From positions 1,860,001 to 1,924,000 of the forward strand of contig OZ237735.1 in the NCBI GenBank assembly GCA_965178125.1: a DNA stretch of 64,000 nucleotides, in the 5' to 3' direction. Below, piece after piece: positions 1 through 64,000 of this stretch. A program made the translations under genes and the position numbers. The notes under the pieces are model-generated. The model saw only the letters and a list, made by a program, of their open reading frames with translations. It did not search any database and was not told where the DNA came from. Every line of letters begins with the position of its first letter. Positions within the stretch are counted from its first letter, which is position 1. The stretch is from Bilabrum cf. latius (taxonomy: Eukaryota).

Positions 1-2
1 AC

Positions 3-3000
3 GATCTGGGTCACCTCCTGGAAGATGAGGGCATTCGAGACATCACGGACGAGCTGCTGGACGCCGTGGAGCAGCATGCGGGCCTCTTCAAGGAGCTCGA
101 GGCGAAGGAGGAAAGCGCCAAGGGCGTGACTATTGCCATTGAAGGTTCCATCGAGCACATCCTCCTGGGAGAACACGCGGCGCAGGAGGGGGGGCGTGCC
201 GCGCAGGAGGCGGCAGCTGCAGCCCGCAAGGCCAGGTTAGCTAAAGTGGTCAAGTCTCGAGTCCCCGTCGTCTCCCCGGCCGACATGAAGGTGCCCAAGA
301 CTCTTCGTATCAAGTCGCCTGCCAACCCAACGGTGCACGTGGATATTGACCTGGCCGACGTGCACTCGGACTTTGTCGAGAGACTTGGCGCAATCGACAA
401 GTACCGCGCGCATGCGCAGCTAAATGTCCCAGGAGACCGCCTCATGTTCGCATTGCAGTCCGCCGACATCGCCGAGACGGCAGAATACTATGCCAGTATA
501 CAGAGGACAGTAAACAGGATCGACGCAAGGATGGGGACGGACGCCGGTGCGGGCGCGGCCTGGCTCAGGAAGACCCACGGCATGGATGCGTCGGCATTGC
601 GCACGCAGGAGCAGACGTTCGCGCTGCTGGCAGAGGTCCGGGCCCGTCCCTACCCCACCGGCGAGACGGCATTCCTGCATGCAGACATCCTCAGCGATGC
701 TATTCACAAGGGGCGCGTGGATCCTCAGGATCCAGTCCTCAAGGCGAGAGCGCAGCTCAAGAACCGAATCGGTGCGGTGGGCGGGGATTCGTTCGAACTG
801 GGGCTCCGAGTGCTCACACTGCCCCCAGCCAAGGCTCGATCCGCGAAGCTACGTGATGCTACCGTGAGTCTCTGCGATGCCGAGCGAGAGCTGGACGAGC
901 TGCTGCACCTCAAGCGCGTCATCGATACCGCCGAGATAGCCGGTCTTGACCCTGTTACCTGCCTGCGAAGGGGGGTGCGCACAGATTTCGTTAGCGACCT
1001 TACCATGCCCTCGGACGTGGAAAATTACCTAGCAAAGGCAGTGTAGCGGTCAAACTCTGCGAGGGAGGCGTGGAGGAGGGCGGCGGAGGCGGCGGGTCCC
1101 GGCGCCCTCGCCGATCTCCCAGGGGACGTCCTGGACCGGGCTTACCGGGTCACCGCAATGGACCCCAGCAGCGAGGTGAATCACTTGCTCGAGAGCAGAA
1201 AGCACATGGAGGTGCAGGCACTGAGTAATCCAGGTGTCTTGGGCGAACGTGTGGATCCTGCCGTGCTCTAGAAGCACGCGGGCGTCGGCGGTGCTGCTGG
1301 GGTGATCGCCGATCGCCGGGCGGCACTGATGTAGCGCGCTCAGGCGGGGGGCAGGCAGCTCCAGAGACAGTTGTCCGATTTCGGCGGGTGGGAGAGCATC
1401 AGGTACCAGCTGGGCAGTGTTGACTACCTCGTGTTCCTGCAGGACCTGCAAAAGCAGACCCCGGAATTTTTTGCCGAAGCTCTCATGCAGTTGCCTCGTG
1501 GTCGCACGAATGCGATCGACGAGCTGATCGGAGTCGCAGTGGGAGCGACCGACAGCGCCCGCAAAGCAGCGAGAGAGAAAATCATCCTCGGAGCCGTTGA
1601 ATCTGCGGTACAGACGGTGGGTCTGAACAAGGCACCAAGTCCGCTCTTCTTCGCGGAGAACGTCCAGCTGCTGTCGATTTTGTCCGAAGAAATGACCGCC
1701 GATACTGCCTCCAAGGAGCTTGGCGCTGCTCTGGACACCCTGGGGGATGGCATGAAAGCGCTTCGAAAGGCTGCCAGCGGCAACGCCCTGGACGATGCCT
1801 AGGCGCAGGTCATGGGAGAGGTCATGGCGAGGCTTGAGCATTACGCTTTTATCGGAGGTGTGTCCACGTCGCTGGACAAGGAACTCAAGATGTGTTTGGA
1901 TGACAAGAAATTGCTAACCGAGGTAGTCCGTGCCGCGGAGAAGCCGGGCGGTGAGGACCTGCTGGATCTTGCCGTGGCGCTTCGAGGCGCCAATGGCCTC
2001 TCTGAGGGATTCAAGTATCATCCAGGCCTCCAGGTTCGGCTCGCGAAGCGCGTAGTGTTTGCTGGTGAGGAGCCATCACGATAGGCCGAGCTTTTGGTGC
2101 AGCCGGGGGCACTTGATCGAGTGGCCGCCTTCATGCGGATGCGCGGCGGGTATGGAGCGGAGGATGCCATGGACAGCCTCGTGGGCCTGGCGCTGGAGAA
2201 GGAGGGGCAGCGAGTGGGGCTGGGGCCCGCCATTATGATCACCCCTGTCCACCTGGATGCAGACGTGGTGGACTCCCTCTGGTGGGACGGCCCCGTGGGG
2301 CAGTCTCTCTTAGAGCAGGTGGCCAAGGGGGAGGCAGGCGGCAGCCCCTTTCAGAAGGAGGCGGCGATCCGGCAGATCATCGACGTGACGGGGTGGGCAT
2401 AGCCAATCCTCACGAAAACGCCCGAAACTATCAAGATCATATAGAGCGGGAAGAAGACGTGGACGAGGCTCGTACAGAAGCATGATGACCTTCTTCTCAA
2501 GACGCTCCTCTCACCCACCGACTACCCTGTATTCTAGTGGATGACGCGGAAGCATTGGAGTTTGCGGTACATGTCAGACCGAATGGGGCCCTATCGCACC
2601 CGAGCCGTCAAGCTCCTGAAGAATGAGAGGAGGGCTGAGCTGCTGGCGCAACATCTCCTGCATCCCGAGGATCTTCGGCGGGCGGTGGGGCCCAAAGGCC
2701 TTGCAGACCTGCAGCGACACGCCGATACGGCATGGGGGGCCAGGGCAAGAAGCGCGGCCCGCAAGCAAGCGGAAATCATCCAGCAGCTCGACGAGACGCT
2801 AGCGCAGCTGCGGGATGCCGACCTGAAGCAGGCAGCAAGTGGAGGGCTTGACAGGAGCGCTAAGCTGAACCGTGCGGCCAGGGCCAAGAAGGAAGCAATC
2901 GATCAAGCGGCCAGAATGCAGGCACAGCTGGACGATATTCCCATGATTCCCCGATCCATGTCTATTCAGGCGGACCTTGGGGAGGAGTTAGAGGAGATCA

Positions 3001-6000
3001 CGGTGGACGGGCTCATCAGCACTGGTGTGACGAGGCACGATGACTTGGACATCCTGCCGGTGGTGATGCAATCCGAGATGGTCAACGACAATTTGGCCTA
3101 TAGAGTGTTTTTGACAAAGAGCATCAACTTCGACGTGCCGTTGTCTGAGATCGACAAGGGCTTGCGCAACTTGGCGAAAGCCATGAGAAAAGCGGACGAT
3201 GCCGCCACCGAGGAGATGAGGGCGCAACTGCGGGCCGTCGTGAAGAGGGCCGACGGTGCCCAGGGAACACAGGCACTCATGGAGACTTCTTTTCCCATAT
3301 GGTCAGTCAAGGATGTCCACGACCATACCACGGCAGCGGTGCTCAGCGACTATAAAAACCTCGTTGAGGCTACCGTGGGGTTCCAGACCAACCCATCCGT
3401 GAGAAGCGAGGTCATTGCACAGCTTGCCCTGCGCCGTCCCGTGATGCCGCAGGCAGAGCTCGCCACGGCCTTATCCAAGCTGGATTCGCTGCCCAAGGTC
3501 AAGCAGCTGACGGAGGAGGCAGCGGGAGATATGGAGGCGGCCTTCAAGGCTTTCGACGCCAAGTCTCCAGGGACCCTCACTCGCGAGGAGTTCGATGTCC
3601 TTGCCTCTGCCACAACGAAGGAGGACGCCGCAGCCGCTCTTGGCCCCGCGATCCGCGAGCGGCCGATCTCGGAGTGGCCAGCTTCGGCGCTCATGGACGA
3701 GTCCGGGCAGCTGACGGCGATTGCCGAGCGGGGCCTGCAGCTCTACGACTCGATGCCTTCGACCTTCTTTTTCAACGACCGGTTCGCCCGGCAGGTGGGG
3801 TTTACCGAACGAGACGCCATGTTTCGCGGCCTGGCGGAACCGTTAACCATGGCGCCAGACGGCGTGCTGCTTCAGGCAGATAGACTGGGCGTGAACAAGG
3901 GTAGGTTGGAAAAGCTGGTGGGCAATCATGCCGCCATGGACGAGATGGGAAGCTCTCAGATCGAGCGGCGGGTTGCCGAGTACAACCAAAAGCCCACGAT
4001 GGAGTCGGACGGAGTGCCGCTCGGTACCTTCATGGGCGAATGGTGTGAGGACCACGGCATCGAGCTGGCCGTGGAGGCCGGTGACGAGGCTCGGAAGGCG
4101 GAGCAGGGCGAGGTGTTCATGTGGTGCCAGGCGCTGGACATGCCCATTCCCGAGTCACAGGCGGATTGGGACGACGCAAAGCGCCTATTCCATTCTCTCA
4201 AGCAGGCCAACGAGCGGTACCGCACCATCCTGAGCGACAAGCAGCTGGATTACATCCGTAATACCCCCAAGGAGGAGAAGCTGTCGGCCCTCTTCGACCC
4301 CAGCAACAGCGAGCTGTGCCTTACGAATGGCCAGACGGACGAGCTGCTGGGTAAACTGTCTCACTCTCTATGGCAAACCACGCACGATCTGTTGAACTAT
4401 AGGCAAATGATGCGGACGCTCACTGACGTGGACGCCTACGTTGTGAGCACCGGCGGGCAGTCCTCGAAGTCCGCCTTTGAGCAACTCAAGCGTGCAGGGC
4501 TGACTCGGCAGGAGGTGCGCGGTCGTGGAAACTGCTACTTCGATGCCGTCATGTAGTCGGCCGGTGACATCCAGGACCAGAAGGTTCTCCGTGCCAAGTA
4601 CGTGGAGGCATACAAGCAGGGGGTCGATGCCAAGCTATTGAGGACGAACGAGTTGCGCGACGCATCTTCCGACCTACTGGGACCGTCCTCTAGCCTGGGC
4701 GTCCTCGGCGTGGACGCAAACGCCATGATCCGAGAGATGGATAGGACGGGACTGAAGGCATCGGACGAGAAATATATGGCGGCCGCCCTCGGCCGTCCGT
4801 ATGTCTCGATCCGAGAGCCGGACCTCGTTGATGGCGGCAATATGCAGATTATGGTTTTCAATGCCGATAAGCTGGGCTAGGGACAATCACCGGTCATGGT
4901 GTACATGCAGTCTGGGCACGCCACGGCCGTGGTGGCAGACGACCCAGAGGCGGCCTTCAAGGCGCTGCAGGAGCTGGCGGACGCCGAAAAGGCCGCGAAG
5001 AATGCTGATGAAGCCGTCAAGAAGGCGGGGGGATCGGACGGTGGCAACCCGTCGTTCTTCGAAGGGCAGGAGCCCGTCCCAGAGGGTGAGCTGCAGGACG
5101 CGCTCGAGCACGGGGTGGACGTGGCTGACGTGTCAATAGGCAAGGATGGGGAGCTGGGCGTGGATGTGCAGCGGGGAGACCGGCAGGTCAAAACGCTCAG
5201 TGCAGACGAGGCAGATCTCCCGGTCGAAGGTCCTCTGTCCGCCCACGAGTTCGATCTCAGCGTCGACCCGCACATAGACATGCCTGAGCGACCGCCACAG
5301 GTGCCTCCGAGCCAGCTGCTGCGGCTGTCTGACGATGCAGCGGCGGACGTAACGGCTCTGAGTGCGGCATTGACGAATGTCCCGGCAGAGAGACCTATTC
5401 GGATCGTGGGCATCGGTGGGGGTGATGGAGCAGGGTCGGTAGGATAGGTGTTTGACAATACGGATGCCGTCTCCGAGTTCAACGGACGACTGATCGCCGA
5501 CGTCGACCGCGTGAGTCGCATTGTCGACCACCCAGAGGCCTTTCCTATCCTGCCACATGGCCCCCTCGTGCCTCAGCAGCAGCGGGCGGCGCTGCTCACC
5601 ATCGAGGCCAGATAGCAGCTGGACATAGCGGAGAGATTCCTGGAGGACTTCAATGAGCTGGAGGCCATGTTGGGAGAAGAGGAGGCTGCCTCAATGATGC
5701 TGGTTGAAGGGATGTCTAAGTAGCAGGCCGAGGACCGGGTGAAGGAGTACTCGGCTATTCTGGCTGCGCAATCCAGAGCCCCCAGGTCGTCGGCGATGGG
5801 ACTGGCCACCGATGTGGACGTGGTGTAGCAGGCCATCGCTGACATTCCGGACGATTCAATGTTTCTCAAGCAGGCGGAGCTCTTCGACGATGCTGCCGCT
5901 AAGATCGCGGAGGCAGAGCCGGACGATCCATCCCTGCCCCTCCGGCGGATTACGGAGCTAGGGGAACAGGAGGCGGCGGATGACGAGGTGGGGAAGCGGG

Positions 6001-7730
6001 CACACAATGTGGTTGAGCTGGTCAATATGGAGTGGATGGCGGCAATGGATCTACGGTACGCTCGCTCGCTGGACGAGGCTGCGACCTCGATGGATATGGA
6101 GAACAGCTGGCTCCTTGAGCAGACCTTCTTCGCAGGCGGAGAAGTGGGGGATGCCGCGGATCGGCTGTCGCAGCGGTTCCAGAAGGTGAGGGACTATCGT
6201 GAGGAGGTGCAGTCGATGTCCGCGGAGGAGTGGGCGGCGATATCCGCCCGGTGCAAATCTCAGTATTCCTTGAGCATCGGAGCTCAGGACAGTTTCGTTG
6301 CCAACCAGGACGCACACCAGCAGCTGCTGTCTTGGACGACGCGCAAGGTGCGACAGCTCACGGAGGCCCAGGTGCCCAAGTCGCAGTACCGCGCCCATGC
6401 GAAGCAGACGAACAGCGAACAGGCGGATGACTCAGGGGCACACCATCAGGACATGACGGCAGGCAAGGGCGGGGAGGGGCAAGGAGTAGACCTGCAAACC
6501 AACCACGAGCAGGAGCAGGAGCAGGAGCTCGATACTCCCTCCCTCATCGCCCTAGGGGGCAAGGCCAAGGCAGTGGCTGATGCCCACGGCTAGCTCCAGC
6601 TCCAGCTCGGGCGACACTGGCACTCTCGGCGCTTGAGCTCCAGCGGCGGCAAGTCATCCCACCGCAGGAACAGACATCGGCACCACGGCTCTCTCCGTGC
6701 CACTGCATCTACATCTGCCACTGCATCTGCAAGCACGCAGGCAGTCCATCGACTGGCCTCCAGCGAGGGGGTCACGAGCACGAGCAGGCGGCGGCGGGGT
6801 TACACCGGAGACTGTGTGCACACCAACCTGACAACGTGCCAAGTGCTGGAGCACGACACCAACATCCTGCGACCGGGACAGTTGCTTAAATACCCGCACC
6901 GGCTGATCCAGTAGAACGGGGACGACTACGCCATGCTGTAGGTGCAGCGGAAGTGCAGTCTGGAGCTGTAGTGGCACTACGAGGACTGCATTCTGGGCAT
7001 GGCCTGCACAAGGGAGTGGAAGATGCTGTGGGAGACAACCAGGGGAAACAAGGACTACGACGCCTACGGCTTCATGGACCAGTGCACGCTGGTGTTCGAC
7101 CGCGAGGGGAACCTTTTCCTCGTCAACGGGGTGGGCATGGTCATGTGGAAAACGGACACCATCGGGCTGCGGGGGCCCGTATCGCATCTAGAGGTGCAGG
7201 GCGACGGGAACTTGGTGGTCTACCGCGAGCGGGGCGGGGCCATCTGGAGTACGGAGACGGCGGGGCAGATGAGGAACTACCGGCCCACCGGCGAGTTTGG
7301 CGAGGACTTCGCGCACCTTCGCTACGGCCCCGAGGACCAGCTGTGCGACAAGACATTCAGCGAAGTTTGCGAGGATGCCACGGGGCAACACTTCATAGCG
7401 GCTGGTCAGCGGCTGGACTAGGGTCATTCGCTACGTCTGCGTGACTTCGAGCTCCGGATGCAGGGGGACGGCAACCTGGTGCTGTACTGGCAAGGAAAGA
7501 TGTAGGGGGAGACAGGGACGGACGGTGACGGCGAGGGGCCTTATCGTCTCATCGTAGATGCGTCGGGCCGGGTGATGGTACTATCGCAAAACACGAACGA
7601 GGAGTGGGACGAAGACGGCTTCGTGATGCGCATCGAGTCTCAAGGTAGAAGTGCCATGATGGTCCTGTACAACGGGAAGGACGTGGACCATCTTGGCACG
7701 TGGGAGTTCGCGTACAACCTGCAGAAGTAA
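3..7730 (+). CDS. Giant secreted lectin/OTU-like protein, copy 1 (5'-partial; TAG=Gln)
   Basis: ORF-track pieces at 66, 1371, 1812, 2094, 2541, 4602, 4896, 5859, 6633 and 6999 share one frame and are separated only by TAG; the frame ends at TAA 7728-7730. OTU-like VRGRGNCYFDAV (~4515-4550) with a downstream GH, and C-terminal bulb-lectin motifs VQGDGNLVVY and MQGDGNLVLY. Paralogue of 52793-60489. Confidence 0.85.
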
Positions 7731-8581
7731 GTGGGAGGCCCGTCGTCGGGCCCCGACGGTCGGGGCCAGCCTCTCGAGTAGCGTGCGAAACTACCTCAGA
7801 TTATTTAAATATGTTTTGAACAAAACATTCGGACAATCTGCTAAGTGAAACCAATGGTATAGTTGCGACCTCCCAACTTCCTCATCCGCACGTGGTCGGG
7901 TGATCCGATCCCTGGTCCGAGTCACTCGTCACCCACCCACACACCCATACCTCCACCTGCCCGGCCTGTGCCTCCACCTTCCAATCCGCCGTATCAACCA
8001 GGTGTCCCCACCAATCATTTCCTCCTCCACTAATCCCTCACCTGGTTGGGTAAACCGTCACCCCTACCGACTCCGCCGTCACCCCCCTTCGCCCAACCCT
8101 AGCCGCCGTTCCTGCTCGTACCTCACTGACCTGGCCTCATCGACAGCGCTCTCTCATCACTTCGGTACGTCGAATCTGATCCTGCACCTACAGCGGGTAC
8201 TGTGCTCAACGCACGACCTCAATCTCAGAGACCTTGTTGGCCTCACCAACTGAGAACAAAAGCCTACGTGCCGTGCCCCAGCGGATCCCCAAAGCGAGCC
8301 ATCCTAGTCTGCATTTGTACTTGAGAACTAATAATGGCGTAATTCAATCACGGTTTTAGATAAGATCGCGCGGATTGGATTGCGGGTGGGCGAAGGGGGC
8401 GAACTCGTATCCCGGATTTTTCTCAACCATCTACATACCGTGACGCACTACCCCGGAAGGAACGATAAATTTATGGGATTCAAACTACACGCTACCCAGG
8501 CTAAGAAGTCACCCGAAGGCTACTTCGACCGGAAGGAAACATCTCACTTACCAGCTCAAGCTGCAGCAGCTGCCAGCTGTG

Positions 8582-8835
8582 CGGAGAGAGAGAGAATATA
8601 ATATGTCTGAGTCAAAGCACACACCCAACTCCTCTACCACCCAGGTGATCACCTGAGATATGGTGCGTCTGTGGCGGGTTCGGTAACTTAACCCAACAAT
8701 GTATTTCTGTATTTCTGTATTTCCACCCCAAGAGGCAATCGCACTGGGCAGGTCGAACGGATCAGCAAGCTCACGCCATGGGCTCCGCAAGCTGGGCCGC
8801 TTTAGAGAGAGAATATAATATGTCTGAGTCAAAGC
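8582..8835 (-). mobile_element. Two short 5'-truncated 3' ends of the RLE-type non-LTR family (variant A)
   Basis: GGAGAGAGAATATAATATGTCTGAGTCAAAGC... motif at 8582 and 8804, matching units at 9913, 18276, 18378, 20770 and 20850. Confidence 0.75.
8643..8723 (+). mobile_element. 81-bp 3' remnant of an APE-RT element inserted in an RLE 3' UTR
   Basis: AGGTGATCACC...ACCCAACAA(TGTATTTC)3 resembles the 3' end of the 9974-17868 element; flanked by CACCC at 8638-8642 and 8724-8728. Confidence 0.75.
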
Positions 8836-9912
8836 GAGAGAGAGAAAATAGAGTTTTCGCACGCAATTCAATACCAGAGACAATCCGAGGACTGCCACCA
8901 AAGTAACGCGCACCTTAACAGGGGACCCAGCTGTACCCGCGTTGGCGGAGCCAGTCAGGACCTGAAAAGGCCTCTAAAGAAGTAGTTGGTCTGGTCAAGA
9001 CCGATACATGCCTAGGACCCGTGTCCTAAGCGCATCGCGTTGAGATCTCCTGGGAGTCAGACCAATTCGAACGTACGCAATGAGGGAGCATGCGCAAGGA
9101 AGGCCTGGCGAGGCGTGAGGTATTCAGCCTCTCGCCACCAGACCGCCACATTGTCCGCCTCTAGAACTTGTTGCCTGCTCCAGATCCGGGAGCGTGCTAG
9201 CCTTGCCGTTCCCTTCGCCCAGATGCGTTCTAGCACCTGAAGCTCCTTGCTGAGGGCGCAACGGCCCAGCGTTCCTGCCATCCACTCTCCGACGAACTAG
9301 TTCTCGGAGGGAGTCAGTATGCGTCCGAGCGAGTGGGCTCGGATTGCAAGGTCTCGGGCTGCTAGGCTGCCTGAGGTGAGTTGTGCCGCTACGCACAATT
9401 GGCAGGACTACAACCCCTCGATGGCTCGTCCGAAGCTCTCATTGGCCCTCTGCTACAAGCGTCGGATTGCCCGTCGGCACCGTTCTTGGAGTTGTTCGAG
9501 GGTGCCTTGGACGATTAAGAGCTCCAAGGAGTCTGTGTCCCCTCGGTGTTCTTGTGTCAGCACCTGCTCCGTTTTGACGTGTTCCATCCATAGTGCTCTC
9601 CCCACTGCCGTGGGTGCCCAGGGTACGTCCGTGTGCGTGGCTTCCGCGCGCATCATTTCGGCCTGTACCGAGCGTTCTCCTCTGTGGTGCATGGTCCCTT
9701 CCCGAGGGTAACGCCCAGTGAGCCATCGCAGGATGAGGCGACCATCTCGGCCTCGCCAGGTGCTCCGTGCTGTCGCCGGCATGGCCGAAGGGCCGAGGAT
9801 CCGGAAATTGTCCAAATTGATGCAGCTCTGTAGGTCTTTCATGCCTACAGAATCCTCATCGAACTTTGCCCAGGCGTCTGTCGCTACCGGATGCATCGTC
9901 GGATCTCCTAGT
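8836..9912 (-). mobile_element. 5'-truncated 3' part of a second APE-RT-related non-LTR family (ORF ~9910 to 9057, TAG=Gln)
   Basis: The translation (FRILGPSAM...GRLILRWLTGRYPREGT, ERIWAKG, AHAPSL) aligns by eye with the C-terminus of the 10024-17643 ORF (AFGPGAM...GRRILRIRAGQYPQQGT, ERQWAKG, AHAPHL). Its 3' UTR recurs at 46967-47173. Confidence 0.75.
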
Positions 9913-10023
9913 CGGAGAGAGAATATAATATGTCTGAGTCAAAGCACACACTACCCAACTACAACGACCACCCGGGGCTACTACTATGGCCCAGCTTTGC
10001 ACAAGGCCGGGTCAGGCACGTAC

Positions 10024-10948
10024 ATGTGGACTTACGCTGTGAGAAGATCTAAGAATAGGCGCTTCCCGCAGCACTTGTCCAGCAGAAGGGCCAGACGTTG
10101 GAGGCAGAGGGCTCTGAGGCGCCAAGCACGTGAACTCAGACGATCGCGTGAGCGTGACCTCAGTCGTCTACGGAGGCGTGCTCGCCAAGCATACGTAAGA
10201 CCAGAGAGACCTCAACACCATCAGCGAGGACCAGAGAGTGGGAACGGCGGATCGTATCTAGTAGCGACCGCTGTACTCCTTATGATGGTGGGACTCGTCA
10301 TTTTGTGCGCAACCGGGACGTGCCCAAAGCTGAAGCAGTACCTAGACTCAAGGGGATGGCCCCAGTAGATGCACGCATCGCTGGTGATACCAGCCGCCTG
10401 GATTCTTATAGTGACGCCTACATTGAGAAAACGGAGCAGGATTGGAGTCCTTGCCCTCATAGGGTACCTGTTACCCATGGTAGACGCGACAAGTGACGAA
10501 GACCCGCAGAAGGACGCAGAGGACTGGATCGACAAGCTCAGAAGCATCCCCAAGGAGGTCCTTTTCACTTCGGTAGGGGGACTCGTTACTCTAGTCGGGG
10601 TACTATTGATCTCCTCCTCAATGAGCCGTGTGAACTCATTCTTCTAGCGCGCATATTGGTGGCTCGCGAGTGACGAACTCCGAGAGGGGATAAGACTCAT
10701 CGTACTATCGTTTCAGAGGTGCAAGCGGAACAAGTCGAAACCCAAACACGACGGAAAGACGTTCAAGAACCAGGACGCCGACACCACTAGCACCAATCCA
10801 ACTTCAAGGGGTAGAGGCCGTGGCCGGGGCCGCGGACGAGGCCGAGGCCGAGGGCAGTGGTGGGGTCGAGGTAGAGGTCGCGGACAAGGCACTGGCACGA
10901 TGCAGGCCGCGCAAACGGGCCAGACCACCCACTAGCGTGACCAAACCG

Positions 10949-10980
<32 letters not shown>

Positions 10981-13900
10981 TAGCAGCAGTAGCAGCAGCA
11001 GCAGCAACGGCCCACTACGGGCGCCACGGACACCCCCCCGACAGCAAGATTGACTGCCCTGGAGCAACCAGGACGGGGAATGGCCCCTCAGACACTTTTC
11101 GGACGAATCTCAAACGCATTTGGAGGAGACACCACGACGTAGCCTACAGAAGCTCTGTAGTAGACGGTGGCACCTCAACAACAGACGGCGGCGTTTCCAC
11201 CAGGAGCACCAGCAACGGCAGAAGGTAGTGGCCCAATTCGAGCATCACAGGTTGACCTCCACATCCTCTCGCCGAACAACATAGACAAGAGGGAAGGTGA
11301 TATAGAGGGCACTTGGGGAGTCGACAGTGCGAGGCTCCACCGATTCAAACTGGGGCAGCCCGTTGGAAGTGGAAACGTAGCCTCTGTTCGAATGACGCAG
11401 ATTTTGCAGAGCCCCAGGCAAGCTGATGGATACTGCCTGATAGATTCACTCAGAGCACTGGGGATCCACGTGGACTCAGAGTTCTTCAAAGCCATGGCAC
11501 GCATGCAAGGCCTGTATGCCCGCCTGTGTCTTCCACAGCAAATCACCAGGGACTCCTTCCAAGAGCATCCAATCAACAAGGAAATCCTCTCGCAAGCCAT
11601 CTGGATCATGGAAGACCACCTCATGTTCCCGGATACGGTGAATGAGTGGATGACCGCCCTGCTAAGAACTCGCATGCGCACAACTTCAACGGCGCAAACG
11701 GTGGCTGAGCGAGTACCGGCTGGAACTCGAATTTGGAGGCAGCCAGGTGAGACCGCAGAGACACACGGAAACAGACTACTACAGATGACCGGGGGCAATA
11801 AGCGAGCCCTTGTCAGGTTTTGTCTCGCCCTCCCTGTCGTTGCAGCCCTGTCGGTGTCGGTGTATGCGAGGCGGTCGAACATGAACACGAGCGGCTGTGA
11901 TGCAGGGGAGCAAGCAAGTGCAGAAGCAGCGGCTCTACGGACCGCAGCCTAGCGCCGCACTGATGACCATTTCAAGGTACAAGTAGCCTGGTATATTGAA
12001 GAGGCAGTAGAGACCTATGCAGCGACAGGAGTCACGGTGGGAGAGTACCCCAGCGCGCTCTCTGTCACGCTCGTAGCAGAGATCACAAGGGTGCCCATCA
12101 TGAGCATCGCAGTTGCAGGATAGAATTTCTCCCTCCAGCGCCACCTGCCGAGCTCGACTCAGACGATGGGACCGATAGGGGCATGCGGATGCGTCAGAAT
12201 GTCAGGAGGACATTATTCCGCGGTACGGCTAGCGGACCTGCCACTGAGTATGAGAAATGACACGGGGCTGCGCGGCCCCACATTCTCGTCAGGAAGCAAG
12301 TCCCTCCAGGAAACCCTTACATCGATCCCACACAGTGTTGCCGATTACCTTTGGGGTCCTAGTGGTGGTGGAACTGTGCTATTGACCTCCCCGTATGATG
12401 CACTTGAACCACTAGTAGTAGGAGTCAGCAGTCTCTTTGGACCTCCAGAGCGTGTATCCTGGTAGGGGTGCGCGTAGCTCCCTCTTGCGGTCCTGTCTGG
12501 CCTTGACCCAAGCTCCATCACCATGAACGATCTCCGCACTTTCTTTGGTGAGACAGGGGAAGGTATATAGGGCCTCAGCCTCCGAGGACTTACACTAGCG
12601 GTTATGGCCTTGGCACAGCGCCAGGGGGGCTCAGTGCGGTTATACCCAGCAGACAAGGAGGGGAACAGCCTTGCTAAGTGGTGCGAGCGTCTCAGCTCGG
12701 AGGCCACCGATGCTCAACCGATTCAGGGCTTGGTAAACATTGCCATCTCCCGCACCCACTGTGAGGTCTTTGTCCCTACTGGACTTAATCCACCGGGTGG
12801 GAACAGGGCCAGGGAGCATGCCTGCATGATGTTACGACCTGAGCAACGCGAGGAGGATGGAGATGCGGATGTCAGAATTGTTCGCACACTGTCGACGAGA
12901 GGGGAGCTGAATATGGAACCGGCCATGGTCCTATCAGTCCGCCTTGGAGATCAGCGGAGAACACCAATGGCTGGGGCGGCACTACTCGGAGACCTCCGAG
13001 CTATGCTCACGGATGAGCAAAGAAACGACAGGTCCTGGGTCCCGGAGTGTTTTCCTATCATCAGCACCAACTCTGCAATGTTGGCAGAGAGAGAATCTGT
13101 GTGGTTGGTCCCCCCAGGGACAAGCACGGCCCATCAGCCACGGGGCAAACAGGACGAAACAGGAGGCTGGGGCCTGCACAGGATTAGGGACACGAGTCTT
13201 ACCTCCAAGCAGGTCCGGATTGCAACCAAGAACCTGGGGCGTAAAGGGAACCTGGAGGCGATTGAGGTTGCCCTCACGGAGACCTAGATGCCCGACGTGT
13301 TCATTGGCACGGAGATTCAGGACGCGAGAGGACGCTACGTCACCGATGTCACAGACCTGTACGCGATGGAGACCAGAGCAGGAGACGGGGCCCCGCACGG
13401 GGTATGTATCGCCGTTAAACGCGACTCAGGTCTTATATTGAGACGGTGGGCAGACATGGAAGACGAAGACCTGGACGCGCCGGACTGCCTTGTATGCGAT
13501 GTCCTGCACCATGGTCGATGCATGCTGACTGTGATAGCCTGCTACAACCCACCACAAGGAGCTGCCCTTGGAGCAGAAACGAGAGGCTCAGTATTGGGCA
13601 AGGCTTTCGTGGTCGACTCACATCTGACCCTAGGGCAACGACGGAGCCAAGGACCGGCAGGTAACTTTACCAGGGACCGACTCGTGATTGCCGGCGACTT
13701 CAACCCGACACAGGAGCGGGACCAATAGGGAGCTGGCCACATGGACTGGTACCTGGAGAATGACATGGGAATGATCGACATGTACCGCGCACCCGCAGGA
13801 GACGGGCCCACGCATAGAAGAGGCAACACATTAGATGCCATCTGCATCTCCACATCAGCGCAGCTGCAGCTAGTTTCCAGTGAAGTGGCCCAGGAGCCAG

Positions 13901-16900
13901 GCACCTACTCAGACCACACGGGAGTAATTACAGACTTGCTGGTCGCTATCCCTGAAGCGGAGGAGGAACAGGCAATCCGGCGAGTAGACGAGGCCCCAAT
14001 CGCAATGGAGCAAGATAATGACGCCTCCTTCAGGGCAGCGTACTCACGGATGTTTGGCATGCAACTGCAGCAGCAACGCCTGGTCTGGGACCACTACGTC
14101 AAGGAATTTGAGTTCGTCACAAGCACAGCCCGTGACATTACGTGCCGCGTGCTCGACGCAATCCGCGACTTCAAAAGAACGATGGGTACTCCGGCTGACC
14201 GAGAGGCTGCAGGGCAAGCGGTGACGCAGGCTGTGTCCTCCGTCAAGCTGCTTCTGCAAGGATGCTTCACTGCAGCAGTCGATACGGTGGCAGGCCGACA
14301 GACGACGAGGACTGCACAGGAGGGGCACGCGGAGGTGTCACGAAAGCGCCACCATAGGATCTGGGCGGCACGGACAAGATGGGCTGAGACCTGGGGAGAA
14401 GCCCAAGCTAGCCTGAAGGCCCTCATAGCGGGACCCGCTACTGAGCAAGCACTCTCAGAGGCCAGAGCACGCCTAGCAGCGCATCGCCGAGCCAGCCTAC
14501 GCCTCCAAGAGCGACAGAGGGGGCTCGATGGACGGATGCAGGCAACATTCTGGGGTAGCACGGAGGTGAACCAGCAGGCACAGGAGGGGTAGGAGTACTG
14601 GAAGATGCTCCTCTCCAACCTGGACCACGACCGACGAGCTGTCTTCGAGACCACAGAGAGAGGAGCTCGCAGGACGGGCCAAGCATTACGGAACATGCTG
14701 GGAACAGCCAGCCCGAGGGAAGCCCACCGACGGATTACCGATGCGATCTCTCGGAGGCAACGGTCTGTACCAGGACTGGAGCCGATCACCAACCCAGAAG
14801 GAGAGGTACTCATGGATATCGAGGACGTCCTGGAGGCACACGCACAGCAGCTCTCTCATGCAGGAGGAGATGGAAGTGCGGATGTGGACGGATTCATGAC
14901 CAGGGTTGCGCCACACATGCCCAGGGCAGCGGCACCACTCAACCTGTACTGCAGGTCGAATGCAGAGGTGGACCAAGCACTGGACAGGATCAAGCACAAC
15001 AAAGCTGTGGGACCGGACGGGATCAGGGCTGAACTGCTGATCAAATGCAAGCCCAGCTCCGAGGAGGACGGGCACATGCGGCGAAGCGATGCGCTGCTAT
15101 TCCTACTCAGAGCCATCTATAATCTCACCCTCTTCTCGGGAATACAGCCCGAGGCCTTCCAAGAGGGGTTCATGAGGCCGGTCTCCAAGCGCAAGCAAGG
15201 CACAGGAGTCCCAGGAGTCGACGAATTCAGGCCAATATGCTGGACATCGGCGCTTTCGAAAGTGGTGAGTACTATCGCAAACCAGAAGGTCATGTGGTAC
15301 TGCGAAAAGCACGGACTCTTTGGACAGGACCAGGCTGGTTTTCGCATTGGAAAAAACTGTCAGCAGGCCTACTCAGCGGTGATGGAATGGATCACTCAAC
15401 GAGGAGGGGCTGGAGGTTTCCTGGTGTTCTTTGATATCAAGGGAGCCTTCGACACCTGCAAGTGGAACGTCATCGAGGCCATCATGACGGAACAAGGATG
15501 GGGACGCCAGACGATACGCTTCCTGATGGCCCGCATGCAGGTGGCCATCCGCGTCCGAGACCCACACACCAGAAAGGTCTCTACCAGAGTGCAGAAGACG
15601 GCGGGCACCCCACAAGGGGAGATCCTGTCCCCCACTATCTTCCTGGTACTGATGGGAGTCCTATTGGGGACGCTACGGAAAGAGAGGCTCCAACACGGAC
15701 ACCAACAAAGGATCATTACCGCCACTGGACGATATGTGGAATGCGGACAAGTCGGGTATGCGGACGACTACGTGGCAGTGACATCGCAATGGAACGAGGC
15801 AGTGATGGTCATGAAGCTAGTCAAGAGCCTGTTCGCACTCGCCGGCATGCAGCTGGGAATCAAACCCCTGACCGCACAGGGCCAGGGGACCAAGACAGCG
15901 ATGATGGCCTTTGGCTACGCCCGAGACTCAATTCCTGGGGACATGCCAGACGGCGTCGCATGCAGAGCAGCGGATGCGGGAGATGCTGAAGAGTGGACCA
16001 TCCCACTTGCCTCATCTTACCTCTACCTCGGGCTACTCATCTCAACTCAATCGGTGCGAATCAGCCCAGATGAGACAGTCGGGCTCCCGCAGGCTAGAGA
16101 CATCTGGGTGATCGACATGGTACCACACGTGCGCAGGCGGCTTGCTATGGCGTACCGGGCGGCTAGAGACATCACACGAGCGGCGGTTAACGGAAACTGG
16201 GCAGTCTCTCTGCACGCTCAGCTGCTGCACGCAGGAGCGATCACGAGTGCATTCTACGGAGCAGAGGCAGCGGCATGCGCAACAGGATGGGACTGCCTGT
16301 CAGGAGTGGGACAAGGTACTGGCATCTTCTACGGGATGAAGCTAAACCTAGAAGTCCTCAGGATGCTGGACAAATTCCTGCTGGACATGCGCTGGATGAT
16401 TGCCAGCGGATCGACGCAGGTAAGGCCATTCTCCATGGAAGGCCGATATGTGCCAAGCCTTGCGATGAACACCGAGCTGCTCACTGCATCAGCAGCGGGA
16501 CGAGTTGCAGTGAGCCTGCTAGATCTGATCGAGTGCCCCCTGAAAAAGGGCCTTGACGTAGCAGCCAGGTACATGTACCAGGGCCGACACCTGCAGGGAC
16601 CACCGCTACAGACGGGCCCCCTCGGGGCCGCCCTGGCACTGGGATACAGAATCAAGATGCCTGGGCGGATTCTACATTCTGACGACGCGAAGGACTGGCT
16701 GGGATATCAAGAGACTGCGAAAAGAGTCACGAAATGGAGGCGATCCACGTCCGGAGCTGCGGAACGGGCATTTACAAGCCTTAGCCTGGGATGCTCGCAC
16801 GATCCAGCACTGTCAGACCAAGACCGGGAGCGCGCCGCGTGCGGAGTGGTGATGTTTAACCGATTTGCAACGAAAGGACGGAATGCTTTCGGACCAGGAG

Positions 16901-17643
16901 CCATGGTGACTACAGCGGCAATGCAGGAGTACGGTCATCAAGGAAGACGAATCCTGCGCATCCGAGCCGGACAATACCCACAACAGGGAACGCCCAACCT
17001 CCAGGTATCGGGCACCGCGGTAGAGCAGATGGAGCGGGCTGAGCATGAGCGTCACGCCGAAACGAAGCCGTGGCAACCTGATGCCGGGGATCAGAATAGA
17101 GGGAGGTCGCCCGCCTCTCTTCGGAAGGCATGGGCGAAGACAGCTCTCGCCCTGGATCCCTGGGACGAGAAGCTGGAGCACACCAACAGGGCCAAGCCAA
17201 TCGTCGAAGACGCGCTCATTCGGATAGAGCGCACGATTGCACGGTCCTCGGAACGTACAGCTGTCAAGGTGCTGGCCAACCAAGTGGTGCAGGTGCTCAG
17301 AAACCAGCTGCGCCAGCAGGAGCAACTGACATGCAGGCAGTGGATGCGTGGTGATGCGGCGGCTGCCTTAGCCGCCACGGCCACGCAGGAGCTGATAGCG
17401 GCAACCAATGCGAACGCCCGACTACAGCGACGGATTTTCAAGCCCCACGGCTTGCTAAAGGATATAGAGAGGCAATGGGCCAAAGGCATGAGCGCGTGCA
17501 TGCTCGCCTCTCTGAAGGATCGTGAGACGCAGAGACGGTCATGGAGGAGGAAATGGTGGGTCTCGACCGGGGACCCCGATGTGGGACTGGACCGCGCCTT
17601 GTGCCGGGCACACGCTCCGCACCTGTATGCTTTCTCCTTGTGA
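10024..17643 (+). CDS. ~2,540-aa retrotransposon polyprotein: TM segments, RG tract, poly-Q, OTU-like protease, APE endonuclease, reverse transcriptase
   Basis: One frame open through TAGs to TGA 17641-17643 (also open upstream of this first ATG). APE motifs GTEI, IAGDFN, LDAI, SDH; RT motifs KAVGPDGI, FRPI, QAGFR, FFDIKGAFD, GTPQGEILSP, GYADD; OTU-like ADGYCLIDSL and GGHYSAV. Confidence 0.9.
10951..11007 (+). repeat. Poly-Gln tract made of CAG interspersed with TAG
   Basis: CAG CAG CAG TAG CAG x6 TAG CAG CAG TAG CAG x4 CAA, in frame with the polyprotein. Confidence 0.95.
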
Positions 17644-17868
17644 GGCAACAGGCTGGGGGCCTGTGGGGGACCACACTGATGGCGAAGAATGGCAACTCGG
17701 CGGCATAGGCTGAGAACGGGGGGCCTTTGGCCTGAAAGGGTCGGGGGTCTTGTAGTCCTTTGTTTTTAGGGCTCCTCTGGATCTAGGTGATCACCCAAAC
17801 CCCCTCGGGGGCGATGGTGCATCTGGGTGTTTATGGAATCTTTACCCAACAATGTATTTCTGTATTTC

Positions 17869-20800
17869 CACCCCAAGAGGCAATCGCACTGGGCAGGTCG
17901 AACGGATCAGCAAGCTCACGCCATGGGCTCCGCAAGCTGGGCCGCTCCTCCGTGGGGGAGTTGCGCTGCTTGCGGTCCATCTGCGTTCGCGATGCCTTCG
18001 TGTTCGATTGCGTTCGGATCAGCCGCCTCGTCCGGTGCTGCACCCTCAGCTCCTACTGCAGCTGCAGCAGGTACTGCGGGCACAGCTGGCGCTCCAGCTG
18101 CATCCAAACCCTACGCACCACCAGCTCCACCAGCCTGCTGTAGTGCCACTCCTAGCTGCGCAACTCCCGCTGCCAGCTCTCCCACCTGACCACCAGCTCC
18201 TGCTGCGGCCGCTCCCTGTGCGCCGGTTGCCTCCCTCTGCTTCAGCAGCTCACAAGCGTTAAGGTTAAATTTGCTCGGAGAGAGAATATAATATGTCTGA
18301 GTCAAAGCACACACTACCCAACTACAACGACCACCCCAAGAGGCAATCGCACTGGGCAGGTCGAACGGATCAGCAATCGGAGAGAGAATATAATATGTCT
18401 GAGTCAAAGCACACACTACCCAACTACAACGACCACCCCAAGAGGCAATCGCACTGGGCAATCGGAGAGAGAATAGATATATCTGTATCAAAGCACACAC
18501 TACCCAACTGCAACGACCACCCCGTGGGGCAATCGCATCAGGTAGGTCGAACGGATCAGCAGGCTCACGCCGCAGGGTTCGCAAGCTGGGCTGCTCCTCC
18601 GTGGGGGTTCTGCGTTGCTTGCAATCCTTCGGCGTTCGCATTGCCTTCGTGTTCGATCGCGTCCGGATCAGCTGCCTGATCTGCTGCCTCACCATCAGCT
18701 CCTGCCGCAGGTGCGACGTTCACTGGTGGTATGACAGGCTCTTCAGCTGCCTCCAAACCCATGCCCAACGCACCGCCAGCCCCACCAGCCTGCTGCAGTG
18801 CCGCTCCGAGCTGCGCAGCCTCCGCTGCCACTTGCTCGTCCACTTGACCACCAGCTCCTGCTGCGGCCACTCCTTGTACACCAGTTGGTGCCATCTGCTT
18901 CAGCTGCTCACAAACGTTAAGGTTGAATTTGTTCGTGAAAGCGGCGTTCCGCATGGCCACCAGTCTGGCAATATCCCGGGCCCAGAACCTGACCTGGGCA
19001 TCCACTGACTTGCTCCCGTTCTTCCCCAGTCGCTTTCGCCTGATGCGTGCAAGCAGCTAGAGCACTCCTCTTGCTCCATCCCCGATTCGGCCCGAGGGCT
19101 GAACCACGAAATCTCGAAAGATCACCGTGTTCGGGTTCTTCAACGTCTTCACCGGGTTCCCCGTGGCTCCGCTTGGGATGCGACCGGCCAGCCTCCGGTG
19201 TGCGGGCATCTCCTGGTGGATCTCCTTGTGTTTCCTGAATGCTCCCCTGATCCCAGCGACTTCGTCCTGGTAGTCGGTGCCAACCGGTTTTCCTGGACCT
19301 GTGCGTTCCCCGATGTGATCTCCCGTCTTTTTCCTCCGGTTGATCGATGAGAGTGCCGCCTGCGCGAGTGGATCCACGCTGGTCACATCGATCAGGATGT
19401 CTTTCTCCCCTTCCGCCCGGGGGATCACCACATCCATCCTGTACGTGCCGCCCTCCACGTACTGCTCCGTATCCTCTGAGAGTGCTTCATACCCCGTAGC
19501 ACTCTGGCCAATCCTGCACAACTCCCTCTTGACGACCTCATGAATGCTCGTGAGTCGCTTCTTGTCCATCGGCCGCTTCTTCCGATTTCCACAGCAGCTC
19601 ATGTGTCCCACCTGGTGAATATATCCGATTCCGTGTTGACACTCGGAGTCGGGGCACACCAGGTTCATCTCTGCCTGCAGGTTGTGCATCCCATCTTGGT
19701 GCTGCAGCCTCCTAAGCACCTCCTGTGCTTGCCTTGCTGATGGTGACGGTGCCATCAGGCGTTTGCAAAACTCTTCCTGGTACCCTCTATTGGCTGGAAT
19801 GGAGACCCCTTCGCCAAACTTGTCCTTCACGTATCGAGCGCGCAGTAGCGCTCCGGCGTCGGCTGATCTACGGCTCCTGATCAGCGCTCGTGCTTTCTGC
19901 ATCTCTACTCGGGCCCTGTCTGCCCATTGTTGGTCTTCTCCTAAGAGGCGCTGTTGGAATCCTGGAATGTTCTGGAAGGGCTTCACGAGGAAGACCTCCG
20001 TACAGGCGCGGTCTGCTGCCTGTCTCATCAAGCTCTCGTGGTGGCCTCCAAAACTCATCGGCTTGTCCCCTGCAAGTCGCTGCTGCTCCCGAAGGTAGCT
20101 CTTCAACCCTTTCGCTTCCAACATGAAGCGTTCTGGGTTTGTGGCGTTCCGTTTCGCCTTGGCCACATTGTCCATCGGGTCTACGTCGATGAACACACCC
20201 TGCTGGGTCTTCACTCGGACTTTCTCAATCTTGTCCGGAGTGATGAGCTCGTGCTCTGCACACTTCACCGCCTTCTCGAGTGCTGTCCTCATCTCTGGGT
20301 CGGTGAGCATCGCTTGGGTTCTAATTGGGTCCCACACTGAACGCGTGAAACCCGGCATGTCCCCGTGGGGCACCGGTTGGTACTACAACTGGTACTTGAG
20401 GCGTTGTTTGGGGTCCTCCTTGGCCGATCGAACCAGCTCCTTCATCTTGTACAAAACCCAACGCACAGCCCAGTCCGCAACCTGGAGCACGGGCGCACTG
20501 TGAAGTCCGAACGTGTCGTGTTGGTTGTTGACTGGACCCGGAGAGAGAGAATAGATATATCTGTATCAAAGCACACACTACCCAACTGCAACGACCACCC
20601 CGTGGGGCAATCGCATCAGGAGAGAGAATAGATATATCTGTATCAAAGCACACACTACCCAACTGCAACGACCACCCCGTGGGGCAATCGCATCAGGTAG
20701 GTCGAACGGATCAGCAGGCTCACGCCGCAGGGTTCGCAAGCTGGGCTGCTCCTCCGTGGGGGTTCTGCAGGAGAGAGAATATAATATGTCTGAGTCAAAG

Positions 20801-21107
20801 CACACACTACCCAACTACAACGACCACCCCAAGAGGCAATCGCACTGCAGGAGAGAGAGAGAGAATATAATATGTCTGAGTCAAAGCACACACTACCCAA
20901 CTACAACGACCACCCCAAGAGGCAATCGCACTGGGCAGGTCGAACGGATCAGCAAGCTCACGCCATGGGCTCCGCAAGCTGGGCCGCTCCTCCGTGGGGG
21001 AGTTGCGCTGCTTGCGGTCCATCTGCGTTCGCGATGCCTTCGTGTTCGATTGCGTTCGGATCAGCCGCCTCGTCCGGTGCTGCACCCTCAGCTCCTACTG
21101 CAGCTGC
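17869..21107 (-). mobile_element. Tandem array of 5'-truncated RLE-type (CRE/R2-like) non-LTR retrotransposon copies, variants A and B
   Basis: Units start (on +) with (C)GGAGAGAGAATA at 18276, 18378, 18463, 20539, 20619, 20770 and 20850 and have different lengths; the last unit resumes at 46878 after the virophage. Confidence 0.85.
18565..20538 (-). CDS. C-terminal part of an RLE-type non-LTR ORF (zinc knuckle + restriction-like endonuclease), 5'-truncated
   Basis: ORFs 19057-20373 and 18565-19005 join through TAG. CPDSEC...GHMSCC, IHEVV, RMDVVI, ILIDVTSVDP and SGRIG fit the CCHC + PD-(D/E)xK RLE pattern. Confidence 0.8.
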
Positions 21108-21208
21108 TGTTATCCGCCAAAATGTGGAGTTATGATAACTCTATTTCTACTATATAGTAGAAATAGAGTTTACTTATATAAAAACTACACACATTTTGGC
21201 GGATAACA
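21108..21208. other. 101-bp terminal hairpin palindrome (mirror copy 46777-46877)
   Basis: TGTTATCCGCCAAAATGTG / CACATTTTGGCGGATAACA arms enclose the perfect palindrome AACTCTATTTCTACTATATAGTAGAAATAGAGTT. Confidence 0.9.
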
Positions 21209-22475
21209 TAAGAGGTCAATATTAACCACTTCACAACATCTTAAGCCGTAGTCCTTCATAATGTCCTTCACTTGAACATAATAATTTAATAGCTATTTAT
21301 TCATATATCTACCTAATTTAATACCTTCGCGCCGTTAATGTCTATCTGTTAGACCTTTACTTTACTTAATCTGTTGAGTGAATCCCTAGCCTAAGTCTTA
21401 GGATATGCCCGCCCGAAATTGCGGAAATATATAGTCATTTAAGAAAATATGTTCGCAATTCTGGGCGCGTAGGTGTATTGAGTTTTATATTATGATTTGG
21501 TTTTAAGTATCAATTGACATTTACCACTTTAGAAAATAACTAAATAAATACTTAAAGAGATTGACAGAAGTATTAAAGTCTTTTTAATACTTCCAATGAA
21601 AAATTTAAATTAATAAATAAAACTAAACTAATATATCAACTTAATTTATCTCTTTTTTTATTACTTGTCAATCTATACTTAAATAATTGAATATTTAAAT
21701 ATAACTAGAAGGAGATATTAATCACTTTATAAAGTCTTTTATATGTCATCTCTTCAAAACTTCAAATATAAGGGTATCCCCTTAAAAATACATTCTTTTA
21801 TCTATCGCCCGAAATTGCGGTAATATTATAGCTATTCAAGATATATTTCTGCAATTCTGGGCGCGTAGGTGTATTGATTTTTATTTTTCATAATTCTTTA
21901 AATATGTTAAAGTCCTTTGTTTGAGTATATGATATAAAGGAATACAAAGCGGGATAACTTAAAAATGATAAATGTTTTGACGATGACTTTAAAATGACTC
22001 AATGAACTGGTTTATGTCAAGTGTATTACTTTGAAATGATTAATCACTAGATTAAATGGAAAATATAGGATAATAAAATATGGTATAGTATAATACTAGC
22101 GCCCGAAATTGCGGTAATATATTAGGATATTAAGATATATTGTCGCAATTCTGGGCGCGTAGGTGTATTGAGTTTTATATTTTGTTAATTTTGACATAGT
22201 TATCTTATAGAGGTGTAATTTTGTAATAAAGATATTTCTAGTATGTGCTATATTAAATGTCCAGAAATGACGGCCCGAAATTGCGGAAATATATTAGGAT
22301 ATTAAGAGATATTGTCGCAATTCTGGGCGCGTAGGTGTCTTCAATAATTAATAATCAACTACTTCTTTATTTTGATTAATTTTTTTGACTTACCGTTCAT
22401 TTTATTGACCACTTAACGGGATATCACAAAAAGACTTAACCACTTGACGAGATATTTTAAAATAACTAATAATAA

Positions 22476-22550
22476 ATATGACCGCCCCAAATTGTATCTC
22501 CAGATATGACCGCCCCAAATTGTATCTCCAGATATGACCGCCCCAAATTG
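22476..22550 (+). repeat. 28-bp tandem repeat (2.7 copies) of the palindrome's left arm within the TIR
   Basis: ATATGACCGCCCCAAATTGTATCTCCAG twice, then ATATGACCGCCCCAAATTG. Confidence 0.9.
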
Positions 22551-22700
22551 CGGAAATATATAAGTATCAAGAAAATTATGTTTGCAATTCTGGGCGCTCA
22601 CCCGTATTCAATTTTACATATTCACTAACTCATACCACTTATTTTAAGTCATTTTCTAGTTTAAAAAACTTAAAGATTTATCTAGTATATTACTATAGTA

Positions 22701-22910
22701 ATGCCAGATATTAAAGATGTATTAAAATAGGTTCAAGACATTATGGAAGATTATCAAAGACTCAAGGAATAGGAGACCAAAAAGAAAGAAGCTATTAAAA
22801 AAGCTAAATAGAAATATTACCAAAAGAATCAAGAGAAATGGAAGGGGTACTATTAGAAGAGAAAACAGGTTAAGGATGAACCAGATACAGAAGGATTAAA
22901 TAAGACTTAA
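22701..22910 (+). CDS. Virophage hypothetical basic protein (69 aa)
   Basis: ATG 22701 to TAA with four in-frame TAG; TATCTA upstream. Confidence 0.6.
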
Positions 22911-22942
22911 AAATATATTCTATTATTATAGTATTATTAATA

Positions 22943-23155
22943 ATGGATTTAATAGATACCAAATCAAATAATCAAGTTATCAATAAACCAATACATCAAT
23001 TACAAGACTTACCAATAGAGTTTCAAGAGACTATAAGTTATTTACTAATCGGGAAATCCCCAGCAGAAATTGAAAAATTTAAAAATACTCTAGTTGTGCG
23101 CGAAAATCCATCTCAATCCTTTAAGCCAAAATAGTGCGTCTAGAAAATGACTTAA
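22943..23155 (+). CDS. Virophage hypothetical protein (70 aa)
   Basis: ORF extends through two TAG to TAA. Confidence 0.5.
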
Positions 23156-23185
23156 AAAATTATCTTTAGTATAGTATATACTAGA

Positions 23186-25984
23186 ATGACGACCGAACAC
23201 ATATCTAACCCTGTTTATTTCTCAATAGCTCACAACTCTAAACAACCACTTATTAAGTCTTGGTAGAATTTGGAATCTACTAAACTTATCACCAGAAAGT
23301 CAAATCTTAATGTTGGATTACTAACTGGAAGACGTGCAGGTTTCTTTGTCCTTGACTTAGATTGTGAAAAAGAGAAAAATAAAACTGAATTTCAAAATGG
23401 TAAGTTTATTGCGGAATATGGTAGTGTTGATAAGTTTATTCAAGAGATGAATACTTACACTGTCAAGTCTCCCAATGGATATCATTTGTATTTTAAGTAT
23501 GAAGAAGAGTTTAGTAAGAGGTCAGTAAATAGAAAAGAACATATAGATGTGATCACAAATGATAGCTTTATCATGTGTCCTCCTAGCTCTATCAACGGTA
23601 AGAAATACGAACTAATACAAAAGACATCCGTGAAAAGAATACCAACTGACGTCAAGATGTTCATACTACAAAATATCTATTCACCACAACTTACAGCTGA
23701 AGACTACCGTTATATGATTAAACCCGAAGAATACAAACAATACTTATATCAATTAGGTAAAGAGTATTATTCTAATTCATATAACTGGCATCTAGTTTGT
23801 AGAGCTACAAGTTATATCGCTAAATACTTAAATCCAGTAGATGGTAATAAGGTATATGATATATTTGATGAATGGAGCAAACAAGACGTAGAAAGCTATT
23901 AGTCGACTAAGAACAAGATAATTTTTACTCGATTATTACAAAATTCCACTTTTCAATGTGTTGAATGGTTCTTTAATTAGTTAGATAGTGAAAAGAAACG
24001 ACTTAGCCTATATTATCGATACAAGATATTCAAGAATAAAGTAGTCAAGAAAGTCAATTAGAAGATTGACCGTAGATATTTGACTGCTGACGACAAAGGT
24101 CGTTATATTAAATTCTTTAAGAAAGGTATCAACTATGCCGTTAAGTCGGGGGCTGGTTCTGGAAAGACAACTGCTGCTAATGATTTATTTAATAGAGTAG
24201 ATGACAGCTTTTTATCAGTTGTTAGTCGTATTTTATTAGGTAAGCAATAGATGCGTAGTCTTCCAAAATCAACTAAATTCTATCAAGACCATAAATACAA
24301 ATAGGGTGATAGTATTGTTATTACTCCTGAAAGTATTGTTAGTCTTAGCAATTATAACTTTAAGGATTATATTGTCTTTTTAGATGAGTTTAATAGTATC
24401 TTAGAACACTGTTTAAGTTCTACGACTTTATATGGTAGGCGACCAATGAGTTTCATTACTCTTATTCGTGCTCTTACCACTTGTAAGTAGTTCATAGTAG
24501 CAGATGCTGACTTATCTCAAGATGCTCTATATTTCTTAGAATTATTAAAATTAGATTATCAATATATTAGGAATGACAGAAACAGGTTCAAGGGCACCAA
24601 AACTGTATTTGTTAATGACGAACAGACTTTTAGAGATGAGTTAATGAAACACAAGAAATTTATGCTTGCTAGTGATAGTAAGACAAAAGCTGATATAATC
24701 AATGAGTTAATTAGTCTTAAAATTATAGATAACGAGAAAGATAAGAAATTAAATAAAATCTTAATACTTACAGCAGAAAGCGAAGACAAAGACTATGATA
24801 TGGATTTGTTTGATATCATTATCTTCTCACCTAAAGTCATTTACGGGATAGATAGCACTATGACTAGACCAGTCTTTGGTTATTTCAAAGGTCATACTAT
24901 CACACCTCCCCAAATGGTTCAATAGCTTAACAGATGTAGAAACCCATCACATATCACTATATTTTTTGATTACTAGAAAGGACGATCTAGCACATATGAA
25001 AGTCTTTCACAAGTTAAATCTTTTATGGCTACCTCTTTAAAAGACTACGAAGAATTAGTTAAATTTGTCAGTGATACATATCCCGACTTCAACGAGGTAG
25101 AAGTAGAAGACAAAGTAGAAGAAGAAATGAGCAAAGTTAAAATCATATTCAAGAAACTATATCGTAATTATCTTTACAAGGTAGATTGTTATAAGACAAA
25201 CCCTAAATTACATATGATTAAGTAGTTAATTGATACCGGTTATGACGTGTCTTATGATTTATCTGTTAAGATCACCAGATGTAAGGATAAAGAAATCAAA
25301 GATACCATTAAAGAAAAACAACTTGAAAATTTTGATATTAATTGTCTTAATGTCAAGAAGATTAATAAATATTTAGACTTAGATGAAGGTGATATTGACA
25401 AATACAAAGAGTACTTTATTAATAAAGGTAAGTTATCTAATTTATTTAATTTCAATAAATTCTTTAGACAAGATGATAAGCACTTACTTGTGAAAGCAAT
25501 TAATAAAGGCGAGTTTGATATTATCAATGCTAAGTCTAGTTCTAGAAAATTAGTCTTACTTAATAAGATGATTGATACTTTAGGTCTTAAAAGAACTAAT
25601 CTTGATTATAATATCAAAAAGAAAGTATTAGATCAAGACTTAACAGATGAATATAGGACAGTGTATGACTGCCAAAGAAGAAGTAAAGTTGACTTATCCA
25701 CTGATAAAGGTCTTTATTACGAAATACTTAAAGTATATAAATCAATGTTTGGGAAAGACATATTTATGACTTGTAAGAAAAAGAAAATTAACTATGATGT
25801 AGAATTTAATTAGGATATTATTGATGAGATGGAATATATCTGGTCTAACAAGAAAAAGACTCGTGAAGTAGATATATTTGTTGATGATGAAGAGGTTCAA
25901 TTACCCGATGAAGAGATAGAGGTTGACTTAGACCCCGCTTTATTTGTTGATGAGGATAATGATCCACTAGAACAACAAAATTAA
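23186..25984 (+). CDS. Primase-polymerase + PriCT-like + origin-binding (UL9-like) SF2 helicase fusion (932 aa)
   Basis: NVGLLTG...FFVLDLD, KSPNGYHLYF, MCPPS (Prim-Pol); FDEWSK (PriCT-2-like); KSGAGSGKTT, SRILL, FLDEFNS, ADAD, SPKVIYGID, QQLNRCR. Confidence 0.85.
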
Positions 25985-26046
25985 ATTATGACTTATTAAT
26001 AAAAAACTTAATAAGACTTAATAATACATACCTTATATAAAATGAC

Positions 26047-26397
26047 TTAGTGGTCTCTTTTTGTCTTTTTAATTTTTTCTTCTCTCTTCTTCCTTTCACA
26101 TTCACTTCTTTCAACACGATACATCAGCTCCTAGACGTGTTTCACTTGCTCTTCATATTCTAACTGTTCCAATGTACTTTCGAGTTTCTTGATAATATTG
26201 TCGAATTTAAAACTAAAGACATTCTAACGATAACCATCACCTTTGTCTTTTGGTTTCATCCATACATATTTATCAAAGTGATTCTCAATACTTTTACCTA
26301 TACTACTGACTACATCATCGACACCTACACCTTTAACAAGACATTCATCTATAAAATTTTGAGATAGTTCAATTTTGATATCTTCTTTATCTGACAT
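26047..26397 (-). CDS. Virophage hypothetical protein (116 aa, MSDKED...)
   Basis: Open with TAG=Gln; preceded by CGCCAAAA...CTATATATATAG. Confidence 0.7.
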
Positions 26398-27122
26398 TAC
26401 TATATATATAGTGGATATTTTTTGGCGAAAGTAATAAACTAGTCTTAAGATATGACCGCCCGAAATTGCGGTAATATTATAGCTATTTAAGATATATTTC
26501 CGCAATTCTGGGCGCGTACGTGTATTGAATTTATTTAGTTATCTTTCAAGTGGTCAAATTGATCTGTATCACCTTTTTTGATACTCTCAATTGAACCAAT
26601 ATTGCTATTGATTACTAGATCTCGTATGCTCATCATTATAATTGGAAATGTTGACAACATAACATCATCATTTGAATAGTCTTTTTTGTTTAAATCTATT
26701 TCTTTCAAGTACTTAATAAGGTCTCTCTCTGTTTTAAATATATCTGTGTCGTCTTCTAATTTTCCATTTTCATTAACCAGTAATAGCTCAAACTCATCCT
26801 TATCTGCTTCTTTTACAAATGAAATAGATACAAACTTATCAATATCCTTTTTGTTATCTACGAATAAGTAATTAAGTTGTTTAAGCTGTTCACCTTGAGT
26901 TATTCGATATCCCTAATAGAATTCAACACCAGTGAAACATATATCATCAACTTGTTTAATTAAATGGAAGTCTAAATTATCTGACATTACTATATATATA
27001 GTGGATATTTTTTGGCGAAAGTAATAAACTAGTCTTAAGATATGACCGCCCGAAATTGCGGTAATATTATAGCTATTTAAGATATATTTCCGCAATTCTG
27101 GGCGCGTAGGTGTATTGAATTT
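26387..27122. repeat. 146-bp direct repeat (26387-26532; 26977-27122): palindrome + promoter + start codon
   Basis: One mismatch seen between copies; each supplies the Met-Ser-Asp start of a different ORF. Confidence 0.9.
26535..26987 (-). CDS. Virophage hypothetical protein (150 aa, MSDNLD...)
   Basis: Open with TAG=Gln to TAA; same upstream module as the neighbouring gene. Confidence 0.7.
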
Positions 27123-27162
27123 TTAAATTTATTTGAATATAATATTTTTTACCTCTTGGTGC

Positions 27163-27475
27163 GTTGTGGTCTTGGTCTAGTGATATCGTGATTGTTTCAC
27201 AAAGTCAAGGTCGTGGGTTCGATTCCCACCACTGACATCGCCGTGAGTCGTTCTGTAAGTCATACTTATGACAAAGCACACGTCTTGCAAGTCTTTGAAG
27301 GGAGTTTGGATACTGTAGAAGTAGTCGTAAGTGGTTGTAGCAGACTTAGTCGTAAGACTTAATAGGGTTTCAGGTGCATCAGTTCACGTTCTGGCTCCGC
27401 TACAACAATGACTTACGAATGACTTCGCCAAGTAGTCAAACCATCGGTATAATTACTAGCTCAAAGAATTTTTTT
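27163..27475 (+). ncRNA. Putative Pol III ncRNA: degenerate tRNA-like head + long structured body + T7 terminator
   Basis: A-box-like TGGTCTAGTG, T-arm GTGGG-TTCGATT-CCCAC; helices 27246-27263/27408-27424 and 27334-27341/27399-27406; GTAA tetraloop 27348-27359; TTTTTTT 27469-27475. Confidence 0.55.
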
Positions 27476-27480
27476 AATAA

Positions 27481-27903
27481 TTAATCCATATTAGGGGGTT
27501 TCTTATACAAGATAGCAGGGTCGCATCCATTTGTTGGAAAGTCTGCTGGATACCACCCCCATACTACTTTATAAATATCTGTGCTGGTGTCGTGTTCAAC
27601 TTTATGATAAAAAATACAATCATAATGAATACCATTCTAATTACGCACCTCTTGCTCCATCTCTTCAATTATCTATCCTACCTTTAACTTTGTAAAGCCT
27701 CCTTCACTTACATATGTCTTTATATGACCTCTATTATTTACCTATATCTAATCTTTATCTATTACAATGTCTTCAGGATCTCCTTCAAGTTCATCATCTA
27801 AGTAAACCTTTTGAGATTTAAGTGTTGGGTCTTCTCTATGTGGTAAGAATAAGAATGAATACTCCATATAAAGTAAGTCTTCACACGGTGATACTGCTGC
27901 CAT
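27481..27903 (-). CDS. Virophage hypothetical protein (140 aa)
   Basis: Absent from the ORF track; open with TAG=Gln; CGCCAAAA/TATATATAG motif upstream. Confidence 0.7.
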
Positions 27904-28090
27904 AACTATATATATAGTGGATATTTTTTGGCGTAATATTTAAACTAGTCTTAAGGTATGACCGCCCCAAATTGCGGTAATATTATAGCTATTCAAGATA
28001 TATTTTCGCAATTCTGGGCGCGTACCCGTATTGAGTTTTTAAATTTAGTCAATATTTATAACTTTTAAATATTAATTAATAATTTACGAC

Positions 28091-29977
28091 TCACATATTG
28101 AGCTACTTTCTAAGTTTCATAAGTTGAGCCTTAGTTAATTTCTTACCTCCACTGGTCAAAAGACTTCCACCACTAGTTAAAAGACCTGCTCCAACACGTT
28201 CAGCTAAGTCATTCACTTCATCGGGTAAGTATTCACTTACTGCTTGCCTTGCTTTACGAAGAGCTGGTTTCACTTTATCAAATTTAGCTTTAGCTTTCTT
28301 TCCAAAGTCTACCACTTTACGTCCTAAGTCTTTAGCTTTGTTAAAGGCTCTCTTAAAGAATTGCATCACTTTACGACGTCTTCCACCTAATACGTTCTTA
28401 GAGTAGTTCATATTAGAAAATGTATAATTAGAAGGTTTAGCCACTTTCTCAGGGTCAACAGAAGCACTATCTTCACGCCATTCAATAGCGGCACCTCTAG
28501 TATTCACGATAATCTTGTCATAGGCACAGAATAATTGAGCTTTATATCCTTGAGACATAGCAGCGGTTGGGGGTTCGTCATAGGCTACTTGAACACGAAT
28601 ACTAATAGGGTCAGCACTGTTGCTTTGAATAGTTTCAGGAGTATTTAAATCACTAAGTCTAAATAAGAGCCAGCCATTAGATCCGTATACTTTAGAAGCA
28701 CCTCCTACAGTTACATCTAAGTTAGTAAAAGAAGCATACTCACTATTTGATCCATTTCTTTCACTAAGTCTAAAGATATCGTCTTGTGTAAGTTCTCCTA
28801 AAATAGAACCCTAAGACCTAAGTTGTACTTTAATATTGTTAATGGCAAGTGTTCTATGAGGTGTACCACTAGCTTCTCCATATTGAGAATCAACTAAGCA
28901 CACAGCAAACCAAGAAGGGCAAGTCTAAAGTTGATAATTATTAAAAGTATGGACACCTTTAGTAGTGATAGGATTATCAAGTTTAGGCTCTTCATGTAGT
29001 TCAAAGTCAACAGAGTTGTAGAATATTTGTTTAGGTACTTTCTTCAAGAAGTTAAGATGAGTATTATAAGTAAAGACATCAAAATGGATCTAGCAATCGG
29101 ATAAAGCAAAAGCATAGTCTCCATTCCAATCACTTGAAGTATTAAACATCTTATCAATTAAGTTATTTCTCATTTGTAAATTAACATTTAATTGTGGATG
29201 ATCAACAAAAGGTCTAGCATTACCACCCATCATATATTGGAAAGGACGTGCAAGAAGTGCTTCAGAGATTTCAATATGTAATTTGACATAGTCTTGAGTT
29301 GGTGTTACATTATTATTAGGTATTGGAGTATTAGCATCCACTTTTTCAAGTGTTGCGCGGTAATTCTTACCAGGACCGCGAGCTTCCATAATACTATCAT
29401 CATTTACACCCCATTGAAGGACAGACTTAGCAAGACCATTTGCGGCAGTATTAAATTCCCAAGTGTTATCAGCCTAAAAGACAGGACTTATTTGTGCTAG
29501 AGTGGCACGGTCAAGACTTCTAGCTATTAAATTGACTAATTGATAAGGTGATGAACTACGAGATAAGTCTCCCATTTTAACTGTGGAACTTGTGATCATT
29601 GAATTTACCATAAATGTAGAAGGGGCTACCTTATTGACGATATCAGTTTGAGCTACTGCTCCATTGTTCTAACTATCATAGATGTATACGTCAAATGAAA
29701 CTCTTAGACGGGGATTACTGTCAGTCATTCCTTGATTTGATGGCACGACAAAAGTGTAATTACTTCTAAATGCATTAGTTGCGCTAGAGTTACCACCATC
29801 TGGTTCATAGTGGTTTTGGAACTTGGAAGAGTATCCAAGGGTAGTTCCTAGAGTAATAGCTTGACTATCACCCACAAAGTTGAGTTTTTCGTCAGCTATT
29901 TGAGTTACTGGTAGTTCTGAGACGTCATCTACGACTTTGCTTTGTGCTGCTACAGGTACATTATCCATATCAGACAT
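28091..29977 (-). CDS. Virophage major capsid protein (628 aa)
   Basis: Three track ORFs in one frame joined by TAG. Size and segments (YTFVVPS...DS..LR, ISEALLARPF, LQTCPSWFAVC, IFRLSEKNGS, C-terminal GG tail) resemble virophage double-jelly-roll MCPs; adjacent to penton. Confidence 0.85.
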
Positions 29978-30019
29978 TATAAATATATTAAGACTAAAGA
30001 TATTTATTTATTTTTTACT

Positions 30020-30946
30020 TTAAGTTATTAACTTTTTACTTTTAAATAGAGCTTTTATATTAAGTCCTTGTCCAAAAGTAAAGGGTATTTCGTATAAGTT
30101 TCCAAAAGTATCTCTAAAATACGGTACTATACTATAACTATTAAATGCTGATCTATAGAACTATTGCCATCTATGATTTCCTCCACTACTAAAGTTTATT
30201 TTAATAAAACTCGTTCCTGTTGTATTGTCTATCTTGAAATCACTTAAGATATTTTCACTTTGTATCTCTGTACTAGATGTACTTTTATATGATGGCGTAA
30301 ATTCTGGAAGTATTGGAAGTGATGGACTAATAATTTGAATATACTCCATAGTAGGAAACTAATCTAAGGTAGAAGCACTCTATTCATTATATCCATCTAA
30401 TAGATTTATATAAGTATCACTCTTGATGTCTTTACCTTCATCGTCATATTCAAATGTCTCAAATATAGAGAATAAAGGAAAGTTAAAACTTAAAGTCCAC
30501 GCACTTGTAAAAGCCGCTAAACGGGTGAAACTAAAAGTTTTAGTCTTACCGTGATATTCAAATACTATACTATCAGTTGGAATACTAGCATCTCCACATA
30601 AATCACTAAGAGTATTATTAAATTCATTAGATAGGGTCTTAAGACTATAATATAACGACTTGGTTAAGACAATATTACGAGTGTAAGTAGTTCCATCACT
30701 CTTCTTCACAAACGACATCTTATAAATTGACTAATTATCGCTATTCTTTACTTCTTTACTTGCTACAAATAAAGGAATACGACATTTAAGAGTCCATCGG
30801 TCAAGTGATAATAAGTAGTTTTGTGAATTTGTCAAGATATTACCTTGACGCTGTTCATGTATTGATACTGGTCTATTAGTATTAATAGATGTTATAGTAT
30901 CCTATGAGTTAATATAAAAGATATCTGGTTCTTGAATCTCTACCAT
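30020..30946 (-). CDS. Minor capsid (penton) protein (308 aa)
   Basis: EQRQGNILTNSQNYLLSLDRW, ILSDF and RDTFGNLYEI...IKALFK resemble virophage pentons; lies directly upstream of MCP. Confidence 0.8.
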
Positions 30947-31306
30947 TCTATAACATTTATCAAGAAAATAAGTCTTGTCTAATGCCCCAAATTGCGGTAA
31001 TATTATAGCTATTTAAGATATATTTCCGCAATTCTGGGCGCGTACCCGTATTGACTTTTTGAAAAAGTTTTTATTAATTATTTGACTCATTGAAAAAATC
31101 CAATATTCCGAAATTTTAAAAATTTAGTATCTTAAGATATAGTATAATACCAGCGCCCCAAATTGCGATAATATATTAGGATATTAAGATATATTTCCGC
31201 AATTCTGGGCGCGTACCCGTATTCATTTTTATATTTTAGTCTTTTTAATATGGCCACCTTATAGATATCAATTTTCAATATCTAAAAATTTATGGTATAT
31301 GTCATA

Positions 31307-31855
31307 TTAACTAATTATCAAAGTAATAAGTTCATCATTATCTAGTCCTCCTCCATACTTTTTAAAAGCCTTCTTTAATTGACTATTAAACTAATCATTC
31401 GTTAAATTATGAAAGAGAAGTCTGAGCACACTCCACCGACCGCATGTGGCAGAGTTATTTGATATTAATTGATTCTTTTGATTTGAATAGTCAACATTAA
31501 TACCAGCATCTAATACGTGATCTATTAGAAGACTACTTCTATCATATAGCTTCTATGGGTCTATGACTCCTCCTACGACTGGAATATGAGTATCAGGTAA
31601 TTGACCATAACTATCCCAAAAATAAAGAGTATTCTTTGATTTATTAAATATGACCGCAGTATAATGACCGCTCATTGTTGCTCCTTCTACTAAGTTAGGA
31701 TAATAAAGGACAAATAAAGGATTTTCATCTAGAAATTGTCTGATGTTATTAGTATCACTTATTTCTTCATACATTATAACTGGTATATGCTACTTTGTAA
31801 ATGTAAAGTATAGTCTTTGTACCTCTTCAGGACTTAATGCAGTGGTTATATCCAT
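31307..31855 (-). CDS. Adenain-like maturation cysteine protease (182 aa)
   Basis: GHYTA, FWDSYG, Q...ATCGRWS catalytic motifs. Confidence 0.9.
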
Positions 31856-31874
31856 ATACTTAATACTAAGAAAA

Positions 31875-32942
31875 TTAATATACGAACATCTATTTAGGAC
31901 AAGTGATAAAATTATAAGTCTTATTAATACATAGCCATCTATTACCTTCTCCAAACAATTTATAAACACGATTTATAAGACTTGCATCAAATCCTAAATA
32001 TGCTTTCATTAAATATTTGCTAAATTTCCATAGATTTCTCTTAAATAAAATAATATTATGACTTTCCATGACTATTGACCTAGTATTCGCATAATCATTC
32101 GTTAAATGACTTATAACTATCATATTTGTTGAGCTATGTCTTCCAACTTCACCTATACGCTTAATTAAGAATAACGCTCTCTACTTTTTATCACCGTTTA
32201 AGGCTTCATAATCATCAAATACCACCACAGAAGGACCCTATTTTGCCCATTCTTCATACAATGGAGTAGTGGTAAATGATGCCTTTGTCTTGTCTTTACT
32301 TGTTGGTTTCATTCTTTCTATCTCTATCTCTCTTTTAATTAATTCATGAGGTTCTAATGACTTCTTTTCCTACCTAAAGAATATCTTTTCTTCTTTGTAT
32401 TTCCTCATTAAGTCATCATAACTATCGTTTCTATCTACTGCTACTAATTTATCAATATCAATAAAATTACCATATTTTAAATAAGTTGGATTTGTTTCCT
32501 GTACTGGTGTAATGACTAAAACCCTCTTCTTTGGAATGAACATATGATAATACTTGAGTAAAGACTTAGCAATATAAGACTTACCAGCACCAGCCTAACC
32601 ACTTAAATAGTGTATTTGTCTTTTGGTCTCATCATCAAAGAATGGGACTATTTCAAACTAACTCTTATCATCTATTCTTAACTCGTTAGTCTTTCTAACT
32701 AGTTTTTTATTTCCATTCACTAGCTTACACATCTCTTCACGTAATGCTTTTTTATTCTTCTCATATTTAATTGCTCTCTTTCCATAATACTCTTCAAGTA
32801 AATCATCACTTATATCTTCTGGAGTTATGACTTTTTCCCCTACATCTTCACTAAAAAAGACGCTTTTGTTCCTCTTCTTGTGCTTGTATTCTCTTAAAGC
32901 AACTAAATGACTATTTGGTATTTCATCGTATGATAATGACAT
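31875..32942 (-). CDS. A32/FtsK-like DNA packaging ATPase (355 aa)
   Basis: Walker A G[TAG=Q]AGAGKS, Walker B VVVFDD, GRH, VISH. Confidence 0.9.
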
Positions 32943-33087
32943 TATATACTATATGTTAATATTTATTATTTTTCTAATAATTAGTGGGTTCAAAAGGTAT
33001 ATTGTGAGAAGTAGCCATTTCAAATATTCATTTTAGAGTGCACAGTCTTAAGAATATGATTAAAATATCATATAAATATATAGAATT

Positions 33088-33609
33088 ATGGATCACAAAC
33101 TTCTAATTTCAAAAAGATATATTAAATCATTTTATAAGTACTCATGTAAAGTTAATTAGTACTATAAGAAAGCAGAAGAGTAGCGTAATATGATGACAAC
33201 TGATAGAGTAGATTGCTATACTAATTATATAACTTGTCTTCTAATTGCTCGTAAGTATAGAGAATGTATTATCAATTGCAGTAAAAAGTACTATTATGAT
33301 ATGGACTTTACGTTAAATGATAACGGATATGTATCGTCTTCTTTTGATCACTTAAAAACATTCAACTTTGACTATGCTAATTCAATGAAAATAAATGAAT
33401 GTATAGAACAATTTAAACAATCCGTTGAGTGGGAAAGGTTATTTAAAAAAGACTTTTTTCAAATGTAGTTAATTTATGAATATCTAAAATTTTTCAGACT
33501 TAAGTGCTATTTACATGACATACGACCAGATAATCCCCTCCATCCGACAGAAAAAGTTAATAAACTTAACGAAGAAGACATTGACGAGCTATTTTATAGT
33601 GACTGGTGA
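33088..33609 (+). CDS. Virophage hypothetical protein (173 aa)
   Basis: Open with TAG=Gln from ATG 33088 to TGA; palindrome immediately after the stop. Confidence 0.65.
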
Positions 33610-33803
33610 GACGACCGCCCCAAATTGCGGTAATATTATAGCTATTTAAGATATATTTGTGCAATTCTGGGCGCGTAGGCTGTTAGAGGTTTTACATTTT
33701 CGGGTCAATCTAATGAAAATCTCACAATATAGGGCGCCCCAAATTGCGGAAATATATAAGTATCAAGAAAATTATGTCTGCAATTCTGGGCGTTTAGGTG
33801 TAT

Positions 33804-34622
33804 TCAATTATGTGAAACTAATTTAACGACCCTTTTATTGAGCTAGTCTTCTAAATATTTAATTATAATACTTACATCTTTACTATTGAACGTATTAAAG
33901 TATTGATATACTGGTTTAATAAGTCCTAATTTACGTACATCATTCTTAAGTCTATCAATAACTCTATTTTTTAATTTAAATGGAACTGTTGGAAGTAATA
34001 AACTTTTTAATCTTGTAATAGTCAAGTAAAGAAAGCCTACATCGGGATTCTTTATAAGTTGTTCAATCTCTTCCTGTTTCTTCTTTTGCCCTAATTCGTC
34101 ATATATAACATCTAGTCTTTTTAATATCTTGAAATATTTTCGTTCTTTTTGTAAGTCTTTTATGTCATCTATCATCCTATCTGCTACTTGTTTAGGCTTC
34201 ATTTTCAATATCTTACCTCCAATATCATATAATATACTAACCTCTTCAATATATCCAGTATAGACCCAACTTTCAACGAATATCATAGGATTATTCTACT
34301 ATTTTAAAGATTTTAATATTTTAGGTCTATTAGTATCAAGAAATGTATCTAAAGAGACGCCATTATCATCATATTCAACGTTATAAATATGTATTAATCT
34401 ACTACCTCTTAAGGTCTTTAATTCATTTATAACACTATTGACATCAGACAATTTAACGGGAGAGTATAGGTCTATGTCTCCAGCCCAAAGTGAAAGCATA
34501 TTATGAGTAAATGAATATGAACCATTTAAATAAATATCACTTCTATTTATTTTAAAAGACTTGAATATCTTATTATCAAATCGTGAATAATACTTTAGCT
34601 ACTACTTTGTTAATTTAACCAT
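33804..34622 (-). CDS. Putative Pol-beta-like nucleotidyltransferase-fold protein (272 aa)
   Basis: YLNGSY...AGDIDL (GS...DxD) near the N-terminus; two track ORFs joined by TAG. Confidence 0.6.
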
Positions 34623-34656
34623 ATATTAATAAGAAATATTATAGTTCTTTATTATA

Positions 34657-35100
34657 ATGGACGATTTCATAAGACAAAGACTATAGCAACTAGGTAAATC
34701 ACCCTCTAATGCCAAAGTCAACAATTTAAAAGACGAATTTAAGCAAAAACTACTTGAATTATTTGAAGACTATCAAATGAATGGTGTTCAAGGTGGTTCA
34801 AAAGTTGGACGCTTTTTTAAAAAAGTAGGTCGTAAATTCAAGAAAGTAGGGCGAACAATTAAAAAAGGTATTAAAAGTAATGTAGGAAAGGCAATACGAA
34901 CAGGTCTTAAGTTTGTAGCCCCTGAAGTTGGTGTCCCTCTTGATGCTGCACTTAAGACTGTAGGACTTGGAAAGGCTAAGCGTAAGAGGAAACCTAATCC
35001 AAAAGCTAAAGCAAGAGGTAAATTAGTGAGTGCGGTAATGAAGAAGTATGGCGTAAGTCTAGGAGAAGCAAGTAAAATATTAAAAGAAAATGGTATGTAA
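34657..35100 (+). CDS. Basic virion core-like protein (147 aa)
   Basis: VQGG followed by amphipathic KVGRFFKKVGRKFKKVG; Lys/Arg-rich; C-terminal VMKKYGVSLGEASK. Confidence 0.7.
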
Positions 35101-35139
35101 ATTTAATAATATTATCTATTATCATAATATAATTATACG

Positions 35140-36582
35140 ATGTCTAAAAAAAGAACAGCAGTATTGGAAGACTTACTCGATGGACTTGTGGAAAGTAGAG
35201 CCCCTACAAGTCAAGCAAGACGAAAGGTAAGAAACGAAGAGAGAGCCATAAGAGCAGCTATAGGAGAAGCTAAACGAAAACAAAAAATTCAATTAGAAGA
35301 GGACTTTATGCCATTAGAAGAAAAGAGAAAATTAAAAAGAATAGCAAATCTTATGAAAAGGACTTTAAAAAGAGTTAAAGATAACAGTAAGAAAGGTAAA
35401 AAGTATAAAGTAGCAGATATAGATCAAGTTGTAAGACTAGCTAAAGATAATGAACTACTTGATGAAGATGCTGAAGCTATTGCTAAGATGATATAGAATA
35501 TTCCATATATGAACTCATCTAATACTCTATTTCAAAAAGGTAAAGCTGAGTCAAAACTTAACGACGCATTAAATAACTTATTTATTGAAGCAGAAGAGAT
35601 AGACAATTTACCTAAAGATGTCAAAGACTTAGAGAATGACTTAACAGTAGACTAGTTGAAGAAGTTTCTTAAAGAGAGAGGTGTAAGTGATTCAACTTTA
35701 AATGGTCTCTCTAAGGCTCAACTTAATTCAATGGCATCAAGACTTGTAAAAGTTAGACAAAGAGCAAAAGGAACACAAATAGTACCTCTATTAGAAAGAT
35801 TAGGAGATAAAAAGTCAAAAGGCTATGCTTTGGAACGATTACGAAGCCAAACTGATCGAGTTAAACTAAAAAGAGATGTACTTAATAAAAGAATGGAAGC
35901 AATAAATGATATTTATAAAACAAAAGCCACATCTAAAGCACCAGTACTAAAAGATAGACTTAAAGCACTATTAGGTGATGAATATGATGGTGTGCCAATA
36001 GATGATATGTAGTATTATGATTTATAGAGCTTATTTCAAGATATTAAGACTGGAAGACAATCGGGACTTGACAGTAAAACTAGATTTGTAAATTTAAATA
36101 GAATCAAGTTTGATGACGCAAAGAAAGATATTGAAAGACAATTATCACTTAGAAAAAGACAAACAAACCCATTTAGTCGTGCAGAACCGTCAGGAACTCC
36201 ACTTAAAGAAAGACTTAGACGAGCTAAGGAAAAAGATCCAGACTTACGAAGAGAAGCCGCATTAAGTGATGTAATGAATGAAGCTGCTGAATAGATAGCA
36301 AGAGGTAATGAACCTTTAGATGATGAGACAGAAGGGACACTATTAGAAAGACAACCAGATGGAGAATTTGTAGCAAGCGATGCAGGTGAAGATCTTGGTA
36401 AAGGTCAAGAAGCAAGAACAAGAGCAGCACGAGCAGCACAAGAACGGGAAGAACAAGAACAAGAAGCACAAGGTCAATCATCTAGTGGAGCAAGTGAAAG
36501 TAAGACTGGTGAAGGTTCAGGTCTTAATAAGAGACTTGATACTCTAATATCTTGGTTAGATTCAAGATTAAGAAGTCTTTAA
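35140..36582 (+). CDS. Virophage charged helical protein (480 aa)
   Basis: Continuous frame through TAGs to TAA 36580-36582. Confidence 0.75.
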
Positions 36583-36825
36583 ATGGTATATACTATAATA
36601 TTTTAATTTAAAAATATTACATTGTAAGAGGTGGCTATATTAAAAATGACTAAATTATAAAAATCAATACGCCTACGCGCCCAGAATTGCGGAAATATAT
36701 CTTAATATCCTAATATATTATCGCAATTTGGGGCGCTAGTATTATACTATATCTTATACTACTAACTTTTTAAAATCTCGTAATTTAAAAAAAAAATATC
36801 TAGTCTAGCTAATATAATATAAGTA

Positions 36826-37548
36826 ATGGCAGGAATATACAATCTCTTAAACAAAAATGAATATGAATTAAAGAGTAAGTCTATTGAAGTAGAATCAATT
36901 AAAGCAGAAGGCTTTGATGGAGCCGCTAACTTTGGACTTAACTTCAATGGTCAATCACTACCCTATATTATGAGTGGTACTAATGAAGATGCTAAGTCTT
37001 TCACATGGAGAATAGGTAAAAACTCAGCATCAGCAGGTGCATCTATCTCAATCAATGTCGCAGGTGATGGCACTCAAACCAGTACTATGACAGCAACCAA
37101 CTTCTTATCATTTACCGGTACACATGTAGCATCTTGTAGTGATGTTGCTTCTAGTTTACCAGCTGGTATTGGGTCAGTGGTTACTCTTGATAGTGTAGTT
37201 AATAAAGGACCCACAACTAATGAATATGTCGTAAGTCAAGCATCTCAACATTCACCACCTTTTGGAGTATATGTAGGAGAACACCATGATGATGGTAAAG
37301 TACTTGTGGCATCTTTAGGTGATGGAGCTGTGAAAGTAAATAAAAATGGAGGAGATGTAAGTGCGGGTGACTACTTAATAAATAGCTCTGATAGTGGATA
37401 TGTCTACGCGCCTAATCCTCAACCAGTCTCTGTTGATTAGACTATTGTAGCAAAAGCTCTAGTAGATGAAGACTTTTCAAGTGGTACTTCTACTGATGCT
37501 AATGGAGTAGAATATAAAGTCGTACCTTGTATTTTCTTAACAGGATAA
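36826..37548 (+). CDS. Fibre/spike-like protein with putative C-terminal autoprocessing chaperone-like domain (240 aa)
   Basis: SFTGTH...SLGDGAVKV...GDVSAGDYL..S..GY resembles spike C-terminal domains of large DNA viruses. Confidence 0.55.
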
Positions 37549-37591
37549 TTGAGTTTAATTATAGAAATATCTTTTTTATTAATATAATAAA

Positions 37592-38230
37592 ATGGATGGA
37601 ATCAGTTCAAGCAGTGTCGTTGTAGGAGGTTTAAGTGTCTTACTACCTCTAGCATACTCTGGTGGTATGTCTTGTTGGTAGTGGTTATGGGATAAACCTT
37701 TACATAAACGTAAAAAAATATGTATCTGTGTGCCTGAAGGTAGTGGTAAGTCTACCGCTTGTCAAATATTACGGTCTAGTTCTAAAGACTGTTTACTTGT
37801 TGATTTAGATAGTACTCTAGGAGTATATGTCTAGGAGCCCGAATTACTTATGAAACTAGACGAATGTAAGTTAAAAAGTGATTGGGGTAATTATAATATA
37901 CTTAATAGAAAAGCCAGTAAAGAAGCCCTTCAATGGGTAAAAGATAACTGGTTGAATGAAGGTAGCGAGAAGAGAGTAATATTCTTTACTAAAGAGTTAA
38001 GTCTAGCTAATGAGTTATTTAAAAAAGAAAGTATAGTTGTATGTCTTCCATCTAATTCACTATTCTAGAAGACTTTAAAGAATTAGAAAGTAGATAAATA
38101 GAAGTCTATGTTAGAAGACCGTAACTCTTATATCAAAGAGTTGAACCCTTCTAGCTATTACATTTATAATACTTACGAATAGCTTCACGATAAATTGAGG
38201 AATTGCCTCTAGTTAGGGTACCAAATATAA
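37592..38230 (+). CDS. P-loop NTPase/kinase-like protein with N-terminal hydrophobic segment (212 aa)
   Basis: VVVGGLSVLLPLAY; ICVPEGSGKST; LVDLD. Confidence 0.65.
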
Positions 38231-38386
38231 TACAAATAAATACAAAATAATACAAAAGTCAATACGCCTACGCGCCCAGAATTGCACAAATATATCTTGA
38301 ATAGCTATAATATTTCCGCAATTTCGGGCGGTTAGATCCTAAGTTTAATTATTCCGCCAAAAAATATTTACTATATATATATAGAA

Positions 38387-38701
38387 ATGAACTTTAATAA
38401 TATTTATAACATAAAAAGTTTGAACAATATATTAAAAAAGGTAAAGACAGCTTTTGATCAATTTTTTGATGGAAAGGACCTTCGTATTTGTGAAGTTGAA
38501 GAGCTAAAAGAAGTAGAAAAAGACTAGATTATTACCTACGAAGATATTAAGTCTATCCTAGGTCTTAAAATGGCTATGTTGCCTAAATATGAAGGAATGT
38601 TTTAGATGGCGCAAGATTACAAAGATTTTCGTATTATTAATGGCTTACTTGATTTAGAAATTATGAATGAGTTAAAACGTGTGGAAAAATCAACACGGTG
38701 A
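38387..38701 (+). CDS. Virophage hypothetical protein (104 aa)
   Basis: CGCCAAAA...CTATATATATATAG upstream; bracketed by two palindromes. Confidence 0.65.
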
Positions 38702-38813
38702 GACGCCCAGAATTGCGAAAATATATCTTGAATAGCTATAATATATCCGCAATTTGGGGCGGTCGTATCTAACCTGTCAATTTGTATTTTTATAATTAAA
38801 ATACATACTGATA

Positions 38814-39320
38814 TTACAATTTATAATCTAGACAAATATTGTCTGGTTGTTTAGAAGTATTACATAATAGACTTAACTTTTGATCTATTTCTTTTTCTAC
38901 TCCTGTTTTAGTCTTTTCGTCTTCTTGTTCCATCTCTTGGACAGTCTCGTTGAATTTATCCACATCACCGTAAGTCTTTATAAATACTTGTTTTTTCTCG
39001 GACATCTTGATTTTGCTATCCTCCACATATTGCTCTCCTTCAATATTACATAATATATTATTAAGATGGAGATAACTTTCTGCTTTGTCATCGTGATCTG
39101 TGCTTAATACTTCAACATACTTTGTTTTAAATCTAAGTTCCAAGTTATGACGTATTTCACTCATATGTTTATGGATCTCTTTTGGGTCTTCTATTTCGCT
39201 CTCTTCATACATTGCTATTATAGTACTTATGACATCACTAGGGTTTTCGTCTCGTATTTTAAGTATTAAACTAAAGACATCAAAGTATTCATTTAAAAAC
39301 TTCCAAATTGTGTTTTTCAT
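38814..39320 (-). CDS. Virophage hypothetical protein (168 aa)
   Basis: Clean ORF ending TAA; CTATATATATAG upstream. Confidence 0.7.
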   Translation of the reverse strand: MKNTIWKFLNEYFDVFSLILKIRDENPSDVISTIIAMYEESEIEDPKEIHKHMSEIRHNLELRFKTKYVEVLSTDHDDKAESYLHLNNILCNIEGEQYVEDSKIKMSEKKQVFIKTYGDVDKFNETVQEMEQEDEKTKTGVEKEIDQKLSLLCNTSKQPDNICLDYKL

Positions 39321-39339
39321 TTACCTATATATATAGTGG

Positions 39340-40020
39340 TCATTTTAATAAGATATTTTTAAACTTTGTAAAGTTATCATGAATTTTATCACTATCACCC
39401 CAGCACACTTTAGCATACCATAAGTTGCTGTCATACATATCGGTCTCATCAAAATGAATATGTCCTAATACTCGCTTTCTCATTTTATCAGCGTGTGATT
39501 TACCTCTTCTTAAAGCATCAGGATAAGTCTATGTATTCTTTTTGTTAAAATATACCTTTGTATCATTAATCTCTACACAATAAACATATTCAGGTTTATC
39601 ACTCACTGTAAGATCACTAATATTGATTTTTGGTTTTGGTTTCTCTTTAATTGGTTTCTCTTCAATGACTTCACTCACTACTTCACTACTTGTATCACTA
39701 TATGTATCATTCAAATAGTCTTCCTCTTTATTATCCTCTATGTCTTCGCTATCTAATTCAACATCTTCCAATATAGCCTATTGTCGTTCTAATTGTGGAG
39801 GTTTTAACTAGATAGGTTCTATTTTAGACGGTTGTCTCACTAAATTTATAGTTGCTATCTCGTCCCCTTCATCATCTATTTCACCCTATAAACTTGAATA
39901 ATGCTTGTTAATCCATAACATTTTTAAGTCATCACGAGACCACTTGTACTTTTCACTTAACTTGACTACTCTTTTTAGAAGGTCTTTATTTTTGTATCTT
40001 GTTATATTTAACAATTCCAT
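39340..40020 (-). CDS. Virophage hypothetical protein (226 aa), acidic middle
   Basis: Open with TAG=Gln; C-terminus KVCWGDSDKIHD resembles KILWGSDNAIKD of 44738-45145. Confidence 0.7.
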
Positions 40021-40122
40021 ATACTTATTATAAATAATTTCTTTGACTTTGTTTTATATTAATATGGTAAATACTAGAAAAAATTAATATTTCAAAAGTC
40101 GTATCTATACACTGGCTAACAT

Positions 40123-41902
40123 TGATGCCAGAGTGTACGCGCAACCTAGTCTCGTTAACAATCAGACATGGCAAGACCTGACAAAGCTGTGCCTGTGCGC
40201 GACCCTTGACCGGACTGACCGGGGCTGGGAAGAGCACGTGCACTACTCCGCCGAGGAGGAGGGGGTTGGGAGGGTGGGCAAAAATTACCCAATCTCCGCC
40301 CCTCTCCTGAACACAGAGAGGGTATGCGCGTCATCGCAAGCAATCCGTTGGCTTGGTCGCACCTTCCCGGTCGCAACCGCCATCGGAACCCAACGAGACG
40401 TTCACGCGCTCCCACTCTGGCATCAACACCGAACCCCATCCGGCGTTAGGATCATGATGCCAGAGTGTACGCGCAACCTAGTCTCGTTAACAATCAGACA
40501 TGGCAAGACCTGACAAAGCTGTGCCTGTGCGCGACCCTTGACCGGACTGACCGGGGCTGGGAAGAGCACGTGCACTACTCCGCCAAATCTTACCGCCATG
40601 TCTTGTACGCTGCGGCTGTGTGGCTCACTCCAAGTTCAGCCGCAGCGCGCTGGCCAGCACCCACACTGGCCTGTTCAAATCGAGGCTCCTGCCGCCGAGC
40701 TCCAGAGGAGGCAAGCCTTCCCTGACGCCCCGCAAGTACACCTCGCATGCAGATGCCGACTTCCATCTGCCAAATCGCCTAATGACCTCGAAGGCGACCC
40801 CAGCACGGTCCAAACACATCACTGCCGCGATGCGGATGGAATGTCCGTGCACCGCTCCTGCAACTTCTCGTGAGCAGAAGCTGCGGAGCGCCCGTACTAC
40901 CTGCGCCTTGACGATCGGCTTCGTGTTCGCCACGAAGACTGGCCCTGACGTGGGGCAGCTGAGCGCCAGCTACCGGGCGTAGTCTTCGTCTGCGCCTGCA
41001 GTTGGGGCGTGGCTCGCTGCTGCCCACGCCACGAAGGCTCGCACGCCGCAGAACCTGCTGCCTGTGACTGCCCATCGTCCGGCTCTGCAATGGACTGCGA
41101 TGGGCTCTGCGGCTGGGATGGAGAACTTGGCTGGGCCGTCGGCTTTGTGGAGGCCCAGGCGGATGGCAACACCATGGATGCGTCCGTCTCGCGTGATGAA
41201 CTGCACTTGCTGCCATTGGAGGCCGGCTTGTCGTCTGGACGCACCGACGAGCTCTCCCAGCCGGAGGCCCCCACAGAAGCAGAGACAGACAGCTGTCCGA
41301 GCAGCCTACTCTGTTGTGCTGCAACCGGCTGTCGAGAAACACCGTCGGATTGCGCGGAGTGGGGCTGAAGATCGACGCAACGGGTGCGCCGATGGCGATG
41401 CTTTGTGGTAGTACCGGAGGATGCTGTCGAGCTAGCGTGACCGTGGGACGCCGCACGCTCCTGTGGACTCGATGACGACTCGCTAGGCATTTCTGGTGTA
41501 TGTAGCGATGGTGCCGCCACTGAGAGGCGAACATTCCCCTAAGAAGACTGCGAATCTCGAGAGCGCTGCATTGAGCCTGAACGCGAAGAGTCTGCGAGCT
41601 GCTGGAAGATGCCCGTCCATGAAACTGCGGTCGATGTCGTACCACGTGAGGAAGTTGTCGAAGTGCCCCCACGCCGTGCGCAACCCACTGAGTCCAGAGT
41701 GGCCACCAGCGTGAAATGGTAAAACCCAAAAATTACCCAATCTCCGCCCCTCTCCTGAACACAGAGAGGGTATGCGCGTCATCGCAAGCAATCCGTTGGC
41801 TTGGTCGCACCTTCCCGGTCGCAACCGCCATCGGAACCCAACGAGACGTTCACGCGCTCCCACTCTGGCATCAACACCGAACCCCATCCGGCGTTAGGAT
41901 CA
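40123..41902 (-). mobile_element. Non-autonomous Ngaro-type tyrosine-recombinase retrotransposon
   Basis: GC-rich insert with split direct repeats A1-ORF-B1-A2-B2 on the minus strand: A 176 bp (41727-41902, 40279-40454), B 130 bp (40455-40584, 40123-40252); no TSD. Confidence 0.9.
40625..41720 (-). CDS. Tyrosine recombinase (DIRS/Ngaro type), start uncertain or truncated
   Basis: Three track ORFs in one frame; GLRLGEL, HSIR, GRWKS, VYLR catalytic residues. Confidence 0.85.
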
Positions 41903-42030
41903 AAAATGATAAAATTATAAAAATCAATACACCTACGCGCCCAGAATTGCGGAAATATATCTTAATATCCTAATATATTATCGCAATTTGGGGCGCTGGT
42001 ATTATGCCATAAAGTATATTACTAGATTAA

Positions 42031-43686
42031 TTATCTCTATCTATCAGAATAGTCTTTCGCAAGTGGTCGTATTTGGTCTTTCCCATAATCCTATTCTAAT
42101 TTCTTACGGGTAATCCATTCATTAAACTTATTAGAATATCCCTTATATTTGACTAAGTATTCAATAAGTCTATCTTTATTTTGTCTTTTATCTAAAAACT
42201 TCTCTATTGTGTCTGGTTCTACTTCTAAACCTTCAACATTATCAATTTCAGGCTCTTCACTTTCCTTGTCTATGTCATCATTTACCTTATCTTCGTGTTC
42301 TACATTGTCTATTTTCTATAACTGTGAAGCATTAAAGAATCCAGTAAGAGGTTCTCCCTCTTTGTCCATTACTTTATATTTAATCCTCTACTTAGGATTT
42401 CTTGGTTTGGTCTTCTATCTAACAGTGAAGACTTCTCTAGACCAATTAAATAAATTTCCTTTAAACTTGTTCTTCTCAAGTAATACTCTAACTCTATCCC
42501 CTACATTAAGATCTTTATCATTCCCGTCAAAATTATTTGATAATTTCTTATTTTCAATTCTAGATCTAACTACTTCTAAATTTTCGGGTTTCATTGCTTC
42601 TAGTGGAGACATTCCTATAGTGTTGTGTTTTCTCTTATTATATGCTCTTACTAGTCTCTATAATGACGTATGCCAAACACCATCACTGTCATTCTTAATA
42701 GCAAAGTCTTTTCTAATCTATTCTTTTATAGTCCTATTAAGTCTTTCAACTGCACCATTAGACTATGGATTTCCTGCGATGGTGAATAGTGGTTTTATGT
42801 CATTGTCATTCATAAATTTAATATATGCCTCTTTATTAAACTCATTATCACTTAACATAACAGTCGGTTTTCTCCAATTAGGTTTCTTAAATAGTTTCTT
42901 CATCTCACGAATTATATTAACTAATGTCTTATCTTTTAATGAAATACTCCATAGGTATTTTGTGAATATATCCATTATATTTAATATCCAATTATAGCCG
43001 TCATTAGTGTCTGAATACTTTTGCATGTCTATTAAGTCCAAGGCGTAAATTGAGAAAGGCTTAGTAGGTACAAAAGAACTTACTGCTGACTGTTTAGGTC
43101 GTTTTTTGGTCAATTGGTGGAGCATCTAGTTATTTAACCACTTTTCTACTTGTCGTCTTTTAATACGTTTATCTTTTTGTCTAGCTAGGTCATATAACGC
43201 ATCACGACTGACTACATTACCTTCTTCATAATATAGTTTCTTTAATATTGGTTTATAATTAAATTTGTCTTTGTCGTCCTCATCTTCTACTTCAATTAAT
43301 TTACCGGTTGGTTTATTAAGTTTTTTCGTCTAAGCTTTAGTCATCTTATAAAAAAGACGAACTAGGTTAGACTATTGAACGCTAAAATGAACACGACTCA
43401 CTAAGTTATATAAAGTGAAATAGTCTCCATCCTTCTATATTGAGTTAATTACCCCACCTCTTCTAAATAGTGGCTTTCCCTTGATATTACTTACATAAGA
43501 TACATAAGAATATAAAGGTATTTTTTTAATACTTGCTTTGGTAGTTGGTACCTCTTCAAATCCTTTATCAAGTAGTCCCTTAATAGTGGCTTCTAAATTA
43601 TCACTATCTTTTTGATTTTTTGTCGGTTCATCACCATACGTGTAAGATATTTTACCTCTAGTGTATGTCTTGCCTTTATTAGTCAT
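42031..43686 (-). CDS. Retroviral-type (rve) integrase with C-terminal chromodomain (551 aa)
   Basis: ALDLID, MDIFTKY, SDNEF, P[TAG=Q]SNGAVERLNRTIK, YN..H..IGMSP, VGDRVR; chromo EYLVKYKGY...NEWI. Confidence 0.95.
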
Positions 43687-43772
43687 ATTTACTATATATA
43701 TAGTAGATATAAATTTTGGCGTTAATTAAACGATTTTTTAACATATTGTCTTCTGTTATTTCTTCTAGTTGT

Positions 43773-44006
43773 TTATGCTGTAATTGTTCCATTTTTCTTT
43801 AATATTTCTTCTCGTTCTTCTTTACTTTGAAGATTATAAAAAAGAGTCTATGATCCATTTGACATATCCCACTCATTGCCATCAAAACATAATTTAATTT
43901 CATCTTTTAAATTGTCCTCTATAGCTTTTATAGCCTTTTCAATAACTTTATTATTTTTACAAGCTTTTAAAAACTTGGGAGACATTATAATTTTCAAGTC
44001 GTACAT
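43773..44006 (-). CDS. Virophage small hypothetical protein (77 aa)
   Basis: ATG preceded by CGCCAACA...TATATA; open with one TAG. Confidence 0.45.
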
Positions 44007-44046
44007 ATATATAAAGACGATATAATATGTTGGCGTAAATTAAACA

Positions 44047-44580
44047 TTATTTCTTATATTTCTTTCTCTTCTAGTTACAGTCATAACAAAACCAGAAAGT
44101 GGCTCCTGGTTTAATAAGATACTTTTCACATTTCTTACATTGTGAGTATTTCCTCTTTTTATTATAACAACTAAGACAAGTCTTTTTATATTTATGTTTT
44201 TCAATGAACTCATCGCAATCAGTGCATCTACTCTTATCTTTTAATATGTCTTTATTTAATTCGTGTTTAATGGATTTAATATGACTTTTCCAGCTACTAC
44301 GTTTAACAACACAAGAGCATACATCACAAGTCTTATACATACAAGCCTTATACACATCATGATCCTTTTCGAATGTGTTATTAATACATTCAGAACCTAA
44401 TTTAAATATATCACCAGTTGGGGGATACTCAACGAAATGAACTTCCTTAATTTGGTGATCACAGATACACTTTCCGTCTTCTTCTCTAGTCTCTCCAGCT
44501 GGTATTAATAGAGGGGCTATCTTATTCCAGTCATTAATCTTTAGCTTATTGATTATGAAGTTACGACATTTATAGCACAT
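44047..44580 (-). CDS. Cys-rich multi-zinc-finger protein (177 aa)
   Basis: CICDH...GSECI, CxxC...H..S..H and several further CxxC. Confidence 0.75.
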
Positions 44581-44737
44581 TATAATATAGTATATACTAT
44601 AATAATATATTATTTTTAAGTCTAATTAAACGAGATGTCTTAAGCTCGATTCAAATTTGGGCGCCCGAAATTGCGGTAATATTATAGCTATTCAAGATAT
44701 ATTTTCGCAATTCTGGGCGTTTAGGCGTATTGACTTT

Positions 44738-45145
44738 TTAATTTAATATTTTTAATTGTTTCAGTCTTGCGTCCACTTTAGACCTATAGTCATCTAACCA
44801 TTTTTCCAAAGTATCCCCTTTAACATACCTTTTTACATCTAATACTCCATTGGCTAGTTTTGTTAAGTAGTCCTTTATAGCATTATCACTTCCCCATAAG
44901 ATTTTATGACTGTGATATTTTGAGCTATTAGTATCGGTAGTCTTCCCGTGTCTTCGGTAGTATAGGCGTCGTCTTTTAGGGTCAATATGGTTATTATCTC
45001 CATACTTACCAATCAAATCAAAGTATTGAGCATATCGTGCATCACCAAAGCTAGTGATATACTTACCATTTTTGAATACATCATATTTCTTATTTCTACG
45101 AGTAGAGGGTTTATATTTGAATCCATCAATAATTATCTCATACAT
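44738..45145 (-). CDS. Small basic protein of a type seen in giant viruses/virophages (135 aa)
   Basis: STRRNKKY...SFG...Y...RR..Y..RH...ILW pattern; family not confirmed. Confidence 0.7.
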   Translation of the reverse strand: MYEIIIDGFKYKPSTRRNKKYDVFKNGKYITSFGDARYAQYFDLIGKYGDNNHIDPKRRRLYYRRHGKTTDTNSSKYHSHKILWGSDNAIKDYLTKLANGVLDVKRYVKGDTLEKWLDDYRSKVDARLKQLKILN

Positions 45146-45344
45146 AATATATTATGATACAAGATTTATTAACTTAGTATATTGTCGGTAAGACTTGTAA
45201 ATTAGTTATTAAATAGGTGAAGACTACCAAGACATATCATAAGACAAAATCATTTGTTAAGGACTAGTTAGAAGAAGTACTCAATACATTGATACAAGTT
45301 AAAGGACATTCTAAATATGAACACAAGATCAAATGGACCACTTC

Positions 45345-46877
45345 AAGTGGTATGAGTTAGTGAATATGTAAAATTGAATACGGGTGAGCGCCCAGAATTG
45401 CAAACATAATTTTCTTGATACTTATATATTTCCGCAATTTGGGGCGGTCATATCTGGAGATACAATTTGGGGCGGTCATATCTGGAGATACAATTTGGGG
45501 CGGTCATATTTATTATTAGTTATTTTAAAATATCTCGTCAAGTGGTTAAGTCTTTTTGTGATATCCCGTTAAGTGGTCAATAAAATGAACGGTAAGTCAA
45601 AAAAATTAATCAAAATAAAGAAGTAGTTGATTATTAATTATTGAAGACACCTACGCGCCCAGAATTGCGACAATATCTCTTAATATCCTAATATATTTCC
45701 GCAATTTCGGGCCGTCATTTCTGGACATTTAATATAGCACATACTAGAAATATCTTTATTACAAAATTACACCTCTATAAGATAACTATGTCAAAATTAA
45801 CAAAATATAAAACTCAATACACCTACGCGCCCAGAATTGCGACAATATATCTTAATATCCTAATATATTACCGCAATTTCGGGCGCTAGTATTATACTAT
45901 ACCATATTTTATTATCCTATATTTTCCATTTAATCTAGTGATTAATCATTTCAAAGTAATACACTTGACATAAACCAGTTCATTGAGTCATTTTAAAGTC
46001 ATCGTCAAAACATTTATCATTTTTAAGTTATCCCGCTTTGTATTCCTTTATATCATATACTCAAACAAAGGACTTTAACATATTTAAAGAATTATGAAAA
46101 ATAAAAATCAATACACCTACGCGCCCAGAATTGCAGAAATATATCTTGAATAGCTATAATATTACCGCAATTTCGGGCGATAGATAAAAGAATGTATTTT
46201 TAAGGGGATACCCTTATATTTGAAGTTTTGAAGAGATGACATATAAAAGACTTTATAAAGTGATTAATATCTCCTTCTAGTTATATTTAAATATTCAATT
46301 ATTTAAGTATAGATTGACAAGTAATAAAAAAAGAGATAAATTAAGTTGATATATTAGTTTAGTTTTATTTATTAATTTAAATTTTTCATTGGAAGTATTA
46401 AAAAGACTTTAATACTTCTGTCAATCTCTTTAAGTATTTATTTAGTTATTTTCTAAAGTGGTAAATGTCAATTGATACTTAAAACCAAATCATAATATAA
46501 AACTCAATACACCTACGCGCCCAGAATTGCGAACATATTTTCTTAAATGACTATATATTTCCGCAATTTCGGGCGGGCATATCCTAAGACTTAGGCTAGG
46601 GATTCACTCAACAGATTAAGTAAAGTAAAGGTCTAACAGATAGACATTAACGGCGCGAAGGTATTAAATTAGGTAGATATATGAATAAATAGCTATTAAA
46701 TTATTATGTTCAAGTGAAGGACATTATGAAGGACTACGGCTTAAGATGTTGTGAAGTGGTTAATATTGACCTCTTATGTTATCCGCCAAAATGTGTGTAG
46801 TTTTTATATAAGTAAACTCTATTTCTACTATATAGTAGAAATAGAGTTATCATAACTCCACATTTTGGCGGATAACA
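45345..46877 (-). repeat. Right terminal inverted repeat (1,533 bp)
   Basis: Reverse complement of 21108-22640. Confidence 0.95.
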
Positions 46878-47173
46878 GCTGCAGCAGGTACTGCGGGCAC
46901 GGCTGGCGCTCCAGCTGCATCCAAACCCTACGCACCACCAGCTCCACCAATAGAGAGAATATAATAGAGAGAGAGAGAAAAATAGAGTTTTCGCACGCAA
47001 TTCAATACCAGAGACAATCCGAGGACTGCCACCAAAGTAACGCGCACCTTAACAGGGGACCCAGCTGTACCCGCGTTGGCGGAGCCAGTCAGGACCTGAA
47101 AAGGCCTCTAAAGAAGTAGTTGGTCTGGATAAGACCGATACATGCCTAGGACCCGTGTCCTAAGCGCATCGCG
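46878..47173 (-). mobile_element. Rest of the interrupted RLE unit plus further truncated 3' ends (46952; 46967-47173)
   Basis: 46878-46948 continues the 18061-18130-like sequence; 46967-47173 nearly duplicates 8836-9039. Confidence 0.8.
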
Positions 47174-47227
47174 TCGGTGAAGGTCAAGTGCTGTCTCGAA
47201 ACTCCGAATCCGGATTAAATTAATATA

Positions 47228-47390
47228 CCTAACGCCGGATGGGGTTCGGGTTTGATGCGACGATGGGAGCGCAGGTAGCCATGTCTCCCAGTTTGTTCCG
47301 GTATAGGGTCGGTCGCAACCGTGATCGACGCGCACCGGATGTATGTGTTGCAGCTCTCTCTGTGTTCAGGAGAGGGACGGAGCTTGGGTT
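47228..47390 (+). repeat. Diverged solo copy of the Ngaro A repeat
   Basis: CCTAACGCCGGATGGGGTTCGG...CTCTCTGTGTTCAGGAGAGGG matches the reverse complement of 41727-41902. Confidence 0.7.
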
Positions 47391-48155
47391 AACTCGTTTT
47401 GATTGATTGGGAGACTAGTTTGCGCTATCATCACGAGCATCATAATTAAATTGCACATTTTAATCCAATTTCGTGCTCGGTTCGAATTAAATTTTCTGGA
47501 TTAACTTCAACCAGCATACCACGCGGCAAGAAGGCCTTTTTGCTAGTGCTTTTGCTTGCGTTAATTAATTTGAACAATCAACTTTACGTTGACATAGTCG
47601 TAGAGTTCGATCATTTTGCACAAAGAAGCAGGTGCCCAAGCAGACACGTGAGGGAGGTTCGAACGGGATCCTGGAAGGGATTAGCAGCTCAAAGGTGCCC
47701 GTGAGAATGGTACCACACAGCCTCCTGGTGTTTTGGAACACATAAGATTATCTATCACGACGGGATTTACGCCAGACTAGTCCAAAGCCCTAACCCAATT
47801 TCTCTGGATTAAATGTGGCACGTGTCTAGTCGAAGCGTCCAGGCACTATCAAAACATCATCGAACTTTACCCAGACTACTCTTCAAACTAAATGTAAGCA
47901 TCAAAGATAATACTCGTGGCCTTGAAACTACCTTAGCAGCTCATGTAACCACGTCAGGCTCAGTTCAAGTTAATTCGTCAGAAATTTGTCTCGAATCGAA
48001 TCCCCCACTCATCAACTAATCCCAGAACTAATCCCGATTTTCGGTTTCGAGACACGGCTTGAATGTAACGATACGACATCTTCACATAAATGTATCGTAC
48101 CTCGCGTGCATAGTGTTCGCGTAGACTACAGACCATATTCTGTTTATGCTCGGTG

Positions 48156-51100
48156 ATGAATGTGCCTGCATGTGTAACGATCTTTGCTCTATTGGGTGTT
48201 CAAGCTTCTTGGACCCTGGAGTACCTCTCTGCAGAAGGTGCCATGCACAACCACGTAGAAGGCCAATGCTACCCGCGTTCTATCAAACAGTGCAATGTTA
48301 TTGACGGTGACCGTTTTATGATGCGTCCAGGGGACATTCTGCTGCAGGGCAGGCGGCTGGTTACGTCAGCATTCGGTGGCGCAGATGTTCAGCTAGTGCT
48401 CGAAGACGGCGGCAAACTGCAACTTTAGGAGGTAAGGTTTTGTGTTGCCCAGCGAAGTACAATGAATTTTATGATGTTCCATTGTCACGAAAGCATCCAT
48501 TCGCCCGAGTCGGCTCGTTATCTCTGTGTATTCCATGTCAGCTGCCTCGTGTCACGGATGCACCTCGCAGCGCAAGGGAGACGACAAATCCCCCTATTGG
48601 ACTTCAGACTCGGGCGAGGCATAGTCAGCAGGACCGTTTGCCCTTTTGCTTACGTCCGATGGGGACTTGGTTGTCCTTGGGGCGGGGGGCCAGCCCAGCG
48701 AGGCCTGGCACCAGGCGGGCGATCCCTCCCCGGACGCCGTCCTGCAGGCGCTGTCCGACAGCGCAGCAGACGACAGCATCGAGGTCGTCTGGAGCCGAGT
48801 GCTATCTGGCGTGGGAACCGTGAAGGAGCTGGCACTGCATGGCTCGGGCGACCTCGTGGCGCATGACGAGCACGGCGACCGCCTGTGGCACACCCGGACG
48901 GAGTCCACGCGCATGTGGATGAATCTGCTCATCTCCAAGCTGCGCTTCGGGGGCAAGAAATACCACAAGAATGGCGATTTTGACGGCTGGGAAAGGTACT
49001 GGGATCTGCGGTAGAGCTACTCGAGCGACCACTATAACATGGCCAAGCTATCGGGGGGCATCGCGCGGCAGCACGGGGGAGAATACTGCGGCGGCGGGGA
49101 TATATCTGCGTGTGAGCCCGTGGTGGACATGAACGTGTCTTCGCTGCACCCCGGGCAGATGCTTCCGGAAGGGAGGTCCCTCTACTCGGAAGCGGTGATG
49201 CAGACTGTGGAAGGCAAGAAAATGCAGGGCGTTCGCAACGCGGTCAACTGGCTCGTTTCCGGGGCCGAGATGGAGATCAAGATCGAGACCAGGAGCGGGA
49301 AGCCATGGCTGAATGCAGCCCAGTCCAAACTGACCATGCAGTCGGATGGACGACTGGTGCTGAGGTACAGAGAGCACGACTGCGATGCCAGCTCCTTCGA
49401 GCATGTGGAACTGGACGGCGGGGCGATTCTATGCCAGGGGTTGGAAAACTTTGACCTGCTGCCCTTCGGGAAACACTTCTGCAGATGTCTCGATAACCCA
49501 GACCGCAACCTGCTGGCCGAGATGGAGGCGGCGGATGACGAGTGGCATGAGGTATGGGCGACATCCGAGCAGCCGGTAGACCCAGCCAAGCACTAGGGTC
49601 CGTTCAGTTTCGTCGTGTCCACGGGGGGCGACCTCGAGGTGGTGGACGGGCAGGGCGGGACGGTGTGGTCGCAGTCCACGGGCGATGCGGGCCCCATCCA
49701 GTGCGCTCGTATCAGCGCCATCAAGCGGCGGCCCAGGCAGGAGGACTGGGATGACGCCAACGTGAACCTGGGGGTATACCGCTCCGACGCGCAGCACAGG
49801 CGGGACATGTGCGGGCCGGAGTCACGGGGCCACCTGACCATGACGGACCCTGACCTGGTGTGGACGACGGCGGTCACCGGGAAGCCGGTCCCTGGCATCG
49901 CCGTCAGGACCAAGAGCGTGCAGCTGCAGCTCGCCGTGGCGCGCACCGACGACCCCATGCGGCCCTACTGCGGGGCGGACTACCTGGAGCTGTGCGAGGA
50001 GGTGCCTGAGGGTGCTGACGAGATGCGTCCTGGGCAGGTGCTGCGGCAGGGTCGGGCTCTTCGTACTGACATCGGTGAACTCGTCATGCAGACGGACGGC
50101 AACCTCGTGCTGCATCTGGGCACGGTTCGAAAGAAGGTCCTGTGGTCCTCCAAGACGCCCCCCGGGCATAGCGATGCCATCAAGCAGGTAGGACCATACG
50201 CGCTTGTGTTCACGTACCGGGCCGAGCTCGCCATCGTGGACGGGCGAGGACGCGTGCTCTGGTTCGTCGACGGTCCCGCCCTGTACATCAACTGGATCAA
50301 GCCGACCTAGTACGTTGGCCTGGACAAAATGTTCTCACCGGCGACCTTTCTGGTGGACGCCTTCGACCGGGGACTGGGGGCTGCCTTTACCGGAAATGTC
50401 GTGGCCTCGCTCTACACCTCCAACGTAATTGAGGTGCACAAGTGGAGGTTCCGCCTGCAGAGTGACGGAAACGCCGTGCTGTTTTGCAACGGCAACAGGC
50501 CAGTCTTCCGAACGAATACGGCGGGGTGGCACATGGAGGATGACGAGTGGCCGCAGGCGGTGCTGAGCGAGGACAACGTCTACGGAGACGCGTGGACTCG
50601 GTTCGATCCCAGGAGTGGGGACTCCTTCTTTCAGTGGAACAAATTCGCGGTGCAGTTTGGGGTGGAGATAGCTGGCGATATCGCCGTGGGCATCGCGTCC
50701 GGGGGCATGGTCACTGCTGCCAAGTATGGTGCTAAGGGCATCAAGGCCGTGTACCGGGTGGGACTGAGCAAGGCCCTTAAGCAGGGGGTCAGGAGCGGCG
50801 ACGCGTGGCTCGTGAAGATGTCCCTCAAGTCGAGCGGCAAGTGGGCCAGTAAGTCCGCCTCACTGGAGATGGGCACGCTCCTCAAGTTGGCGGGCAAGTC
50901 GGTCAAGACGTGGGCCGAAAAGAAGGTGCTCGCGGTTGTCAGTAGCCTAGGCTCGCTTCTAGACGGGGCCAAGCAGGCACTGTACCGCCTCTCGAAGGCC
51001 AGCATAGGCAGCGTGGCAAAAGGGCTGGTCGTGGGGGTACTCAAGGTGGCATGGCGAGTGGGCTATATCGCGTTCCGGATCACATTCGCTGTGGGCAAGC

Positions 51101-54100
51101 TCATCATTACGATGCCGTTTGAGATGATGCGCCCGTGGGGCGAGATCGGCGTCTCCCAGGTCAAGGCCATCTGTTTGCTGGCGGATGCGGCGAGCAACGG
51201 GATTCTCGCCAAAGCCGTCCGATCCGTGCCCTTCAAGCTCCGTAACAGGGCCATCCTGTCTGCCGAGGAGGCCGTGGTGCATGACGTCATGGCGAGGTCT
51301 GCCTCCGACGCCATGAATAGGATGGAGCGCGGCTCCTTCAGCGTCGGAAGCGTACCCAAACGGTCCTATAGCGTCCCCGACATGCCCAAGTACAAGCGAT
51401 CCAGCCTCTTCCATGACCTGGAGGACGTTGAGTTCCTGCCCCAGGCCCCCGGCGGGTCCGGGGGGGGGCTCGGCCTCGACCTGGGACCCAAGGGGGACAT
51501 CCTGGAGCAGCCAAAGATCCTTGATGACTACATCGGGAAGCAGATTGTGAAGCTGCCCGAGCTGCCTCCCGCCTCTGAGCTCAAGATCCCCGAGGGCTTG
51601 CCGGAACCATTCGCACGGCGCATGGAGACAGCTGTGGACAAGGGTGGAAGGGCTCAAGCCGACACCGAGAGGCTGATCAAGGCATAGCCGCAGGTTCTGG
51701 AGACGTATTCTATGGAGAGGTTGGTCGAGGTGAACAGGCTCATGTATGATAACCAGGCCACACTGGAGTACTACGCCGCCGTACGAGACTACGTGGGGCA
51801 CCTGGATCGCATGCGGCTGCAAGGGAAACCGCTCCCCGACGGCTTTGCCTCCGTGGACGATTTGGTGGCCTCCAAGTTCGGCATGGGTCGAGCGGCGATC
51901 GAGCAGACGTTCCAGTCACGCCTGATGGCAGACGTCACGGCATGGGGAGCACCTGCCGGGCTGGAGGCAAACATGTTGAGCGAGCTCGTTGAAGTGGTCG
52001 GATTACTTGACTTGGATAAGCTGGCGTTCCAGCAGTACCAGGCTGCTGCTGATGCGCTTGGTGTGGTGCAGCGGGCGCTGCGTGGGAAGGAGGCGGTGGA
52101 CAGGGCAGCGTTGGTGGATGCTATACGGAGTCAGCCTCAGGAGCTGCGACTGGCGGCAGAGGTGCTGCAGCCCGACATCGCAGCACGGGCAATGCAGTAC
52201 CCGGGACTCGCCGCCGATCAAGTCCTTGCTATGGCGAAGGAGAATCCTGAGGCCGCTGGCCAGCTTGCCCAGGCGTGCGAGTCCTCCATGAAGGAGCAGC
52301 AGCGGCTGGCCGCGAGCAAGCAGAGGCAAATTAAGAAAGCTGAAACCAAGCTCCGGGAGGACAGCCCCCTGGTAAAGCATCCGGATGCCCGGCTCTACGA
52401 GGTGGCCGTGCAGGAGGCAGGTCAAGAGCGGGACGCGTGCCTACTGACCACGCAGCTGGGCCTCGAGGTGGGCGGCGATCCCAGCACACCCGCAATGGTC
52501 TTGAACGGATTCTAGTCACATTTTGCCGGATTAGAGGCAGCCAAAGACGAGACGATCGTGGCCCTTCGAAGGGCAGCGGAGGCAGAGGCCAAGCTGGAGC
52601 GCCTGGAGATGGCCAGGGCGATTGCCGATGCGGCCGCTGTGGGCAAGGCGGACCCTTCGGTTGCCATTAAGACCCTGGGCGTGGACGTCCCCGAGGCTGA
52701 ACTGGACAATGCCATCAAGGCTGCATCGGAGAAGTGGGATGCCGCACGGAAAGAGGCGATCGATCACCTGGACTTGGAGGGGAAAGGCATGGACGATCTG
52801 GGTCACCTCCTGGAAGATGAGGGCATTCGAGACATCACGGACGAGCTGCTGGACGCCGTGGAGCAGCATGCGGGCCTCTTCAAGGAGCTCGAGGCGAAGG
52901 AGGAAAGCGCCAAGGGCGTGACTATTGCCATTGAAGGTTCCATCGAGCACATCCTCCTGGGAGAACACGCGGCGCAGGAGGGGCGTGCCGCGCAGGAGGC
53001 GGCAGCTGCAGCCCGCAAGGCCAGGTTAGCTAAAGTGGTCAAGTCTCGAGTCCCCGTCGTCTCCCCGGCCGACATGAAGGTGCCCAAGACTCTTCGTATC
53101 AAGTCGCCTGCCAACCCAACGGTGCACGTGGATATTGACCTGGCCGACGTGCACTCGGACTTTGCCGAGAGACTTGGCGCAATCGACAAGTACCGCGCGC
53201 ATGCGCAGCTAAATGTCCCAGGAGACCGCCTCATGTTCGCATTGCAGTCCGCCGACATCGCCGAGACGGCAGAATACTATGCCAGTATACAGAGGACAGT
53301 AAATAGGATCGACGCAAGGATGGGGACGGACGCCGGTGCGGGCGCGGCCTGGCTCAGGAAGACCCACGGCATGGATGCGTCGGCATTGCGCACGCAGGAG
53401 CAGACGTTCGCGCTGCTGGCAGAGGTCCGGGCCCGTCCCTACCCCACCGGCGAGACGGCATTCCTGCATGCAGACATCCTCAGCGATGCTATTCACAAGG
53501 GGCGCGTGGATCCTCAGGATCCAGTCCTCAAGGCGAGAGCGCAGCTCAAGAACCGAATCGGTGCGGTGAGTGGGGATTCGTTCGAACTGGGGCTCCGAGT
53601 GCTCACACTGCCCCCAGCCAAGGCTCGATCCGCGAAGCTACGTGATGCTACCGTGAGTCTCTGCGATGCCGAGCGAGAGCTGGACGAGCTGCTGCACCTC
53701 AAGCGCGTCATCGATACCGCCGAGATAGCCGGTCTTGACCCTGTTACCTGCCTGCGAAGGGGGGTGCGCACAGATTTCGTTAGCGACCTTACCATGCCCT
53801 CGGACGTGGAAAATTACCTAGCAAAGGCAGTGTAGCGGTCAAACTCTGCGAGGGAGGCGTGGAGGAGGGCGGCGGAGGCGGCGGGTCCCGGCGCCCTCGC
53901 CGATCTCCCAGGGGACGTCCTGGACCGGGCTTACCGGGTCACCGCAATGGACCCCAGCAGCGAGGTGAATCACTTGCTCGAGAGCAGAAAGCACATGGAG
54001 GTGCAGGCACTGAGTAATCCAGGTGTCTTGGGCGAACGTGTGGATCCTGCCGTGCTCTAGAAGCACGCGGGCATCGGCGGTGCTGCTGGGGTGATCGCCG

Positions 54101-57100
54101 ATCGCCGGGCGGCACTGCTGTAGCGCGCTCAGGCGGGGGGCAGGCAGCTCCAGAGACAGTTGTCCGATTTCGGCGGGTGGGAGAGCATCAGGTACCAGCT
54201 GGGCAGTGTTGACTACCTCGTGTTCCTGCAGGACCTGCAAAAGCAGACCCCGGAATTTTTCGCCGAAGCTCTCATCCAGTTGCCTCGTGGTCGCACGAAC
54301 GCGATCGACGAGCTGATCGGAATCGCAGTGGGAGCGACCGACAGCGCCCGCAAAGCAGCGAGAGAGAAAATCATCCTTGGAGCCGTTGAATCTGCTGCAC
54401 AGACGGTGGGTCTGAACAAGGCACCAAGTCCGCTCTTCTTCGCTGAGAACGTCCAGCTGCTGGCGATTGTGTCCGAAGAAATGACCGCCGATACTGCCTC
54501 CAAGGAGCTTGGCGCTGCCCTGGACACCCTGGGGGAAGGCATGAAAGCGCTTCGAAAGGCTGCCAGCGGCAACGCCCTGGACGATGCCTAGGCCCAGGTC
54601 GTGGGAGAGGTCATGGCGGAGCTTCGGTATTGCGCTAACTTGGGGGGCGTTTCCAAGCCACTAAGTAGGGAACTCAAGATGTGGGTGGGTGACGAGAATT
54701 TGCTTACCGAGGTAGTCCGTGCCGCGGAGAAGCCGGGCGGTGAGGACCTGCTGGATCTTGCCGTGGCGCTTCGAGGCCCCAATGGCCTCTCTGATGCCTT
54801 GGTCAAATACCCAGACATCGAGTTTCGGCTCTCGAAGCGCGTTCTGTTCGCGGATGAGGCGGCGCCACGACAGGCCGAGCTTTTGGTGCAGCCGGGGGCA
54901 CTTGATCGAGTGGCCGCCTTCATGCGGATGACTCGGAGCGAGGATGGATCGAAAAGCGTCATGGACAGCCTCGTGGGCCTGGCGCTGGAGAAGGAGGGGC
55001 AGCGAGTGGGGCTGGGGCCCGCCATTATGACCACCCCTGTCCACCTGGATGGAGTGGTGGAGGCCTCCCTCTGGTGGGACGGCCCCGTGGGGCAGTCTCT
55101 CCTAGAGCAGGTGGCCAAGGGGGAGGCAGGCGGCAGCCCCTTTCAGAAGGCGGCGGCGATCCGGCAGATCATCGACGCGAAGGGGTGGGCAAGGTTTGCC
55201 TGCACGAAGCGCCCTGCGAGAAAGATCATATAGAAGGGGGAGAAGACATGGACGAGGCTCGTGCAGAAGCATGATGACCTTCTTCTCAAGACGCTCCTCT
55301 CACCCACCGACTACCCCATATTCTAGTGGCTGCAGCGGGAGCATTGGAGTTTGCGGTACATGTCGGGCAGTATGGGGCCATACCGCACCCGAGCCGTCAA
55401 GCTCCTGAAGAATGAGAGGAGGGCTGAGCTGCTGGCGCAACATCTCCTGCATCCCGAGGATCTTCGGCGGGCGGTGGGGCCTAAAGGCCTTGCAGACCTG
55501 CAGCGACACGCCGAGAAGGCATGGGGGGCCAGGGCAAGAAGTGCGGCCCGCAAGCAGGCGGAAATCATCCAGCAGCTCGACGAGACGCTAGCGCAGCTGC
55601 GGGATGCCGACCTGAAGCAGGCAGCAAGTGGAGGGCTTGACAGGAGCGCTAAGCTGAACCGTGCGGCCAGGGCCAAGGAGGAAGCAATCGATCAAGCGGC
55701 CAGAATGCAGGCACAGCTGGACGATATTCCCATGATTCCCCGATCCATGTCTATTCAGGCGGACCTCGGGGAGGGGTTAGAGGAGCTCACGGTGGACGGG
55801 CTCATCGGTACTGGTGTGACGAGGTACGATAACGTGGACATCCTGCCGGTGGTGATGCAATCCAAGATGGTCAAGGACAAGGTGGCATTGATGATGTCGC
55901 GGGAGGGCATTCACTTCGACGTGCCGTTGTCTGAGATCGACAGGGACTTGCGCAACTTAGCGAAAGCCATGAGAAAAGCGGACGATGCCGCCACCGAGGA
56001 GATGAGGGAGCAACTGCGGGCCGTTGTGAAGAGGGCCGACGGTGCCCAGGGAACACAGGCACTCATGGAGACTTCTTTTCCCATATGGTCAGTCAAGGAT
56101 GTCTACGACCATACCACAGCAGCGGTGCTCAGCGACTATAAAGACCTCGTTAGGGCTACCCTGGGGTTCCAGACCAACCCATACGTGAGAAGCGAGGTCA
56201 TTGCACAGCTTGCCCTGCGCCGTCCCGTGATGCCGCAGGCAGAGCTCGCCACGGCCCTATCCAAGCTGGATTCGCTGCCCAAGGCCAAGCAGCTGGTGGA
56301 GGAGGCAGCGGGAGATATGGAGGCGGCCTTCAAGGCTTTCGACGCCAAGTCTCCAGGGACCCTCACACGCGAGGAGTTCGATGTCCTTGCCTCTGCCACA
56401 ACGAAGGAGGACGCTGCAGCCGCTCTTGGCCCCGCGATCCGCGAGCGGCCGATCTCGGAGTGGCCAGCTTCGGCGCTCATGGACGAGTCCGGGCAGCTGA
56501 CAGCGATTGCCGAGCGGGGCCTGCAGCTCTACGACTCGATGCCTTCGACCTTCTTTTTCAACGACCGATTCGCCCGGCAGGTGGGGTTTACCGAACGAGA
56601 CGCCATGTTTCGCGGCCTGGCAGAACCGTTCACCATGGTGCCAGACAGCGTGCTGCTACAGGCAGATGGACTGGGCGTGGACCAGGGCATGTTGGAAAAG
56701 CTGGTGGGCAGTCATGCCGCCATGGACGAGATGGGAAGCTCTCAGATCGAGCGGCGGGTCGCCGAGTATAACCAAAAGCCCACGATGGAGTCGGACGGAG
56801 TGCCGCTCGGTACCTTCATGGGCGAATGGTGTGAGGACCACGGCATCGAGCTGGCCGTGGAGGCCGGTGACGAGGCTCGGAAGGCGGAGCAGGGCGAGGT
56901 GTTCATGTGGTGCCAGGCGCTGGACATGCCCATTCCCGAGTCACAGGCGGATTGGGACGACGCAAAGCGCCTATTCCATTCTCTCAAGCAGGCCAACGAG
57001 CGGTACCGCACCATCCTGAGCGACAAGCAGCTAGATTACATCCGTAATACCCCCAAGGAGAAGAAGCTGTCGGCCCTCTTCGACCCCAGCAACAGCGAGC

Positions 57101-60100
57101 TGTGCCTTACGAATGGCCAGACGGACGAGCTGCTGGGTAAGCTGTCTCACTCTCTATGGCAAACCACGCACGACCGAAAGGGCCATTGTCTAATGATGTA
57201 GACGCTCGAGAAGTTGGACGCCTACGTTGTGAGTACCGGCGGGCAGTCCTCGAAGTCCGCCTTTGAGCAACTCAAGCGTGCAGGGCTGACTCGGCAGGAG
57301 GTGCGCGGTCGCGGAAACTGCTACTTCGATGCTGTCATGCAGTCGGCCGGTGACATCCAGGACCAGAAGGTTCTCCGTGCCAAGTACGTGGAGGCATACA
57401 AGCAGGGGGTCGATGCCAAGCTATTGAGGACGAACGAGTTGCGCGACGCATCTTCCGACCTCCTGGGACCGTCCTCTAGCCTGGGCGTCCTCGGCGTGGA
57501 CGCAAACGCCATGATCCGAGAGATGGATAGGACGGGACTGAAGGCATCGGACGAGAAATATATGGCGGCCGCCCTCGGCCGTCCGTACGTCTCGATCCGA
57601 GAGCCGGACCTCGTTGATGGCGGCAATATGCAGATTATGGTTTTCAATGCCGATAAGCTGGGCAAGGGACAGTCACCGGTCATGGTGTACTTACAGACGG
57701 GGCATGCCACGGCCGTGGTGGCAGACGACCCAGAGGTGGCCTTCAAGGCGCTGCAGGAGCTGGCGGACGCCGAAAAGGCCGCGAAGAATGCTGACGAAGC
57801 GGCCAAGAAGGCGGGGGGATCGGACGGTGGCAAGCCGGCGTTCTTCGAAGGGCAGGAGCCCGTCCCAGAGGGTGAGCTGCAGGACGCGCTCGAGCACGGG
57901 GTGGACGTGGCTGACGTGTCAATAGGCAAGGATGGGGAGCTGGGCGTGGATGTGCAGCGGGGAGACCGGCAGGTCAAAACGCTCAGTGCAGACGAGGCAG
58001 ATCTCCCGGTCGAAGGTCCTCTGTCCGCCCACGAGTTCGATCTTAGCGTCGACCCGCACATAGACATGCCTGCGCGACCGCCACAGGTGCCTCCGAGCCA
58101 GCTGCTGCGACTGTCTGACGATGCAGCGGCGGACGTAACGGCTCTGAGTGCGGCATTGACAAATGTCCCGGCAGAGAGACCTGTAAGGATCGTGGGCATC
58201 GGGGGGGGTGATGGAGCGGGGTCGGTAGGGAAGGTGTTTGACAATACGGATGCCGTCTCCGAGTTCAACGGGCGACTGATCGCCGACGTCGACCGCGTGA
58301 GTCGCATTGTCGACCACCCGGAGGCCTTTCCTATCATGCCACAGGGCCCCCTCGTGCCTCAGCAGCAGCGGGCCGCGCTGCTCGCCATCGAGGCCAGACA
58401 GCAGCTGGACATAGCGGAGAGGGTCCTGGATGACTACAAGTAGCTGGAGGCCGCATTCGGGGAAGAGGAGGCTGCCTCAATGATGCTGGTGGAAGGGATG
58501 TCAAAGTAGCAGGCCCAGGACCGGGTGAAGGAGTACTCGGCTGTTCTGGCTGCGCAATCTAGAGCCCCCGGGTCGTCGGCGATGGGACTGGCCACCGATG
58601 TCGATGTGGTGTAGCAGGCCATCGCTGACATTCCGGACGATACCATGTTTCTCAGGCAGGCGGAGCTCTTCGACGATGCTGCCGCTAAGATCGCAGAGGC
58701 AGAGCCGGACGATCCATCGATGCTCCTCCGGCGGAGGACGGAGCTAGGGGAACAGGAGGCGGTGGGCGATGAGGTGGGCAAGCGGGCACGCAATGTGGTT
58801 GAGCTGGCCAATATGGAGTGGATGGCGGCAATGGATCTACGGTACGCTCGCGAGCTGGACGATGCTGCGACCACGATGGATCTGGACAACAGCTGGCTCC
58901 TTGAGCAGACCTTCTTCGCAGGCGGAGAAGTGGGGGATGTCGCGGATCGGCTGTCGCAGCGGTTCCAGAAGGTGAGGGACTATCGTGAGGAGGTGCAGTC
59001 GATGTCCGCGGAGGAGTGGGCGGCAGTATCCGCCCGGTGCAAATCTCAGTATTCCTTGAGCATCGGAGCTCAGGACAGTTTCGTTGCCAACCAGGACGCA
59101 CACCAGCAGCTGCTGGCTTGGACGACGCGCAAGGTGCGACAGCTCACGGAGGCCCAGGTGCCCAAGTCGCAGTACCGCGCCCATGCGAACCAGACGAACA
59201 GCGAACAGGCGGATGACTCAGGAGCACCCCAAAGCAAGGGCGGGGGGGAGCAAGGAGTAGACCTGCAAACCAACCAGGAGCAGGAGCTCGATACCCCCTC
59301 CCTCATCGCCCTAGGAGGCAAGGCCAAGGCAATGGCTGATGCTCATGGCTTGCTCCAGCTCTAGCTCGGGCGACACGGGCACTCTCGGCACTCGAGCTAC
59401 AGCGGCGGCAAGTCATCCCACCGCAGGAACAGACACCGGCACCGCGGCTCTCTCAGTGCATCTGCATCTGTATCTGTATCTGTATCTACAAGCACGTAGA
59501 CAGTCCATCGACTGGCCTCCAGCAAGGGGGGGACGAGCACGAGCAGTCGGCGACGGGGCTACATCGGGAACTGTGTGCACACCAACATGACAACGTGTCA
59601 AGTGTTGGAGCACGACACTAACATCCTGCGACCGGGGCAGCTGCTTAAATACCCGCACCGGCTGATCCAGTAGAACGGGGACGACTTCGCCATGCTGCAG
59701 GTGCAGCGGAAATGTAGCCTGGAGCTGTAGTGGCACTACGAGGACTGCATTCTGGGCATGGCCTGCACAAGGGAGTGGAAGATGCTGTGGGAGACAACCA
59801 GGGGAAACAAGGACTACGACGCCTACGGCTTCATGGACCAGTGCACGCTGGTGTTCGACCGAGAGGGGAACCTTTTCCTCGTCAACGGGGTGGGCATGGT
59901 CATGTGGAAAACGGACACTATCGGGCTGCGGGGGCCCGTGTCGCATCTTGAGGTGCAGGGCGACGGGAACCTGGTGGTCTACCGCGAGCGGGGCGGGGCC
60001 ATCTGGAGTACGGAGACGGCGGGGCAGATGAGGAACTACCGGCCCACCGGCGAGCTTGGCGAGGACTTCGCGCACCTTCGCTACGGCCCGGAGGACCAGC

Positions 60101-60489
60101 TGTGCGACAAGACTTTCAGCGACGGGTGCGAGGATGCCACGGGGCAGCACTTCATAGCGGCAGGTCAGCGGCTGGACTAGGGGCATTCGCTACATCTGCG
60201 TGACTTTGAGCTCCGGATGCAGGGGGACGGCAACCTGGTGCTGTACTCGGAAGGAAAGATGTAGTGGGAGACAGGGACGGACGGTGAAGGCGAGGGGCCC
60301 TATCGTCTCATCGTAGATGCGTCGGGCCGGGTGATGGTACTATCGCAAAACACGAACGAGGAGTGGGACGAAGACGGCTTCGTGATGCGCATCGAGTCTG
60401 AAGGTAGGAGTGCCATGATGGTCCTGTACAACGGGAAGGACGTTGACCATCTTGGCACGTGGGAGTTCGCGTACAACCTGCAGAAGTAA
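48156..60489 (+). CDS. Giant secreted lectin/OTU-like protein, copy 2 (~4,064 aa; exons 48156-48431, 48571-60489)
   Basis: Signal-peptide-like MNVPACVTIFALLGVQA; phase-0 GTAAGG...GCAG intron 48432-48570; bulb-lectin motifs MQSDGRLVL, MQTDGNLVL, LQSDGNAVL; hydrophobic helices ~50640-51200; OTU-like GNCYFDAV; C-terminal lectin repeats; all exon-2 track ORFs share one frame; TAA 60487-60489. Confidence 0.85.
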
Positions 60490-60673
60490 TGGAGGCCCGT
60501 CTTCGGGGCCGGCCTCTCGGGTAACTTGCAAGAGCTGTGGGGTCACGGATCGTTGCGGACCGTGCTTGCGTGGCCCTCTACCCCACCGCAGTTGGATCGG
60601 ACATCCGGATCGTTTAACGTCATTGATTTAAGAGAAGTATCATACTACAAACGGAAGCCACTGCAACCTTACT

Positions 60674-63600
60674 TCAGCACAATACTATTTGCCTGAACGC
60701 CAGCCATAGCACGGCAATTGCCAGCGCGACCACCAGCATGGCCAGCACCGCGGCTGGCGACCCGATTGCCCTCTGCCCTCTCCTGTCCAGCTCCGACCGG
60801 ATCCGCTCTATCGTTACGTTCCTCCTGAGTGCCTGCCAGCTGTACATGGACTCCCCAAGGGCTAGCAGGTCTTGCTTTCCATCCACCGCATCACCGCTAG
60901 GCGACGGTGGGCGAGCAGTTGCAGTGCTCCGGGAACCAGCTGTAGATCGGACCCCGCGCGACCTGGCTTGGCCCGGCTCAACGACTACCTCAGAGGAGGC
61001 ATTCCCTGACTCAATATCGGGCGCAGAGGGGTCCATCAAGCCGCGGCGTGGGGCCGGGATTTTTGTGGGAGTTGCAGCCGCAATGCTTGGCAGTCGGGGT
61101 TGAAGTCCCGAGATTTCCCTGCTATCGGCTGGTTTCTGCTTCTCTGCTTGCAACTGAGCTGACTGTCGCTCCGATGACTTCACTTGAGCCGCGTGCTCAC
61201 CTCGTAGCTTCTGCAGTTCTGCCTATAAATCTTTCAGCTGTGATTGCAGGCCCATTACATGCCGCTCGCGCTCCTGTGCGGAAGCAGATGCTTCCGAAAG
61301 CTGCTTGTCCAGGCTTTTGCACACCTCTGCCGACTTGGACGCCCGGGTGGATTGCTGCTTAAGTTCCTAATGCATAGCATCCCGCTCTTTAGACAAACGA
61401 ACCGCGCCTTGCTTCGTCGTGTCCAGCTCCTCCTCAGTGGCGGCGAGGCTTCGCCTACACGCGGCCAAATCGGCTGCAGCAGTGAGCTGTGAAGCCTTGG
61501 CTCGGTCAAGCTGCCCTTGGAGAGACTTTACAGACTCACTGCTGGAGCTCGCTTGTCTAAGGGCATCACACGCAGCCTCAGTGTGCTGCAGCTTATCACG
61601 AATAGAAATCACGCTTTCATTCAGCTGCTGGTTCTCACTTGATAGCCTGGAGATCTAGGCTTCTGCCTCGATCTGTACTTGCTCCAGCTGACTGCGCTTG
61701 GCCGCTGCTTCTTCGTACGACCTTTCAAGATCTTCGACACGCCTTCTAGCCTATGCAAGTGCTTTCTTGGTCTTCTGCCCATGCTACTGCGAGCTACCGC
61801 GCAAGTCTGCGACAGTGGCTTGCGCCTACAGCATTTCCTCCTGCAATGACGCCACCTGACCCTCCAGCTCCTGCTGGCGAGACTTGCCGCCAGACTCAGA
61901 CTCACGGGCTGCCGACAGCTCCTCCTGCAATGACGCCACCTGACCCTCCAGCTCCTGCTGGCGAGACCCGGCCTCACGGGCTGCCGACAGCTCCTCCTGC
62001 AATGATGCCACCTGACCCTCCAGCTCCTCCTGACGAGACTTGCCGCCAGACTCAGACTCACGGGCTGCCGACAGCTCCTCCTGCAATGACGCCACCTGAC
62101 CCTCCAGCTCCTGCTGGCGAGACCCGGCCTCACGGGCTGCCGACAGCTCCTCCTGCAATGACGCCACCTGACCCTCCAGCTCCTGCTGGCGAGACCCGGC
62201 CTCACGGGCTGCCGACAGCTCCTCCTGCAATGACGCCACCTGACCCTCCAGCTCCTGCTGGCGAGACCCGGCCTCACGGGCTGCCGACAGCTCCTCCTGC
62301 AATGACGCCACCTGACCCTCCAGCTCCTCCTGACGAGACTTGCCGCCAGACTCAGACTCACGGGCCGCCGACAGCTCCTCCTGCAATGACGCCACCTGAC
62401 CCTCCAGCTCCTGCTGGCGAGACCCGGCCTCACGGGCTGCCGACAGCTCCTCCTGCAATGACGCCACCTGACCCTCCAGCTCCTCCTGACGAGACTTGCC
62501 GCCAGACTCAGACTCACGGGCTGCCGACAGCTCCTCCTGCAATGACGCCACCTGACCCTCCAGCTCCTGCTGGCGAGACCCGGCCTCACGGGCTGCCGAC
62601 AGCTCCTCCTGCAATGACGCCAACTGATCCTCCAGCTCCTCCTGACGAGACCCGGCCTCACGGGCTGCCGACAGCTCCTCCTGCAATGACGCCACCTGAC
62701 CCTCCAGCTCCTCCTGACGAGACTTGCCGCCAGACTCAGACTCACGGGCCGCCGACAGCTCCTCCTGCAATGACGCCACCTGACCCTCCAGCTCCTGCTG
62801 GCGAGACCCGGCCTCACGGGCTGCCGACAGCTCCTCCTGCAATGACGCCACCTGACCCTCCAGCTCTTCCTGGCGAGACCCGGCCTCACGGGCTGCCGAC
62901 AGCTCCTCCTGCAATGACGCCACCTGACCCTCCAGCTCCTCCTGACGAGACCCGGCCTCACGGGCTGCCGACAGCTCCTCCTGCAATGACGCCACCTGAC
63001 CCTCCAGCTCCTCCTGACGAGACTTGCCGCCAGACTCAGACTCACGGGCCGCCGACAGCTCCTCCTGCAATGACGCCACCTGACCCTCCAGCTCCTGCTG
63101 GCGAGACCCGGCCTCACGGGCTGCCGACAGCTCCTCCTGCAATGACGCCACCTGACCCTCCAGCTCCTGCTGGCGAGACTTGCCGCCAGACTCAGACTCA
63201 CGGGCTGCCGACAGCTCCTCCTGCAATGACGCCACCTGACCCTCCAGCTCTTCCTGGCGAGACCCGGCCTCACGGGCTGCCGACAGCTCCTCCTGCAATG
63301 ACGCCACCTGACCCTCCAGCTCCTCCTGACGAGACCCGGCCTCACGGGCTGCCGACAGCTCCTCCTGCAATGACGCCACCTGACCCTCCAGCTCCTCCTG
63401 ACGAGACTTGCCGCCAGACTCAGACTCACGGGCTGCCGACAGCTCCTCCTGCAATGACGCCACCTGACCCTCTAGCTTGTGCTGCAATTCCAGCTTGCTC
63501 TTGGAATGATCGTCGATCTCAGCCTTCAGTTTCCGTATAGCATTGGCAGCATTATCGATATCTGATTGTAGCCGAGTAGCCTCCGCTTCAGATGCCTTGG

Positions 63601-64000
63601 CCCGATCTGTCGCAGCATCTCGTTCCCCTTCAAGCTCTGACAACCGGGCACTGGCAGATTTCCAATCCGCTGAGCCTGCTGACTTCACATCCGTAATCTC
63701 TCGTCTGGCATCACGCAGATTGCTCCTTAGCTCCTCTTGCTCAGTTGCACCCGCCTGAATTAATTTCTCGAGATTTTGGATGTTCTCCATGAGTTCCTGC
63801 TGACGAGACTTGCCGCCAGACTCAGACTCACGGGCCGCCGACAGCTCCTCCTGCAATGACGCCACCTGACCCTCCAGCTCCTCCTGACGAGACTTGCCGC
63901 CAGACTCAGACTCACGGGCCGCCGACAGCTCCTCCTGCAATGACGCCACCTGACCCTCCAGCTCCTCCTGACGAGACTTGCCGCCAGACTCAGACTCACG
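60674..64000 (-). CDS. Long coiled-coil protein with tandem repeats and C-terminal membrane anchor (5'-partial)
   Basis: ORFs 61826-63949, 61367-61612 and 60674-61183 join through TAG; ends AAVLAMLVVALAIAVLWLAFRQIVLC-TGA. Confidence 0.85.
61835..64000 (-). repeat. Coding tandem repeat of 72-nt and 84-nt units (interrupted ~63475-63790)
   Basis: (EAG|ESESGGK)SRQ(Q/E)ELEGQVASLQEELSAAR units. Confidence 0.95.

What the first reader, a model, noticed from the sequence alone, without database searches (positions are those of the whole stretch)
1..64000. TAG=Gln code shared by host genes, three retroelement classes and an integrated virus
Seen: TAG/CAG interchange between paralogues (2082 vs 54871; 4554 vs 57340); TAG mixed into a CAG poly-Q tract (10951-11007); TAG at the conserved Q of the integrase PQSNG motif and inside the ATPase Walker A; the long genes end in TAA or TGA. 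Established: most nuclear stop-to-Gln reassignments cover both TAA and TAG, so TAG alone is rare. Inference: the virophage is long adapted to this host lineage, and its helper giant virus probably shares or tolerates the code.
Basis: partly seen in the sequence, partly recalled or inferred. Interest (0 to 1): 0.85.

Follow-up and report, generated by a model that had tools for sequence, protein, structure and literature searches.

The report
TAG read as glutamine, host and virophage
In this stretch of a GC-rich eukaryote's nuclear DNA the stop codon TAG is used as a glutamine codon by host genes, by resident retroelements and by an integrated virophage, a rare code variant that the virus has fully adopted.

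Summary
With TAG read as sense, the longest frames grow from 1016/724/235 to 2643/4004/942 codons. Making TAA or TGA sense does not do this. In coding frames TAA and TGA occur only as the terminal stop, whereas TAG occurs 6-22 times per gene.

A Codetta-like test used profiles of distant homologues of two virophage genes, with 18 TAG sites. It gives Gln 12.6 nats against Lys 2.7, and 0 of 20000 random site sets reach that score. For host DNA the amino acid rests on weaker evidence: a CAG/TAG poly-Q tract, paralogue differences (6 of 12 changed TAG sites are CAG) and one TAG>CAG allele flanked by two synonymous changes.

The AT-rich 25.8-kb element is a mavirus-like virophage with near-identical ~1.5-kb inverted ends. 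TAG makes up 35% of its Gln codons, in step with its base composition, so it is old in this code.

Two retroelement classes are verified, not three. tRNA-Gln(CUA), eRF1 and the helper giant virus could not be examined because no genome is held. UAG=Gln with UAA as stop is already known in a few protists.

The parts
48090..60489 (+). Host nuclear gene. Exon 1 runs from ATG 48090 to about 48429, a 139-nt GTAAG..CAG intron spans 48430-48568, then a 12-kb exon ends at TAA 60487-60489. It has 22 in-frame TAG in the long exon and 2 in exon 1, and bulb-lectin domains.
   Evidence: ORF of 4004 aa only with TAG as sense. B_lectin E=1.4e-10. The spliced joint is seen in contigs of X6 and X7 only and keeps the frame. 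In frame: 22 TAG, and a single TAA, the terminal stop.
3..7730 (+). Paralogue of the 3' two-thirds of the host gene. It runs off the window's 5' end, has 20 in-frame TAG and ends in TAA.
   Evidence: Of 2563 aligned codons, 2246 are identical. Of 24 aligned TAG sites, 12 are TAG/TAG and 6 are TAG/CAG.
9712..17643 (+). Non-LTR (LINE-like) retroelement ORF of 2643 codons with 17 in-frame TAG, ending in TGA. It includes the CAG/TAG poly-Q tract at 10951-11007.
   Evidence: RVT_1 E=7.5e-16. Weak Exo_endo_phos_2 E=0.047. TAG positions. Poly-Q.
21106..46879 (.). Integrated mavirus-like virophage, about 25.8 kb and about 30% GC. The ~1.5-kb inverted ends were reported as 21098-22640 / 45345-46887. 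The true ends are CTGTTATCC...GGATAACAG.
   Evidence: Inverted repeat I1. GC profile. An empty-site paralogue at 18030-18130 fixes the junctions.
23186..25984 (+). Virophage primase-polymerase/helicase, 932 aa, 11 TAG.
   Evidence: Prim-Pol E=3.1e-13. 896 homologues at E<=1e-3. TAG decodes to Q.
28091..29977 (-). Virophage major capsid protein, 628 aa, 6 TAG.
   Evidence: Mavirus MCP 6g45 E=1.5e-15. MCP_V20_C E=3.4e-6.
30020..30946 (-). Virophage penton (minor capsid) protein, 308 aa, 5 TAG.
   Evidence: Mavirus minor capsid protein 6g41 E=1.3e-12. Sputnik 3j26_N E=4.1e-5.
31875..32942 (-). Virophage P-loop ATPase, 355 aa from ATG 32942, 6 TAG. One of them (32595-32597) lies inside Walker A.
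   Evidence: Weak AAA_10 and AAA_22 hits. The motif G-x-AGAGKS is seen in the translation. TAG positions.
31307..31855 (-). Probable virophage cysteine protease, 182 aa, 3 TAG.
   Evidence: Only a weak Peptidase_C57 hit, E=0.0063. No PDB match. Its position between the penton and ATPase genes fits.
42031..43686 (-). Virophage rve integrase with C-terminal chromodomain, 551 aa, 12 TAG. This includes 42763-42765 in the 'NP-Q-SNG' motif.
   Evidence: rve E=1e-7, Chromo E=6.5e-7. Alignments. Decoding.
40123..41902 (-). GC-rich Ngaro-like tyrosine-recombinase retroelement inserted in the virophage. Its split direct repeats are 40123-40252 = 40455-40584 and 40279-40454 = 41727-41902. The YR ORF is 40625-41887 with 4 TAG. 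This copy has no RT.
   Evidence: Repeats D17 and D18. Phage_integrase E=2.2e-4. Homologues P0174 and P0175 carry PF00589. Longer copies exist in runs, as contigs of 5651 and 4666 nt that end in this part.
60674..64000 (-). Host coiled-coil protein with 72/84-nt tandem repeats. It runs off the window, has 6 TAG and ends in TGA.
18565..20490 (-). GC-rich ORF of 641 aa with 2 TAG. No family is assigned.
   Evidence: No Pfam hit below E=0.1.

Best explanation
The window is nuclear DNA of a GC-rich eukaryote whose cytoplasmic translation reads UAG as glutamine and keeps UAA and UGA as stops.

Shown:
- TAG is a sense codon in an expressed, spliced host gene and its paralogue, in a non-LTR retroelement, in a Ngaro-like element, and in 18 of 20 genes of an integrated mavirus-like virophage.
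- In the virophage genes the residue that fits TAG sites is Gln.
- TAA and TGA are excluded from coding frames and end every gene.

Inferred, not shown:
- The host makes a tRNA-Gln with anticodon CUA, which pairs with UAG but not UAA.
- Its eRF1 has lost or weakened UAG recognition, as argued for Iotanema in Panek 2017 (section 9 read).

The window carries no tRNA gene. The virophage and the retroelements are therefore translated by the host's apparatus and simply use its code.

The virophage's TAG usage is at compositional equilibrium. Its lineage has therefore replicated in hosts with this code for a long time. Any helper giant virus must at least avoid relying on UAG as a stop; this last step is inference.
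For: 1. ORF structure.
- TAG as sense gives frames of 2575, 2643 and 4004 codons in host DNA and 942 in the virophage. These carry 20, 17, 22 and 11 TAG, against maxima of 1016, 724 and 235 under the standard code.
- Controls with TAA or TGA as sense do not open these frames.

2. Stop usage.
- In-frame counts of TAA/TGA/TAG are 1/0/22 (host gene), 0/1/17 (LINE), 1/0/11 (primase) and 0/1/6 (MCP). The single TAA or TGA is the terminal stop in each.
- The off-frames hold 8-80 TAA and 12-73 TGA.

3. Amino acid, virophage.
- A profile of 149 primase-helicase homologues (30-38% identical by the search table) places all 11 TAG sites. The log-odds sum is Q 7.84 against K 1.71. 39 of 43 control codons decode correctly. 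3 TAG sites occupy 3 of the only 7 Q-dominated columns out of 937 (P=6.6e-5).
- A profile of 18 distant integrase homologues places 7 of 12 TAG sites. It gives Q 4.74 against R 1.15, with 24 of 28 controls correct.
- Combined over 18 sites: Q 12.58, K 2.67, R 1.37, E 0.35. 0 of 20000 random site sets reach the Q score. The mean Q log-odds per site is 0.70 at TAG, 0.51 at CAA/CAG (29 sites) and -0.30 elsewhere (1138 sites).

4. Close relatives.
- P0023 (86% identical) has Q at 8 of 11 TAG sites. This matches the 18 of 26 seen at the query's own CAA/CAG sites.
- P0003 and P0004 have Q in 19 of 24 cells.

5. Host DNA.
- The poly-Q tract.
- TAG is the commonest partner of changed CAG codons between the paralogues, 6 of 15.
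- Position 49012 is TAG>CAG in contigs of three runs, next to AAC>AAT and ATC>ATT.

6. The gene is real. Contigs of X6 and X7 cover 48100-60489 and carry a frame-preserving GT..AG splice.

7. Adaptation.
- Virophage: TAG 79, CAG 8, CAA 136; TTG 35, CTG 3.
- Host: TAG 48, CAG 377, CAA 54; TAG:CAG 0.13 against TTG:CTG 0.26.

8. No tRNA gene in the window.
Against: - No tRNA-Gln(CUA) or eRF1 gene could be looked for. No genome is held and the window has no tRNA.
- For host genes the amino acid is not shown by conserved domains. Of the 12 paralogue sites where TAG changed, 6 are not CAG (AAG x2, AGG, CGG, GAG, TTG). TAG<->CAG is also the expected transition on mutational grounds alone.
- TAG sites are less conserved between paralogues (12 of 24) than CAG sites (103 of 118).
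- In the YR element only 3 of 10 homologue residues at the 4 TAG sites are Q.
- At individual sites distant homologues often favour K, E, D or L.
- The close relatives P0003, P0004 and P0023 may themselves have been translated with TAG=Q. The database holds the window's own proteins in that form, so their Q residues are not independent evidence.
- That X6 and X7 are RNA is the tool's guess, supported here only by the splice.
- Whether TAG is retained at each site in those contigs could not be read, because only 40 of 518 differences were listed.
Confidence: 0.9

Rival explanations
1. TAG is a sense codon but stands for another amino acid, such as Lys, Glu, Arg or Leu. UAG is Leu in the rhizarian exLh and in some phyllopharyngean ciliates.
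For: At single sites the profiles favour K, E, D or L/I. In one search that is 8 of 11 primase sites, and site 680 favours L/I. The paralogues show TAG against AAG (2), GAG (1) and TTG (1).
Against: The summed log-odds are Q 12.58 against K 2.67, R 1.37 and E 0.35; Leu is not among the six best-scoring residues. TAG sits in a CAG poly-Q run. It also occupies the Q of the integrase NPQS motif.
Confidence: 0.05
2. TAG has a dual, context-dependent meaning: sense inside genes but still a stop at some gene ends, as with the ambiguous codes of some ciliates and Blastocrithidia. Alternatively it is read through only partially.
For: It cannot be excluded from one window. 4 virophage genes have a TAG within 6 codons of the TAA/TGA stop, against 1.66 expected. 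This would fit former or occasional TAG stops.
Against: That excess is not significant (P=0.088). The integrase relatives P0003 and P0004 continue one residue past the penultimate TAG site and end where this gene ends. With 11-22 TAG per gene, partial read-through would give almost no full-length protein.
Confidence: 0.04
3. The TAG-bearing frames are decayed pseudogenes or dead mobile elements, and TAG is an ordinary stop.
For: The window is rich in repeats and mobile elements. The Ngaro-like copy lacks RT.
Against: Decay would scatter all three stops and frameshifts. Here only TAG occurs in frame, over 4004, 2643 and 932 codons. 12 TAG sites are shared by paralogues whose frames both stay open. 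The virophage's ~1.5-kb inverted ends are nearly identical, differing only in the first few bases of the reported arms, and 20 ORFs are compact. The host gene is covered by spliced contigs.
Confidence: 0.005
4. The DNA reads TAG but the mRNA is edited U-to-C to CAG, so the code itself is standard.
For: TAG and CAG differ by exactly that change. The per-site state in RNA contigs could not be read.
Against: In the two runs with the spliced form, T>C places do not exceed C>T places by anything like the 24 TAG sites covered (X6 50 against 44, X7 57 against 53). The one TAG>CAG difference listed (49012) is also present in run X1, which lacks the splice, so it is an allele. Editing would also have to act on the virophage and retroelement transcripts. 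From my own knowledge, not from a call, no nuclear system of this kind is known.
Confidence: 0.01
5. The recoding belongs to the virus rather than the host, as in crAss-like phages that bring their own suppressor tRNA (code 15).
For: TAG is far more frequent among Gln codons in the virophage (35%) than in host genes (10%). TAG=Gln phages with standard-code hosts are known (PMC9523058, abstract start seen).
Against: GC-rich host genes and host-resident retroelements carry 17-22 in-frame TAG each. No tRNA gene lies in the virophage or anywhere else in the window. The difference in frequency follows base composition (TTG:CTG proxy).
Confidence: 0.005

Closest known systems
UAG=Gln nuclear code with UAA and UGA as stops: Iotanema spirale (Panek et al. 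2017, PMC5304391), Hartmannula sinica and Trochilia petrani (McGowan et al. 2024, PMC11687900)
   Same: Only UAG is reassigned, and to glutamine. UAA stays a stop: 15 of 20 virophage genes end in TAA.
   Different: Those organisms are an anaerobic fornicate and ciliates. This is a 58-64% GC genome with non-LTR and Ngaro-like elements and integrated virophages. The host could not be placed taxonomically, so whether it is a further independent lineage is open. The tRNA and eRF1 were not examined here.
UAA+UAG=Gln codes (many ciliates, hexamitin diplomonads, oxymonads, some ulvophytes, Amoeboaphelidium; listed in Panek 2017, Background passage read)
   Same: A stop codon is reassigned to Gln, presumably through a mutated tRNA-Gln.
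   Different: Here TAA is strictly excluded from coding frames, even in 30% GC virophage genes where it occurs 14-80 times in each off-frame.
Endogenous mavirus-like elements (EMALEs) with Ngaro insertions in Cafeteria burkhardae (Hackl et al. 2021, PMC8547959, passages read)
   Same: An AT-rich virophage with inverted ends sits in a GC-rich host genome. It has an rve integrase and is interrupted by a GC-rich Ngaro-type element with A1-[ORF]-B1A2B2 split direct repeats. MCP and penton are homologous to those of mavirus.
   Different: That paper holds no occurrence of 'genetic code', 'TAG' or 'amber'. Here every long virophage gene needs TAG as sense. The Ngaro-like copy is only 1.8 kb and lacks RT. 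MCP similarity to mavirus is distant (E=1.5e-15).
TAG=Gln (code 15) bacteriophages such as crAss-like phages (PMC9523058, abstract start seen)
   Same: A virus whose genes are open only if TAG is read as Gln.
   Different: Those phages differ in code from their hosts and bring their own means of recoding. Here the virus matches its host's code and carries no tRNA.
Metagenomic virophage with an ochre-suppressor tRNA (Paez-Espino et al. 2019, PMC6905037, passage read)
   Same: A hint in print that virophages can live in hosts with reassigned stop codons.
   Different: That case is an anticodon-TTA tRNA on a metagenomic contig, with the host's code only conjectured. Here the recoded codon is UAG, it is seen in the genes themselves, and the host DNA is attached.

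Membership tests
Nuclear code with UAG=Gln and UAA/UGA=stop | In-frame TAG in intact protein-coding genes | tested here: met
   6-22 TAG per gene in frames of 628-4004 codons. 18 of 20 virophage ORFs carry TAG.
Nuclear code with UAG=Gln and UAA/UGA=stop | TAG sites align to glutamine in homologues | tested here: met
   For virophage genes, 18 sites give Q 12.58 against K 2.67 nats, with 0 of 20000 random sets reaching the score. For host genes the evidence is only indirect.
Nuclear code with UAG=Gln and UAA/UGA=stop | TAA and TGA are kept as terminators | tested here: met
   They occur in frame only as the final codon and are common in the off-frames. All 26 ORFs checked end in TAA or TGA. TAA-sense and TGA-sense controls give no longer genes.
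Nuclear code with UAG=Gln and UAA/UGA=stop | tRNA-Gln with anticodon CUA | not testable with these tools
   No tRNA in the window. No genome is held.
Nuclear code with UAG=Gln and UAA/UGA=stop | eRF1 N-domain change that weakens UAG recognition | not testable with these tools
   eRF1 is not in the window and no genome is held.
Virophage (mavirus-like) | Double-jelly-roll major capsid protein of virophage type | tested here: met
   Mavirus MCP 6g45 E=1.5e-15 over residues 68-540. Pfam MCP_V20_C scores 27.0 bits, at the cut-off of 27.
Virophage (mavirus-like) | Penton (minor capsid) protein | tested here: met
   Mavirus 6g41 E=1.3e-12. Sputnik 3j26_N E=4.1e-5.
Virophage (mavirus-like) | FtsK/HerA-type packaging ATPase | tested here: inconclusive
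   Only AAA_10 and AAA_22 hits below the Pfam cut-offs. Walker A is present. The word-based search found only the window's own protein.
Virophage (mavirus-like) | Cysteine maturation protease | tested here: inconclusive
   Peptidase_C57 E=0.0063, below the cut-off. No PDB match.
Virophage (mavirus-like) | Dependence on a giant virus | not testable with these tools
   No giant-virus sequence in the window.
Ngaro/DIRS-order retrotransposon | Split direct repeats A1-[ORFs]-B1A2B2 | tested here: met
   On the minus strand: 41902-41727, ORF, 40584-40455, 40454-40279, 40252-40123. Both repeat pairs are 100% identical. The layout is as in Hackl 2021 (passage).
Ngaro/DIRS-order retrotransposon | Tyrosine recombinase | tested here: met
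   Phage_integrase E=2.2e-4, below the cut-off. Homologues at 48-63% identity include two with PF00589.
Ngaro/DIRS-order retrotransposon | Reverse transcriptase and RNase H | tested here: not met
   The 1.8-kb copy holds only the YR ORF. Contigs of 5651 and 4666 nt in runs X5 and X7 extend beyond it, so longer copies exist elsewhere. This copy is a deleted derivative.
Non-LTR (LINE-like) retrotransposon | Reverse transcriptase domain in a long single ORF | tested here: met
   RVT_1 E=7.5e-16 at residues 1836-2048 of 2643.
Non-LTR (LINE-like) retrotransposon | APE-type endonuclease upstream of RT | tested here: inconclusive
   Exo_endo_phos_2 E=0.047.

The most novel reading that the evidence does not exclude
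The host belongs to a eukaryotic lineage not yet on record as using UAG=Gln with UAA/UGA stops. If so, it is a further independent origin of this rare decoupled code, in a GC-rich, transposon- and virophage-laden genome. Its whole parasite community, namely endogenous virophages, their presumed giant-virus helper, and Ngaro and LINE elements, has evolved inside that code. The code would then act as a barrier that ties these viruses to the host lineage. This would be the first virophage, and by implication the first giant virus-virophage-host triad, documented under a variant nuclear code.
Probability: 0.35. Interest if true: 0.8.

Novelty: new member of a known kind. Interest (0 to 1): 0.62.

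Why it matters
Changes that separate UAG from UAA in nuclear codes were unknown until 2017 and are still few (Panek 2017; McGowan 2024). Each new case tests how a tRNA(CUA) and eRF1 can tell the two codons apart.

Here the same code is seen in three layers at once: host genes, resident retroelements and an integrated virophage. This gives a natural read-out of how long parasites have been confined to a recoded host. The virophage's TAG usage is at compositional equilibrium.

It also makes a concrete prediction. The helper giant virus cannot rely on TAG as a stop and probably uses it for Gln.

In practice, gene callers run with the standard code would shatter every long gene in this region, so annotation of this genome and of its virophages needs a TAG=Gln table.

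My searches of the held library found no paper that describes a virophage using a reassigned stop codon. The nearest is a remark about an ochre-suppressor tRNA in a metagenomic virophage.

Tried and rejected
- **Whole genome:** none is held, so there was no search for tRNA-Gln(CUA) or eRF1.
- **Relatives' DNA:** sought so as to see TAG<->CAA/CAG changes directly. Every attempt found nothing:
  - MCP in viral contigs.
  - The primase alignment in metagenome contigs and viral contigs.
  - MCP by tblastn in the phage collection.
  - The hairpin motif in viral contigs and metagenome contigs.
- **ATPase word search:** returned only the window's own protein.
- **Raw-emission decoding:** mis-decoded even CAA as Lys because of the Lys-rich background. 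It was replaced by log-odds scoring.
- **TAG near gene ends:** tested as a relic of former TAG stops. 4 seen against 1.66 expected, P=0.088, not significant.
- **Sequencing runs:**
  - No RNA holder is listed on record.
  - X6 and X7 are only guessed to be RNA.
  - They give no cover over virophage positions 42502-46503, which says nothing about silence or absence.
  - Per-site letters at the TAG codons could not be read, since only 40 of 518 differences were listed.
- **ORF 18565-20490:** no family found.
- **Host candidates:** Halocafeteria (47% GC, no Ngaro) and Cafeteria (no code change mentioned) were considered as contexts and fit poorly or not demonstrably. The host's identity was left open.
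- **Third retroelement class:** not found. The rve-chromodomain integrase is the virophage's own.


Full report
**Layout of the window**

The window has three parts.
- Positions 1-21097 and 46888-64000 are 56-64% GC.
- Between them lies a block of about 30% GC. Its inverted ends were reported as 21098-22640 and 45345-46887.
- A 1.8-kb GC-rich insert sits at 40123-41902.

**Check of the observation**

All cited sites are as described.
- 2082 is TAG against 54871 CAG, and 4554 is TAG against 57340 CAG.
- 10951-11007 is a run of 15 CAG and 1 CAA with TAG at 10960, 10981 and 10990. It lies in the frame of a 2643-codon ORF whose reverse-transcriptase domain lies 1400 codons downstream.
- The integrase TAG at 42763-42765 sits in 'GNP-x-SNGAVER'. 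The ATPase TAG at 32595-32597 sits in the P-loop 'G-x-AGAGKS'.
- All 26 ORFs checked end in TAA or TGA.

**Is TAG a sense codon?**

Under the standard code the longest stop-to-stop frames are 1016, 724 and 235 codons in the three parts.
- With TAG open they become 2643 and 2575, 4004, and 942.
- With TAA open, or TGA open, the top frames stay at 1016-1058, 724-780 and 235-381.

In the coding frames of the host gene, the LINE ORF, the virophage primase and the MCP, TAA and TGA occur only as the last codon.
- Each off-frame nonetheless holds 8-80 TAA and 12-73 TGA.
- TAG occurs 22, 17, 11 and 6 times in frame.

Decay would not spare two stop codons and hit only the third, so the frames are coding and TAG is sense. 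TAA and TGA are stops.

**Is the GC-rich DNA really host nuclear DNA?**

Contigs of two runs (X6 and X7, guessed to be RNA) cover 48100-60489.
- They skip 48430-48568, a 139-nt GTAAG..CAG intron. The two other runs keep it.
- The splice joins the frame of ATG 48090 to the 12-kb frame.

The gene is therefore a spliced nuclear gene with 24 in-frame TAG.

**Which amino acid?**

I built a Codetta-like test because no profile library is available offline.
- The primase-helicase search found 896 homologues at E<=1e-3.
- A profile of 149 of them (30-38% identical; the 86% relative was left out) was aligned to the query with TAG as X.
- Raw emission products were biased to Lys and mis-read even CAA, so I used log-odds against the profile's composition.
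  - 39 of 43 control codons with at least 5 sites decode correctly.
  - TAG gives Q 7.84 against K 1.71 nats.
  - Three of the 11 TAG sites fall in three of the only seven Q-dominated columns out of 937 (P=6.6e-5).
- A second profile from 18 distant integrase homologues places 7 of 12 TAG sites. It gives Q 4.74 against R 1.15, with 24 of 28 controls correct.
- Together: Q 12.58, K 2.67, R 1.37, E 0.35. None of 20000 random site sets reaches the Q score. TAG sites look as Gln-like as the query's own CAA/CAG sites, at 0.70 against 0.51 nats per site, with -0.30 elsewhere.

Close relatives agree.
- P0023 has Q at 8 of 11 sites.
- P0003 and P0004 have Q in 19 of 24 cells.
- They may themselves have been translated with TAG=Q, since the database stores the window's own proteins that way. 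I give them no independent weight.

Individual sites often favour K, E, D or L in distant homologues. The signal is in the sum.

**Host-side evidence for Gln is weaker**

Between the two paralogues (2563 aligned codons), 12 of 24 TAG sites are shared.
- Of the 12 that differ, 6 are CAG, 2 AAG, and one each AGG, CGG, GAG and TTG.
- TAG is the commonest partner of changed CAG codons, 6 of 15, ahead of CAA at 3.
- TAG<->CAG is also the expected transition, and TAG sites are less conserved than CAG sites (12 of 24 against 103 of 118).

One listed polymorphism, 49012 T>C, turns TAG into CAG.
- It travels with AAC>AAT and ATC>ATT, both synonymous.
- It is seen in a minority contig of X1 and in X6 and X7.

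In the Ngaro-like recombinase, three homologues show Q at 3 of 10 residues facing the four TAG sites.

**Rivals**
- Another amino acid is disfavoured by about 10 nats.
- Pseudogenes are excluded by the stop pattern.
- U-to-C editing is unlikely. In X6 and X7, T>C places exceed C>T places by only 6 and 4, against 24 TAG sites covered, and the one TAG>CAG site is also present in X1. The per-site state could not be read, since only 40 of 518 differences were shown.
- Virus-borne recoding is excluded by the host genes and by the absence of any tRNA gene.
- A dual stop/sense role cannot be excluded from one window. TAG within six codons of the stop occurs 4 times against 1.66 expected (P=0.088).

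**What the AT-rich block is**
- Its MCP matches the mavirus MCP (6g45, E=1.5e-15).
- Its penton matches the mavirus and Sputnik minor capsid proteins (E=1.3e-12 and 4.1e-5).
- It also encodes a Prim-Pol/helicase, an rve integrase with chromodomain, a P-loop ATPase and a probable cysteine protease. The last two have only weak matches.
- A paralogous empty site at 18030-18130 shows the exact insertion point. The element's ends are CTGTTATCC...GGATAACAG, with a CTG overlap.
- The reported inverted-repeat arms differ only in their first few bases, which are host flank.

It is a mavirus-like virophage integrated in a host repeat.

**Retroelements**

Two classes are verified.
- The 9712-17643 ORF: RVT_1 E=7.5e-16, with a weak endonuclease hit.
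- The insert at 40123-41902. It has the A1-[ORF]-B1A2B2 split repeats of Ngaro elements (layout per Hackl 2021) and a tyrosine recombinase. It has no RT. Contigs of 5651 and 4666 nt in the runs show that longer copies exist.

No third class was found.

**Adaptation of the virophage**

| Compartment | Codons | TAG | CAG | CAA | TAG:CAG | TTG:CTG |
|---|---|---|---|---|---|---|
| Virophage, 20 ORFs | 5699 | 79 | 8 | 136 | 79:8 (9.9) | 35:3 (11.7) |
| Host, 3 genes | 7657 | 48 | 377 | 54 | 0.13 | 0.26 |

- In the virophage, 18 of 20 ORFs carry TAG, and TAG is 35% of Gln codons. In the host genes it is 10%.
- TTG:CTG is a pair that differs by the same first-base T/C and serves as a neutral proxy.
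- In both compartments TAG behaves as an ordinary synonymous codon at compositional equilibrium. This requires long residence in this code.

The helper giant virus is not in the window. That it shares or tolerates the code follows only from the fact that it would be translated by the same ribosomes.

**Comparison with what is known**
- UAG-only reassignment to Gln is on record for Iotanema spirale (Panek 2017, abstract and section 9 read) and for two phyllopharyngean ciliates (McGowan 2024, abstract read).
- The expected mechanism is a tRNA-Gln(CUA) plus altered eRF1 (Panek 2017, section 9). Neither could be sought here.
- The combination of virophage and Ngaro insert mirrors Cafeteria burkhardae (Hackl 2021, passages). 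That text has no occurrence of 'genetic code', 'TAG' or 'amber'.
- Four searches found no paper describing a virophage with a reassigned stop codon. Paez-Espino 2019 notes an ochre-suppressor tRNA in a metagenomic virophage as a possible sign of host recoding.

**Verdict**
- The code variant itself is a known kind, and this is a further member in an unplaced host.
- The virophage sharing it is, as far as my searches reach, not described.
- The molecular basis and the host's identity remain open.

Noticed in passing
window 21411-46574 (22 copies, e.g. 27048-27104): A 57-nt motif, GCCC[GC]AAATTGCG, about 31 AT-rich nt, then GCAATTCTGGGCG, occurs 22 times and only in the virophage. Shuffles give 0 matches. 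There are 5 copies in each inverted end; the rest lie between genes, often 40-90 nt upstream of a start. It folds into a hairpin of -22.4 kcal/mol, z=-4.3. It may be a promoter, a terminator or polyadenylation hairpin, or a protein-binding site read by the helper virus. It was not found in viral or metagenome contigs.
   Followed up: partly
window 18030-18130 against 21072-21115 and 46870-46960: An uninterrupted paralogue of the virophage's insertion site lies in the same window. It fixes the element's ends at CTGTTATCC...GGATAACAG with only a 3-nt CTG overlap. This is shorter than the 5-6 bp duplications I recall for mavirus; that figure is from memory, not from a call.
   Followed up: partly
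window 48430-48568: A 139-nt GTAAG..CAG intron is removed in contigs of runs X6 and X7 only. It joins an upstream exon (ATG 48090, with a hydrophobic N-terminus) to the 12-kb exon.
   Followed up: yes
window 41976-45355 against 49063-54260: In run X1 the contigs over the virophage integrase and neighbouring genes have word depths of 274-342. The contig over the host gene has 31.6, and in X5 the figures are 13-14 against 4. The virophage therefore seems to be present in roughly ten (X1) or three (X5) times as many copies as the host gene. Several different loose ends at 46877 fit multiple insertion sites. The tool warns that summed depths are not copy numbers.
   Followed up: no
window 61733-63556 (minus-strand gene 60674-64000): A host coiled-coil protein is built of at least 26 tandem 72/84-nt units ('SRQEELEGQVASLQEELSAAREAG...'), some 96-99% identical. 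It has a hydrophobic C-terminal anchor.
   Followed up: no
window 8845-9040 = 46979-47174; 17868-18065 = 20910-21107; 18517-18714: The virophage sits inside a dispersed host repeat. Copies of that repeat also precede the LINE ORF and flank the unassigned ORF 18565-20490. They share a stretch that translates as 'RRENIICLSQSTHYPTTTTT'.
   Followed up: no
window 11400-11440 and 4520-4560 / 57306-57346: Both the LINE ORF ('ADGYCLIDSL') and the large host protein ('GRGNCYFDAV') contain a motif that I recall as resembling the catalytic Cys box of OTU proteases. Pfam gave no OTU hit on these stretches, so this is only a remembered likeness.
   Followed up: partly
database proteins P0001, P0002: The protein database already holds this window's ATPase and integrase translated with Q at every TAG, on a 48.6-kb contig. 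Some gene-calling pipeline has therefore applied a TAG=Gln table to this DNA.
   Followed up: no

Follow-up and report, generated by a model that had tools for sequence, protein, structure and literature searches.

GNA-type lectins are found in secreted and in cytosolic proteins. Typical OTU proteases carry an Asp three residues before the catalytic Cys, and members of this family also occur inside large viral polyproteins. The large clostridial toxins and those of the MARTX type are built, in this order, of binding repeats, a hydrophobic delivery region, an embedded cysteine protease and an enzymatic cargo. The lectin-like bacteriocins LlpA, putidacin L1 and pyocin L1 are described as secreted bacterial toxins made of two B-lectin domains in tandem (PMC3585409, PMC3916391, PMC6240691, PMC6465234). 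The locus analysed here lies in a 64-kb stretch of DNA (the window) and comprises two copies of a giant gene with B-lectin modules at the ends of its product (Table 1). Residues were numbered on P0001, the 3987-aa product of the copy 2 ORF at 48526..60489.

Table 1. Features of the two copies of the giant gene (positions in the window)
Feature	Position	Strand	Remarks
Copy 1	1..7764	+	ORF 3..7730, 2,575 aa, 20 TAG, stop TAA
Exon 1, copy 2	48156..48431	+	92 codons; ATG at 48156; start of lectin module
Intron, copy 2	48432..48570	+	GT..AG, 139 nt
Exon 2, copy 2	48571..60489	+	3,972 codons and TAA; 22 in-frame TAG
N-terminal lectin region	48571..50622	+	residues 16-699; about three to four degenerate B-lectin modules
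Lys/Ala/Gly-rich helical block	50623..51405	+	residues 700-960; all-helical model, pLDDT 43
Ala/Leu-rich region	51406..56292	+	residues 961-2589; relatives only near-identical fragments
Module kept in a distant relative	56293..57165	+	matches P0007, a 271-aa metagenomic fragment
OTU-like Cys...His segment	57229..57762	+	GRGNCYFDAV, TGHATAVV
Linker	59353..59571	+	basic, Ser-rich, low-complexity, ends in SSRRRG; just upstream of the C-terminal lectins
C-terminal lectin tandem	59572..60486	+	two B-lectin modules, residues 3683-3987
3' flank	60490..60521	+	GC-rich, hairpin-like; common to both copies, also at 7731-7764

Under translation table 11, the region of the giant gene was fragmented, with no ORF longer than 671 aa. 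When TAG was read as glutamine, copy 1 (20 TAG) and copy 2 (22 TAG) were each retranslated as a single ORF ending at TAA. In the coding frame of 48571-60486, neither TAA nor TGA was found in 3972 codons, against 79 and 97 in the two alternative frames; TAG was found 22 times in the coding frame, and 25 and 14 times in the alternatives. The ORF of copy 1 was also free of TAA and TGA over 2575 codons. TAA is a stop here, since translation with table 6 overran the TAA at the end of the ORF. All other long ORFs of the window required TAG as a sense codon and terminated at TAA or TGA. The TAG at 49012 was replaced by CAG in contigs of runs X6, X7 and X8 and in part of those of X1. The preliminary description, which had proposed one gene with TAG = Q that is invisible under the standard code, was upheld on both points.

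Excision of the intron, which had also been proposed, fused exon 1 in frame with the long ORF and gave a spliced product of 4064 aa. The corresponding joint, 48429 to 48569 (cut +2), was present in contigs of three of the four runs (X6, X7 and X8, not X1), and contigs of these three runs started at 48100-48159. One X8 contig of 7815 nt covered 48159 to 56103 minus the intron; it spanned the splice junction and six TAG codons of the window, that at 49012 being read as CAG. The library type of the intron-less runs is unrecorded and one is flagged 'probably DNA', so these contigs may represent an intron-less allele instead of spliced RNA. Among 12 of the 32 indel rows, the 1-base deletions at 54931 and 55202 (X6 and X8) and at 57214 (X6 and X7) had no compensating change within those 12 rows, and we cannot vouch for the relatives' copies being intact across the divergent segments. 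The GC3 of the giant gene was 0.75-0.77, versus 0.68 for the adjacent host gene. By its GC3 and its spliceosomal-type intron, the giant gene is most likely a host nuclear gene.

Copy 1 is truncated by the edge of the window and its ORF is open at the 5' end. The two copies shared 92% identity in protein (2363/2576) and 94.7% in DNA (1-7764 against 52793-60521), which bears out the duplication reported initially. The duplicated stretch terminates at 60521, and the flank that follows the stop codon of copy 1 measures 34 nt. Twelve TAG codons were common to both copies; six of the 12 TAG that differed were paired with CAG. The overall dN/dS between copies was 0.51. In the Cys...His segment, pN was 0.013 and pS 0.079 (pN/pS about 0.16), and in the C-terminal lectins pN was 0.012-0.026 and pS 0.10-0.16. 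The most divergent segment corresponded to residues 2024-2474, with pN about equal to pS. These substitution patterns indicate purifying selection on the lectin ends and on the Cys...His segment. As had been noticed, the copies bracket an island of mobile elements. Some 40 kb of nested mobile DNA separates them and contains a LINE-like element, an element bounded by repeats, and a virophage-like element of 25.8 kb that carries a nested insert of its own. Gene structure, genetic code, duplication, lectin identity and selective constraint are considered established.

Exon 1 opens with a signal-peptide-like stretch, MNVPACVTIFALLGVQAS followed by W (read by eye). These first 18 residues suggest a signal peptide at the N-terminus and hence entry into the secretory pathway. 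The rest of exon 1 covers the opening third of a lectin module. In BLASTP, exon 1 aligned with the beginning of the C-terminal module (E 2e-05), and a Cys-x7-Cys motif opens both exon 1 and the C-terminal tandem. The lectin repeats described earlier at both termini were recovered with Pfam, NCBIfam and PDB sequences. P0001 as a whole matched Pfam B_lectin (PF01453; E 7.3e-11, 43 bits versus a cut-off of 32.4), as did its N-terminal 710 aa (E 4e-09, 37.4 bits), while the C-terminal 329 aa alone, with 31.1 bits, came slightly under this cut-off. The N-terminal and C-terminal lectins also matched each other in an internal BLAST (E about 2e-06). The strict motif QxDxNxVx[YFH] was found four times, at residues 522 and 645 (intact QxDxNxVx[HF]) and at residues 3811 and 3899 (canonical QGDGNLV[VL]Y); about eight more sites were degenerate. 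The C-terminal tandem matched NCBIfam LLB_putidacin (NF033557) over three stretches (E 1.9e-24, 86.5 bits), a kinship at the level of domains only, as the cut-off of 275 bits was not reached. Of its 35 PDB sequence matches, 34 were lectin chains; the top match was 1dlp_A (E 9.8e-08) and the best matches were plant tandem and single-domain lectins. Judged by these profiles and motifs, the end modules are GNA-type lectins with a predicted beta-prism II fold. The linker that ends in SSRRRG may be a processing site.

The Lys/Ala/Gly-rich block of the initial description was confirmed. Only one of its stretches exceeded 1.4 on the Kyte-Doolittle scale (residues 825-865, maximum 1.55, with Lys and Arg inside); a second, weaker hydrophobic stretch was located at residues 709-733. 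The only Pfam match of the block was SH3_ISE2 (E 0.013), under the cut-off of that family, and no pore-forming family was matched. An Atlas language-model search gave a best score of 0.85 with a low recognition of 1297, and the AlphaFold model (mean pLDDT 43.3) was unusable. The membrane insertion or pore that had been attributed to this block was therefore not supported by the hydrophobicity profile, the family searches or the model. In the Ala/Leu-rich region, one weak internal repeat was detected (residues 1070-1156 with 1567-1657). The middle of the protein is rich in Ala, Leu, Glu and Arg and poor in Cys and Trp; its composition and two low-confidence models suggest that these approximately 2900 residues are mostly helical. 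Eleven overlapping 400-aa segments of the middle matched no toxin family.

P0007 was the only relative found besides near-identical fragments. It showed 37% identity by phmmer (34-35% in alignments) and shares the motifs YDSMPS and LFDPS..CLTNGQ.D with the giant protein. Database proteins from a related assembly were fragments of 96-1461 aa, ending in out-of-frame tails that reveal frameshifts and not TAG codons. No protein of like length and architecture was found; none of the 1881 candidates scored reached E <= 0.001.

In the OTU-like segment, Cys2932 of GRGNCYFDAV is encoded at 57319-57321 and His3060 of TGHATAVV at 57703-57705; their equivalents in copy 1 are at 4533-4535 and 4917-4919. 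The Cys...His pair first noticed within 57280-57720 is thus present and kept in both copies. Both residues were invariant in the three available sequences, themselves 92-93% identical. They were compared with OTU family motifs. In the Atlas search, 19 of the 30 look-alikes of the segment fell in a set of clusters carrying PF02338; the cluster listed had a score of 0.90 (174 of 256 features, recognition 2776), with the family present in 19% of its members. A 234-aa piece matched no Pfam family at E up to 10. No relevant match to the segment was obtained in NCBIfam or PHROGs; the sole PADLOC match, to Drt5 (E 0.0068), was weak and unrelated, and the one match among PDB sequences (E 1) was irrelevant. 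AlphaFold2 run on a 3-row alignment gave an unusable model (mean pLDDT 42.3), for which Foldseek retrieved nothing from the PDB at E <= 0.001. In this low-confidence model, Cys2932 begins a helix and His3060 begins a strand. An acidic third catalytic residue was not evident beside either of them. The OTU fold put forward in the preliminary description thus found no support in Pfam, NCBIfam, PHROGs, PDB sequences or AlphaFold with Foldseek, and the OTU identity suggested by the GNCYF...GH motifs and the look-alike search is unproven.

Our preferred reading, to which we give about even credence, is that of a lineage-specific secretory multivalent lectin with a possible built-in cysteine protease, encoded by two paralogous nuclear genes with TAG = Q. 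The locus would hold two intact tandem paralogues in the nucleus of a GC-rich eukaryote in which TAG encodes glutamine and TAA or TGA is the stop. The protein of about 4064 residues would enter the secretory pathway by its N-terminal signal peptide. Its N-terminal end has about three to four GNA-type (bulb-type, beta-prism II) modules and its C-terminal end a tandem of two, with four intact mannose-site motifs overall; it would most likely be a multivalent glycan binder acting outside the cell, on the cell surface or in the phagosome. The lectin ends would tether it to sugars of the mannose or rhamnose type, be they those of prey, of pathogens or of the cell's own coat, and the lineage-specific middle of about 2900 residues could be a spacer or scaffold. 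The Cys...His module resembles a cysteine protease of the OTU or papain type, and in the simplest case it would cleave its own precursor or a bound target. Secretion, sugar specificity, protease activity if any and site of action are all predicted here.

The preliminary description had favoured an AB or polymorphic toxin or a defence effector, in which the lectin ends bind a target cell, the block inserts into its membrane and a deubiquitinase-like cargo reaches its cytosol. The order of modules (binding, hydrophobic or amphipathic block, enzyme-like module, binding again) is compatible with this. The hydrophobic stretch of about 40 residues at 825-865 lies amid Lys-rich amphipathic helices, in a layout that recalls the hydrophobic hairpin buried in pore domains of the colicin type. 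Only within another cell would a secreted protein have any use for a deubiquitinase, and arms-race proteins often evolve as residues 2024-2474 do, with pN about equal to pS. However, no toxin, translocation or pore family matched any part of the protein, and no toxin or cargo domain was found in Pfam, NCBIfam, PHROGs or PADLOC. For the block, Atlas recognition was low (1297) and the best score 0.85, and the OTU fold was supported by neither HMM nor structure searches. Because the OTU fold and the pore are unsupported, the toxin reading is an analogy of domain order and not a finding; it is possible, unsupported and, in our judgement, unlikely.

The protein might instead be a membrane-anchored surface receptor or adhesin, anchored by 825-865, alone or with 709-733, with the N-terminal lectins facing outward. 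In a variant with one membrane crossing, the middle and the OTU-like module would lie in the cell's own cytosol, where a deubiquitinase-like module has ordinary substrates. A signal-like start followed, about 900 residues in, by a single strongly hydrophobic stretch fits such a topology, and the Lys-rich loop that separates the hydrophobic stretches agrees with the positive-inside rule. The candidate anchor, however, includes Lys and Arg and is barely over 1.4 Kyte-Doolittle. A single crossing would also leave the Cys-rich C-terminal tandem in the cytosol, whereas the initial Cys-x7-Cys that this tandem shares with exon 1 suggests that both ends lie in one compartment. We consider this receptor improbable. 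A purely structural role, as a lectin-ended rod or matrix protein of a coat, extrusome or mucilage, would make the Cys...His pair a chance look-alike. It agrees with a protease that has neither HMM nor fold support and with a middle rich in Ala, Leu, Glu and Arg and low in Cys and Trp, largely helical in both low-confidence models. But few parts of the gene are as constrained as the Cys...His segment (pN/pS about 0.16), and its language-model look-alikes are mostly in OTU-carrying clusters. We consider a rod without any enzyme improbable.

A bolder proposal is a self-delivering, glycan-targeted giant effector of a free-living protist, the eukaryotic counterpart of AB or large multi-domain toxins. 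Its lectin ends would dock on a second cell or a giant-virus particle that bears glycans, its amphipathic block with the hydrophobic hairpin would cross the membrane, and the OTU-like protease would release, or be, a ubiquitin-directed cargo. It would have arisen in a TAG-recoding lineage and been kept as two diverging paralogues. Taken jointly, these steps are quite improbable. Finally, that the locus is not one gene but a row of neighbouring genes, a pseudogene in decay or an artefact of assembly that only looks open under an arbitrary code, is very hard to credit: the standard code yields only fragments, the related-assembly proteins are fragments (96-1461 aa) and the run contigs break at several common places, but 3972 codons lack TAA and TGA against 79-97 in the other frames, copy 1 behaves likewise, the ends and the Cys...His segment are under purifying selection, a 7.8-kb contig passes six window TAG and the splice junction, the other long ORFs of the window also need a sense TAG, and the database fragments break off where the frame shifts, not where a TAG stands.

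If the gene model is correct, standard-code annotation misses or shreds some 24 kb of coding sequence here, along with every other long gene of the window. The preferred secretory lectin would join a well-understood sugar-binding module to approximately 2900 residues almost without relatives among the billions of proteins searched. This almost relative-less middle makes it an entry point into the lineage-specific 'dark' protein space of protists. It may bear on the recognition of prey or pathogens by a phagotroph. Should the Cys...His module prove to be an active OTU-type protease carried by a secretory protein, the toxin-like reading would be worth pursuing.

Compared with the large clostridial and MARTX-type toxins, as outlined above, the protein is alike only in the order of module types within a very long, predicted-secreted chain. 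It differs in being encoded by a eukaryotic nuclear gene with an intron, and no part of it showed sequence or profile similarity to toxin families in Pfam, NCBIfam, PHROGs or PADLOC. Its Cys...His segment is like OTU proteases (PF02338) in having GNC[YF]F..A around the Cys and a G-H motif 128 residues on, but where typical OTUs have their Asp ahead of the Cys it has an Arg, and its His is followed by neither Asp nor Asn. Unlike the lectin-like bacteriocins, it carries its tandem as the tail of a giant eukaryotic protein; it scores 86.5 bits against the cut-off of 275 and is matched better by plant lectins. Nevertheless, its C-terminal 305 residues or so form a B-lectin tandem of about the size of LlpA, which matched the pyocin L1, pyocin L2 and putidacin L1 chains (E 2e-04 to 4e-04). 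From the GNA-related lectins (PF01453, including 'chimerolectins') it differs by its length of about 4064 aa and by modules split between the termini, with approximately 2900 unrelated residues in between, but it resembles them in its B_lectin matches at both ends and in its four intact sugar-site motifs.

The giant gene proved to be an intact, constrained and duplicated host gene, with host-like GC3 (0.75-0.77), an intron and the host's code. The window consists of GC-rich flanks (1-20 kb and 48-64 kb; ~0.60 GC) around an AT-rich island (~0.30 GC). When the gene's strand was translated with table 11, only short ORFs (up to 671 aa) were found in the flanks, and the gene is indeed invisible under the standard code, as the preliminary description had stated. 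Retranslation with TAG as glutamine opened an ORF of 2,575 aa in copy 1 (3..7730, 20 TAG, open at the 5' end of the window) and one of 3,987 aa in copy 2 (48526..60489, 22 TAG). Both end with TAA, which table 6 translates as sense and runs past; TAA has therefore kept its stop meaning. The coding frame of copy 2 (48571-60486) contained neither TAA nor TGA in 3,972 codons, against 79 and 97 in the other two frames; TAG was similarly frequent in all three (22, 25 and 14). The same stops numbered 0 in the coding frame of copy 1 and 58 and 56 in the others. The open frame of the giant gene is far from chance. All remaining long ORFs of the window, host-like and virus-like, carried in-frame TAG and ended with TAA or TGA. 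In a codon alignment of the copies, 12 TAG codons were common to both and 12 differed, their partners being CAG (six), AAG (two), AGG, CGG, GAG and TTG. The TAG at 49012 was CAG in contigs of the sequencing runs X6, X7 and X8 and in part of those of X1. Glutamine therefore appears to be the best reading of TAG, judging from the copy pairs and the run contigs. No tRNA gene and no Rfam match was found in the window.

Exon 1 of copy 2 starts with an ATG at 48156 and runs for 92 codons to base 48431, which is followed by GTAAGG. Its product begins with MNVPACVTIFALLGVQAS followed by W, i.e. a few polar residues, a run of 11 hydrophobic ones and then V-Q-A; judged by eye, this is a predicted signal peptide, in agreement with the preliminary description. 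The rest of the exon makes up the initial third of a lectin module and can be aligned with the beginning of the C-terminal module (E 2e-05). An acceptor AG lies at 48569-48570, directly ahead of a codon boundary in the long ORF, and excision of 48432-48570 (139 nt) fuses both frames into a product of 4,064 aa. Exactly this stretch, with its GT..AG ends, was skipped by contigs from three runs out of four (X6, X7 and X8; two studies) and retained in X1, the best-matching run. The library type of the four runs is not on record (RNA was guessed for X6 and X7, and X8 was marked 'probably DNA'); the joined form could reflect splicing of RNA or, in relatives, an allele lacking the intron, and since it fits the 48431/48571 junction in both cases, the junction is backed. 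An X8 contig of 7,815 nt starts at 48159, crosses the junction and reaches 56103. Further run contigs span 56184-58319, 56712-60247 and 58571-60489, leaving 56104-56183 unbridged among the contig pieces listed. In 12 of the 32 indel rows against relatives' contigs, four sets were multiples of three (+3, +3, +15 and +12), a +1/-1 pair at 57207/57214 was compensating in X8 alone, and single-base deletions at 54931 and 55202 (X6, X8) were uncompensated. All of these indels fall in the most divergent segments; the uncompensated ones count against intact gene copies in the relatives. Upstream of copy 2, the 47600-48063 stretch seems to be a multi-copy repeat, because X1 contig depth was 3-5x that of the gene and contigs diverged past 48063. 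Contigs of X6 and X8 additionally skipped 47894-48025 (132 nt, GT..AG).

Protein identity between the copies is 92% (2,363/2,576) and DNA identity 94.7% (1-7764 and 52793-60521), the DNA match ending 32-34 nt past the stop. Directly after the TAA of both copies, within the duplicated stretch, lies a GC-rich hairpin-like sequence (GAGGCC...GGCCTC; 7731-7764 and 60490-60521), which may be a 3'-end signal. The near-identical database fragments (P0003-P0006, P0008 and P0009, mostly from one 48.6-kb contig) resemble a copy-1-type gene. This gene, too, possesses the N-terminal lectins and the hydrophobic block, which makes a complete copy 1 probable beyond the window edge. Residues (numbered on the 3,987-aa product of copy 2, P0001) 1424-1873 are nearly identical between copies, which suggests gene conversion. 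In residues 2024-2474, pN was close to pS (0.149 vs 0.159; 0.074 vs 0.071). Between copies, pN was 0.013 and pS 0.079 in the Cys...His segment, and 0.012-0.026 and 0.10-0.16 in the C-terminal lectins; overall dN/dS was 0.51.

The two copies were confirmed to bracket an island of mobile elements, LINE-like, repeat-bounded and virophage-like (see table). This is most simply explained by a tandem gene pair into whose spacer mobile DNA later inserted. The ~38-kb island as a whole is flanked by a 209-nt direct repeat (8833-9040 and 46966-47174, 98% identical). The repeat-bounded element has a 641-aa minus-strand ORF (18565-20490) with no Pfam match and may be another mobile element. The virophage- or polinton-like element has inverted terminal repeats of 1,543 nt (99.87% identical) and encodes, among others, a Prim-Pol/helicase, a capsid protein with a Sputnik V20 C-terminal domain, a penton-like protein, a Cys protease, a packaging ATPase and an rve integrase with a chromodomain. 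Every gene listed for it has between 1 and 12 in-frame TAG and terminates with TAA or TGA, so the element uses the host's non-standard code. A conserved intergenic element of ~75 nt occurs inside it between 21394 and 44760 in at least 14 copies (e.g. 26441-26545, 31138-31250 and 41899-42011). Its GC-rich arms, CGCCCGAAATTGCGG and CCGCAATTCTGGGCG, nearly invariant among copies, enclose an AT-rich loop of ~28 nt as an inverted repeat; the element may mark where transcription of the virophage-like genes starts or ends. The nested insert looks like a short DIRS/Ngaro-type tyrosine-recombinase element, judging from its split direct repeats, both 100% identical (40123-40252 with 40455-40584; 40279-40454 with 41727-41902), and a 420-aa minus-strand ORF weakly matching Phage_integrase (E 2.6e-04). 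The gene next to copy 2 encodes almost entirely tandem coiled-coil repeats (units of ~24 and 31 aa, ...ELEGQVASLQEELSAARE...) and a hydrophobic C-terminal anchor.

Features between and beside the two copies of the giant gene
Feature	Position	Strand	Details
LINE-like ORF, 2,641 aa	9718-17643		Pfam RVT_1, E 7e-16; 17 TAG read as sense
Repeat-bounded element	17868-21107		Bounded and filled by short repeats, e.g. 17868-18065 = 20910-21107 at 100%
Endogenous virophage- or polinton-like element, complete, ~25.8 kb	21098-46887		GC ~0.30
GC-rich insert nested in the AT-rich virophage-like element	40123-41902		Split direct repeats, tyrosine-recombinase-type
Neighbouring gene, >1,091 aa	60674-64000	minus	6 in-frame TAG

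Relatives of the giant protein were few. No protein of 2,192-6,978 aa was retrieved by a word search with the full-length sequence, and residues 690-2300 matched, among shorter proteins, only the copy-1-like fragments P0008 and P0009. Exhaustive phmmer with residues 2300-3499 gave five hits: four fragments 86-95% identical and P0007, a metagenomic fragment (37%). The latter is the sole distant relative found and covers residues 2590-2875, the 290 residues just upstream of the Cys...His segment; its contig was not found in metagenome scans for the surrounding DNA. A word search with the OTU-like piece (E up to 10) retrieved only the near-identical P0004. Scans of viral contigs with the OTU-like alignment and with the capsid protein of the virophage-like element gave no match. 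The article texts covered held nothing pertinent on a lectin-OTU protein or on this code in a virophage-bearing flagellate. A Phaeocystales paper (PMC12480563) describes a plastid UGA=Trp change and a Halocafeteria preprint a host of 47% GC; neither fits the window. The whole architecture was without counterpart in the searches made.

The OTU-like segment carries the motifs GRGNCYFDAV (Cys2932) and TGHATAVV (His3060), which are similar to those around the Cys and His of OTU proteases. The Cys and the His were invariant in the three sequences available, mutually 92-93% identical. With the OTU-like piece, Pfam (E up to 10) gave no family, NCBIfam and PHROGs no match, PDB sequences a single irrelevant match (E 1) and PADLOC a weak unrelated Drt5 match alone (E 0.0068). 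The AlphaFold2 model from a three-row alignment had a pLDDT of 42.3 and Foldseek found no match at E <= 0.001, so the structural check proposed in the preliminary description brought no fold. The one positive lead for OTU is Atlas, a language-model feature look-alike search (recognition 2776): 19 of 30 look-alikes fell in the cluster set carrying the OTU family PF02338, the listed cluster of that set having PF02338 on 19% of members (score 0.90, 174/256 features common). The top three hits were unnamed bacterial clusters. The OTU-like domain described earlier stands in its Cys/His pair and its look-alikes but not in any family match; with no OTU profile matched and a fold model of low confidence, the giant protein cannot be classed as an OTU. 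An OTU or papain-like fold is somewhat favoured for the segment; active deubiquitination would be less likely than the fold, because an acidic partner residue of the usual kind is not apparent. The LINE-like ORF has an OTU-like motif pair of its own (DGYCLIDS ... GGHYSAV) upstream of the reverse transcriptase; BLASTP between this region and the giant gene's OTU-like piece showed no similarity.

The hydrophobic helical block of the preliminary description (residues 700-960) was borne out in its Lys/Ala/Gly-rich composition but not as a pore: it had no family match, a single stretch above Kyte-Doolittle 1.4 (residues 825-865), and an all-helical but unreliable AlphaFold model (pLDDT 43.3). No Pfam domain exceeded the cut-off when the middle was scanned in eleven overlapping 400-aa windows. 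A Csm6-HEPN match there (E 0.0044, 17.2 bits against a cut-off of 27) was dismissed, the Rx4-6H motif being absent by reading. BLAST of protein chunks gave one weak internal repeat in the middle (1070-1156 with 1567-1657, E 0.008). Upstream, a basic linker ending in SSRRRG adjoins the C-terminal lectin tandem; a listing of GG and dibasic motifs gave no usable evidence of processing sites.

Bulb-type lectin repeats at both ends, already described, are solidly predicted. With Pfam B_lectin, P0001 reached 43 bits (best over residues 3773-3827) and its N-terminal 710 aa reached 37.4 bits, each over the cut-off of 32.4. PDB sequence matches at E up to 1 were B-lectin chains in 34 of 35 cases (plant lectins, pyocins L1 and L2, putidacin L1 and a mycobacterial LysM lectin). 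N-terminal stretches matched the C-terminal modules at E ~2e-06. Strict QxDxNxVx[YFH] motifs lie at residues 522, 645, 3811 and 3899, and motif counting gives an estimated three to four N-terminal and two C-terminal modules.

The giant protein is best described as a giant chimeric lectin. On the likeliest reading, it would enter the secretory pathway and bind mannose- or rhamnose-type glycans multivalently, outside the cell, on the surface or in a phagosome. The middle would serve as a long helical spacer, and a putative built-in Cys protease may process the chain, the SSRRRG-ended linker sitting directly before the C-terminal tandem. As no toxin or pore family accepted it, the protein cannot be filed under any of them. 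A toxin-like role is unlikely. A membrane receptor is equally doubtful, and a purely structural protein has the same low probability. That the stretch is not one gene is barely credible. At the domain level, the giant protein belongs with the GNA-type lectins. The lectin-like bacteriocin family does not include it: the NCBIfam model of that family gave E 1.9e-24, yet a score far under its cut-off.

Follow-up and report, generated by a model that had tools for sequence, protein, structure and literature searches.

The 64-kb stretch of DNA analyzed here (hereafter the window) in all likelihood (roughly 85%) holds a provirophage in the GC-rich nuclear DNA of a microbial eukaryote, recently inserted, belonging to a mobile lineage and sharing with its host a code in which TAG means glutamine. 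Virophages are small viruses that parasitize giant viruses, and the element is one of them, of the class Maveriviricetes and with a mavirus-like lifestyle module. In the literature searched, no earlier description of a virophage with TAG=Gln was found.

Borders and Ends of the Element

The virophage proper spans positions 21108–46877 (25,770 bp), with TG at 21108 and CA at 46877 as read directly from the sequence. Its GC content is 0.29–0.36 (about 30%), and that of the flanks 0.56–0.64 (about 60%). The features at its ends are the following:

21103–21107: target-site duplication GCTGC, left copy (read directly; same letters as 46878–46882)
21108–22640, + strand: left terminal inverted repeat (TIR), 1,533 bp, with six copies of an 18-nt motif
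21108–21208: terminal foldback of 101 bp, mirrored at 46777–46877
45345–46877, − strand: right TIR, 100% identical to the left one
46878–46882: target-site duplication GCTGC, right copy (read directly)

An earlier note on this DNA had reported the GCTGC duplication, TG…CA termini and matching 1,533-bp TIRs, and all of them were found, the TIRs being identical. Its span of 21103–46882 does contain the element but is slightly wide, because GCTGC at 21103–21107 and 46878–46882 brings both copies of the duplication into it. The inverted-repeat arms (21098–22640 and 45345–46887) are 1543 nt long and 100% complementary, and consist of the 1,533-bp TIR plus 10 bp of flank that are self-complementary by chance. 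Within the foldback, the 19-nt terminal sequence is repeated in inverted orientation 63 bp inward, giving four exact copies of the 19-mer vs. 0.02 expected, and the predicted DNA fold has −33 kcal/mol (z = −13.4). No ORF of at least 80 aa was detected in the left TIR by an ORF scan with TAG as sense. The target-site duplication is intact and the TIRs are identical; therefore the insertion is recent, as the earlier note had also proposed.

Capsid Genes and Class Assignment

Four genes in the order ATPase–protease–penton–major capsid protein, all on one strand, form the morphogenesis block:

28091–29977, − strand: major capsid protein (MCP), 628 aa, 6 TAG, built of a double jelly-roll core and, behind it, a basic C-terminal tail that is disordered
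30020–30946, − strand: penton (minor capsid) protein, 308 aa, 5 TAG
31307–31855, − strand: putative cysteine (maturation) protease, 182 aa, 3 TAG, between ATPase and penton as in mavirus
31875–32942, − strand: putative FtsK/HerA-type packaging ATPase, 355 aa, 6 TAG

The MCP matches the Pfam family PF22031 (MCP_V20_C) at 30.4 bits (cut-off 27). As a single sequence in phmmer it retrieves the mavirus MCP (6g45) at 1.2e-15, with no match to the Sputnik MCP at E up to 1; with a profile built from 45 members of its family, the only matches at E ≤0.01 are 6g45 (1.7e-158) and Sputnik V20 (2.3e-52). In a fold search (Foldseek, BFVD) with the AF2 model of the MCP (pLDDT 76.5), virophage MCPs occupy ranks 1–4 (2e-32 to 1.8e-26), NCLDV and other capsids appearing only at 1e-13 or weaker. 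The penton protein matches the mavirus penton (6g41) at 4.8e-13 and the Sputnik minor virion protein (3j26_N) at 4.7e-5 in phmmer. The other two assignments are putative, both lying below Pfam cut-offs: the protease has a weak Peptidase_C57 match (16.3 bits, cut-off 24.5), a His…Cys pair recognized by eye and no relative found in PDB, and the ATPase shows AAA_10 (25.2 bits, cut-off 27.5), AAA_22 (25.9 bits) and a Walker A motif in its translation. The morphogenesis module described in the earlier note is present, and its four genes are open with 20 in-frame TAGs.

A Polinton, Maverick or Polinton-like virus, the class the earlier note had set against a virophage, would also be expected to have an rve integrase, TIRs and a 5-bp duplication, all of them common to Polintons, and one 'Adintovirus' capsid comes fifth in the MCP fold search (3.4e-24). 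Five 'adintoviruses', however, are described as virophages by the MCP criterion (PMC9952930). Moreover, sequence searches link both MCP and penton to mavirus and Sputnik proteins, the four best folds are virophage MCPs, and a protein-primed PolB is absent from the 20 ORFs scanned, so that a Polinton-type identity is very improbable and the element is assigned to the virophages.

Replication, Integration and Other Genes

Outside the morphogenesis block, the following ORFs were recognized:

23186–25984, + strand: replication protein with primase-polymerase and helicase parts, 932 aa, 11 in-frame TAG
26047–27903, − strand: three small ORFs of 116, 150, and 140 aa, with a shared conserved cassette upstream of each (compared over its last 80 nt)
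33804–38701, mixed strands: block of six ORFs without family, listed next
33804–34622, − strand: ORF without family
34657–35100, + strand: Lys-rich ORF without family
35140–36582, + strand: ORF without family, 480 aa
36826–37548, + strand: ORF without family
37592–38230, + strand: ORF without family, weak P-loop match
38387–38701, + strand: ORF without family
42031–43686, − strand: rve integrase with C-terminal chromodomain, 551 aa, 12 TAG
44738–45145, − strand: ORF with DUF5754-like N-terminus, 135 aa, no TAG (PF19058 26.7 bits, cut-off 27.4)

The replication protein carries a Prim-Pol domain (8.9e-14, Pfam) and matches phrog_4913 ('replication') at 7.4e-25 over residues 297–714; besides the identical P0061 it has 27 further relatives, several of them with helicase Pfam families. 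Sputnik-type virophages likewise have a primase-helicase and are not known for a PolB-type replication gene. For the integrase, both domains announced by the earlier note lie above the Pfam cut-off (rve 32.8 bits, cut-off 32.6; Chromo 30.3 bits, cut-off 25.1), and transposase phrogs are matched down to 3.3e-11. Short motifs precede many genes: TATCT occurs upstream of 11 of 24 ORFs, in 8 of these 11 cases 20–29 nt before the ATG, and AAATATC upstream of 8 of 24 (0.5 expected). The 18-nt GC-rich motif is present in 22 copies, all within the element (0.09 expected).

Genetic Code of Element and Host

Under the standard code, the longest virophage ORF does not exceed 204 aa; two longer frames, of 241 aa (antisense to the integrase) and 251 aa (in a GC-rich insert described below), are not virophage genes. 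With TAG as sense, ORFs of 932, 628, 551, 480, 355, and 308 aa open, and the longest stop-to-stop frame reaches 942 codons vs. 381 with TAA and 484 with TGA as sense. The "about 23 ORFs" of the earlier note are indeed open once TAG is sense; their number is rather 27 non-overlapping ORFs of at least 57 aa outside the insert, 24 of which have at least 69 aa. TAG is present in 25 of the 27. Over their 6,160 codons, in-frame TAG, TAA, and TGA number 93, 0, and 0, and off-frame 368, 704, and 462. That the element is a decayed relic, its TAGs being real premature stops, would agree with every large gene being broken under the standard code. Yet the frames are interrupted by TAG alone, even though TAA outnumbers the other two stop triplets off-frame, TAG falls on conserved Gln columns, the core genes are free of frameshifts and the TIRs are identical; this reading is hardly credible.

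The residue was approached through alignment with distant homologues (at most 33% identity) of three genes, whose 29 TAG codons include 23 in usable columns. The summed log-odds are +9.5 bits for Q, +0.2 for K, and −22.8 for N, and six control codons were all decoded correctly by the same method. Individual TAG columns hold Q in 22/25, 23/25, 11/25, 6/10, and 7/11 homologues. Furthermore, TAG makes up 37% of the Gln codons of the element, CAG being nearly absent (9 CAG vs. 93 TAG). Judging from these sequence comparisons, TAG is read as sense in the element and best read as Gln, as the earlier note had assumed. A different residue (lysine being the runner-up) or a context-dependent sense/stop reading is improbable: the Lys score is not negative, several TAG columns are K-rich, one is hydrophobic (I/L in 24/25 homologues), and UAG=Leu and other UAG meanings are reported in nature (PMC5304391; PMC11687900), but two columns are near-invariant for Q (22/25 and 23/25), three more have a Q majority, CAG is scarce where TAG abounds, and host paralogues differ at TAG sites most often by TAG↔CAG.

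In the host, four flank ORFs of 1,108–4,004 codons (10,329 codons in all) contain 65 in-frame TAGs and no TAA or TGA, whereas about 38 TAA and 205 TGA would be expected without constraint from off-frame frequencies. Two of these ORFs are complete and terminate at TAA or TGA; the other two extend to the edge of the window or past it. A comparison of two host paralogues shows 12 TAGs kept in both, and of the 12 TAG sites that changed, 6 are TAG↔CAG. No tRNA gene was found within the 64-kb window. The rare nuclear code common to host and virophage corresponds to NCBI table 15 (TAG=Gln, TAA and TGA stop), in agreement with the non-standard-code host of the earlier note, and the virophage is adapted to this code beyond mere tolerance. 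The expectation that standard-code gene callers would miss such an element holds in part, since two of its genes are already public in TAG=Q translation: P0061 and P0089, from a 48.6-kb contig in a public protein collection, are 100% identical to the primase-helicase and the integrase.

A Nested Ngaro-Like Element

Between two virophage genes lies an insert of host type:

40123–41902, − strand: nested Ngaro-like element, 1,780 bp, 60% GC
40625–41887, − strand: tyrosine-recombinase ORF of the insert, 420 aa, 4 TAG

It contains two pairs of 100% identical repeats, 40123–40252 = 40455–40584 (130 nt) and 40279–40454 = 41727–41902 (176 nt). Its recombinase reaches only 21.2 bits against Phage_integrase (cut-off 27.1), and its homologues P0104 and P0105 carry PF00589. 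Like Ngaro elements (DIRS order), it shows split direct repeats of the type A1-[ORF]-B1A2B2 (PMC8547959), a tyrosine recombinase, no target-site duplication, and insertion into a virophage; unlike them, it has no reverse transcriptase, RNase H, or Gag and can therefore be no more than a non-autonomous or deleted Ngaro derivative. A host Ngaro-like tyrosine-recombinase element has landed in this copy; it cuts no ORF, but the copy is not pristine, and to that extent the "complete" of the earlier note has to be corrected. The earlier note did not mention the insert. The insert sequence also occurs at high depth in X7, a sequencing run without the virophage.

Public Reads, Relatives and Mobility

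Two public runs from two studies, X1 (organism A) and X2 (organism B), cover 30 of 30 bins of 29000–48999 with a virophage identity of at least 99%; the listed pieces differ from the window by 0–14 letters, and neither run is letter-identical to it. In X2, two contigs diverge from the window exactly behind 46877 into another flank. No RNA run is among the data sets listed as containing the element. Contigs in both runs join 40122 to 41903 with the insert missing, at depths of 16.3 and 934.8, near that of the element itself, and this insert-free form is the main one assembled. Among the contigs listed, none explicitly spans the right junction as it stands in the window, nor either border of the insert. 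Relatives with 76–87% protein identity are found on short contigs of other assemblies; they are not independent evidence for the code, because their collection already translates TAG as Q. The best MCP relatives outside this lineage are 30–32% identical, and scans of IMG/VR and JGI metagenomes returned no relative. The identical TIRs, the recognizable genes being open, the other flanks, and the insert-free main form speak for a recent insertion and a lineage that is still mobile.

An assembly artefact, in which a free or contaminating virophage genome was misjoined to host DNA, is highly unlikely. Short-read assemblies do break at 1.5-kb repeats, and the word depth of the element in X1 and X2, which is not a copy number, is several-fold above neighboring flank bins. 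Against it, the window includes the two junctions, where the 5-bp duplication matches and the TG…CA ends are exact; the same rare code is used by host and element; the GC-rich insert inside the virophage is of host type and itself has TAG codons; and X2 has a second flank adjoining the same terminal base, as integration but not misassembly predicts.

Proposed Lifestyle

The virophage was probably inserted by its own rve-type integrase, which cut at the TG…CA ends and duplicated 5 bp of target. Its genes may then remain inactive as long as the cell is not infected by a giant virus; the transcription machinery of such a virus might recognize the short AT-rich motifs upstream of the genes and perhaps also the GC-rich motif of 18 nt. 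The primase-helicase would replicate the virophage; MCP, penton, ATPase, and protease would assemble capsids; and the yield of the giant virus could be lowered, as by mavirus in Cafeteria. Reactivation by a giant virus is what we infer by analogy, and any helper giant virus must be translatable in a TAG=Gln cytoplasm.

Alternatively, the element may look intact and be dead-ended, either as a fixed insertion no longer reactivated or as an integrase-spread transposon without virions. This is a real if unlikely possibility: the copy carries a nested retroelement, and a 101-bp foldback with its own 19-bp inverted ends would suit pure transposition. However, all four morphogenesis genes remain open despite their TAGs, as purifying selection on capsid formation would have it. 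Identical TIRs, the existence of other insertion flanks, and assembly of the insert-free form at the depth of the element also speak against a dead end. A provirophage of a mobile lineage is thus preferred.

Comparison with Known Systems

The closest parallels are the EMALEs of Cafeteria burkhardae and mavirus, likewise described as low-GC virophages in a high-GC host (PMC8547959, PMC10945749). The flanking TIRs, target-site duplication of ~5 bp, rve integrase, and, for mavirus, the gene order ATPase–protease–penton–MCP are alike, as are the nested GC-rich tyrosine-recombinase retroelements of Ngaro architecture, insertion sites varying between strains, and short motifs upstream of most genes in EMALEs (PMC8547959). 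On the other hand, the MCP is only about 20% identical to that of mavirus in structural alignment, and a 932-aa primase-helicase takes the place of the protein-primed polymerase. This replacement is shared with 'mid-GC' EMALEs, whereas the element here is low-GC, and the EMALE Ngaro elements are given as ~6 kb with Gag, RT, and RNase H, against 1.78 kb and a recombinase only (PMC8547959). The main difference from EMALEs and mavirus is the reading of TAG as Gln by host and element. With Sputnik the element has the capsid families in common (V20 by family profile; penton, PDB 3j26), and differs in its integration module of rve plus chromodomain.

As regards the code, the endogenous viral elements of Streblomastix strix are also integrated small DNA viruses using the non-standard code of their host, which was taken as a sign of long association (PMC10120064). 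They are placed there outside the virophages, in an MCP group named 'Metamonada' for which a Trichomonas MCP was the seed, and their host reads both TAA and TAG as Gln (table 6), vs. TAG alone here (PMC10120064). Nuclear reassignments of UAG only have been described in Iotanema spirale (UAG=Gln) and the rhizarian exLh (UAG=Leu), in which UAA and UGA terminate (PMC5304391), as found here over 10,329 host and 6,160 viral codons.

Boundaries and integration of the element

The GC content of the integrated virophage is 0.29–0.36, against 0.56–0.64 on either side, and the edges are sharp. A repeat search of the window gave one dominant inverted pair (21098-22640 and 45345-46887; 1,543 nt, 100% complementary), and reading of the ends assigned 10 bases of this arm to the flank, leaving terminal inverted repeats (TIRs) of 1,533 bp, the very length that an earlier note on this DNA had claimed. 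The interval proposed there, 21103-46882, counted in both copies of the target-site duplication, whereas the element proper is confined to 21108-46877. The features at its ends are as follows.

Terminal features of the element
21108 (TG) to 46877 (CA): element, 25,770 bp, ends read directly
21103-21107 and 46878-46882: GCTGC target-site duplication, immediately outside both ends
Each terminus: terminal foldback, 101 bp, with 19-bp ends that are the element's own terminal sequence

An rve integrase, TIRs and a short target-site duplication are all present, as in the endogenous mavirus-like elements (EMALEs) of Cafeteria, and the 5-bp duplication falls within the range of 3–6 bp described for EMALEs (PMC8547959). 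No long open reading frame runs across the empty site reconstructed in silico (longest, 253 codons stop-to-stop), and the terminal 19-mer has no match in IMG/VR. The element is an integrated, recently inserted virophage genome, with genes that are open under the TAG=Gln code of its own host.

Capsid genes and class of the element

The class of the element was established from its capsid genes. The major capsid protein (MCP) matches the C-terminal domain of Sputnik V20 (PF22031) with 30.4 bits, over the Pfam cut-off of 27, and mavirus MCP structures with 1.2e-15 (phmmer, 6g45); the penton matches that of mavirus (6g41) with 4.8e-13 and the Sputnik minor virion protein (3j26_N) with 4.7e-5. A HMMER scan of 1.84 billion representatives returned 60 MCP relatives at E <=1e-3, and a 45-sequence profile, built from the query and 44 of the relatives, found three PDB matches at E <=0.01, namely two mavirus MCP constructs (1.7e-158 for 6g45, and 1.3e-130) and Sputnik V20 (3j26_A, 2.3e-52). 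The AlphaFold model of the MCP (mean pLDDT 76.5, pTM 0.74) has a beta-rich core up to about residue 520, followed by a disordered basic tail. When its fold was compared with BFVD, the first four ranks were Qinghai Lake virophage (2e-32), an unnamed entry, Sissi virophage and mavirus (1.8e-26, 20% identity). The fifth was an "Adintovirus" capsid (3.4e-24), after which scores dropped to 1e-13 with NCLDV-type capsids; several "adintoviruses" have been described as being really virophages (PMC9952930). The earlier note had held that a capsid grouping with those of Polintons or Polinton-like viruses (PLVs) would change the class. The MCP goes with virophages by sequence, by profile and by fold, and an assignment to Polintoviricetes or PLVs was rejected on the 6g45 match, BFVD ranks 1-4 and the profile. 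The capsid therefore groups with virophages, and the element possesses both the MCP and the penton expected of Maveriviricetes. Membership in the mavirus family (Maviroviridae) is doubtful, because the MCP is only about 20% identical to that of mavirus; apart from an 86% relative of the element's own, the nearest MCP relatives, of unnamed origin, are 30-32% identical. No match was found for the capsid genes in PHROGs, for the MCP in IMG/VR or, by tblastn, for the MCP in the phage collection. Pattern searches gave 18 matches with a 7-sequence MCP alignment in IMG/VR and 34 with the MCP in JGI metagenomes, none of which was confirmed.

Other genes of the element

ATPase, protease, penton and MCP, the genes of morphogenesis, are all on the minus strand and follow one another in this order, as they do in mavirus (PMC8547959). 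Assignment of the first two depends on sub-threshold Pfam scores, motifs and synteny: the putative ATPase scores 25.2 bits with AAA_10 (cut-off 27.5), with a Walker A motif and gene position that fit an FtsK/HerA-type packaging ATPase, and the putative cysteine protease scores 16.3 bits with Peptidase_C57 (cut-off 24.5) and has no PDB match, its position between ATPase and penton being a fitting one. Both the rve domain and the chromodomain of the integrase are over their Pfam cut-offs. The replication gene encodes a Prim-Pol plus helicase of 932 aa, and Pfam scans of 20 ORFs detected neither a PolB family nor a protein-primed polymerase. To judge from these ORFs, the element lacks the protein-primed PolB of the EMALE type, as do the mid-GC EMALEs (PMC8547959). 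Another gene codes for a product that may be a zinc-binding regulator.

Cysteine-rich gene
44047-44580, minus strand: ORF of 177 aa, many CxxC pairs, no Pfam family

TAG as a sense codon in element and host

The virophage genes are fragmented when read by the standard code; reading TAG as sense opens ORFs of 932, 628, 551, 480, 355, 308 aa and others. This opening effect is specific to TAG: the longest stop-to-stop stretch in the element is 317 codons under the standard code and 942 with TAG as sense, but 381 with TAA and 484 with TGA. The 27 non-overlapping ORFs of the element outside its nested insert (6,160 codons) contain 93 in-frame TAG, distributed over 25 ORFs, and no TAA or TGA, while off-frame the same DNA has 368 TAG, 704 TAA and 462 TGA. 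All 27 ORFs are terminated by TAA (21) or TGA (6). Among the Gln codons of the element, CAA is used 150 times, TAG 93 times (37%) and CAG 9 times.

The host flanks behave likewise. With TAG as sense, the longest ORF grows from 1,016 to 2,643 codons in the left flank and from 724 to 4,004 in the right flank. Four long flank ORFs, totalling 10,329 codons, look eukaryotic in character; that at 9712-17643 is probably a large host retroelement.

Long ORFs of the host flanks
3-7730, plus strand: giant ORF, paralogous to that at 48475-60489
9712-17643, plus strand: reverse-transcriptase ORF, 2,643 aa, RVT_1 7.4e-16, 17 in-frame TAG
48475-60489, plus strand: giant ORF, 4,004 aa, B_lectin domain, OTU-protease-like motif recognised by eye
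60674-63997, minus strand: gene of a coiled-coil, tail-anchored protein

In-frame TAG occurs 65 times in these four ORFs, and TAA and TGA not once, where off-frame rates predict about 38 TAA and about 205 TGA in unconstrained sequence. Element and host ORFs together amount to 158 in-frame TAG, with neither TAA nor TGA, over 16,489 codons. The host reads TAG by the same code as the element. Reassignment of UAG alone is described as rare in nuclei (PMC5304391).

Meaning of TAG

The residue encoded by TAG was deduced from homologues of at most 33% identity (25 primase-helicases, 35 MCPs and 11 integrases). These three genes contain 29 TAG codons, of which six fell in columns too gappy to use and 23 were scored. 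Summed log-odds over the 23 columns were +9.5 bits for Gln, +0.2 for Lys and -22.8 for Asn, with every other residue below Asn; the same scoring returned the correct residue for the control codons CAA, AAA, GAA, TTA, TAT and AAT. For example, Gln occupies primase-helicase positions 355, 580 and 435 in 22, 23 and 11 of the 25 homologues, and integrase positions 187 and 457 in 6/10 and 7/11. One primase-helicase column (680) is Ile or Leu in 24/25 homologues, which we cannot explain other than by local misalignment. The two paralogous flank ORFs (2,563 aligned codons, 92% identity) have 12 TAG in common and differ at 12 further TAG sites, the counterpart being CAG in 6, AAG in 2, and AGG, CGG, GAG and TTG in one each. 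The Gln reading advanced in the earlier note is borne out by the log-odds and by the TAG–CAG exchange at half of the changed host sites. From these comparisons we conclude that TAG is read as Gln, a pattern equal to NCBI table 15; Lys, second in the log-odds, or an ambiguous decoding, is a minor rival.

Closer relatives (P0001, P0062/63 and P0090/91) were tried as a test and dropped, given that their Gln may itself be translated TAG: the public protein collection already contains P0061 and P0089, from a 48.6-kb contig, which are 100% identical to the TAG=Gln translations. The Gln matches among close relatives (3/6) were accordingly left out of the decoding evidence. A tRNA scan of the 64-kb window found no genes.

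The nested Ngaro-like insert

The element is itself interrupted by a block of 60% GC (40123-41902), the limits of which were set by public contigs that join 40122 to 41903. Two pairs of perfect direct repeats, 40123-40252 with 40455-40584 (130 nt) and 40279-40454 with 41727-41902 (176 nt), flank a 420-aa minus-strand ORF in the order A1-[ORF]-B1-A2-B2 on the ORF strand. Such split direct repeats are a signature of Ngaro elements (PMC8547959). The ORF scores 21.2 bits with Phage_integrase (PF00589), below the cut-off of 27.1, and two of three homologues have PF00589. The 1,780 bp hold only this putative tyrosine-recombinase ORF and two small ORFs, with no reverse transcriptase, RNase H or Gag, so the insert is presumably a miniature, non-autonomous Ngaro derivative. 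It lies between the stop of the integrase gene (42031) and the start of ORF 39340-40020 and cuts no ORF. Its GC content is host-like, and it has four in-frame TAG. In run X7 (organism C) the insert is found at high depth and the virophage is absent, which identifies the insert as a host element. The nested layout closely parallels the case of Cafeteria. The insert is placed exactly at the edge (41903) of one of the repeated intergenic cassettes of the element.

The element in public read sets

The stretch or part of it is present in seven of eight listed runs, from three studies, and six of them have at least half its words; no RNA run is among those listed. Four runs, all in the form of contigs, were compared over 29000-48999 through the matching contigs listed, so that gaps and depths are no proof of absence or of copy number. 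X1 (organism A) and X2 (organism B) cover 30/30 bins, and their listed pieces differ by 0-14 letters. Contigs with the joint that lacks the insert have a depth of 16.3 in X1 and 934.8 in X2, and neighbouring virophage contigs about 14-20 and 900-1,300, respectively. At least two X2 contigs run along the right TIR up to position 46877 exactly and go on in different sequence, which confirms the right end of the element and demonstrates one or more further insertion sites. The element is polymorphic for the nested insert of host origin and occupies more than one site. Among the contigs listed, none explicitly bridges the window's own right junction. The depth of the element is several-fold above that of the outer flank bins in X1 and X2, depth not being equal to copy number.

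Several smaller matches were also recorded. X8, another sample with the organism label of X1, gives matches of 26-33 nt only; its contigs, at depth 460-520, touch the element at 32452-32484, 36589-36622 and 44040-44065, and the same loose ends occur in X1. These short matches suggest that the organism also harbours a further, related element or virus in abundance. In both X1 and X2, contigs link position 31054 or 31060 with 33612 or 33613; a contig of X2 with this link has a depth of 1,203 and a short side of 27-28 letters. These joins may represent a structural variant without the protease-ATPase segment or a repeat effect, and both places (31054-31123 and 33612-33613) bear the repeated intergenic cassette. 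Finally, a contig match in X7 begins at 46780, only inside the terminal foldback (unit 46780-46877; at the other end 21108-21208), with GC-rich sequence before it, and may represent a derivative of the virophage end that is solo or MITE-like.

Regulatory-looking repeats

Common motifs precede many genes of the element. TATCT occurs within 60 nt upstream of 11/24 ORFs (>=69 aa), 20-29 nt before ATG in eight of these 11; AAATATC is found upstream of 8/24 (0.5 expected) and TCTA also upstream of 8/24. TATCT resembles, though it is not identical to, the "TCTA" late-promoter motif of mavirus and CroV (PMC8547959). A GC-rich motif of 18 nt has 22 copies (<=3 mismatches; 0.09 expected), all inside the element, with six in each TIR and the remainder in intergenic cassettes pointing to downstream genes. 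Its one exact match in IMG/VR (626-643 of the 8-kb contig L001) is probably due to chance. The cassettes could give rise to inversions within the element.

Repeated intergenic cassettes (both orientations, 100-140 nt, 80-92% identity)
31105-31246
36643-36784
41903-42028
22071-22192
27040-27145

Together with the terminal foldback, the 22 copies of the 18-nt motif offer concrete handles on integration and regulation.

Proposed mechanism and significance

Judging by protein families, the rve integrase would insert the element at its TG...CA ends through a 5-bp staggered cut, and its chromodomain might direct it to chromatin; the primase-helicase would replicate it; and MCP and penton would build a capsid that the ATPase packages and the protease matures. 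By analogy with mavirus and the EMALEs, the element would remain silent until a giant virus brings transcription factors for the common upstream motifs, and virophages would then be produced at the giant virus's cost. Such a helper would also have to be translatable with TAG as Gln. According to a 2026 catalogue, some giant-virus genomes annotate better under alternative codes; virophages are not mentioned in it (PMC13524828).

We assign a probability of about 35% to the full reading, namely a complete system of protist, giant virus and virophage operating under TAG=Gln, with a virophage lineage that has co-evolved with the code and crossed a host-range barrier, and integrated copies that act as heritable defence against giant viruses. 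Co-evolution is proposed because TAG makes up 37% of Gln codons and CAG is nearly lost; this codon usage points to an old association and predicts a TAG-compatible giant virus. If the reading is true, replication of the virophage would be restricted to hosts and helper giant viruses for which TAG is tolerable as a sense codon; codon reassignment would be a barrier to viral host range, and this virophage lineage would have crossed it; and the integrated copies, which have a miniature Ngaro-like parasite of their own, would provide a heritable defence.

Among candidates for a heritable antiviral defence in protists, endogenous virophages have the best support. To our knowledge, functional data on this defence come from one host only, Cafeteria. 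The same layering, of a virophage in its host and a putative tyrosine-recombinase retroelement in the virophage, is now found in a host with a rare code, which provides an independent second system for testing virophage-mediated defence, and a natural experiment on codon reassignment limiting or channelling virus host range. Virophage surveys that use the standard code, or that take in-frame stops as decay or assembly error, would misjudge such elements. No virophage with a reassigned stop codon was found in the literature searched, recent virophage papers included, although supplementary tables may list the organism; a search on flagellates with UAG=Gln returned no papers. The nearest precedents are endogenous elements of Streblomastix strix, which are not virophages and use the host's TAA/TAG=Gln code (PMC10120064), and a metagenomic virophage with an ochre-suppressor tRNA, taken as a hint of host reassignment (PMC6905037).

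Further observations on the flanks

The paralogous giant ORFs belong to a 7.7-kb direct duplication (1-7730 and 52790-60489; 89-98% DNA identity), of which 48475-60489 is the complete copy, and the virophage sits between the two copies. A short N-terminal peptide of the reverse-transcriptase ORF (9712-17643) recurs just left of the virophage (ORF 20786-21181). Inside the 60674-63997 gene, 61733-63556 comprises 26 overlapping register-copies of a 300-nt reference, with start spacings of 12, 72 or 84 nt.

Follow-up and report, generated by a model that had tools for sequence, protein, structure and literature searches.

How can a linear virus genome that integrates into its host be copied to its very ends when no protein-primed DNA polymerase B (pPolB) is encoded? 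This question is raised by a 25.8-kb element in the genome of Bilabrum cf. latius. The window, i.e., the whole stretch that was analysed, comprises 64,000 nt (64 kb) of contig OZ237735.1, and all positions are counted from its first letter. The element occupies 21108-46877 and has a GC content of ~30%, in host DNA of ~60% GC. Its borders and an internal insertion are as follows.

21103..21107, no strand: left target-site duplication (TSD) GCTGC, 5 bp (direct reading; single copy in the empty-site contigs of runs X3, X5, and X6)
46878..46882, no strand: right TSD GCTGC, 5 bp (direct reading and empty-site contigs)
21108..22640, no strand: left terminal inverted repeat (TIR), 1,533 bp (repeat analysis)
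45345..46877, no strand: right TIR, 1,533 bp (repeat analysis)
40123..41902, minus strand: GC-rich insertion of 1,780 bp inside the element, with a tyrosine-recombinase ORF at 40625..41887 and Ngaro-style split direct repeats

An integrated virophage-like virus

The two TIRs are perfect, and the tips of the element read TG...CA. The repeat search gave the TIR as 1,543 nt at 100%, the last 10 nt of which were read as flank, leaving 1,533 nt. Within the left TIR, the largest ORF is no longer than 61 aa, and an intergenic hairpin repeat (five copies) and a 28-nt unit (~three copies) were found. Contigs from the runs of two studies cover 20301-40300. In X3, X5, and X6, all from one of those studies, contigs representing the empty site join the left flank through 21107 to the right flank with one GCTGC. 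These contigs break exactly at 21107/21108, as do alternative-flank contigs from X3 and X5. The borders were thus confirmed by empty-site contigs in three public runs. The TG...CA tips, the 5-bp duplication, and the presence of an empty allele show that an integrase of the rve type made the insertion. As the site is still polymorphic in the host, the virus was probably active recently. As for the GC-rich insertion at 40123..41902, contigs connect position 40122 with a copy of its downstream repeat, and the insertion does not belong to the virophage.

The genes assigned on the element, apart from the replicase described below, are as follows.

28091..29977, minus strand: major capsid protein (MCP) of virophage type, 628 aa (Pfam MCP_V20_C, 30.4 bits, cut-off 27)
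30020..30946, minus strand: putative penton (minor capsid) protein, 308 aa (no family match; position between protease and MCP)
31307..31855, minus strand: putative cysteine maturation protease, 182 aa (weak Peptidase_C57 match, E 0.0043, below cut-off)
31875..32942, minus strand: putative packaging ATPase, 355 aa (Pfam matches to AAA_10 and AAA_22, E 1e-5, slightly under the cut-off)
42031..43686, minus strand: integrase, 551 aa, rve core with a C-terminal chromodomain (Pfam; rve 32.8 bits, cut-off 32.6; Chromo 30.3 bits, cut-off 25.1)
44738..45145, minus strand: DUF5754-like protein, 135 aa (PF19058, E 5.9e-6)

The penton assignment follows the gene order given for mavirus-like elements in the available text of Hackl et al. 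(PMC8547959). In the word-index search, MCP had only two close homologs, and the lineage is therefore divergent. Among 51 related loci from IMG/VR, the protease was matched by tblastn in three, the packaging ATPase matched locus L018 at 1.6e-21, and the DUF5754-like protein accompanied the replicase in nine. Hairpin repeats were also observed at the 3' ends of element genes. The element has the rve integrase, TIRs, and short TSD by which Polintons/Mavericks are recognized, together with a virophage-type capsid protein whose MCP_V20_C match lies above the cut-off. These results identify the element as a virophage-like virus integrated in the genome of a GC-rich protist.

The genes of the element form open frames only if TAG encodes glutamine, a code that is needed for the host flanks as well. 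The virophage contains 90 sense TAG codons; under table 11, the replicase region has short ORFs only. No tRNA gene was found within the window, and therefore the element has no suppressor tRNA. With its 90 sense TAG codons, the virophage is fully adapted to the TAG=Gln code, and any helper giant virus consequently has to manage with this code as well.

The replicase and the search for a polymerase

23186..25984, plus strand: replicase, 932 aa, with 11 in-frame TAG codons read as glutamine (Pfam, family profile, and AF2 model)

The earlier note had described this protein as a primase-polymerase fused to an origin-binding-type SF2 helicase, and both halves of that description were recovered. An AEP/PrimPol domain lies at aa 13-153 (Pfam Prim-Pol, E 8.9e-14), followed by a helical PriCT-like region (~180-265), an SF2 helicase core (~297-714), and a helical C-terminal region (~715-890). 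In an alignment of 27 sequences, the AEP residues D57, D59, H100, and D121 and the helicase residues G326-K327, D400-E401, Q579, R583, and R585 were invariant. A single-sequence phmmer search of PDB with the replicase gave no matches; the family profile was needed, and it detected the herpes simplex virus (HSV) origin-binding protein (9hgj, E 1.4e-8) and the pRN1 prim-pol (8e-6). Pfam Herpes_ori_bp was matched by 4 of 27 family members, the replicase of the element not being among them. [quoted passage not shown] The same protein ranked first in VIA-align (Z 25.2 with 492 aligned and rmsd 12.1; Z 25.1 with 383 aligned and rmsd 3.9), and the next unrelated SF2 helicase scored Z 21.8. Herpesvirus UL9 is thus the closest solved relative of the helicase.

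Full-length matches to giant-virus PrimPol/origin-binding proteins extended down to E 9e-45. The proteins of Harvfovirus, Catovirus, Hyperionvirus, Bodo saltans virus, and Marseillevirus have the same order of AEP domain, helical region, and SF2 helicase. Identity of the giant-virus and UL9 proteins to the replicase is 13-20%, however, and the latter is encoded by a 24-kb integrating virophage. A group comprising mimivirus R8, ASFV F1055L, and OsHV-1 also has this order, and mammalian UL9 is without the AEP domain (PMC11253617). Together with the hairpin repeats at gene 3' ends, the resemblance of the replicase to giant-virus proteins, which are its most similar relatives, hints indirectly at dependence on a giant-virus helper. 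A related replicase is carried by the 51 IMG/VR loci, and 991 cluster representatives were found at E<=1e-30. These numbers agree with an October 2026 preprint, according to the available text of which AEP-helicase fusions are common in small eukaryotic dsDNA viruses, a sizable minority of them with SF2 helicases (10.64898/2026.10.13.758929). In a phage collection, the only matches were partial ones, to primases or helicases of bacteriophages, and none was to a named virophage.

To look for a polymerase, 36 ORFs (24 likely genes and 12 nested ones, out of 66 ORFs of at least 50 aa) were scanned against Pfam at E<=1. The other 30 comprise the replicase, which was scanned separately, ORFs within the GC-rich insert, and other short nested frames. 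No DNA polymerase was found among the best 25 of the 45 Pfam families matched by the 36 ORFs, and the other 20 families were worse than E 0.05. Neither was any PolB family detected in the 37 ORFs including the replicase, in line with the earlier report that no ORF has PolB motifs. In three complete relatives (G001-G003), neither pPolB nor rve was found. These results show that a PrimPol fused to a UL9-like SF2 helicase is the only recognizable replication protein of the element. The statement, also made earlier, that rve integrase is paired with pPolB in mavirus and Polintons proved too narrow as a rule: the mid-GC endogenous mavirus-like elements (EMALEs) of Cafeteria burkhardae carry rve and a primase/helicase without pPolB, as described in the text available to us (Hackl et al. 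2021, PMC8547959).

Terminal fold-backs and how they may be used

Self-complementary termini are present at both ends of the element.

21108..21208, no strand: left terminal fold-back, 101 bp, begins with TG (direct reading; DNA fold -32.8 kcal/mol, z -13.6)
46777..46877, no strand: right terminal fold-back, 101 bp, ends with CA (direct reading; DNA fold -32.2 kcal/mol, z -13.3)

The two are exact reverse complements of each other. Each consists of 19 nt (TGTTATCCGCCAAAATGTG), 10 or 19 unpaired nt, a perfect 34-nt palindrome, 19 or 10 unpaired nt, and the 19-nt complement, so that the bulge around the central palindrome is asymmetric (10/19 nt). As the earlier note had claimed, each terminus is a 101-bp fold-back whose inner end repeats the terminus: positions 21198-21208 read GGCGGATAACA, identical to the right tip at 46867-46877. 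In single-stranded DNA folding, shuffled tips averaged -5.4 kcal/mol, and none of 200 shuffles folded as well, which excludes a chance origin. A single copy of the element was observed, its two ends being oriented alike, which holds for any perfect TIR; flip and flop forms were not observed. No variant at 21127-21189 was present among the contig variants listed, contigs being prone to drop rare forms. The 19-base tip had no match in the viral contig and metagenome contig collections.

Hairpin-primed or concatemer-resolution replication, as proposed in the earlier note, is plausible by analogy with viruses that have hairpin ends. Parvovirus ITRs and poxvirus hairpin telomeres are imperfect self-complementary termini with unpaired bases and are identical at both ends. 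Compared with these viruses, the element is a dsDNA element that integrates by rve, and no Pfam family of a Rep-like HUH nickase, resolvase, or telomere-resolving enzyme was found among the scanned ORFs, ~14 of which match no family; a novel enzyme among these, the integrase, or enzymes of the helper might act instead. The reading we favor, if tentatively and at somewhat less than even confidence, is that of a virophage-like virus whose palindromes serve as telomere and origin of a linear genome, the ends folding back to prime synthesis or to be resolved. The 101-bp palindromes would be the cis-acting elements. The helicase would unwind the end, allowing the 3' strand to fold back on itself. 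This fold-back may prime synthesis of the end in a parvovirus-like manner or, alternatively, may be the substrate for resolving replicative junctions in a poxvirus-like manner. Priming elsewhere would fall to PrimPol, which may also elongate, perhaps in concert with the polymerase of a helper giant virus. As the 19-bp arms complement each other exactly, the same integrase-recognized tip would be restored by each inversion of the palindrome. The earlier point that CA ends are offered in either orientation is accordingly true by construction, since inversion keeps the identical 19-bp tip. [quoted passage not shown]

The palindrome could instead be an origin in the manner of oriS, whose palindrome contains two OBP boxes in inverted orientation. 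A dimer of the UL9-like protein would bind the two inverted 19-bp boxes and melt the AT-rich center, PrimPol would prime de novo near the tip, and concatemers or circles would avoid the loss of ends. When the C-terminal region alone (domain model pLDDT 70) was compared with 48,161 chains, UL9 547-822 ranked first and also gave the longest alignment (158 residues). The match was weak, however, its Z of 5.4 being hardly above the scores of unrelated chains (5.2 and 5.0). Two of five relatives examined with the same replicase family (G002 and G005, both complete) are classed as having direct terminal repeats; therefore, the replicase does not need hairpin ends, and such repeats fit circular genomes with internal origins. 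On the other hand, the candidate boxes are at the same time the integrase tips and may thus be conserved for integration alone. We consider an oriS-like role doubtful.

Alternatively, the palindrome may have a role in integration only: each end would offer two inverted integrase-binding copies, and replication would use internal origins, PrimPol priming, and a helper or host polymerase. The TG...CA tips and 5-bp TSD are the signature of rve integration, and the palindromes of Halocafeteria are also linked to particular rve integrases in the available portion of the preprint (10.64898/2026.07.28.741278). The relatives G001-G003, which are without rve, had no strong fold-back at the contig ends examined, as this explanation would have it. 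In G004, the one relative with rve among those examined, no TIR or fold-back was found at contig ends, where the true termini may be lacking. No comparable fold-back was detected at 69 contig ends of the 51 related loci (best -14.8 kcal/mol), with the same reservation that contigs may lack true ends. Retroviral-type integrases require just the terminal ~20 bp. The perfect 34-nt inner palindrome and a fold of -33 kcal/mol exceed what paired binding sites need, and we regard a function confined to integration as unlikely.

The inner boundary of the palindrome repeats the tip (...GGCGGATAACA), and a cut after the inner CA would coincide with the position nicked by parvoviral Rep. A more specific scheme, in which a dsDNA virophage replicates by rolling hairpin, the integrase doubles as the terminal-resolution nickase, and the PrimPol-UL9-like replicase extends the fold-back 3' end with no dedicated polymerase, seems improbable to us.

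The fold-back might also be incidental. It could have been left behind by DNA repair or by the annealing of strands when the element was excised or integrated, or it could be an artefact of assembly. One alternative named by the Halocafeteria authors, in the part of their text available, is that strands anneal by accident following single-strand breaks (10.64898/2026.07.28.741278). The structure is, however, identical at both ends and lies within a perfect 1,533-bp TIR, contigs of two studies cover 20301-40300, the empty-site and alternative-flank contigs of one of them break exactly at 21107/21108, and the shuffles exclude a chance origin, making this explanation very improbable. That a divergent or split PolB is present among the hypothetical ORFs is hardly credible: Pfam can miss very divergent pPolBs and ~14 ORFs are without a family, but the longest ORF besides the replicase, MCP, and integrase is a highly charged protein of 480 aa with a weak SAP match, and PF03175 had no match in three complete relatives.

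Relation to known elements

A genome with fold-back ends and an AEP-SF2 replicase is not a design new in kind; terminal palindromes were described in a July 2026 preprint, and AEP-SF2 replicases in the October 2026 preprint. In the available text, the endogenous virophages and PLVs of Halocafeteria seosinensis (Haro et al., 10.64898/2026.07.28.741278) are likewise low-GC elements in a higher-GC protist genome, with TIRs, tip palindromes adjoining the TSD, and integrases of the rve type; their replicases, among them primase-polymerases, are other than pPolB. That host differs in having 47% GC and no Ngaro elements, and the example palindrome measures 52 nt, compared with the 101-bp composite fold-back of the present element. 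The terms "genetic code" and "stop codon" do not appear in the main text of the preprint as available. The AEP-SF2 survey, in its accessible text, draws no link to terminal palindromes, with hairpins not mentioned and palindromes appearing in a figure key only (10.64898/2026.10.13.758929).

The mid-GC EMALEs share with the element a mavirus-like integrated state, TIRs, and a long primase/helicase ORF alongside rve, and they are also invaded by Ngaro tyrosine-recombinase retrotransposons. They differ in having a tyrosine recombinase of their own and in a helicase discussed as a helicase-polymerase fusion. The likeness concerns the described gene content, and terminal palindromes are not mentioned in the text available (PMC8547959). 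Mavirus and Polintons have an rve-chromodomain integrase, TIRs, a 5-6 bp TSD, and an ATPase-protease-penton-MCP module as in the present element, where penton, protease, and ATPase are putative. By contrast, the element lacks pPolB (37 ORFs scanned), which is one of the genes that define Polintons.

The TAG=Gln code is a more unusual aspect of the element than its replication design. The element is a clean test case for how the ends of linear integrating genomes are copied in virophages and polinton-like viruses without pPolB: its 1.5-kb TIRs are perfect, its composite terminal fold-back is strong, and only one replicase can be recognized.

Borders and copies of the element

The element extends from 21108 to 46877 (25,770 bp) and ends in inverted repeats that are 100% identical; these TIRs measure 1,543 nt as computed and 1,533 bp once the outer 10 nt are read as flank. 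The tips read 5'-TG...CA-3', and GCTGC adjoins each of them (21103-21107 and 46878-46882). In X3, X5, and X6, public sequencing runs from one study, a contig carries the left flank to 21107 and then right-flank sequence. This contig is an empty allele with one GCTGC. X3 and X5 also contained two contigs, each with a differing flank that reaches 21108, and the element therefore has further insertion sites and lies at more than one locus. Together, these contigs fix the borders, reveal a 5-bp target duplication, and identify the insertion as polymorphic. These results show that the element was integrated via an rve-type reaction; its integrase combines rve with a chromodomain (Pfam).

Main features of the window
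3..7730, host frame, 20 TAG codons
9733..17643, host frame of 2,636 codons, 17 TAG codons, reverse-transcriptase domain (RVT_1)
23186..25984, replicase (PrimPol and SF2 helicase fusion), ORF of 932 aa
40123-41902, GC-rich insertion of 1,780 bp interrupting the element
48535..60489, host frame, a single frame of 3,984 codons, 22 TAG codons

The GC-rich insertion has no reverse transcriptase. It contains a tyrosine-recombinase ORF of 420 aa that includes 4 TAG codons, and its split direct repeats, with pairs of 176 nt and 130 nt, follow the Ngaro order. Contigs of X1, X3, and X5 join 40122 to a copy of the repeat lying after the insertion, and several alternative flanks occur ahead of 40123; the insertion is therefore multicopy and absent from some copies of the element. 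The host flank directly left of the element contains 77-nt tandem repeats (20542-21000), whose copy number differs among runs, with joints skipping 213-290 nt. The frames at 3..7730 and 48535..60489 are very large paralogous host genes flanking the region, and visual comparison shows long near-identical stretches. The presence of a B-lectin domain was confirmed, and an OTU-like motif was seen by eye only. These genes and the RVT_1 ORF suggest that the neighborhood is repeat-rich.

The replicase and the search for PolB

From 66 ORFs of at least 50 aa, 36 element ORFs, of which 24 are likely genes and 12 are nested, were scanned against Pfam at E ≤ 1. The remaining 30 are the separately scanned replicase, frames within the GC-rich insertion, and other small nested frames. 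The best 25 of 45 Pfam families, among them rve, MCP_V20_C, Chromo, DUF5754, and AAA families, included no DNA polymerase family. The longest ORF besides the replicase, MCP, and integrase encodes a charged protein of 480 aa, and PF03175 had no match in three complete related virus records. At the level of sequence profiles, these results show that the element is without a recognizable PolB, as the earlier note had claimed for all its ORFs.

That note had also described a primase-polymerase fused to an origin-binding-type SF2 helicase, which was borne out. Residues 13-153 of the replicase match Prim-Pol (Pfam, E 8.9e-14), residues 297-714 a PHROGs "replication" family (7e-25), and residues 317-710 the CyRepA1 plasmid replication helicase (NCBIfam, 1.9e-33, under its cut-off); the complete architecture is common to 29 database proteins. 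In an alignment of 27 sequences, the AEP residues D57, D59, H100, and D121 and the helicase residues G326-K327, D400-E401, D440-A-D442, Q579, R583, and R585 were invariant. Among these 27 family members, Pfam matches were ResIII (14), DEAD (10), PriCT_2 (9), and Herpes_ori_bp (4), and the family profile matched structures of the HSV origin-binding protein (9hgj, E 1.4e-8) and the pRN1 prim-pol (1rni, 8e-6). [quoted passage not shown] VIA-align matched this protein at Z 25.2 over 492 aligned residues (rmsd 12.1) and at Z 25.1 over 383 (rmsd 3.9), against Z 21.8 downward for generic SF2 helicases. The helical C-terminal part, modeled separately (pLDDT 70) and compared with 48,161 chains, ranked the UL9 C-terminal region first with a weak Z of 5.4, level with unrelated folds. 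The best predicted viral structures were full-length giant-virus proteins labeled PrimPol or origin-binding, from Harvfovirus (9e-45), Catovirus, Hyperionvirus, Bodo saltans virus, and Marseillevirus.

The replicase family comprises 991 cluster representatives at E ≤ 1e-30 and 51 IMG/VR loci. Among these loci, only L018 has the ATPase, protease, and integrase in common with the element in addition to the replicase; the replicase therefore behaves as a movable module, as available text of related reports describes for such viruses (PMC8547959; 10.64898/2026.07.28.741278; 10.64898/2026.10.13.758929). The MCP carries the Sputnik V20 C-terminal domain (Pfam, over cut-off), and with the putative ATPase, protease, and penton genes it is arranged ATPase-protease-penton-MCP, an order described for mavirus in the text available from PMC8547959. 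The capsid module is divergent, because a word-index search returned just two close homologs of the MCP. A DUF5754-like protein (135 aa, 44738..45145), which may be an accessory replication factor, adjoins the replicase family in nine of the 51 loci, on otherwise unrelated virus contigs, with up to 51% identity (including L017, L030, L013, L014, L040, and L031).

Terminal palindromes

The first and last 101 bp share one layout: a 19-nt arm, 10 unpaired nt, a 34-nt perfect palindrome, 19 unpaired nt, and the complementary 19-nt arm. The inner end of each fold-back is therefore a copy of the opposite tip (GGCGGATAACA), seen at both ends in agreement with the earlier description of a repeated terminus. 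As single-stranded DNA, the fold-backs reach -32.8 and -32.2 kcal/mol; shuffled sequences averaged -5.4 kcal/mol (sd 2.0), and none of 200 was as good.

The palindromes would act as telomere and/or origin. We favor a telomere or hairpin role tentatively, at somewhat short of even odds. The strength of the fold and its position at the very tips argue for it, and the asymmetric bulge resembles known hairpin telomeres. Further support comes from the available text of a Halocafeteria preprint, which independently links terminal palindromes with non-pPolB replicases and models hairpin priming (10.64898/2026.07.28.741278). Counting against it, no nickase or resolvase family appeared among the best 25 of 45 Pfam families for the 36 element ORFs, two of the five relatives examined fall in the class with direct terminal repeats, and none of 69 related contig ends, which are often incomplete, has a comparable fold-back. 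A role of the palindrome as an oriS-like origin, used by the UL9-like protein, would be as economical as the hairpin role, and we consider it rather unlikely. That the palindrome serves the integrase alone is more doubtful still.

A separate inverted-repeat module of ~65 nt (~14-nt arms, AT-rich ~30-nt loop) occurs at 26 exclusively intergenic sites from 21411 to 46564 (e.g., 27048-27110), with ~7 motif matches in each gene-free TIR. It lies in none of three divergent, two of three convergent, and eight of 16 tandem gene gaps, and four of five tested copies fold as RNA (z -3.6 to -4.7). The module looks like a hairpin signal for transcript 3' ends, of the kind known from mimiviruses.

The design is not new in kind and is a well-built further example of known features, because its parts, like the palindromes with a hairpin model, are already published. 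In the available text of these sources, rve without pPolB is known from Cafeteria mid-GC EMALEs (PMC8547959), and AEP fused to a UL9-like SF2 helicase from mimiviruses, ASFV, OsHV-1, and yaraviruses (PMC11253617). AEP-SF2 forms a sizable minority in small eukaryotic dsDNA viruses (10.64898/2026.10.13.758929), and the replication modules listed in reviews are pPolB, pPolB-S1H, PolA-S3H, and AEP-S3H (PMC11161782).

Genetic code of element and host

GC content is ~60% for the window and ~30% in 21-40 kb and 42-47 kb. Long ORFs are nearly absent from the AT-rich part under the bacterial or standard code; with TAG taken as sense, the gene set becomes coherent, with ORFs of 942, 638, 484, 385, and 330 codons (stop-to-stop). 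Counted from ATG, the 24 likely element genes (22701..45363) contain 90 sense TAG codons among 5,981 and end in TAA (18) or TGA (6). In the replicase alignment, TAG positions 355, 580, and 435 correspond to Q in 21, 22, and 11 of 24 distant homologs, respectively; one further TAG position, 680, is matched by I/L. In the host flanks, three frames of 2,575-3,984 codons, with 17-22 TAG each, also need TAG as sense. Host and element therefore both use TAG as a sense codon, which the alignment assigns to glutamine, and TAA and TGA remain stops.

No tRNA gene was found within the window. Searches of the literature on virophages and variant codes returned no virophage described from a host with TAG as glutamine. 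[quoted passage not shown] A helper giant virus, if any, would need translation under a TAG-sense code.

Follow-up and report, generated by a model that had tools for sequence, protein, structure and literature searches.

An integrated virophage in the 64-kb window

The window, meaning the whole 64-kb stretch of DNA analysed here, contains an integrated virophage at 21108–46877 (25,770 bp; no strand assigned), with TG...CA ends and a 5-bp target duplication, GCTGC. The GC content is about 30% inside the virophage versus about 60% in the flanks, TAG is a sense codon in its genes (table 15), and contigs from other runs diverge at 21108 into differing flanks. The left TIR (21108–22640, plus strand, 1,533 bp), in which no convincing gene was found, is a perfect match to the right TIR (45345–46877, minus strand). 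A near-perfect palindrome of 101 bp, likewise without assigned strand, occupies the tip of the element at 21108–21208, has a mirror copy at 46777–46877, folds at -51.9 kcal/mol (z -13.5) and is distinct from the dispersed motif described below. As a counterpoint to origins elsewhere in the element, this terminal hairpin could prime replication.

The genes include a PrimPol-SF2 helicase of 932 aa (23186–25984, plus strand; PF09250, E 9e-14) with a UL9/OBP-like helicase domain, a candidate initiator. On the minus strand lie the virophage major capsid protein (MCP; 28091–29977, 628 aa; PF22031, E 3e-7; 60 relatives of 219–630 aa), a cysteine protease (31307–31855; weak Pfam match, E 0.004), a packaging ATPase of virophage type (31875–32942) and an rve integrase with a chromodomain (42031–43686, 551 aa; PF00665, PF00385). 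Homologs of the ATPase and protease occur in other virophage loci (L002, L003, L004 and L046), and the reading frame at 30020–30946 has no penton match in Pfam but its homolog adjoins the MCP gene in L002. The virophage-type MCP, packaging ATPase and cysteine protease are those of Maveriviricetes, and the rve integrase, TIRs and short target duplication those of Mavirus and the EMALEs.

No protein-primed DNA polymerase B (pPolB) was matched in Pfam or PHROGs, and the only ORFs of pPolB size are the PrimPol-helicase, MCP and integrase genes. A tyrosine recombinase is encoded only in a GC-rich insert that is missing from the main allele, with none in the AT-rich part. A nucleotidyltransferase-like protein gave a single-sequence model with a pLDDT of 47.8. 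Rfam returned only a weak tmRNA match at 27180–27240, with nothing at the dispersed motif, and ARAGORN returned 0 genes.

A 58-bp palindrome with a fixed spacer

About 22 copies of a GC-armed palindrome had been predicted, and a scan of the whole window (at most three mismatches per arm, spacers of 28–32 bp) found 22, all within 21108–46877, the first starting at 21410 and the last ending at 46575. Five do lie in each TIR: on the plus strand at 21410–21467, 21806–21863, 22100–22157, 22272–22329 and 22539–22596 (TIR copies 1 to 5, the fifth lying behind two tandem 28-bp units that each duplicate part of the left arm), and on the minus strand at 45389–45446, 45656–45713, 45828–45885, 46122–46179 and 46518–46575. 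Because these five repeat in each TIR the independent copies number 17, among which are 14 distinct 58-mers and 12 distinct spacers. It is not obvious why a genome of 25 kb should need 17 origins, a further counterpoint to reading the copies in that way.

Eight of the twelve internal copies are on the plus strand. Those at 26457–26514, 27047–27104 and 27963–28020, the last of them after the MCP stop, each sit within a 156-bp cassette of palindrome, promoter and start codon (three copies, 85–97% alike); the others are at 30983–31040, 31154–31211, 33616–33673 and 33735–33792 (both at a convergent junction) and 44662–44719. The minus-strand copies are at 36678–36735, 38273–38330, 38704–38761 (convergent junction) and 41938–41995, which follows the integrase stop in the orientation opposite to the usual one. 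The longest gap between internal copies is 3.9 kb.

The arms and their conserved asymmetric mismatch are as originally described, with 22 of the 28 positions, plus one two-state position, invariably holding the predicted letters. The AT-rich spacer, predicted at about 30 bp, is exactly 30 bp in 22/22 copies, while an AAGA landmark inside it stands at position 17, 18 or 19, a pattern that suggests compensating indels. Since conservation reaches about 7 bp into the spacer from both sides, the half-site is about 21 bp long. The one-sided tail is also real, spanning positions 59–77 with a T run at its end, and the 58-bp cores are all intergenic under table 15, as had been claimed, with two tails touching a stop codon. 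When scored with a half-site PWM, 44/44 half-sites were paired, there was no further match scoring >6 and no lone half-site was seen. A detector of palindrome families found 17 in the virophage versus 1 in its shuffle. Folding energies averaged -23.8 versus -22.4 kcal/mol between strands, and did not discriminate a strand.

The PrimPol-helicase resembles the herpes origin-binding protein

The family profile of the helicase matches the HSV replication origin-binding protein (OBP) with an E value of 1.4e-8. When its AlphaFold model (pLDDT 80.9) was searched with Foldseek, the top four matches were HSV OBP–oriS complexes (best 9hgj, E 6.7e-13), and with VIA such complexes were the top two (Z 24.8, rmsd 3.7, 379 aligned), the next fold scoring Z 22.5. 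By profile and by modelled fold, HSV-1 UL9 is the best solved match of this protein, the structural match spanning the helicase part (model 279–750), with the rigid alignment stopping at model 750 / chain 567. The virophage has a UL9-type SF2 helicase domain in its putative initiator, and its palindromes consist of two inverted boxes whose AT-rich spacer is constrained in length.

The architecture, not the sequence, recurs with the helicase

Conservation in related elements had been proposed as one of the points on which the prediction could fail. Conservation of sequence is absent, whereas the palindrome architecture is conserved. The exact motif had 0 matches in IMG/VR and is absent from 82/82 viral loci; its sole metagenome match (L001), a GC-rich palindrome that lies between bacterial genes and has an unrelated spacer, we dismissed as chance and left out of all counts. 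Locus searches based on the MCP returned nothing or single loci.

Among the loci fetched (the best 80 of 132 and the best 80 of at least 179), at least three dispersed intergenic palindromes of fixed span were present in 48/80 IMG/VR helicase loci versus 4/82 control virophage loci, and in 0/162 intergenic shuffles. After dereplication and matching for length and GC the difference was 41/53 versus 2/36, the first count leaving out 6/80 helicase loci without a called ORF, 13 at 90% identity and 8 by length or GC, and the second 6 controls for redundancy and 40 for shortness or high GC, with L103 kept as a negative control. Among virophages only, sites occurred in 4/9 helicase-bearing loci versus 3/80 others (L046 dropped as a duplicate of L021, L097 pooled with L007), with a p of 0.0016. 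The main contrast is confounded: most of the helicase loci form one polinton-like group, the controls are virophages and the loci are related, so the p values overstate the case. The label polinton-like denotes here an A32 ATPase match and shared gene clusters, not an identified capsid gene. Two controls with family-type sites proved to be members of the helicase group: a partial helicase match was found in L103, and the arm of L097 is that of the helicase-bearing L007.

The association has exceptions on both sides. Fewer than three copies were found in 32/80 helicase loci, and 16 of these belong to the subset of 64 loci that reach 10 kb and have <40% GC. The helicases closest in the tree are those of L004 and L005 (support 1.0) and of L021, yet the 12.7–15.5 kb fetched for these loci holds no dispersed family. 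Conversely, in three control virophages we saw no UL9-like helicase but did find palindrome families, which are of other, wider types; one of the three, L156, has a D5-type primase-helicase instead.

Where present, the sites are regular. With the span left unconstrained, 188/242 arm pairs deviated from the modal span by at most 1 bp, and sites follow one another at even intervals of about 3.5 kb (spacing CV 0.38 versus 0.70 ± 0.05 under random junction choice, 0/2000; 24 loci). A site stands at the 5' junction of the helicase gene in 22/37 cases versus 50/283 for unclustered ORFs, and at its 3' junction in 20/40 versus 58/256. Other gene families are flanked too (cluster 4 on the 3' side, 13/18; cluster 5 on the 5' side, 12/22).

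Placement relative to genes and the case for terminators

The claims made about placement within the virophage were borne out: 10/12 internal copies lie at most 100 bp past a stop codon, and 8/9 tandem-junction copies share one orientation relative to the transcript, the exception being 41938, although several of these nine are duplicates of each other. At the same time 7/12 internal copies lie at most 100 bp ahead of a start codon. None of the three divergent junctions holds a copy, two being too short for one. This placement is what would be expected of sequence-specific terminators or polyadenylation hairpins read by helper virus machinery, and every copy can fold on either strand (mean about -23 kcal/mol); mimivirus is reported to polyadenylate at hairpins (PMC4402537) and Sputnik to have them (PMC6723459).

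We nevertheless consider termination quite unlikely as the primary role, an option that the original prediction had listed, because sites in relatives fill divergent (31/114, 27%), convergent (26/103, 25%) and tandem (98/387, 25%) junctions equally and ignore transcript direction (40 concordant and 30 discordant pairs, 25 ambiguous; p 0.28). The copies are not restricted to transcript 3' ends, ten being in gene-free TIRs, and a hairpin signal would need neither a fixed loop length nor a conserved mismatch. A separate signal following the hairpin rule is also unsupported, since plain AT-rich hairpins after stops were not above shuffles (2/24 at p<0.05). In the lineage of this virophage, the palindromes may still double as passive 3' hairpins.

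Recombination sites and selfish repeats

We think it very unlikely that the copies serve recombination or cassette exchange and so shuffle accessory genes. The near-identical 156-bp cassettes would fit such exchange, as would joints of variant contigs at or near copies (28041>33612, 21484>31123, 31054>31123 and 26015>27035); such joints are, however, expected anyway because assembly contigs break at any repeat, and two others (27475>26372 and 35644>36230) have ends off the motif. The AT-rich part has no tyrosine recombinase, the only one being in the insert missing from the main allele, the presence of such a recombinase does not predict sites (0/11 controls), and the mixed orientations would delete or invert core genes. 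Sites of lox/dif type, which have a 6–8-bp spacer, were considered and rejected: the spacers are 16–30 bp, besides the missing recombinase and the 0/11 control result.

Selfish MITE-like miniature repeats, or neutral products of gene conversion, are the least probable explanation and a highly improbable one. The copies do spread along with flanking DNA, and their density in the unique part, 0.57 per kb, exceeds that of all relatives (median 0.23, maximum 0.45). Against this the 38 kb of host flank holds no copies, nor does coding DNA, and span and even spacing stay fixed in distant relatives whose arms have diverged. A MITE was rejected as a candidate, as target duplications are not visible around the copies (flanks judged by eye), the left flanks varying and the right one being the fixed tail.

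Dispersed origins or sites for another protein

The remaining options of the original prediction, a protein-bound site and a dispersed origin, gain support from the UL9-like helicase, by profile and fold, and from the architecture that recurs in helicase-bearing relatives. Since similar sites, evenly spaced, turn up in dozens of distantly related viruses that share the helicase, they are likelier to be multiple replication starts than transcription stops. We put at about an even chance that they are dispersed oriS- or hr-like origins, or re-priming sites, for the virophage's own PrimPol-UL9-like helicase. Under this proposal two initiator units would bind the inverted half-sites and be phased by the fixed spacing, the AT-rich core would melt, and the fused PrimPol would prime locally at the melted site. 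With sites every 3–4 kb and denser in the TIRs, a weakly processive enzyme could begin or resume synthesis at many points of the genome. Elongation might fall to the PrimPol or to a polymerase of the helper virus or the host. In the lineage of this virophage the palindromes may, besides, act passively as patches of homology and so spread together with promoter cassettes.

The sites could instead be bound by another protein, encoded by the element, helper virus or host, and serve as hr-like enhancers, insulators, or looping or condensing anchors for packaging, the link with the helicase reflecting shared ancestry. Fixed spacing and even distribution would suit any looping or packaging anchor, and baculovirus hrs are reported to be both enhancers and origins (PMC3496565). 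In Mantel tests of co-evolution with four partner genes the helicase was not separable from the ATPase or other core genes, half-site similarity correlating about equally with the helicase (rho 0.43) and with the packaging ATPase (0.42). The half-site closest to that of the virophage is in the polinton-like loci L051, L033, L068 and L028, whose helicase is distant in the tree. Yet positive virophages and positive polinton-like loci have no capsid module in common, and the two other genes that they share fail to predict sites in controls (DUF5754 1/8, tyrosine recombinase 0/11). Overall we judge binding by another protein rather unlikely.

Extending the origin reading, many virophages and polinton-like viruses without a B-family polymerase might be multi-origin, a single PrimPol-UL9 fusion recognising, melting and priming its own palindrome every 3–4 kb. 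We advance this generalisation tentatively, at somewhat less than an even chance.

Comparison with known systems

Like Mavirus and the EMALEs (PMC8547959), the element is an AT-rich integrated virophage with an rve-chromo integrase, TIRs, a short target duplication and a nested tyrosine-recombinase element in intergenic DNA; unlike them it lacks pPolB and reads TAG as sense, and the main text of that paper contains neither 'palindrom' nor 'hairpin'. It shares non-pPolB replication genes, an rve integrase and a palindrome at the TIR tip (here 21108–21208) with endogenous virophages and PLVs of Halocafeteria (bioRxiv 10.64898/2026.07.28.741278), where only terminal palindromes are described; the internal, dispersed palindromes are a feature apart from these. 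The intergenic palindromes near many 3' ends recall the hairpin polyadenylation signals of mimivirus and Sputnik (PMC4402537, PMC6723459) but differ in conserved sequence and spacing and, in relatives, in being equally common between divergent starts. The fusion of a primase with an SF2 helicase resembles the Prim-S2H replicase of cryptophyte PLVs, whose main text description gives no cognate DNA site and does not use 'palindrom' (PMC12220804). In literature searches on virophages and polinton-like viruses, covering main texts of openly accessible papers, we did not find the dispersed palindrome family, although a prior mention is possible.

Granulovirus palindromes of 58–76 bp with conserved ends are reported to act as origins (PMC3496565). 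The hrs of EpapGV and CpGV are, like the motif described here, imperfect palindromes of about 58 bp with conserved 13–15-bp inverted ends and an AT-rich core, dispersed in many copies in intergenic DNA, and the CpGV copies act as origins (PMC3496565). The element matches them in having imperfect palindromes, with conserved ends and an AT core, scattered through its intergenic DNA, but its genes are those of a virophage, not of a baculovirus genome with baculoviral replication factors. It belongs to an unrelated virus group with unrelated replication proteins, is much denser in sites and has its own UL9-like candidate initiator; the likeness to baculovirus and granulovirus hrs would by analogy be one of working only.

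A close parallel is herpes simplex oriS and UL9 (PMC12543377; PDB 9hgj/9hgi), where two inverted boxes flank an AT-rich spacer whose length matters and the initiator is an SF2 helicase. The virophage half-sites are, unlike those of oriS, about 21 bp and bipartite, the candidate initiator is fused to a primase-polymerase, and its likeness to UL9 has been traced through the helicase part (model 279–750), UL9 itself binding DNA with its C-terminal region. Herpesviruses have only a few origins, whereas the virophage has 17–22 sites per 25 kb, evenly spread. How replication starts in virophages and polinton-like viruses without pPolB has been described as open (10.64898/2026.07.28.741278; PMC10120064), and to that question the palindromes and the PrimPol-helicase bring a specific cis site and a specific candidate protein. 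Because arms differ among about 50 elements while the geometry is kept, there are many natural pairs of site and candidate protein for swaps, and the set lets one ask whether similar sites are bound by the UL9-like proteins that giant viruses and T5-like phages encode. If the wider multi-origin reading is true, these would be the first cognate origins for UL9-like proteins outside herpesviruses, dozens of natural initiator–site pairs would be readable from sequence, and the system would provide a minimal model of how herpes oriS originated.

A palindrome family of fixed span in an integrated virophage

The setting of the palindromes is an AT-rich island (~30% GC) within retroelement-rich DNA of ~60% GC. 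A scan of the window bore out the 22 GC-armed copies of the original prediction, all of them in the virophage element (21108-46877), with five in each terminal inverted repeat (TIR) and 17 independent. The predicted AT-rich spacer of about 30 bp and one-sided tail were likewise confirmed: the spacer is exactly 30 bp in 22/22 copies, with an AT-rich, variable centre, and a 19-bp tail stands on one side. The conserved part reaches ~21 bp inward from both palindrome ends, and no half-site stands alone. An AAGA landmark inside the spacer shifts its place: its first base is spacer position 19 in 14 copies, position 18 in another and position 17 in two more, with the full length staying at 30 bp. 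The simplest reading of this shift is that indels compensated one another because the length is constrained, even though the MAFFT alignment of the copies was gapless.

The element starts with TG, ends with CA, and has perfect 1,533-bp TIRs and a 5-bp target duplication. Since contigs of two other runs depart into differing flanks at 21108, this end is confirmed and other insertion sites exist. The gene set comprises a virophage MCP, ATPase, protease, rve-chromo integrase and a 932-aa PrimPol-helicase (23186-25984, + strand). A GC-rich tyrosine-recombinase insert with split direct repeats and an Ngaro-like layout (about 40120-41900) lies 36 bp from a palindrome copy, and the main allele lacks it in three of the four runs compared. 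From the first base of the element, a near-perfect 101-bp terminal palindrome is present (21108-21208 and 46777-46877), whose arm has CGCCAAAA in common with a promoter-like motif upstream of six genes, the integrase included.

Palindrome families accompany the helicase in many relatives

Conservation in related elements held for the plan of the palindromes and failed for the exact motif, which was not found in IMG/VR and had one match in metagenomes, taken as chance. As relatives we used 80 IMG/VR loci fetched by the helicase (the best 80 of 132), and as controls 82 loci, 80 of them fetched by the virophage ATPase (the best 80 of at least 179) plus L002 and L003. Three detectors, each more sensitive than the last, concurred, and with the most sensitive one at least three dispersed intergenic palindromes with common arms and span were present in 48/80 helicase loci versus 4/82 controls, a contrast confounded by virus class and by the relatedness of the loci; 162 shuffles gave at most one palindrome each. 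In dereplicated and matched sets the figures were 41/53 and 2/36, and among virophages only, from a hand-entered table, 4/9 helicase-bearing versus 3/80 others had sites. When the span was searched freely, 188 of 242 arm pairs still kept it to within 1 bp.

The arms vary by clade around a common plan, with a GC block outside, a short A/T tract, a TG-led block inside and an AT-rich centre; the half-site of a polinton-like locus (L051) equals the window arm at up to 13/16 positions. Site similarity tracks general kinship, with no specific tie to the helicase. On these comparisons the palindrome families form a class, beyond one case. The tyrosine recombinase and DUF5754, other genes shared across classes, did not predict site presence in the controls.

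Site placement and function

The original prediction also proposed terminators, and placed most internal copies just after stops. In the element 10/12 do lie within 100 bp after a stop, but 7/12 also lie within 100 bp upstream of a start. In the relatives, sites occupied 31/114 divergent, 26/103 convergent and 98/387 tandem junctions, and their orientation did not follow transcription (40 versus 30 pairs), which is not as terminators predict; we therefore consider that reading quite unlikely. Spacing in the relatives was even (median 3.5 kb; CV 0.38 versus 0.70 for random junctions), and more often than not the helicase gene was flanked by sites. That the sites are selfish repeats is the least probable reading.

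This element is extreme, with ~2.5 times the median site density of the relatives, a polar tail and copies inside duplicated promoter cassettes, which makes a secondary use here, as 3' hairpin or homology patch, plausible. Cassette exchange as the function of the sites is, in our judgement, very unlikely. At 26387-28048 small ORFans stand in tandem, each preceded by the same 156-bp palindrome-promoter-start cassette, and other alleles differ in this stretch, with one gene more after 27475 or with genes missing.

A candidate initiator

A profile of 25 homologs of the 932-aa protein matched the HSV replication origin-binding protein (OBP, herpes UL9) across the helicase core (E 1.4e-8), and its N-terminal match was the archaeal PrimPol ORF904. 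The predicted structure (pLDDT 80.9) had OBP-oriS complexes as its top Foldseek match and as its top VIA-align match (Z 24.8, rmsd 3.7, 379 residues; next folds Z 22.5). Viral matches were giant-virus primase-helicases, several called origin-binding proteins by annotation only.

The herpes oriS has two inverted boxes and an AT spacer whose length is critical, and on these two OBP dimers come together (PMC12543377); granulovirus palindromes of 58-76 bp function as origins (PMC3496565). By analogy with both we propose, at about even confidence, that the palindromes are dispersed origins for the element's own initiator. Two initiator units would occupy the inverted half-sites and melt the AT core, the fused PrimPol would then prime at the opened core, and the regularly spaced sites would serve as start or restart points along the genome.

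Some loci do not fit this origin reading. The closest helicases (L004, L005, L021) had no dispersed family within the DNA fetched, and L004 had a perfect 96-bp palindrome close to the end of that DNA. Three control virophages in which a UL9-like helicase was not detected carried repeated, wider palindromes of their own of about 70-80 bp (L156, 1139-4360; L145, 5595-6185; L139, 1155-4810), and those of L156 flank a PrimPol-D5-type primase-helicase gene. The principle may thus be broader than one initiator, or another factor may bind; that the sites are an enhancer or packaging anchor of another protein is possible though unlikely.

Genetic code and other features

The island is tiled by ORFs only when TAG is read as sense. 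Three TAG sites of the helicase fall at Gln columns (21/22, 20/22 and 13/22 distant homologs) and two further ones at a Lys column (22/22) and a Leu/Ile column, so Gln is the reading that fits best, though imperfectly. Viral genes contain 90 TAG, 148 CAA and 9 CAG codons. TAG is sense, most likely Gln, in the virophage and flanking retroelements alike, and TAA and TGA remain stops; under table 15 the host-like retroelement frames extend to 2,575, 2,643 and 4,004 codons (1-7730, 9712-17643 and 48475-60489), each with 17-22 TAGs, the first and last being copies of the same family 52.8 kb apart.

Across the unique part (21081-40100), runs X1 and X2 had a very high contig word depth (~1,200 and ~500) compared with 4-20 in X5 and X6; the high values could reflect many copies or amplified virus. 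The segment 27165-27476 (+) looks like a Pol III-type non-coding RNA within the virophage: its tRNA-like head contains a perfect B-box and T-arm, the body is structured (27240-27470, folding z -3.0), and it has a T7 end. In other runs three pairs of the helix 27370-27376/27385-27394 are changed on both sides with pairing retained, and this helix is missing from the whole-length fold; Rfam gave only a weak tmRNA match and ARAGORN none. A 272-aa protein (33804-34622, - strand) has a GS...DID motif like that of nucleotidyltransferases and a homolog beside the ATPase, at the same position, in virophage L002; it had no Pfam match and its structure model was of poor quality. In virophage L145, ORF 12435-13298 (+) matched the Pfam ADP-ribosyltransferase exoenzyme family (E 7e-8).

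Comparison with known systems

No published description of a dispersed fixed-span palindrome family was found in the virophage and PLV papers searched. The primase-SF2 fusion has already been noted in PLVs (PMC12220804), and terminal palindromes of virophages appear in one 2026 preprint (10.64898/2026.07.28.741278). The palindrome system described here would work like oriS and the granulovirus hrs, but belongs to neither.

Follow-up and report, generated by a model that had tools for sequence, protein, structure and literature searches.

A tRNA-headed candidate Pol III RNA gene in an integrated virophage

A 313-nt unit on the (+) strand, at positions 27163–27475 of the window (the whole stretch of 64,000 nt of DNA that was analysed), lies between two genes of an integrated virophage and combines a tRNA-derived head, a body with predicted structure, and an end formed by a run of seven T residues (T7). 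The reading that we favour, and which we judge to be evenly balanced between right and wrong, is that virophages carry the unit as a cassette, a Pol III-type gene for a structured RNA. The ends of the unit are sharp, other copies of it occur in other sequence contexts, and its two alleles differ by compensating changes. Transcription by Pol III, the choice of the (+) strand and any function of the unit we infer.

Integrated virophages are thought to be silent until a giant virus brings in its machinery for transcription. If the favoured reading is right, a gene whose internal promoter is served by host Pol III would be an exception, in that the provirus would have a product available at all times, and such an always-made RNA would offer a way to study how latent virophages sense an infection or prepare for it. 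Were such a Pol III product to act as an effector, it would also be the first non-coding RNA with that role in a virophage or polinton-like virus (PLV). If the unit is a SINE, it represents a retroposon riding in a virophage, which is of some interest but ordinary.

The integrated virophage and its surroundings

The G+C content of the window is about 61%, except for an island of ~30% at about 21–47.5 kb, the bounds of which are inverted repeats of 1543 nt that are 100% identical (21098–22640 and 45345–46887). The frames of the island are broken under translation table 11 or table 1; a clean gene map results when TAG is read as sense. The products include a Prim-Pol/helicase (23186–25984; PF09250, 8.9e-14), a capsid protein (28091–29977; MCP_V20_C, 3.2e-07), an rve integrase with a chromodomain matched in Pfam (42031–43686), and penton-like, cysteine-protease-like and packaging-ATPase-like proteins. 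The Pfam matches of MCP_V20_C, Prim-Pol and rve+Chromo, together with the identical inverted ends, bear out the virophage identity that had been assigned to this DNA from its letters; the island is a real integrated virophage of 26 kb with inverted ends of 1.5 kb. Relatives of the capsid protein were found at 0 loci in viral_contigs, and a set of 5.8 billion proteins yielded three among 5784 candidates, including the window's own; the two others share 88% and 86% identity and are encoded on 2-kb contigs.

In-frame TAG is common in both virophage and host frames, and the stops are TAA and TGA. TAA is confined to the ends of believable proteins, or to positions beyond them, in the frames of either origin, and three host frames of 2575–4004 aa contain 20, 17 and 22 in-frame TAG codons. 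As TAG is sense and TAA and TGA are stops in the host frames, the host is a eukaryote in which UAG alone has been reassigned, and the virophage uses the same code, with TAG as sense. The integrase has TAG at codon 308, in alignment with the Q in the GNPQS motif of a solved integrase (4pa1_A); because the alignment gives one position only, the decoding of TAG as Q is likely rather than proven.

Nearly every virophage gene is preceded by a module of 100–150 nt, which is oriented with the gene and consists of two palindromic arms, GCCC[GC]AAATTGCGG ... GCAATTCTGGGCG, plus a ACTATATATATAGT box. About 20 such sites are situated in 21400–46600, for example at 27040–27147, 26458–26557, 27964–28063 and 30984–31083, and they were sorted into families D1–D4, D10 and D12. 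The repeated modules are probably the promoter set of the virophage; a search for their pattern gave 0 matches in viral_contigs. We also note that each inverted terminal repeat contains three tandem 28-nt repeats (22476–22559 and 45435–45518), which share the CCGCCCCAAATTG core of the modules.

An insert of 57% G+C is present inside the virophage at 40123–41902. It contains split direct repeats, of 130 nt at 40123 and 40455 and of 176 nt at 40279 and 41727, and a frame of 420 aa, whose match to a tyrosine recombinase is weak and lies below the cut-off (PF00589, 2.6e-04). The insert looks like a short Ngaro/DIRS-type element; elements of this type have been described for Cafeteria virophages (PMC8547959).

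The host DNA holds a (+) frame of 2643 aa at 9712–17640 (RVT_1, 7.4e-16), which resembles a LINE retrotransposon and ends 3.5 kb from the left end of the virophage and ~10 kb from the 313-nt unit. The host (+) frames that flank the virophage, 3–7730 and 48475–60489, are close paralogues with long stretches of near-identical translation, and both bear C-terminal lectin-like repeats; the virophage is located between the copies of a duplicated host segment. Tandem repeats of 77 nt occur at 20542–20933 and 18280–18540. A further host repeat, 17870–18070 versus 20930–21103, runs up to the left end of the virophage, which is thus inserted in one copy of a repeated host element.

The 313-nt unit and its tRNA-like head

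Under the TAG-sense code the two (−)-strand genes on either side of the unit, 26535–26987 (150 aa) and 27481–27903 (140 aa), neither of which has a Pfam match, are separated by 493 nt. This gap is the sum of a promoter-like module (26989–27147) and the extra 313 nt of 27163–27475. The module contains families D1, D2 and D10, of which D1 has 13 copies on the strand of this module and more copies inverted; it adjoins and serves the 150-aa gene and abuts the unit on its 5' side, outside it. Elsewhere in the virophage the next module starts within tens of bases after the stop, and an extra piece of this kind was found at no other gene junction of the virophage.

The initial annotation had described a ~310-bp stretch between genes that was visibly less AT-rich than other intergenic DNA and carried A-box- and B-box-like elements, a perfect T arm with a poor acceptor stem, an ambiguous anticodon loop, and a T7 run just before the stop of the opposite-strand gene; all of these are found in the unit, with the particulars that follow. 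The G+C content is 42.8% (48.8% in the head and 42.0% in the body), compared with 29.1% on the module side and 28.3% and 34.8% in the two genes; it lies 18 points below that of the host (about 61%) and above the 28–35% of the virophage. Structural RNAs are richer in G+C than their surroundings in AT-rich genomes. The composition, being nearer to the virophage than to the host, argues against a recent host origin and fits a structural RNA of AT-rich mobile DNA. No complementary target of at least 14 nt for the unit was found in the window, the best having 13 nt (E 0.24). A small protein gene was dropped as a reading, as the unit holds only a TTG-started frame of 56 aa.

The tRNA-like head occupies the first 75 nt (27163–27237, (+) strand) and has a variable loop of 5 nt. 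Its T arm, GTGGG/TTCGATT/CCCAC at 27213–27229, is perfect, with a 5-bp stem and the conserved TTCGA loop, and encloses the B box GGTTCGATTCC (27216–27226), which matches the pattern GGTTCGANNCC without exception; the pattern was observed twice in the 64 kb against an expectation of 0.71. The A-box-like site TGGTCTAGTGA (27173–27183, +11 to +21 of the unit) agrees with TRGYNNARTGG at 10 of 11 positions and precedes the B box by 43 nt. Near-matches to the A box are no rarer in the window than by chance (74 found versus 87 expected), so that only the position of this site counts. At the other end of the unit, the terminator-like T7 run (27469–27475) is the sole run of four or more T residues and is separated by 5 nt from the TAA stop (27481–27483) of the 140-aa gene. 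The 306 nt before it contain no T4+ run and likewise no A4+ run; a T4-free stretch of ~300 nt is not rare in the virophage, where such gaps reach 2127 nt.

Other parts of the head depart from a tRNA. The acceptor strands 27163–27169 and 27230–27236 form five of seven pairs, two of them G-U, and leave two mismatches; the D stem has 3 bp at best; and the anticodon-like stem (27189–27193/27203–27207, 5 bp) closes a loop of 9 nt, GTTTCACAA, which allows both TCA and CAC. ARAGORN, applied as a tRNA detection check, did not recognise the head: 0 genes were reported in the window at default settings, with introns, or at -ps90, and poor solutions appeared only at -ps80 and in metazoan-mitochondrial mode. 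The best Rfam match to the head is to the tmRNA model, with 20 bits versus a gathering score of 47 and an E value of 5.8e-06, and covers the T arm and the surrounding stem. Judged by this E value for the T-arm part, the head is clearly tRNA-derived, beyond chance. The 21-nt pattern made of the T arm and 4 nt upstream of it (27209–27229) is unique in the window with up to three mismatches allowed.

The 5/7 acceptor, the D stem of 3 bp at most, the 9-nt anticodon loop and the results of ARAGORN and Rfam rule out a canonical tRNA gene. A suppressor tRNA for the reassigned TAG was rejected as well, there being no fold with CTA in the anticodon loop, and so was an organelle tRNA fragment, there being no extra high-depth contig in the public runs X1 or X5. 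In the whole window Rfam gave 0 matches at the gathering score, and at E values up to 10 it returned the T-arm match and otherwise chance-level matches only; SRP RNA, RNase P/MRP, telomerase RNA and group I intron were dropped for lack of an Rfam match, and the unit matched no VA, Y, vault or other Rfam family. Exact scans of viral_contigs, metagenome_contigs and genome_contigs with patterns of the head and with a body 24-mer that is invariant in all alleles gave 0 stretches in each.

In the type-2 Pol III scheme, TFIIIC binds the A and B boxes. The unit has the corresponding type-2 anatomy, with a head that begins at its first base, a perfect B box, an A-box-like site whose distance from the B box falls within the usual 30–60 nt, an interior free of T4 runs and a T7 end. 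In the reading as a Pol III-type RNA gene, the decayed tRNA head would supply the internal promoter, in which the A-box-like site and the B box would be bound by TFIIIC; the transcript would begin at 27163 or immediately upstream of it and would terminate within the T7 run, yielding a highly folded non-coding RNA that host RNA polymerase III reads from the (+) strand. Given an internal promoter and host factors, a silent integrated copy could produce the RNA without a giant virus.

Predicted fold, copies and alleles

The minimum free energy (MFE) predicted for the (+) strand is −88.1 kcal/mol (z −2.57), which is more stable than 99 of 100 shuffles, one being equally good; that of the (−) strand is −80.3 kcal/mol (z −2.45). 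The z-score of the (+) strand is modest, and that of the (−) strand is nearly equal. The predicted fold has 11 G-U pairs on the (+) strand versus six on the (−) strand, and these counts, the energies and a G-U to A-U change between the alleles favour the (+) strand as the RNA strand. The long nested helices and the GNRA tetraloop of the initial annotation are recovered: the hairpin AGTC-GTAA-GACT is present on the (+) strand at 27348–27359, both in the sequence and in the predicted folds, with long helices around it.

In the MFE fold and in a consensus of the two alleles, the 5' strand of a terminal stem (27170–27184) pairs with 27452–27467; the stem is invariant between the alleles, and covariation neither supports nor contradicts it. 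The domains that follow, all predicted on the (+) strand, are a hairpin domain at 27243–27288 with an apical hairpin GTCAT-loop-ATGAC (27259–27272), and a long interrupted stem at 27304–27441, in which 27304–27341 pairs with 27399–27441 in 31 bp and five helices, including a perfect 8-bp helix (27334–27341/27399–27406), and which carries two apical hairpins. A variable hairpin at 27365–27398 holds 13 of the 17 differences between the alleles. In place of a cloverleaf, the consensus fold has its 5' and 3' parts paired with each other, a standing T arm, and a body shaped as a branched rod. An RNA of this kind would close its ends into the terminal stem and extend as a rod with three apical hairpins, and selection would act on the fold and not on decoding, with the T arm still able to form.

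The comparative data are Logan contigs of public runs, of which X1, X5, X7 and X8 were compared at contig level. Part of 26400–28100 is present in nine of the ten listed runs; half or more of the sampled words occur in five runs, and 7–8% in X7, X8 and X9, which represent three further organisms and studies. X1 and X5, two organisms from two studies, have the same left junction as the window from 27089 on. Their contig over 27089–27468/27475 differs from the window in 15–16 letters and two gaps and continues past 27475 into other AT-rich sequence. X7 yields one contig of 226 nt, which matches 27163–27365 only, with four differences, and is preceded by 23 unrelated letters; X8 yields one contig of 280 nt, which matches 27215–27473 only and then continues with 21 A-rich letters, this being the only one of three right-hand contexts in which such an A-rich stretch follows the T run. 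None of the ten listed runs is registered as RNA; the type of the X7 and X8 runs was guessed as RNA, with X7 rated probably DNA. A search at 85% likeness found nothing of the modules or the virophage genes in X7 and X8, and the flank letters of the other contexts are absent from the window.

As the contigs stop matching at 27163 (X7) and at 27473–27475 (X8, X1 and X5), the unit has sharp ends, and these coincide with tRNA position 1 and the T run. The unit is thereby placed in at least three flank contexts and in four organisms. A SINE inserted in this copy only, the eventuality named at the outset, is at odds with the presence of the unit at the same left junction in X1 and X5. In further organisms the unit occurs without these virophage flanks or modules; it therefore behaves as a separable cassette and could be SINE-like, the occurrence being as compatible with a retroposon as with a cassette that is shared.

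Once the ambiguity of the indel alignment is resolved, the differences of X1, X5 and X8 are those of the same second allele, and X7 shares the four sites that it covers. The window allele and the second allele differ in 17 columns of the 313 nt (~5%), with 13 in 27368–27394, three in 27264–27267 and one at 27245. Three pairs have undergone double compensatory changes, namely 27371–27393 (C-G to G-C), 27372–27392 (A-U to C-G) and 27376–27385 (G-C to C-G). At 27245–27286 the window allele has a G-U pair and the second allele an A-U pair, a change that is sensible only on the (+) strand. In the two-allele consensus fold, which is derived from the same two alleles that it evaluates, seven of the 17 columns fall in these four pairs and 0 consensus pairs are broken. 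The ten remaining columns are unpaired, three of them in the tetraloop 27264–27267, and the stem of the 27259–27272 hairpin is unchanged.

Each allele folded alone gives the same two-step hairpin at 27365–27398. When the structure is taken from the window allele only, there are three compensatory pairs and one broken pair (27370–27394), which is re-formed in the other allele via an inserted base. A null model of eleven random substitutions in the 33-nt region, evaluated on the window-allele hairpin in 200,000 trials, gives a probability of 0.0027 for at least three compensatory pairs, and of 0.0012 if at most one pair is also broken. Because just two alleles are known, the covariation concerns one hairpin and one comparison. 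The initial annotation had linked its proposal to structural conservation, and on this one pairwise comparison the three double compensatory changes and the G-U to A-U change provide good evidence of a folded nucleic acid under selection.

X1 contigs on flanking virophage genes show 0, 0, 1, 0 and 0 differences from the window over 415, 517, 271, 200 and 188 nt. Near-identical flanking genes, compared with a 5% difference confined to two patches of the unit, suggest either allele replacement mediated by recombination or fast change of one hairpin. Adenine-directed diversification of the variable hairpin is ruled out by changes of all kinds. We also note that the contig on the 150-aa gene (26490–27006) has about one third of the depth of its neighbours, 6.86 versus 17–19 in X1 and 148 versus 477–519 in X5, and that a joint skipping 27130–27960 occurs in the X1 and X5 runs. 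Contig depth being a weak measure, these data are a hint that each genome contains several variants of the virophage with differences in the 150-aa gene.

Alternative readings and known systems

The unit may instead be a tRNA-derived SINE-like retroposon, a selfish Pol III transcript that a host LINE copied and that landed in virophage DNA, where it would be without virophage function; we consider this possible, although rather unlikely. A tRNA-related head joined to an unrelated body is the build of a SINE, 313 nt is a typical SINE size, and the limits of the unit are those of a Pol III transcript, from tRNA position 1 to the terminator. The other flanks in other organisms, the 21-nt A-rich stretch that follows the copy in X8, and the giant LINE-like host frame at 9712–17640 with its RVT_1 match (E 7.4e-16) are in line with such an origin, and SINE transfer between virus and host is reportedly known for baculoviruses (PMC8010984). 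The window copy, however, is without a target-site duplication at 27163/27475 beyond a low-complexity AT-rich near-match with shifted ends, the A-rich tail is absent in the window and in the X1/X5 context, the 37 kb of host sequence within the window yielded no second copy or fragment (best short match 13 nt), and similarity to the 3' end of the window's one LINE is lacking. The word depth of the unit contig is 17.1 versus 17.4–19.3 on unique virophage genes in X1 and 408.7 versus 477–519 in X5, and is 10–25 times below that of contigs on repeated modules; since the depth equals that of the unique genes, the unit is probably not high-copy in these two runs, contig depth being a poor measure of copy number and a weak hint only. 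A G+C content 18 points below that of the host, and a compensated hairpin that would be unexpected in a decaying insert, also argue against a SINE.

Three readings leave the RNA without a role of its own. The segment might be a cis signal of the virophage, either the 3' end or terminator of the (−)-strand mRNA of the 140-aa gene or a set of DNA hairpins for replication or packaging, with the tRNA piece as an incidental relic. The unit does lie directly after the stop of that gene, 5 nt away, the fold of the (−) strand, too, is more stable than those of shuffles (z −2.45), and the three Watson-Crick swaps would preserve hairpins of DNA or of the (−) strand equally well. We nevertheless hold this to be improbable, as other virophage gene ends have no such segment, the (+) strand is favoured both by the G-U pairs and by the change from G-U to A-U, a cis signal would not be expected to recur with other flanks in different organisms, and there would be no explanation for an intact B box, T arm and terminator. 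Very little weight goes to a role at the DNA level, in which TFIIIC would mark a tDNA-like chromatin barrier or landing site and the RNA would be a by-product. tRNA genes have barrier activity, the B box is perfect, and chromatin context plausibly matters, since the virophage integrase carries a chromodomain; a barrier needs the head only, however, and 240 nt of structure that is both conserved and compensated, along with a terminator, would stay unexplained. Hardly credible, finally, is a dead tRNA gene captured from the host or a giant virus and followed by a meaningless spacer. The head is, on the sequence evidence, clearly tRNA-derived, and tRNA genes are known in virophages and PLVs (PMC6905037, PMC12220804), but the body is nearly unchanged across four organisms, the changes spare or compensate helices, and the sharp 3' end is located 240 nt past the tRNA-like part.

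The favoured reading, a Pol III-type RNA gene cassette, can be made more specific, and we advance this version only tentatively: the gene would belong to the virophage itself and give, from the silent provirophage and without need of the giant virus, a constitutive RNA of 310 nt that acts in the three-way conflict, the cassette would be swapped between virophage lineages, and one of its hairpins would diversify fast. The RNA might then serve as a sensor, as a decoy for an RNA-binding factor of the host or the giant virus, or as a precursor of small RNAs cut from stems of 20–30 bp; the initial annotation had also proposed an antiviral guide.

In published surveys, tRNAs were reported in 18 high-quality virophage genomes (PMC6905037), and 558 tRNA matches were obtained in 8300 PLV and virophage genomes (PMC12220804). 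Like the unit, these are Pol III-type genes inside this class of viruses; unlike the unit, they pass ARAGORN or the Rfam gathering score, whereas the unit fails both and has an extension of 240 nt. Surveys of PLV and virophage non-coding RNAs would miss such units, because the Rfam gathering score and ARAGORN were used (PMC12220804). The literature searched contained no description of a virophage non-coding RNA that is tRNA-like or made by Pol III, and the supplementary RNA tables of PMC6905037 and PMC12220804 might list similar units. The words tRNA, SINE, non-coding and Pol III are absent from the paper on endogenous mavirus-like elements (EMALEs) of Cafeteria (PMC8547959), and the word tRNA is absent from a 2026 Halocafeteria preprint.

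With tRNA-derived SINEs the unit shares a tRNA-related head bearing a B box and an A-box-like site, a body of unrelated sequence, a length of ~300 nt and several flank contexts. It differs from them in having no duplication or tail here, in apparently being present once per virophage, in a G+C content far from that of the host, and in a hairpin kept by compensating changes.

The TMERs of murine gammaherpesvirus 68 consist of a tRNA-like 5' part, which houses the internal promoter for Pol III, and of stem-loops and a T-run downstream. Each head forms a cloverleaf whose acceptor stem allows tRNA-processing enzymes to cut behind it, and the bodies are one or two hairpins of roughly 60 nt. The unit resembles them in its location in a viral genome, its tRNA-like promoter head, its stem-loops and T-run, and its possible expression from a latent genome. 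In contrast to the TMERs, it has an acceptor of 5/7 pairs and a 9-nt anticodon loop, its two ends pair with each other in the best folds, its body is one branched rod of 240 nt, and its setting is a virophage of a protist host. The analogy with TMERs, as it was drawn in the initial annotation, does not extend to processing, as the unit is without an acceptor stem usable by RNase P or tRNase Z.

Viral Pol III RNAs of the adenovirus VA RNA and EBER type have internal A and B boxes and a T-run terminator. The unit is like VA RNA in its B box and A-box-like site, its T-run, and a predicted terminal stem that closes a structure with apical hairpins; it is unlike VA RNA in being about twice as long, in a head that is recognisably tRNA-derived, and in giving no Rfam VA match. 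The proposal of a tRNA-headed Pol III-type non-coding RNA thus stands in its type-2 anatomy and constrained fold, and is not upheld in its close likeness to TMERs or in a VA assignment by Rfam. By analogy, VA RNA and the TMERs would be nearest to the unit in working principle.
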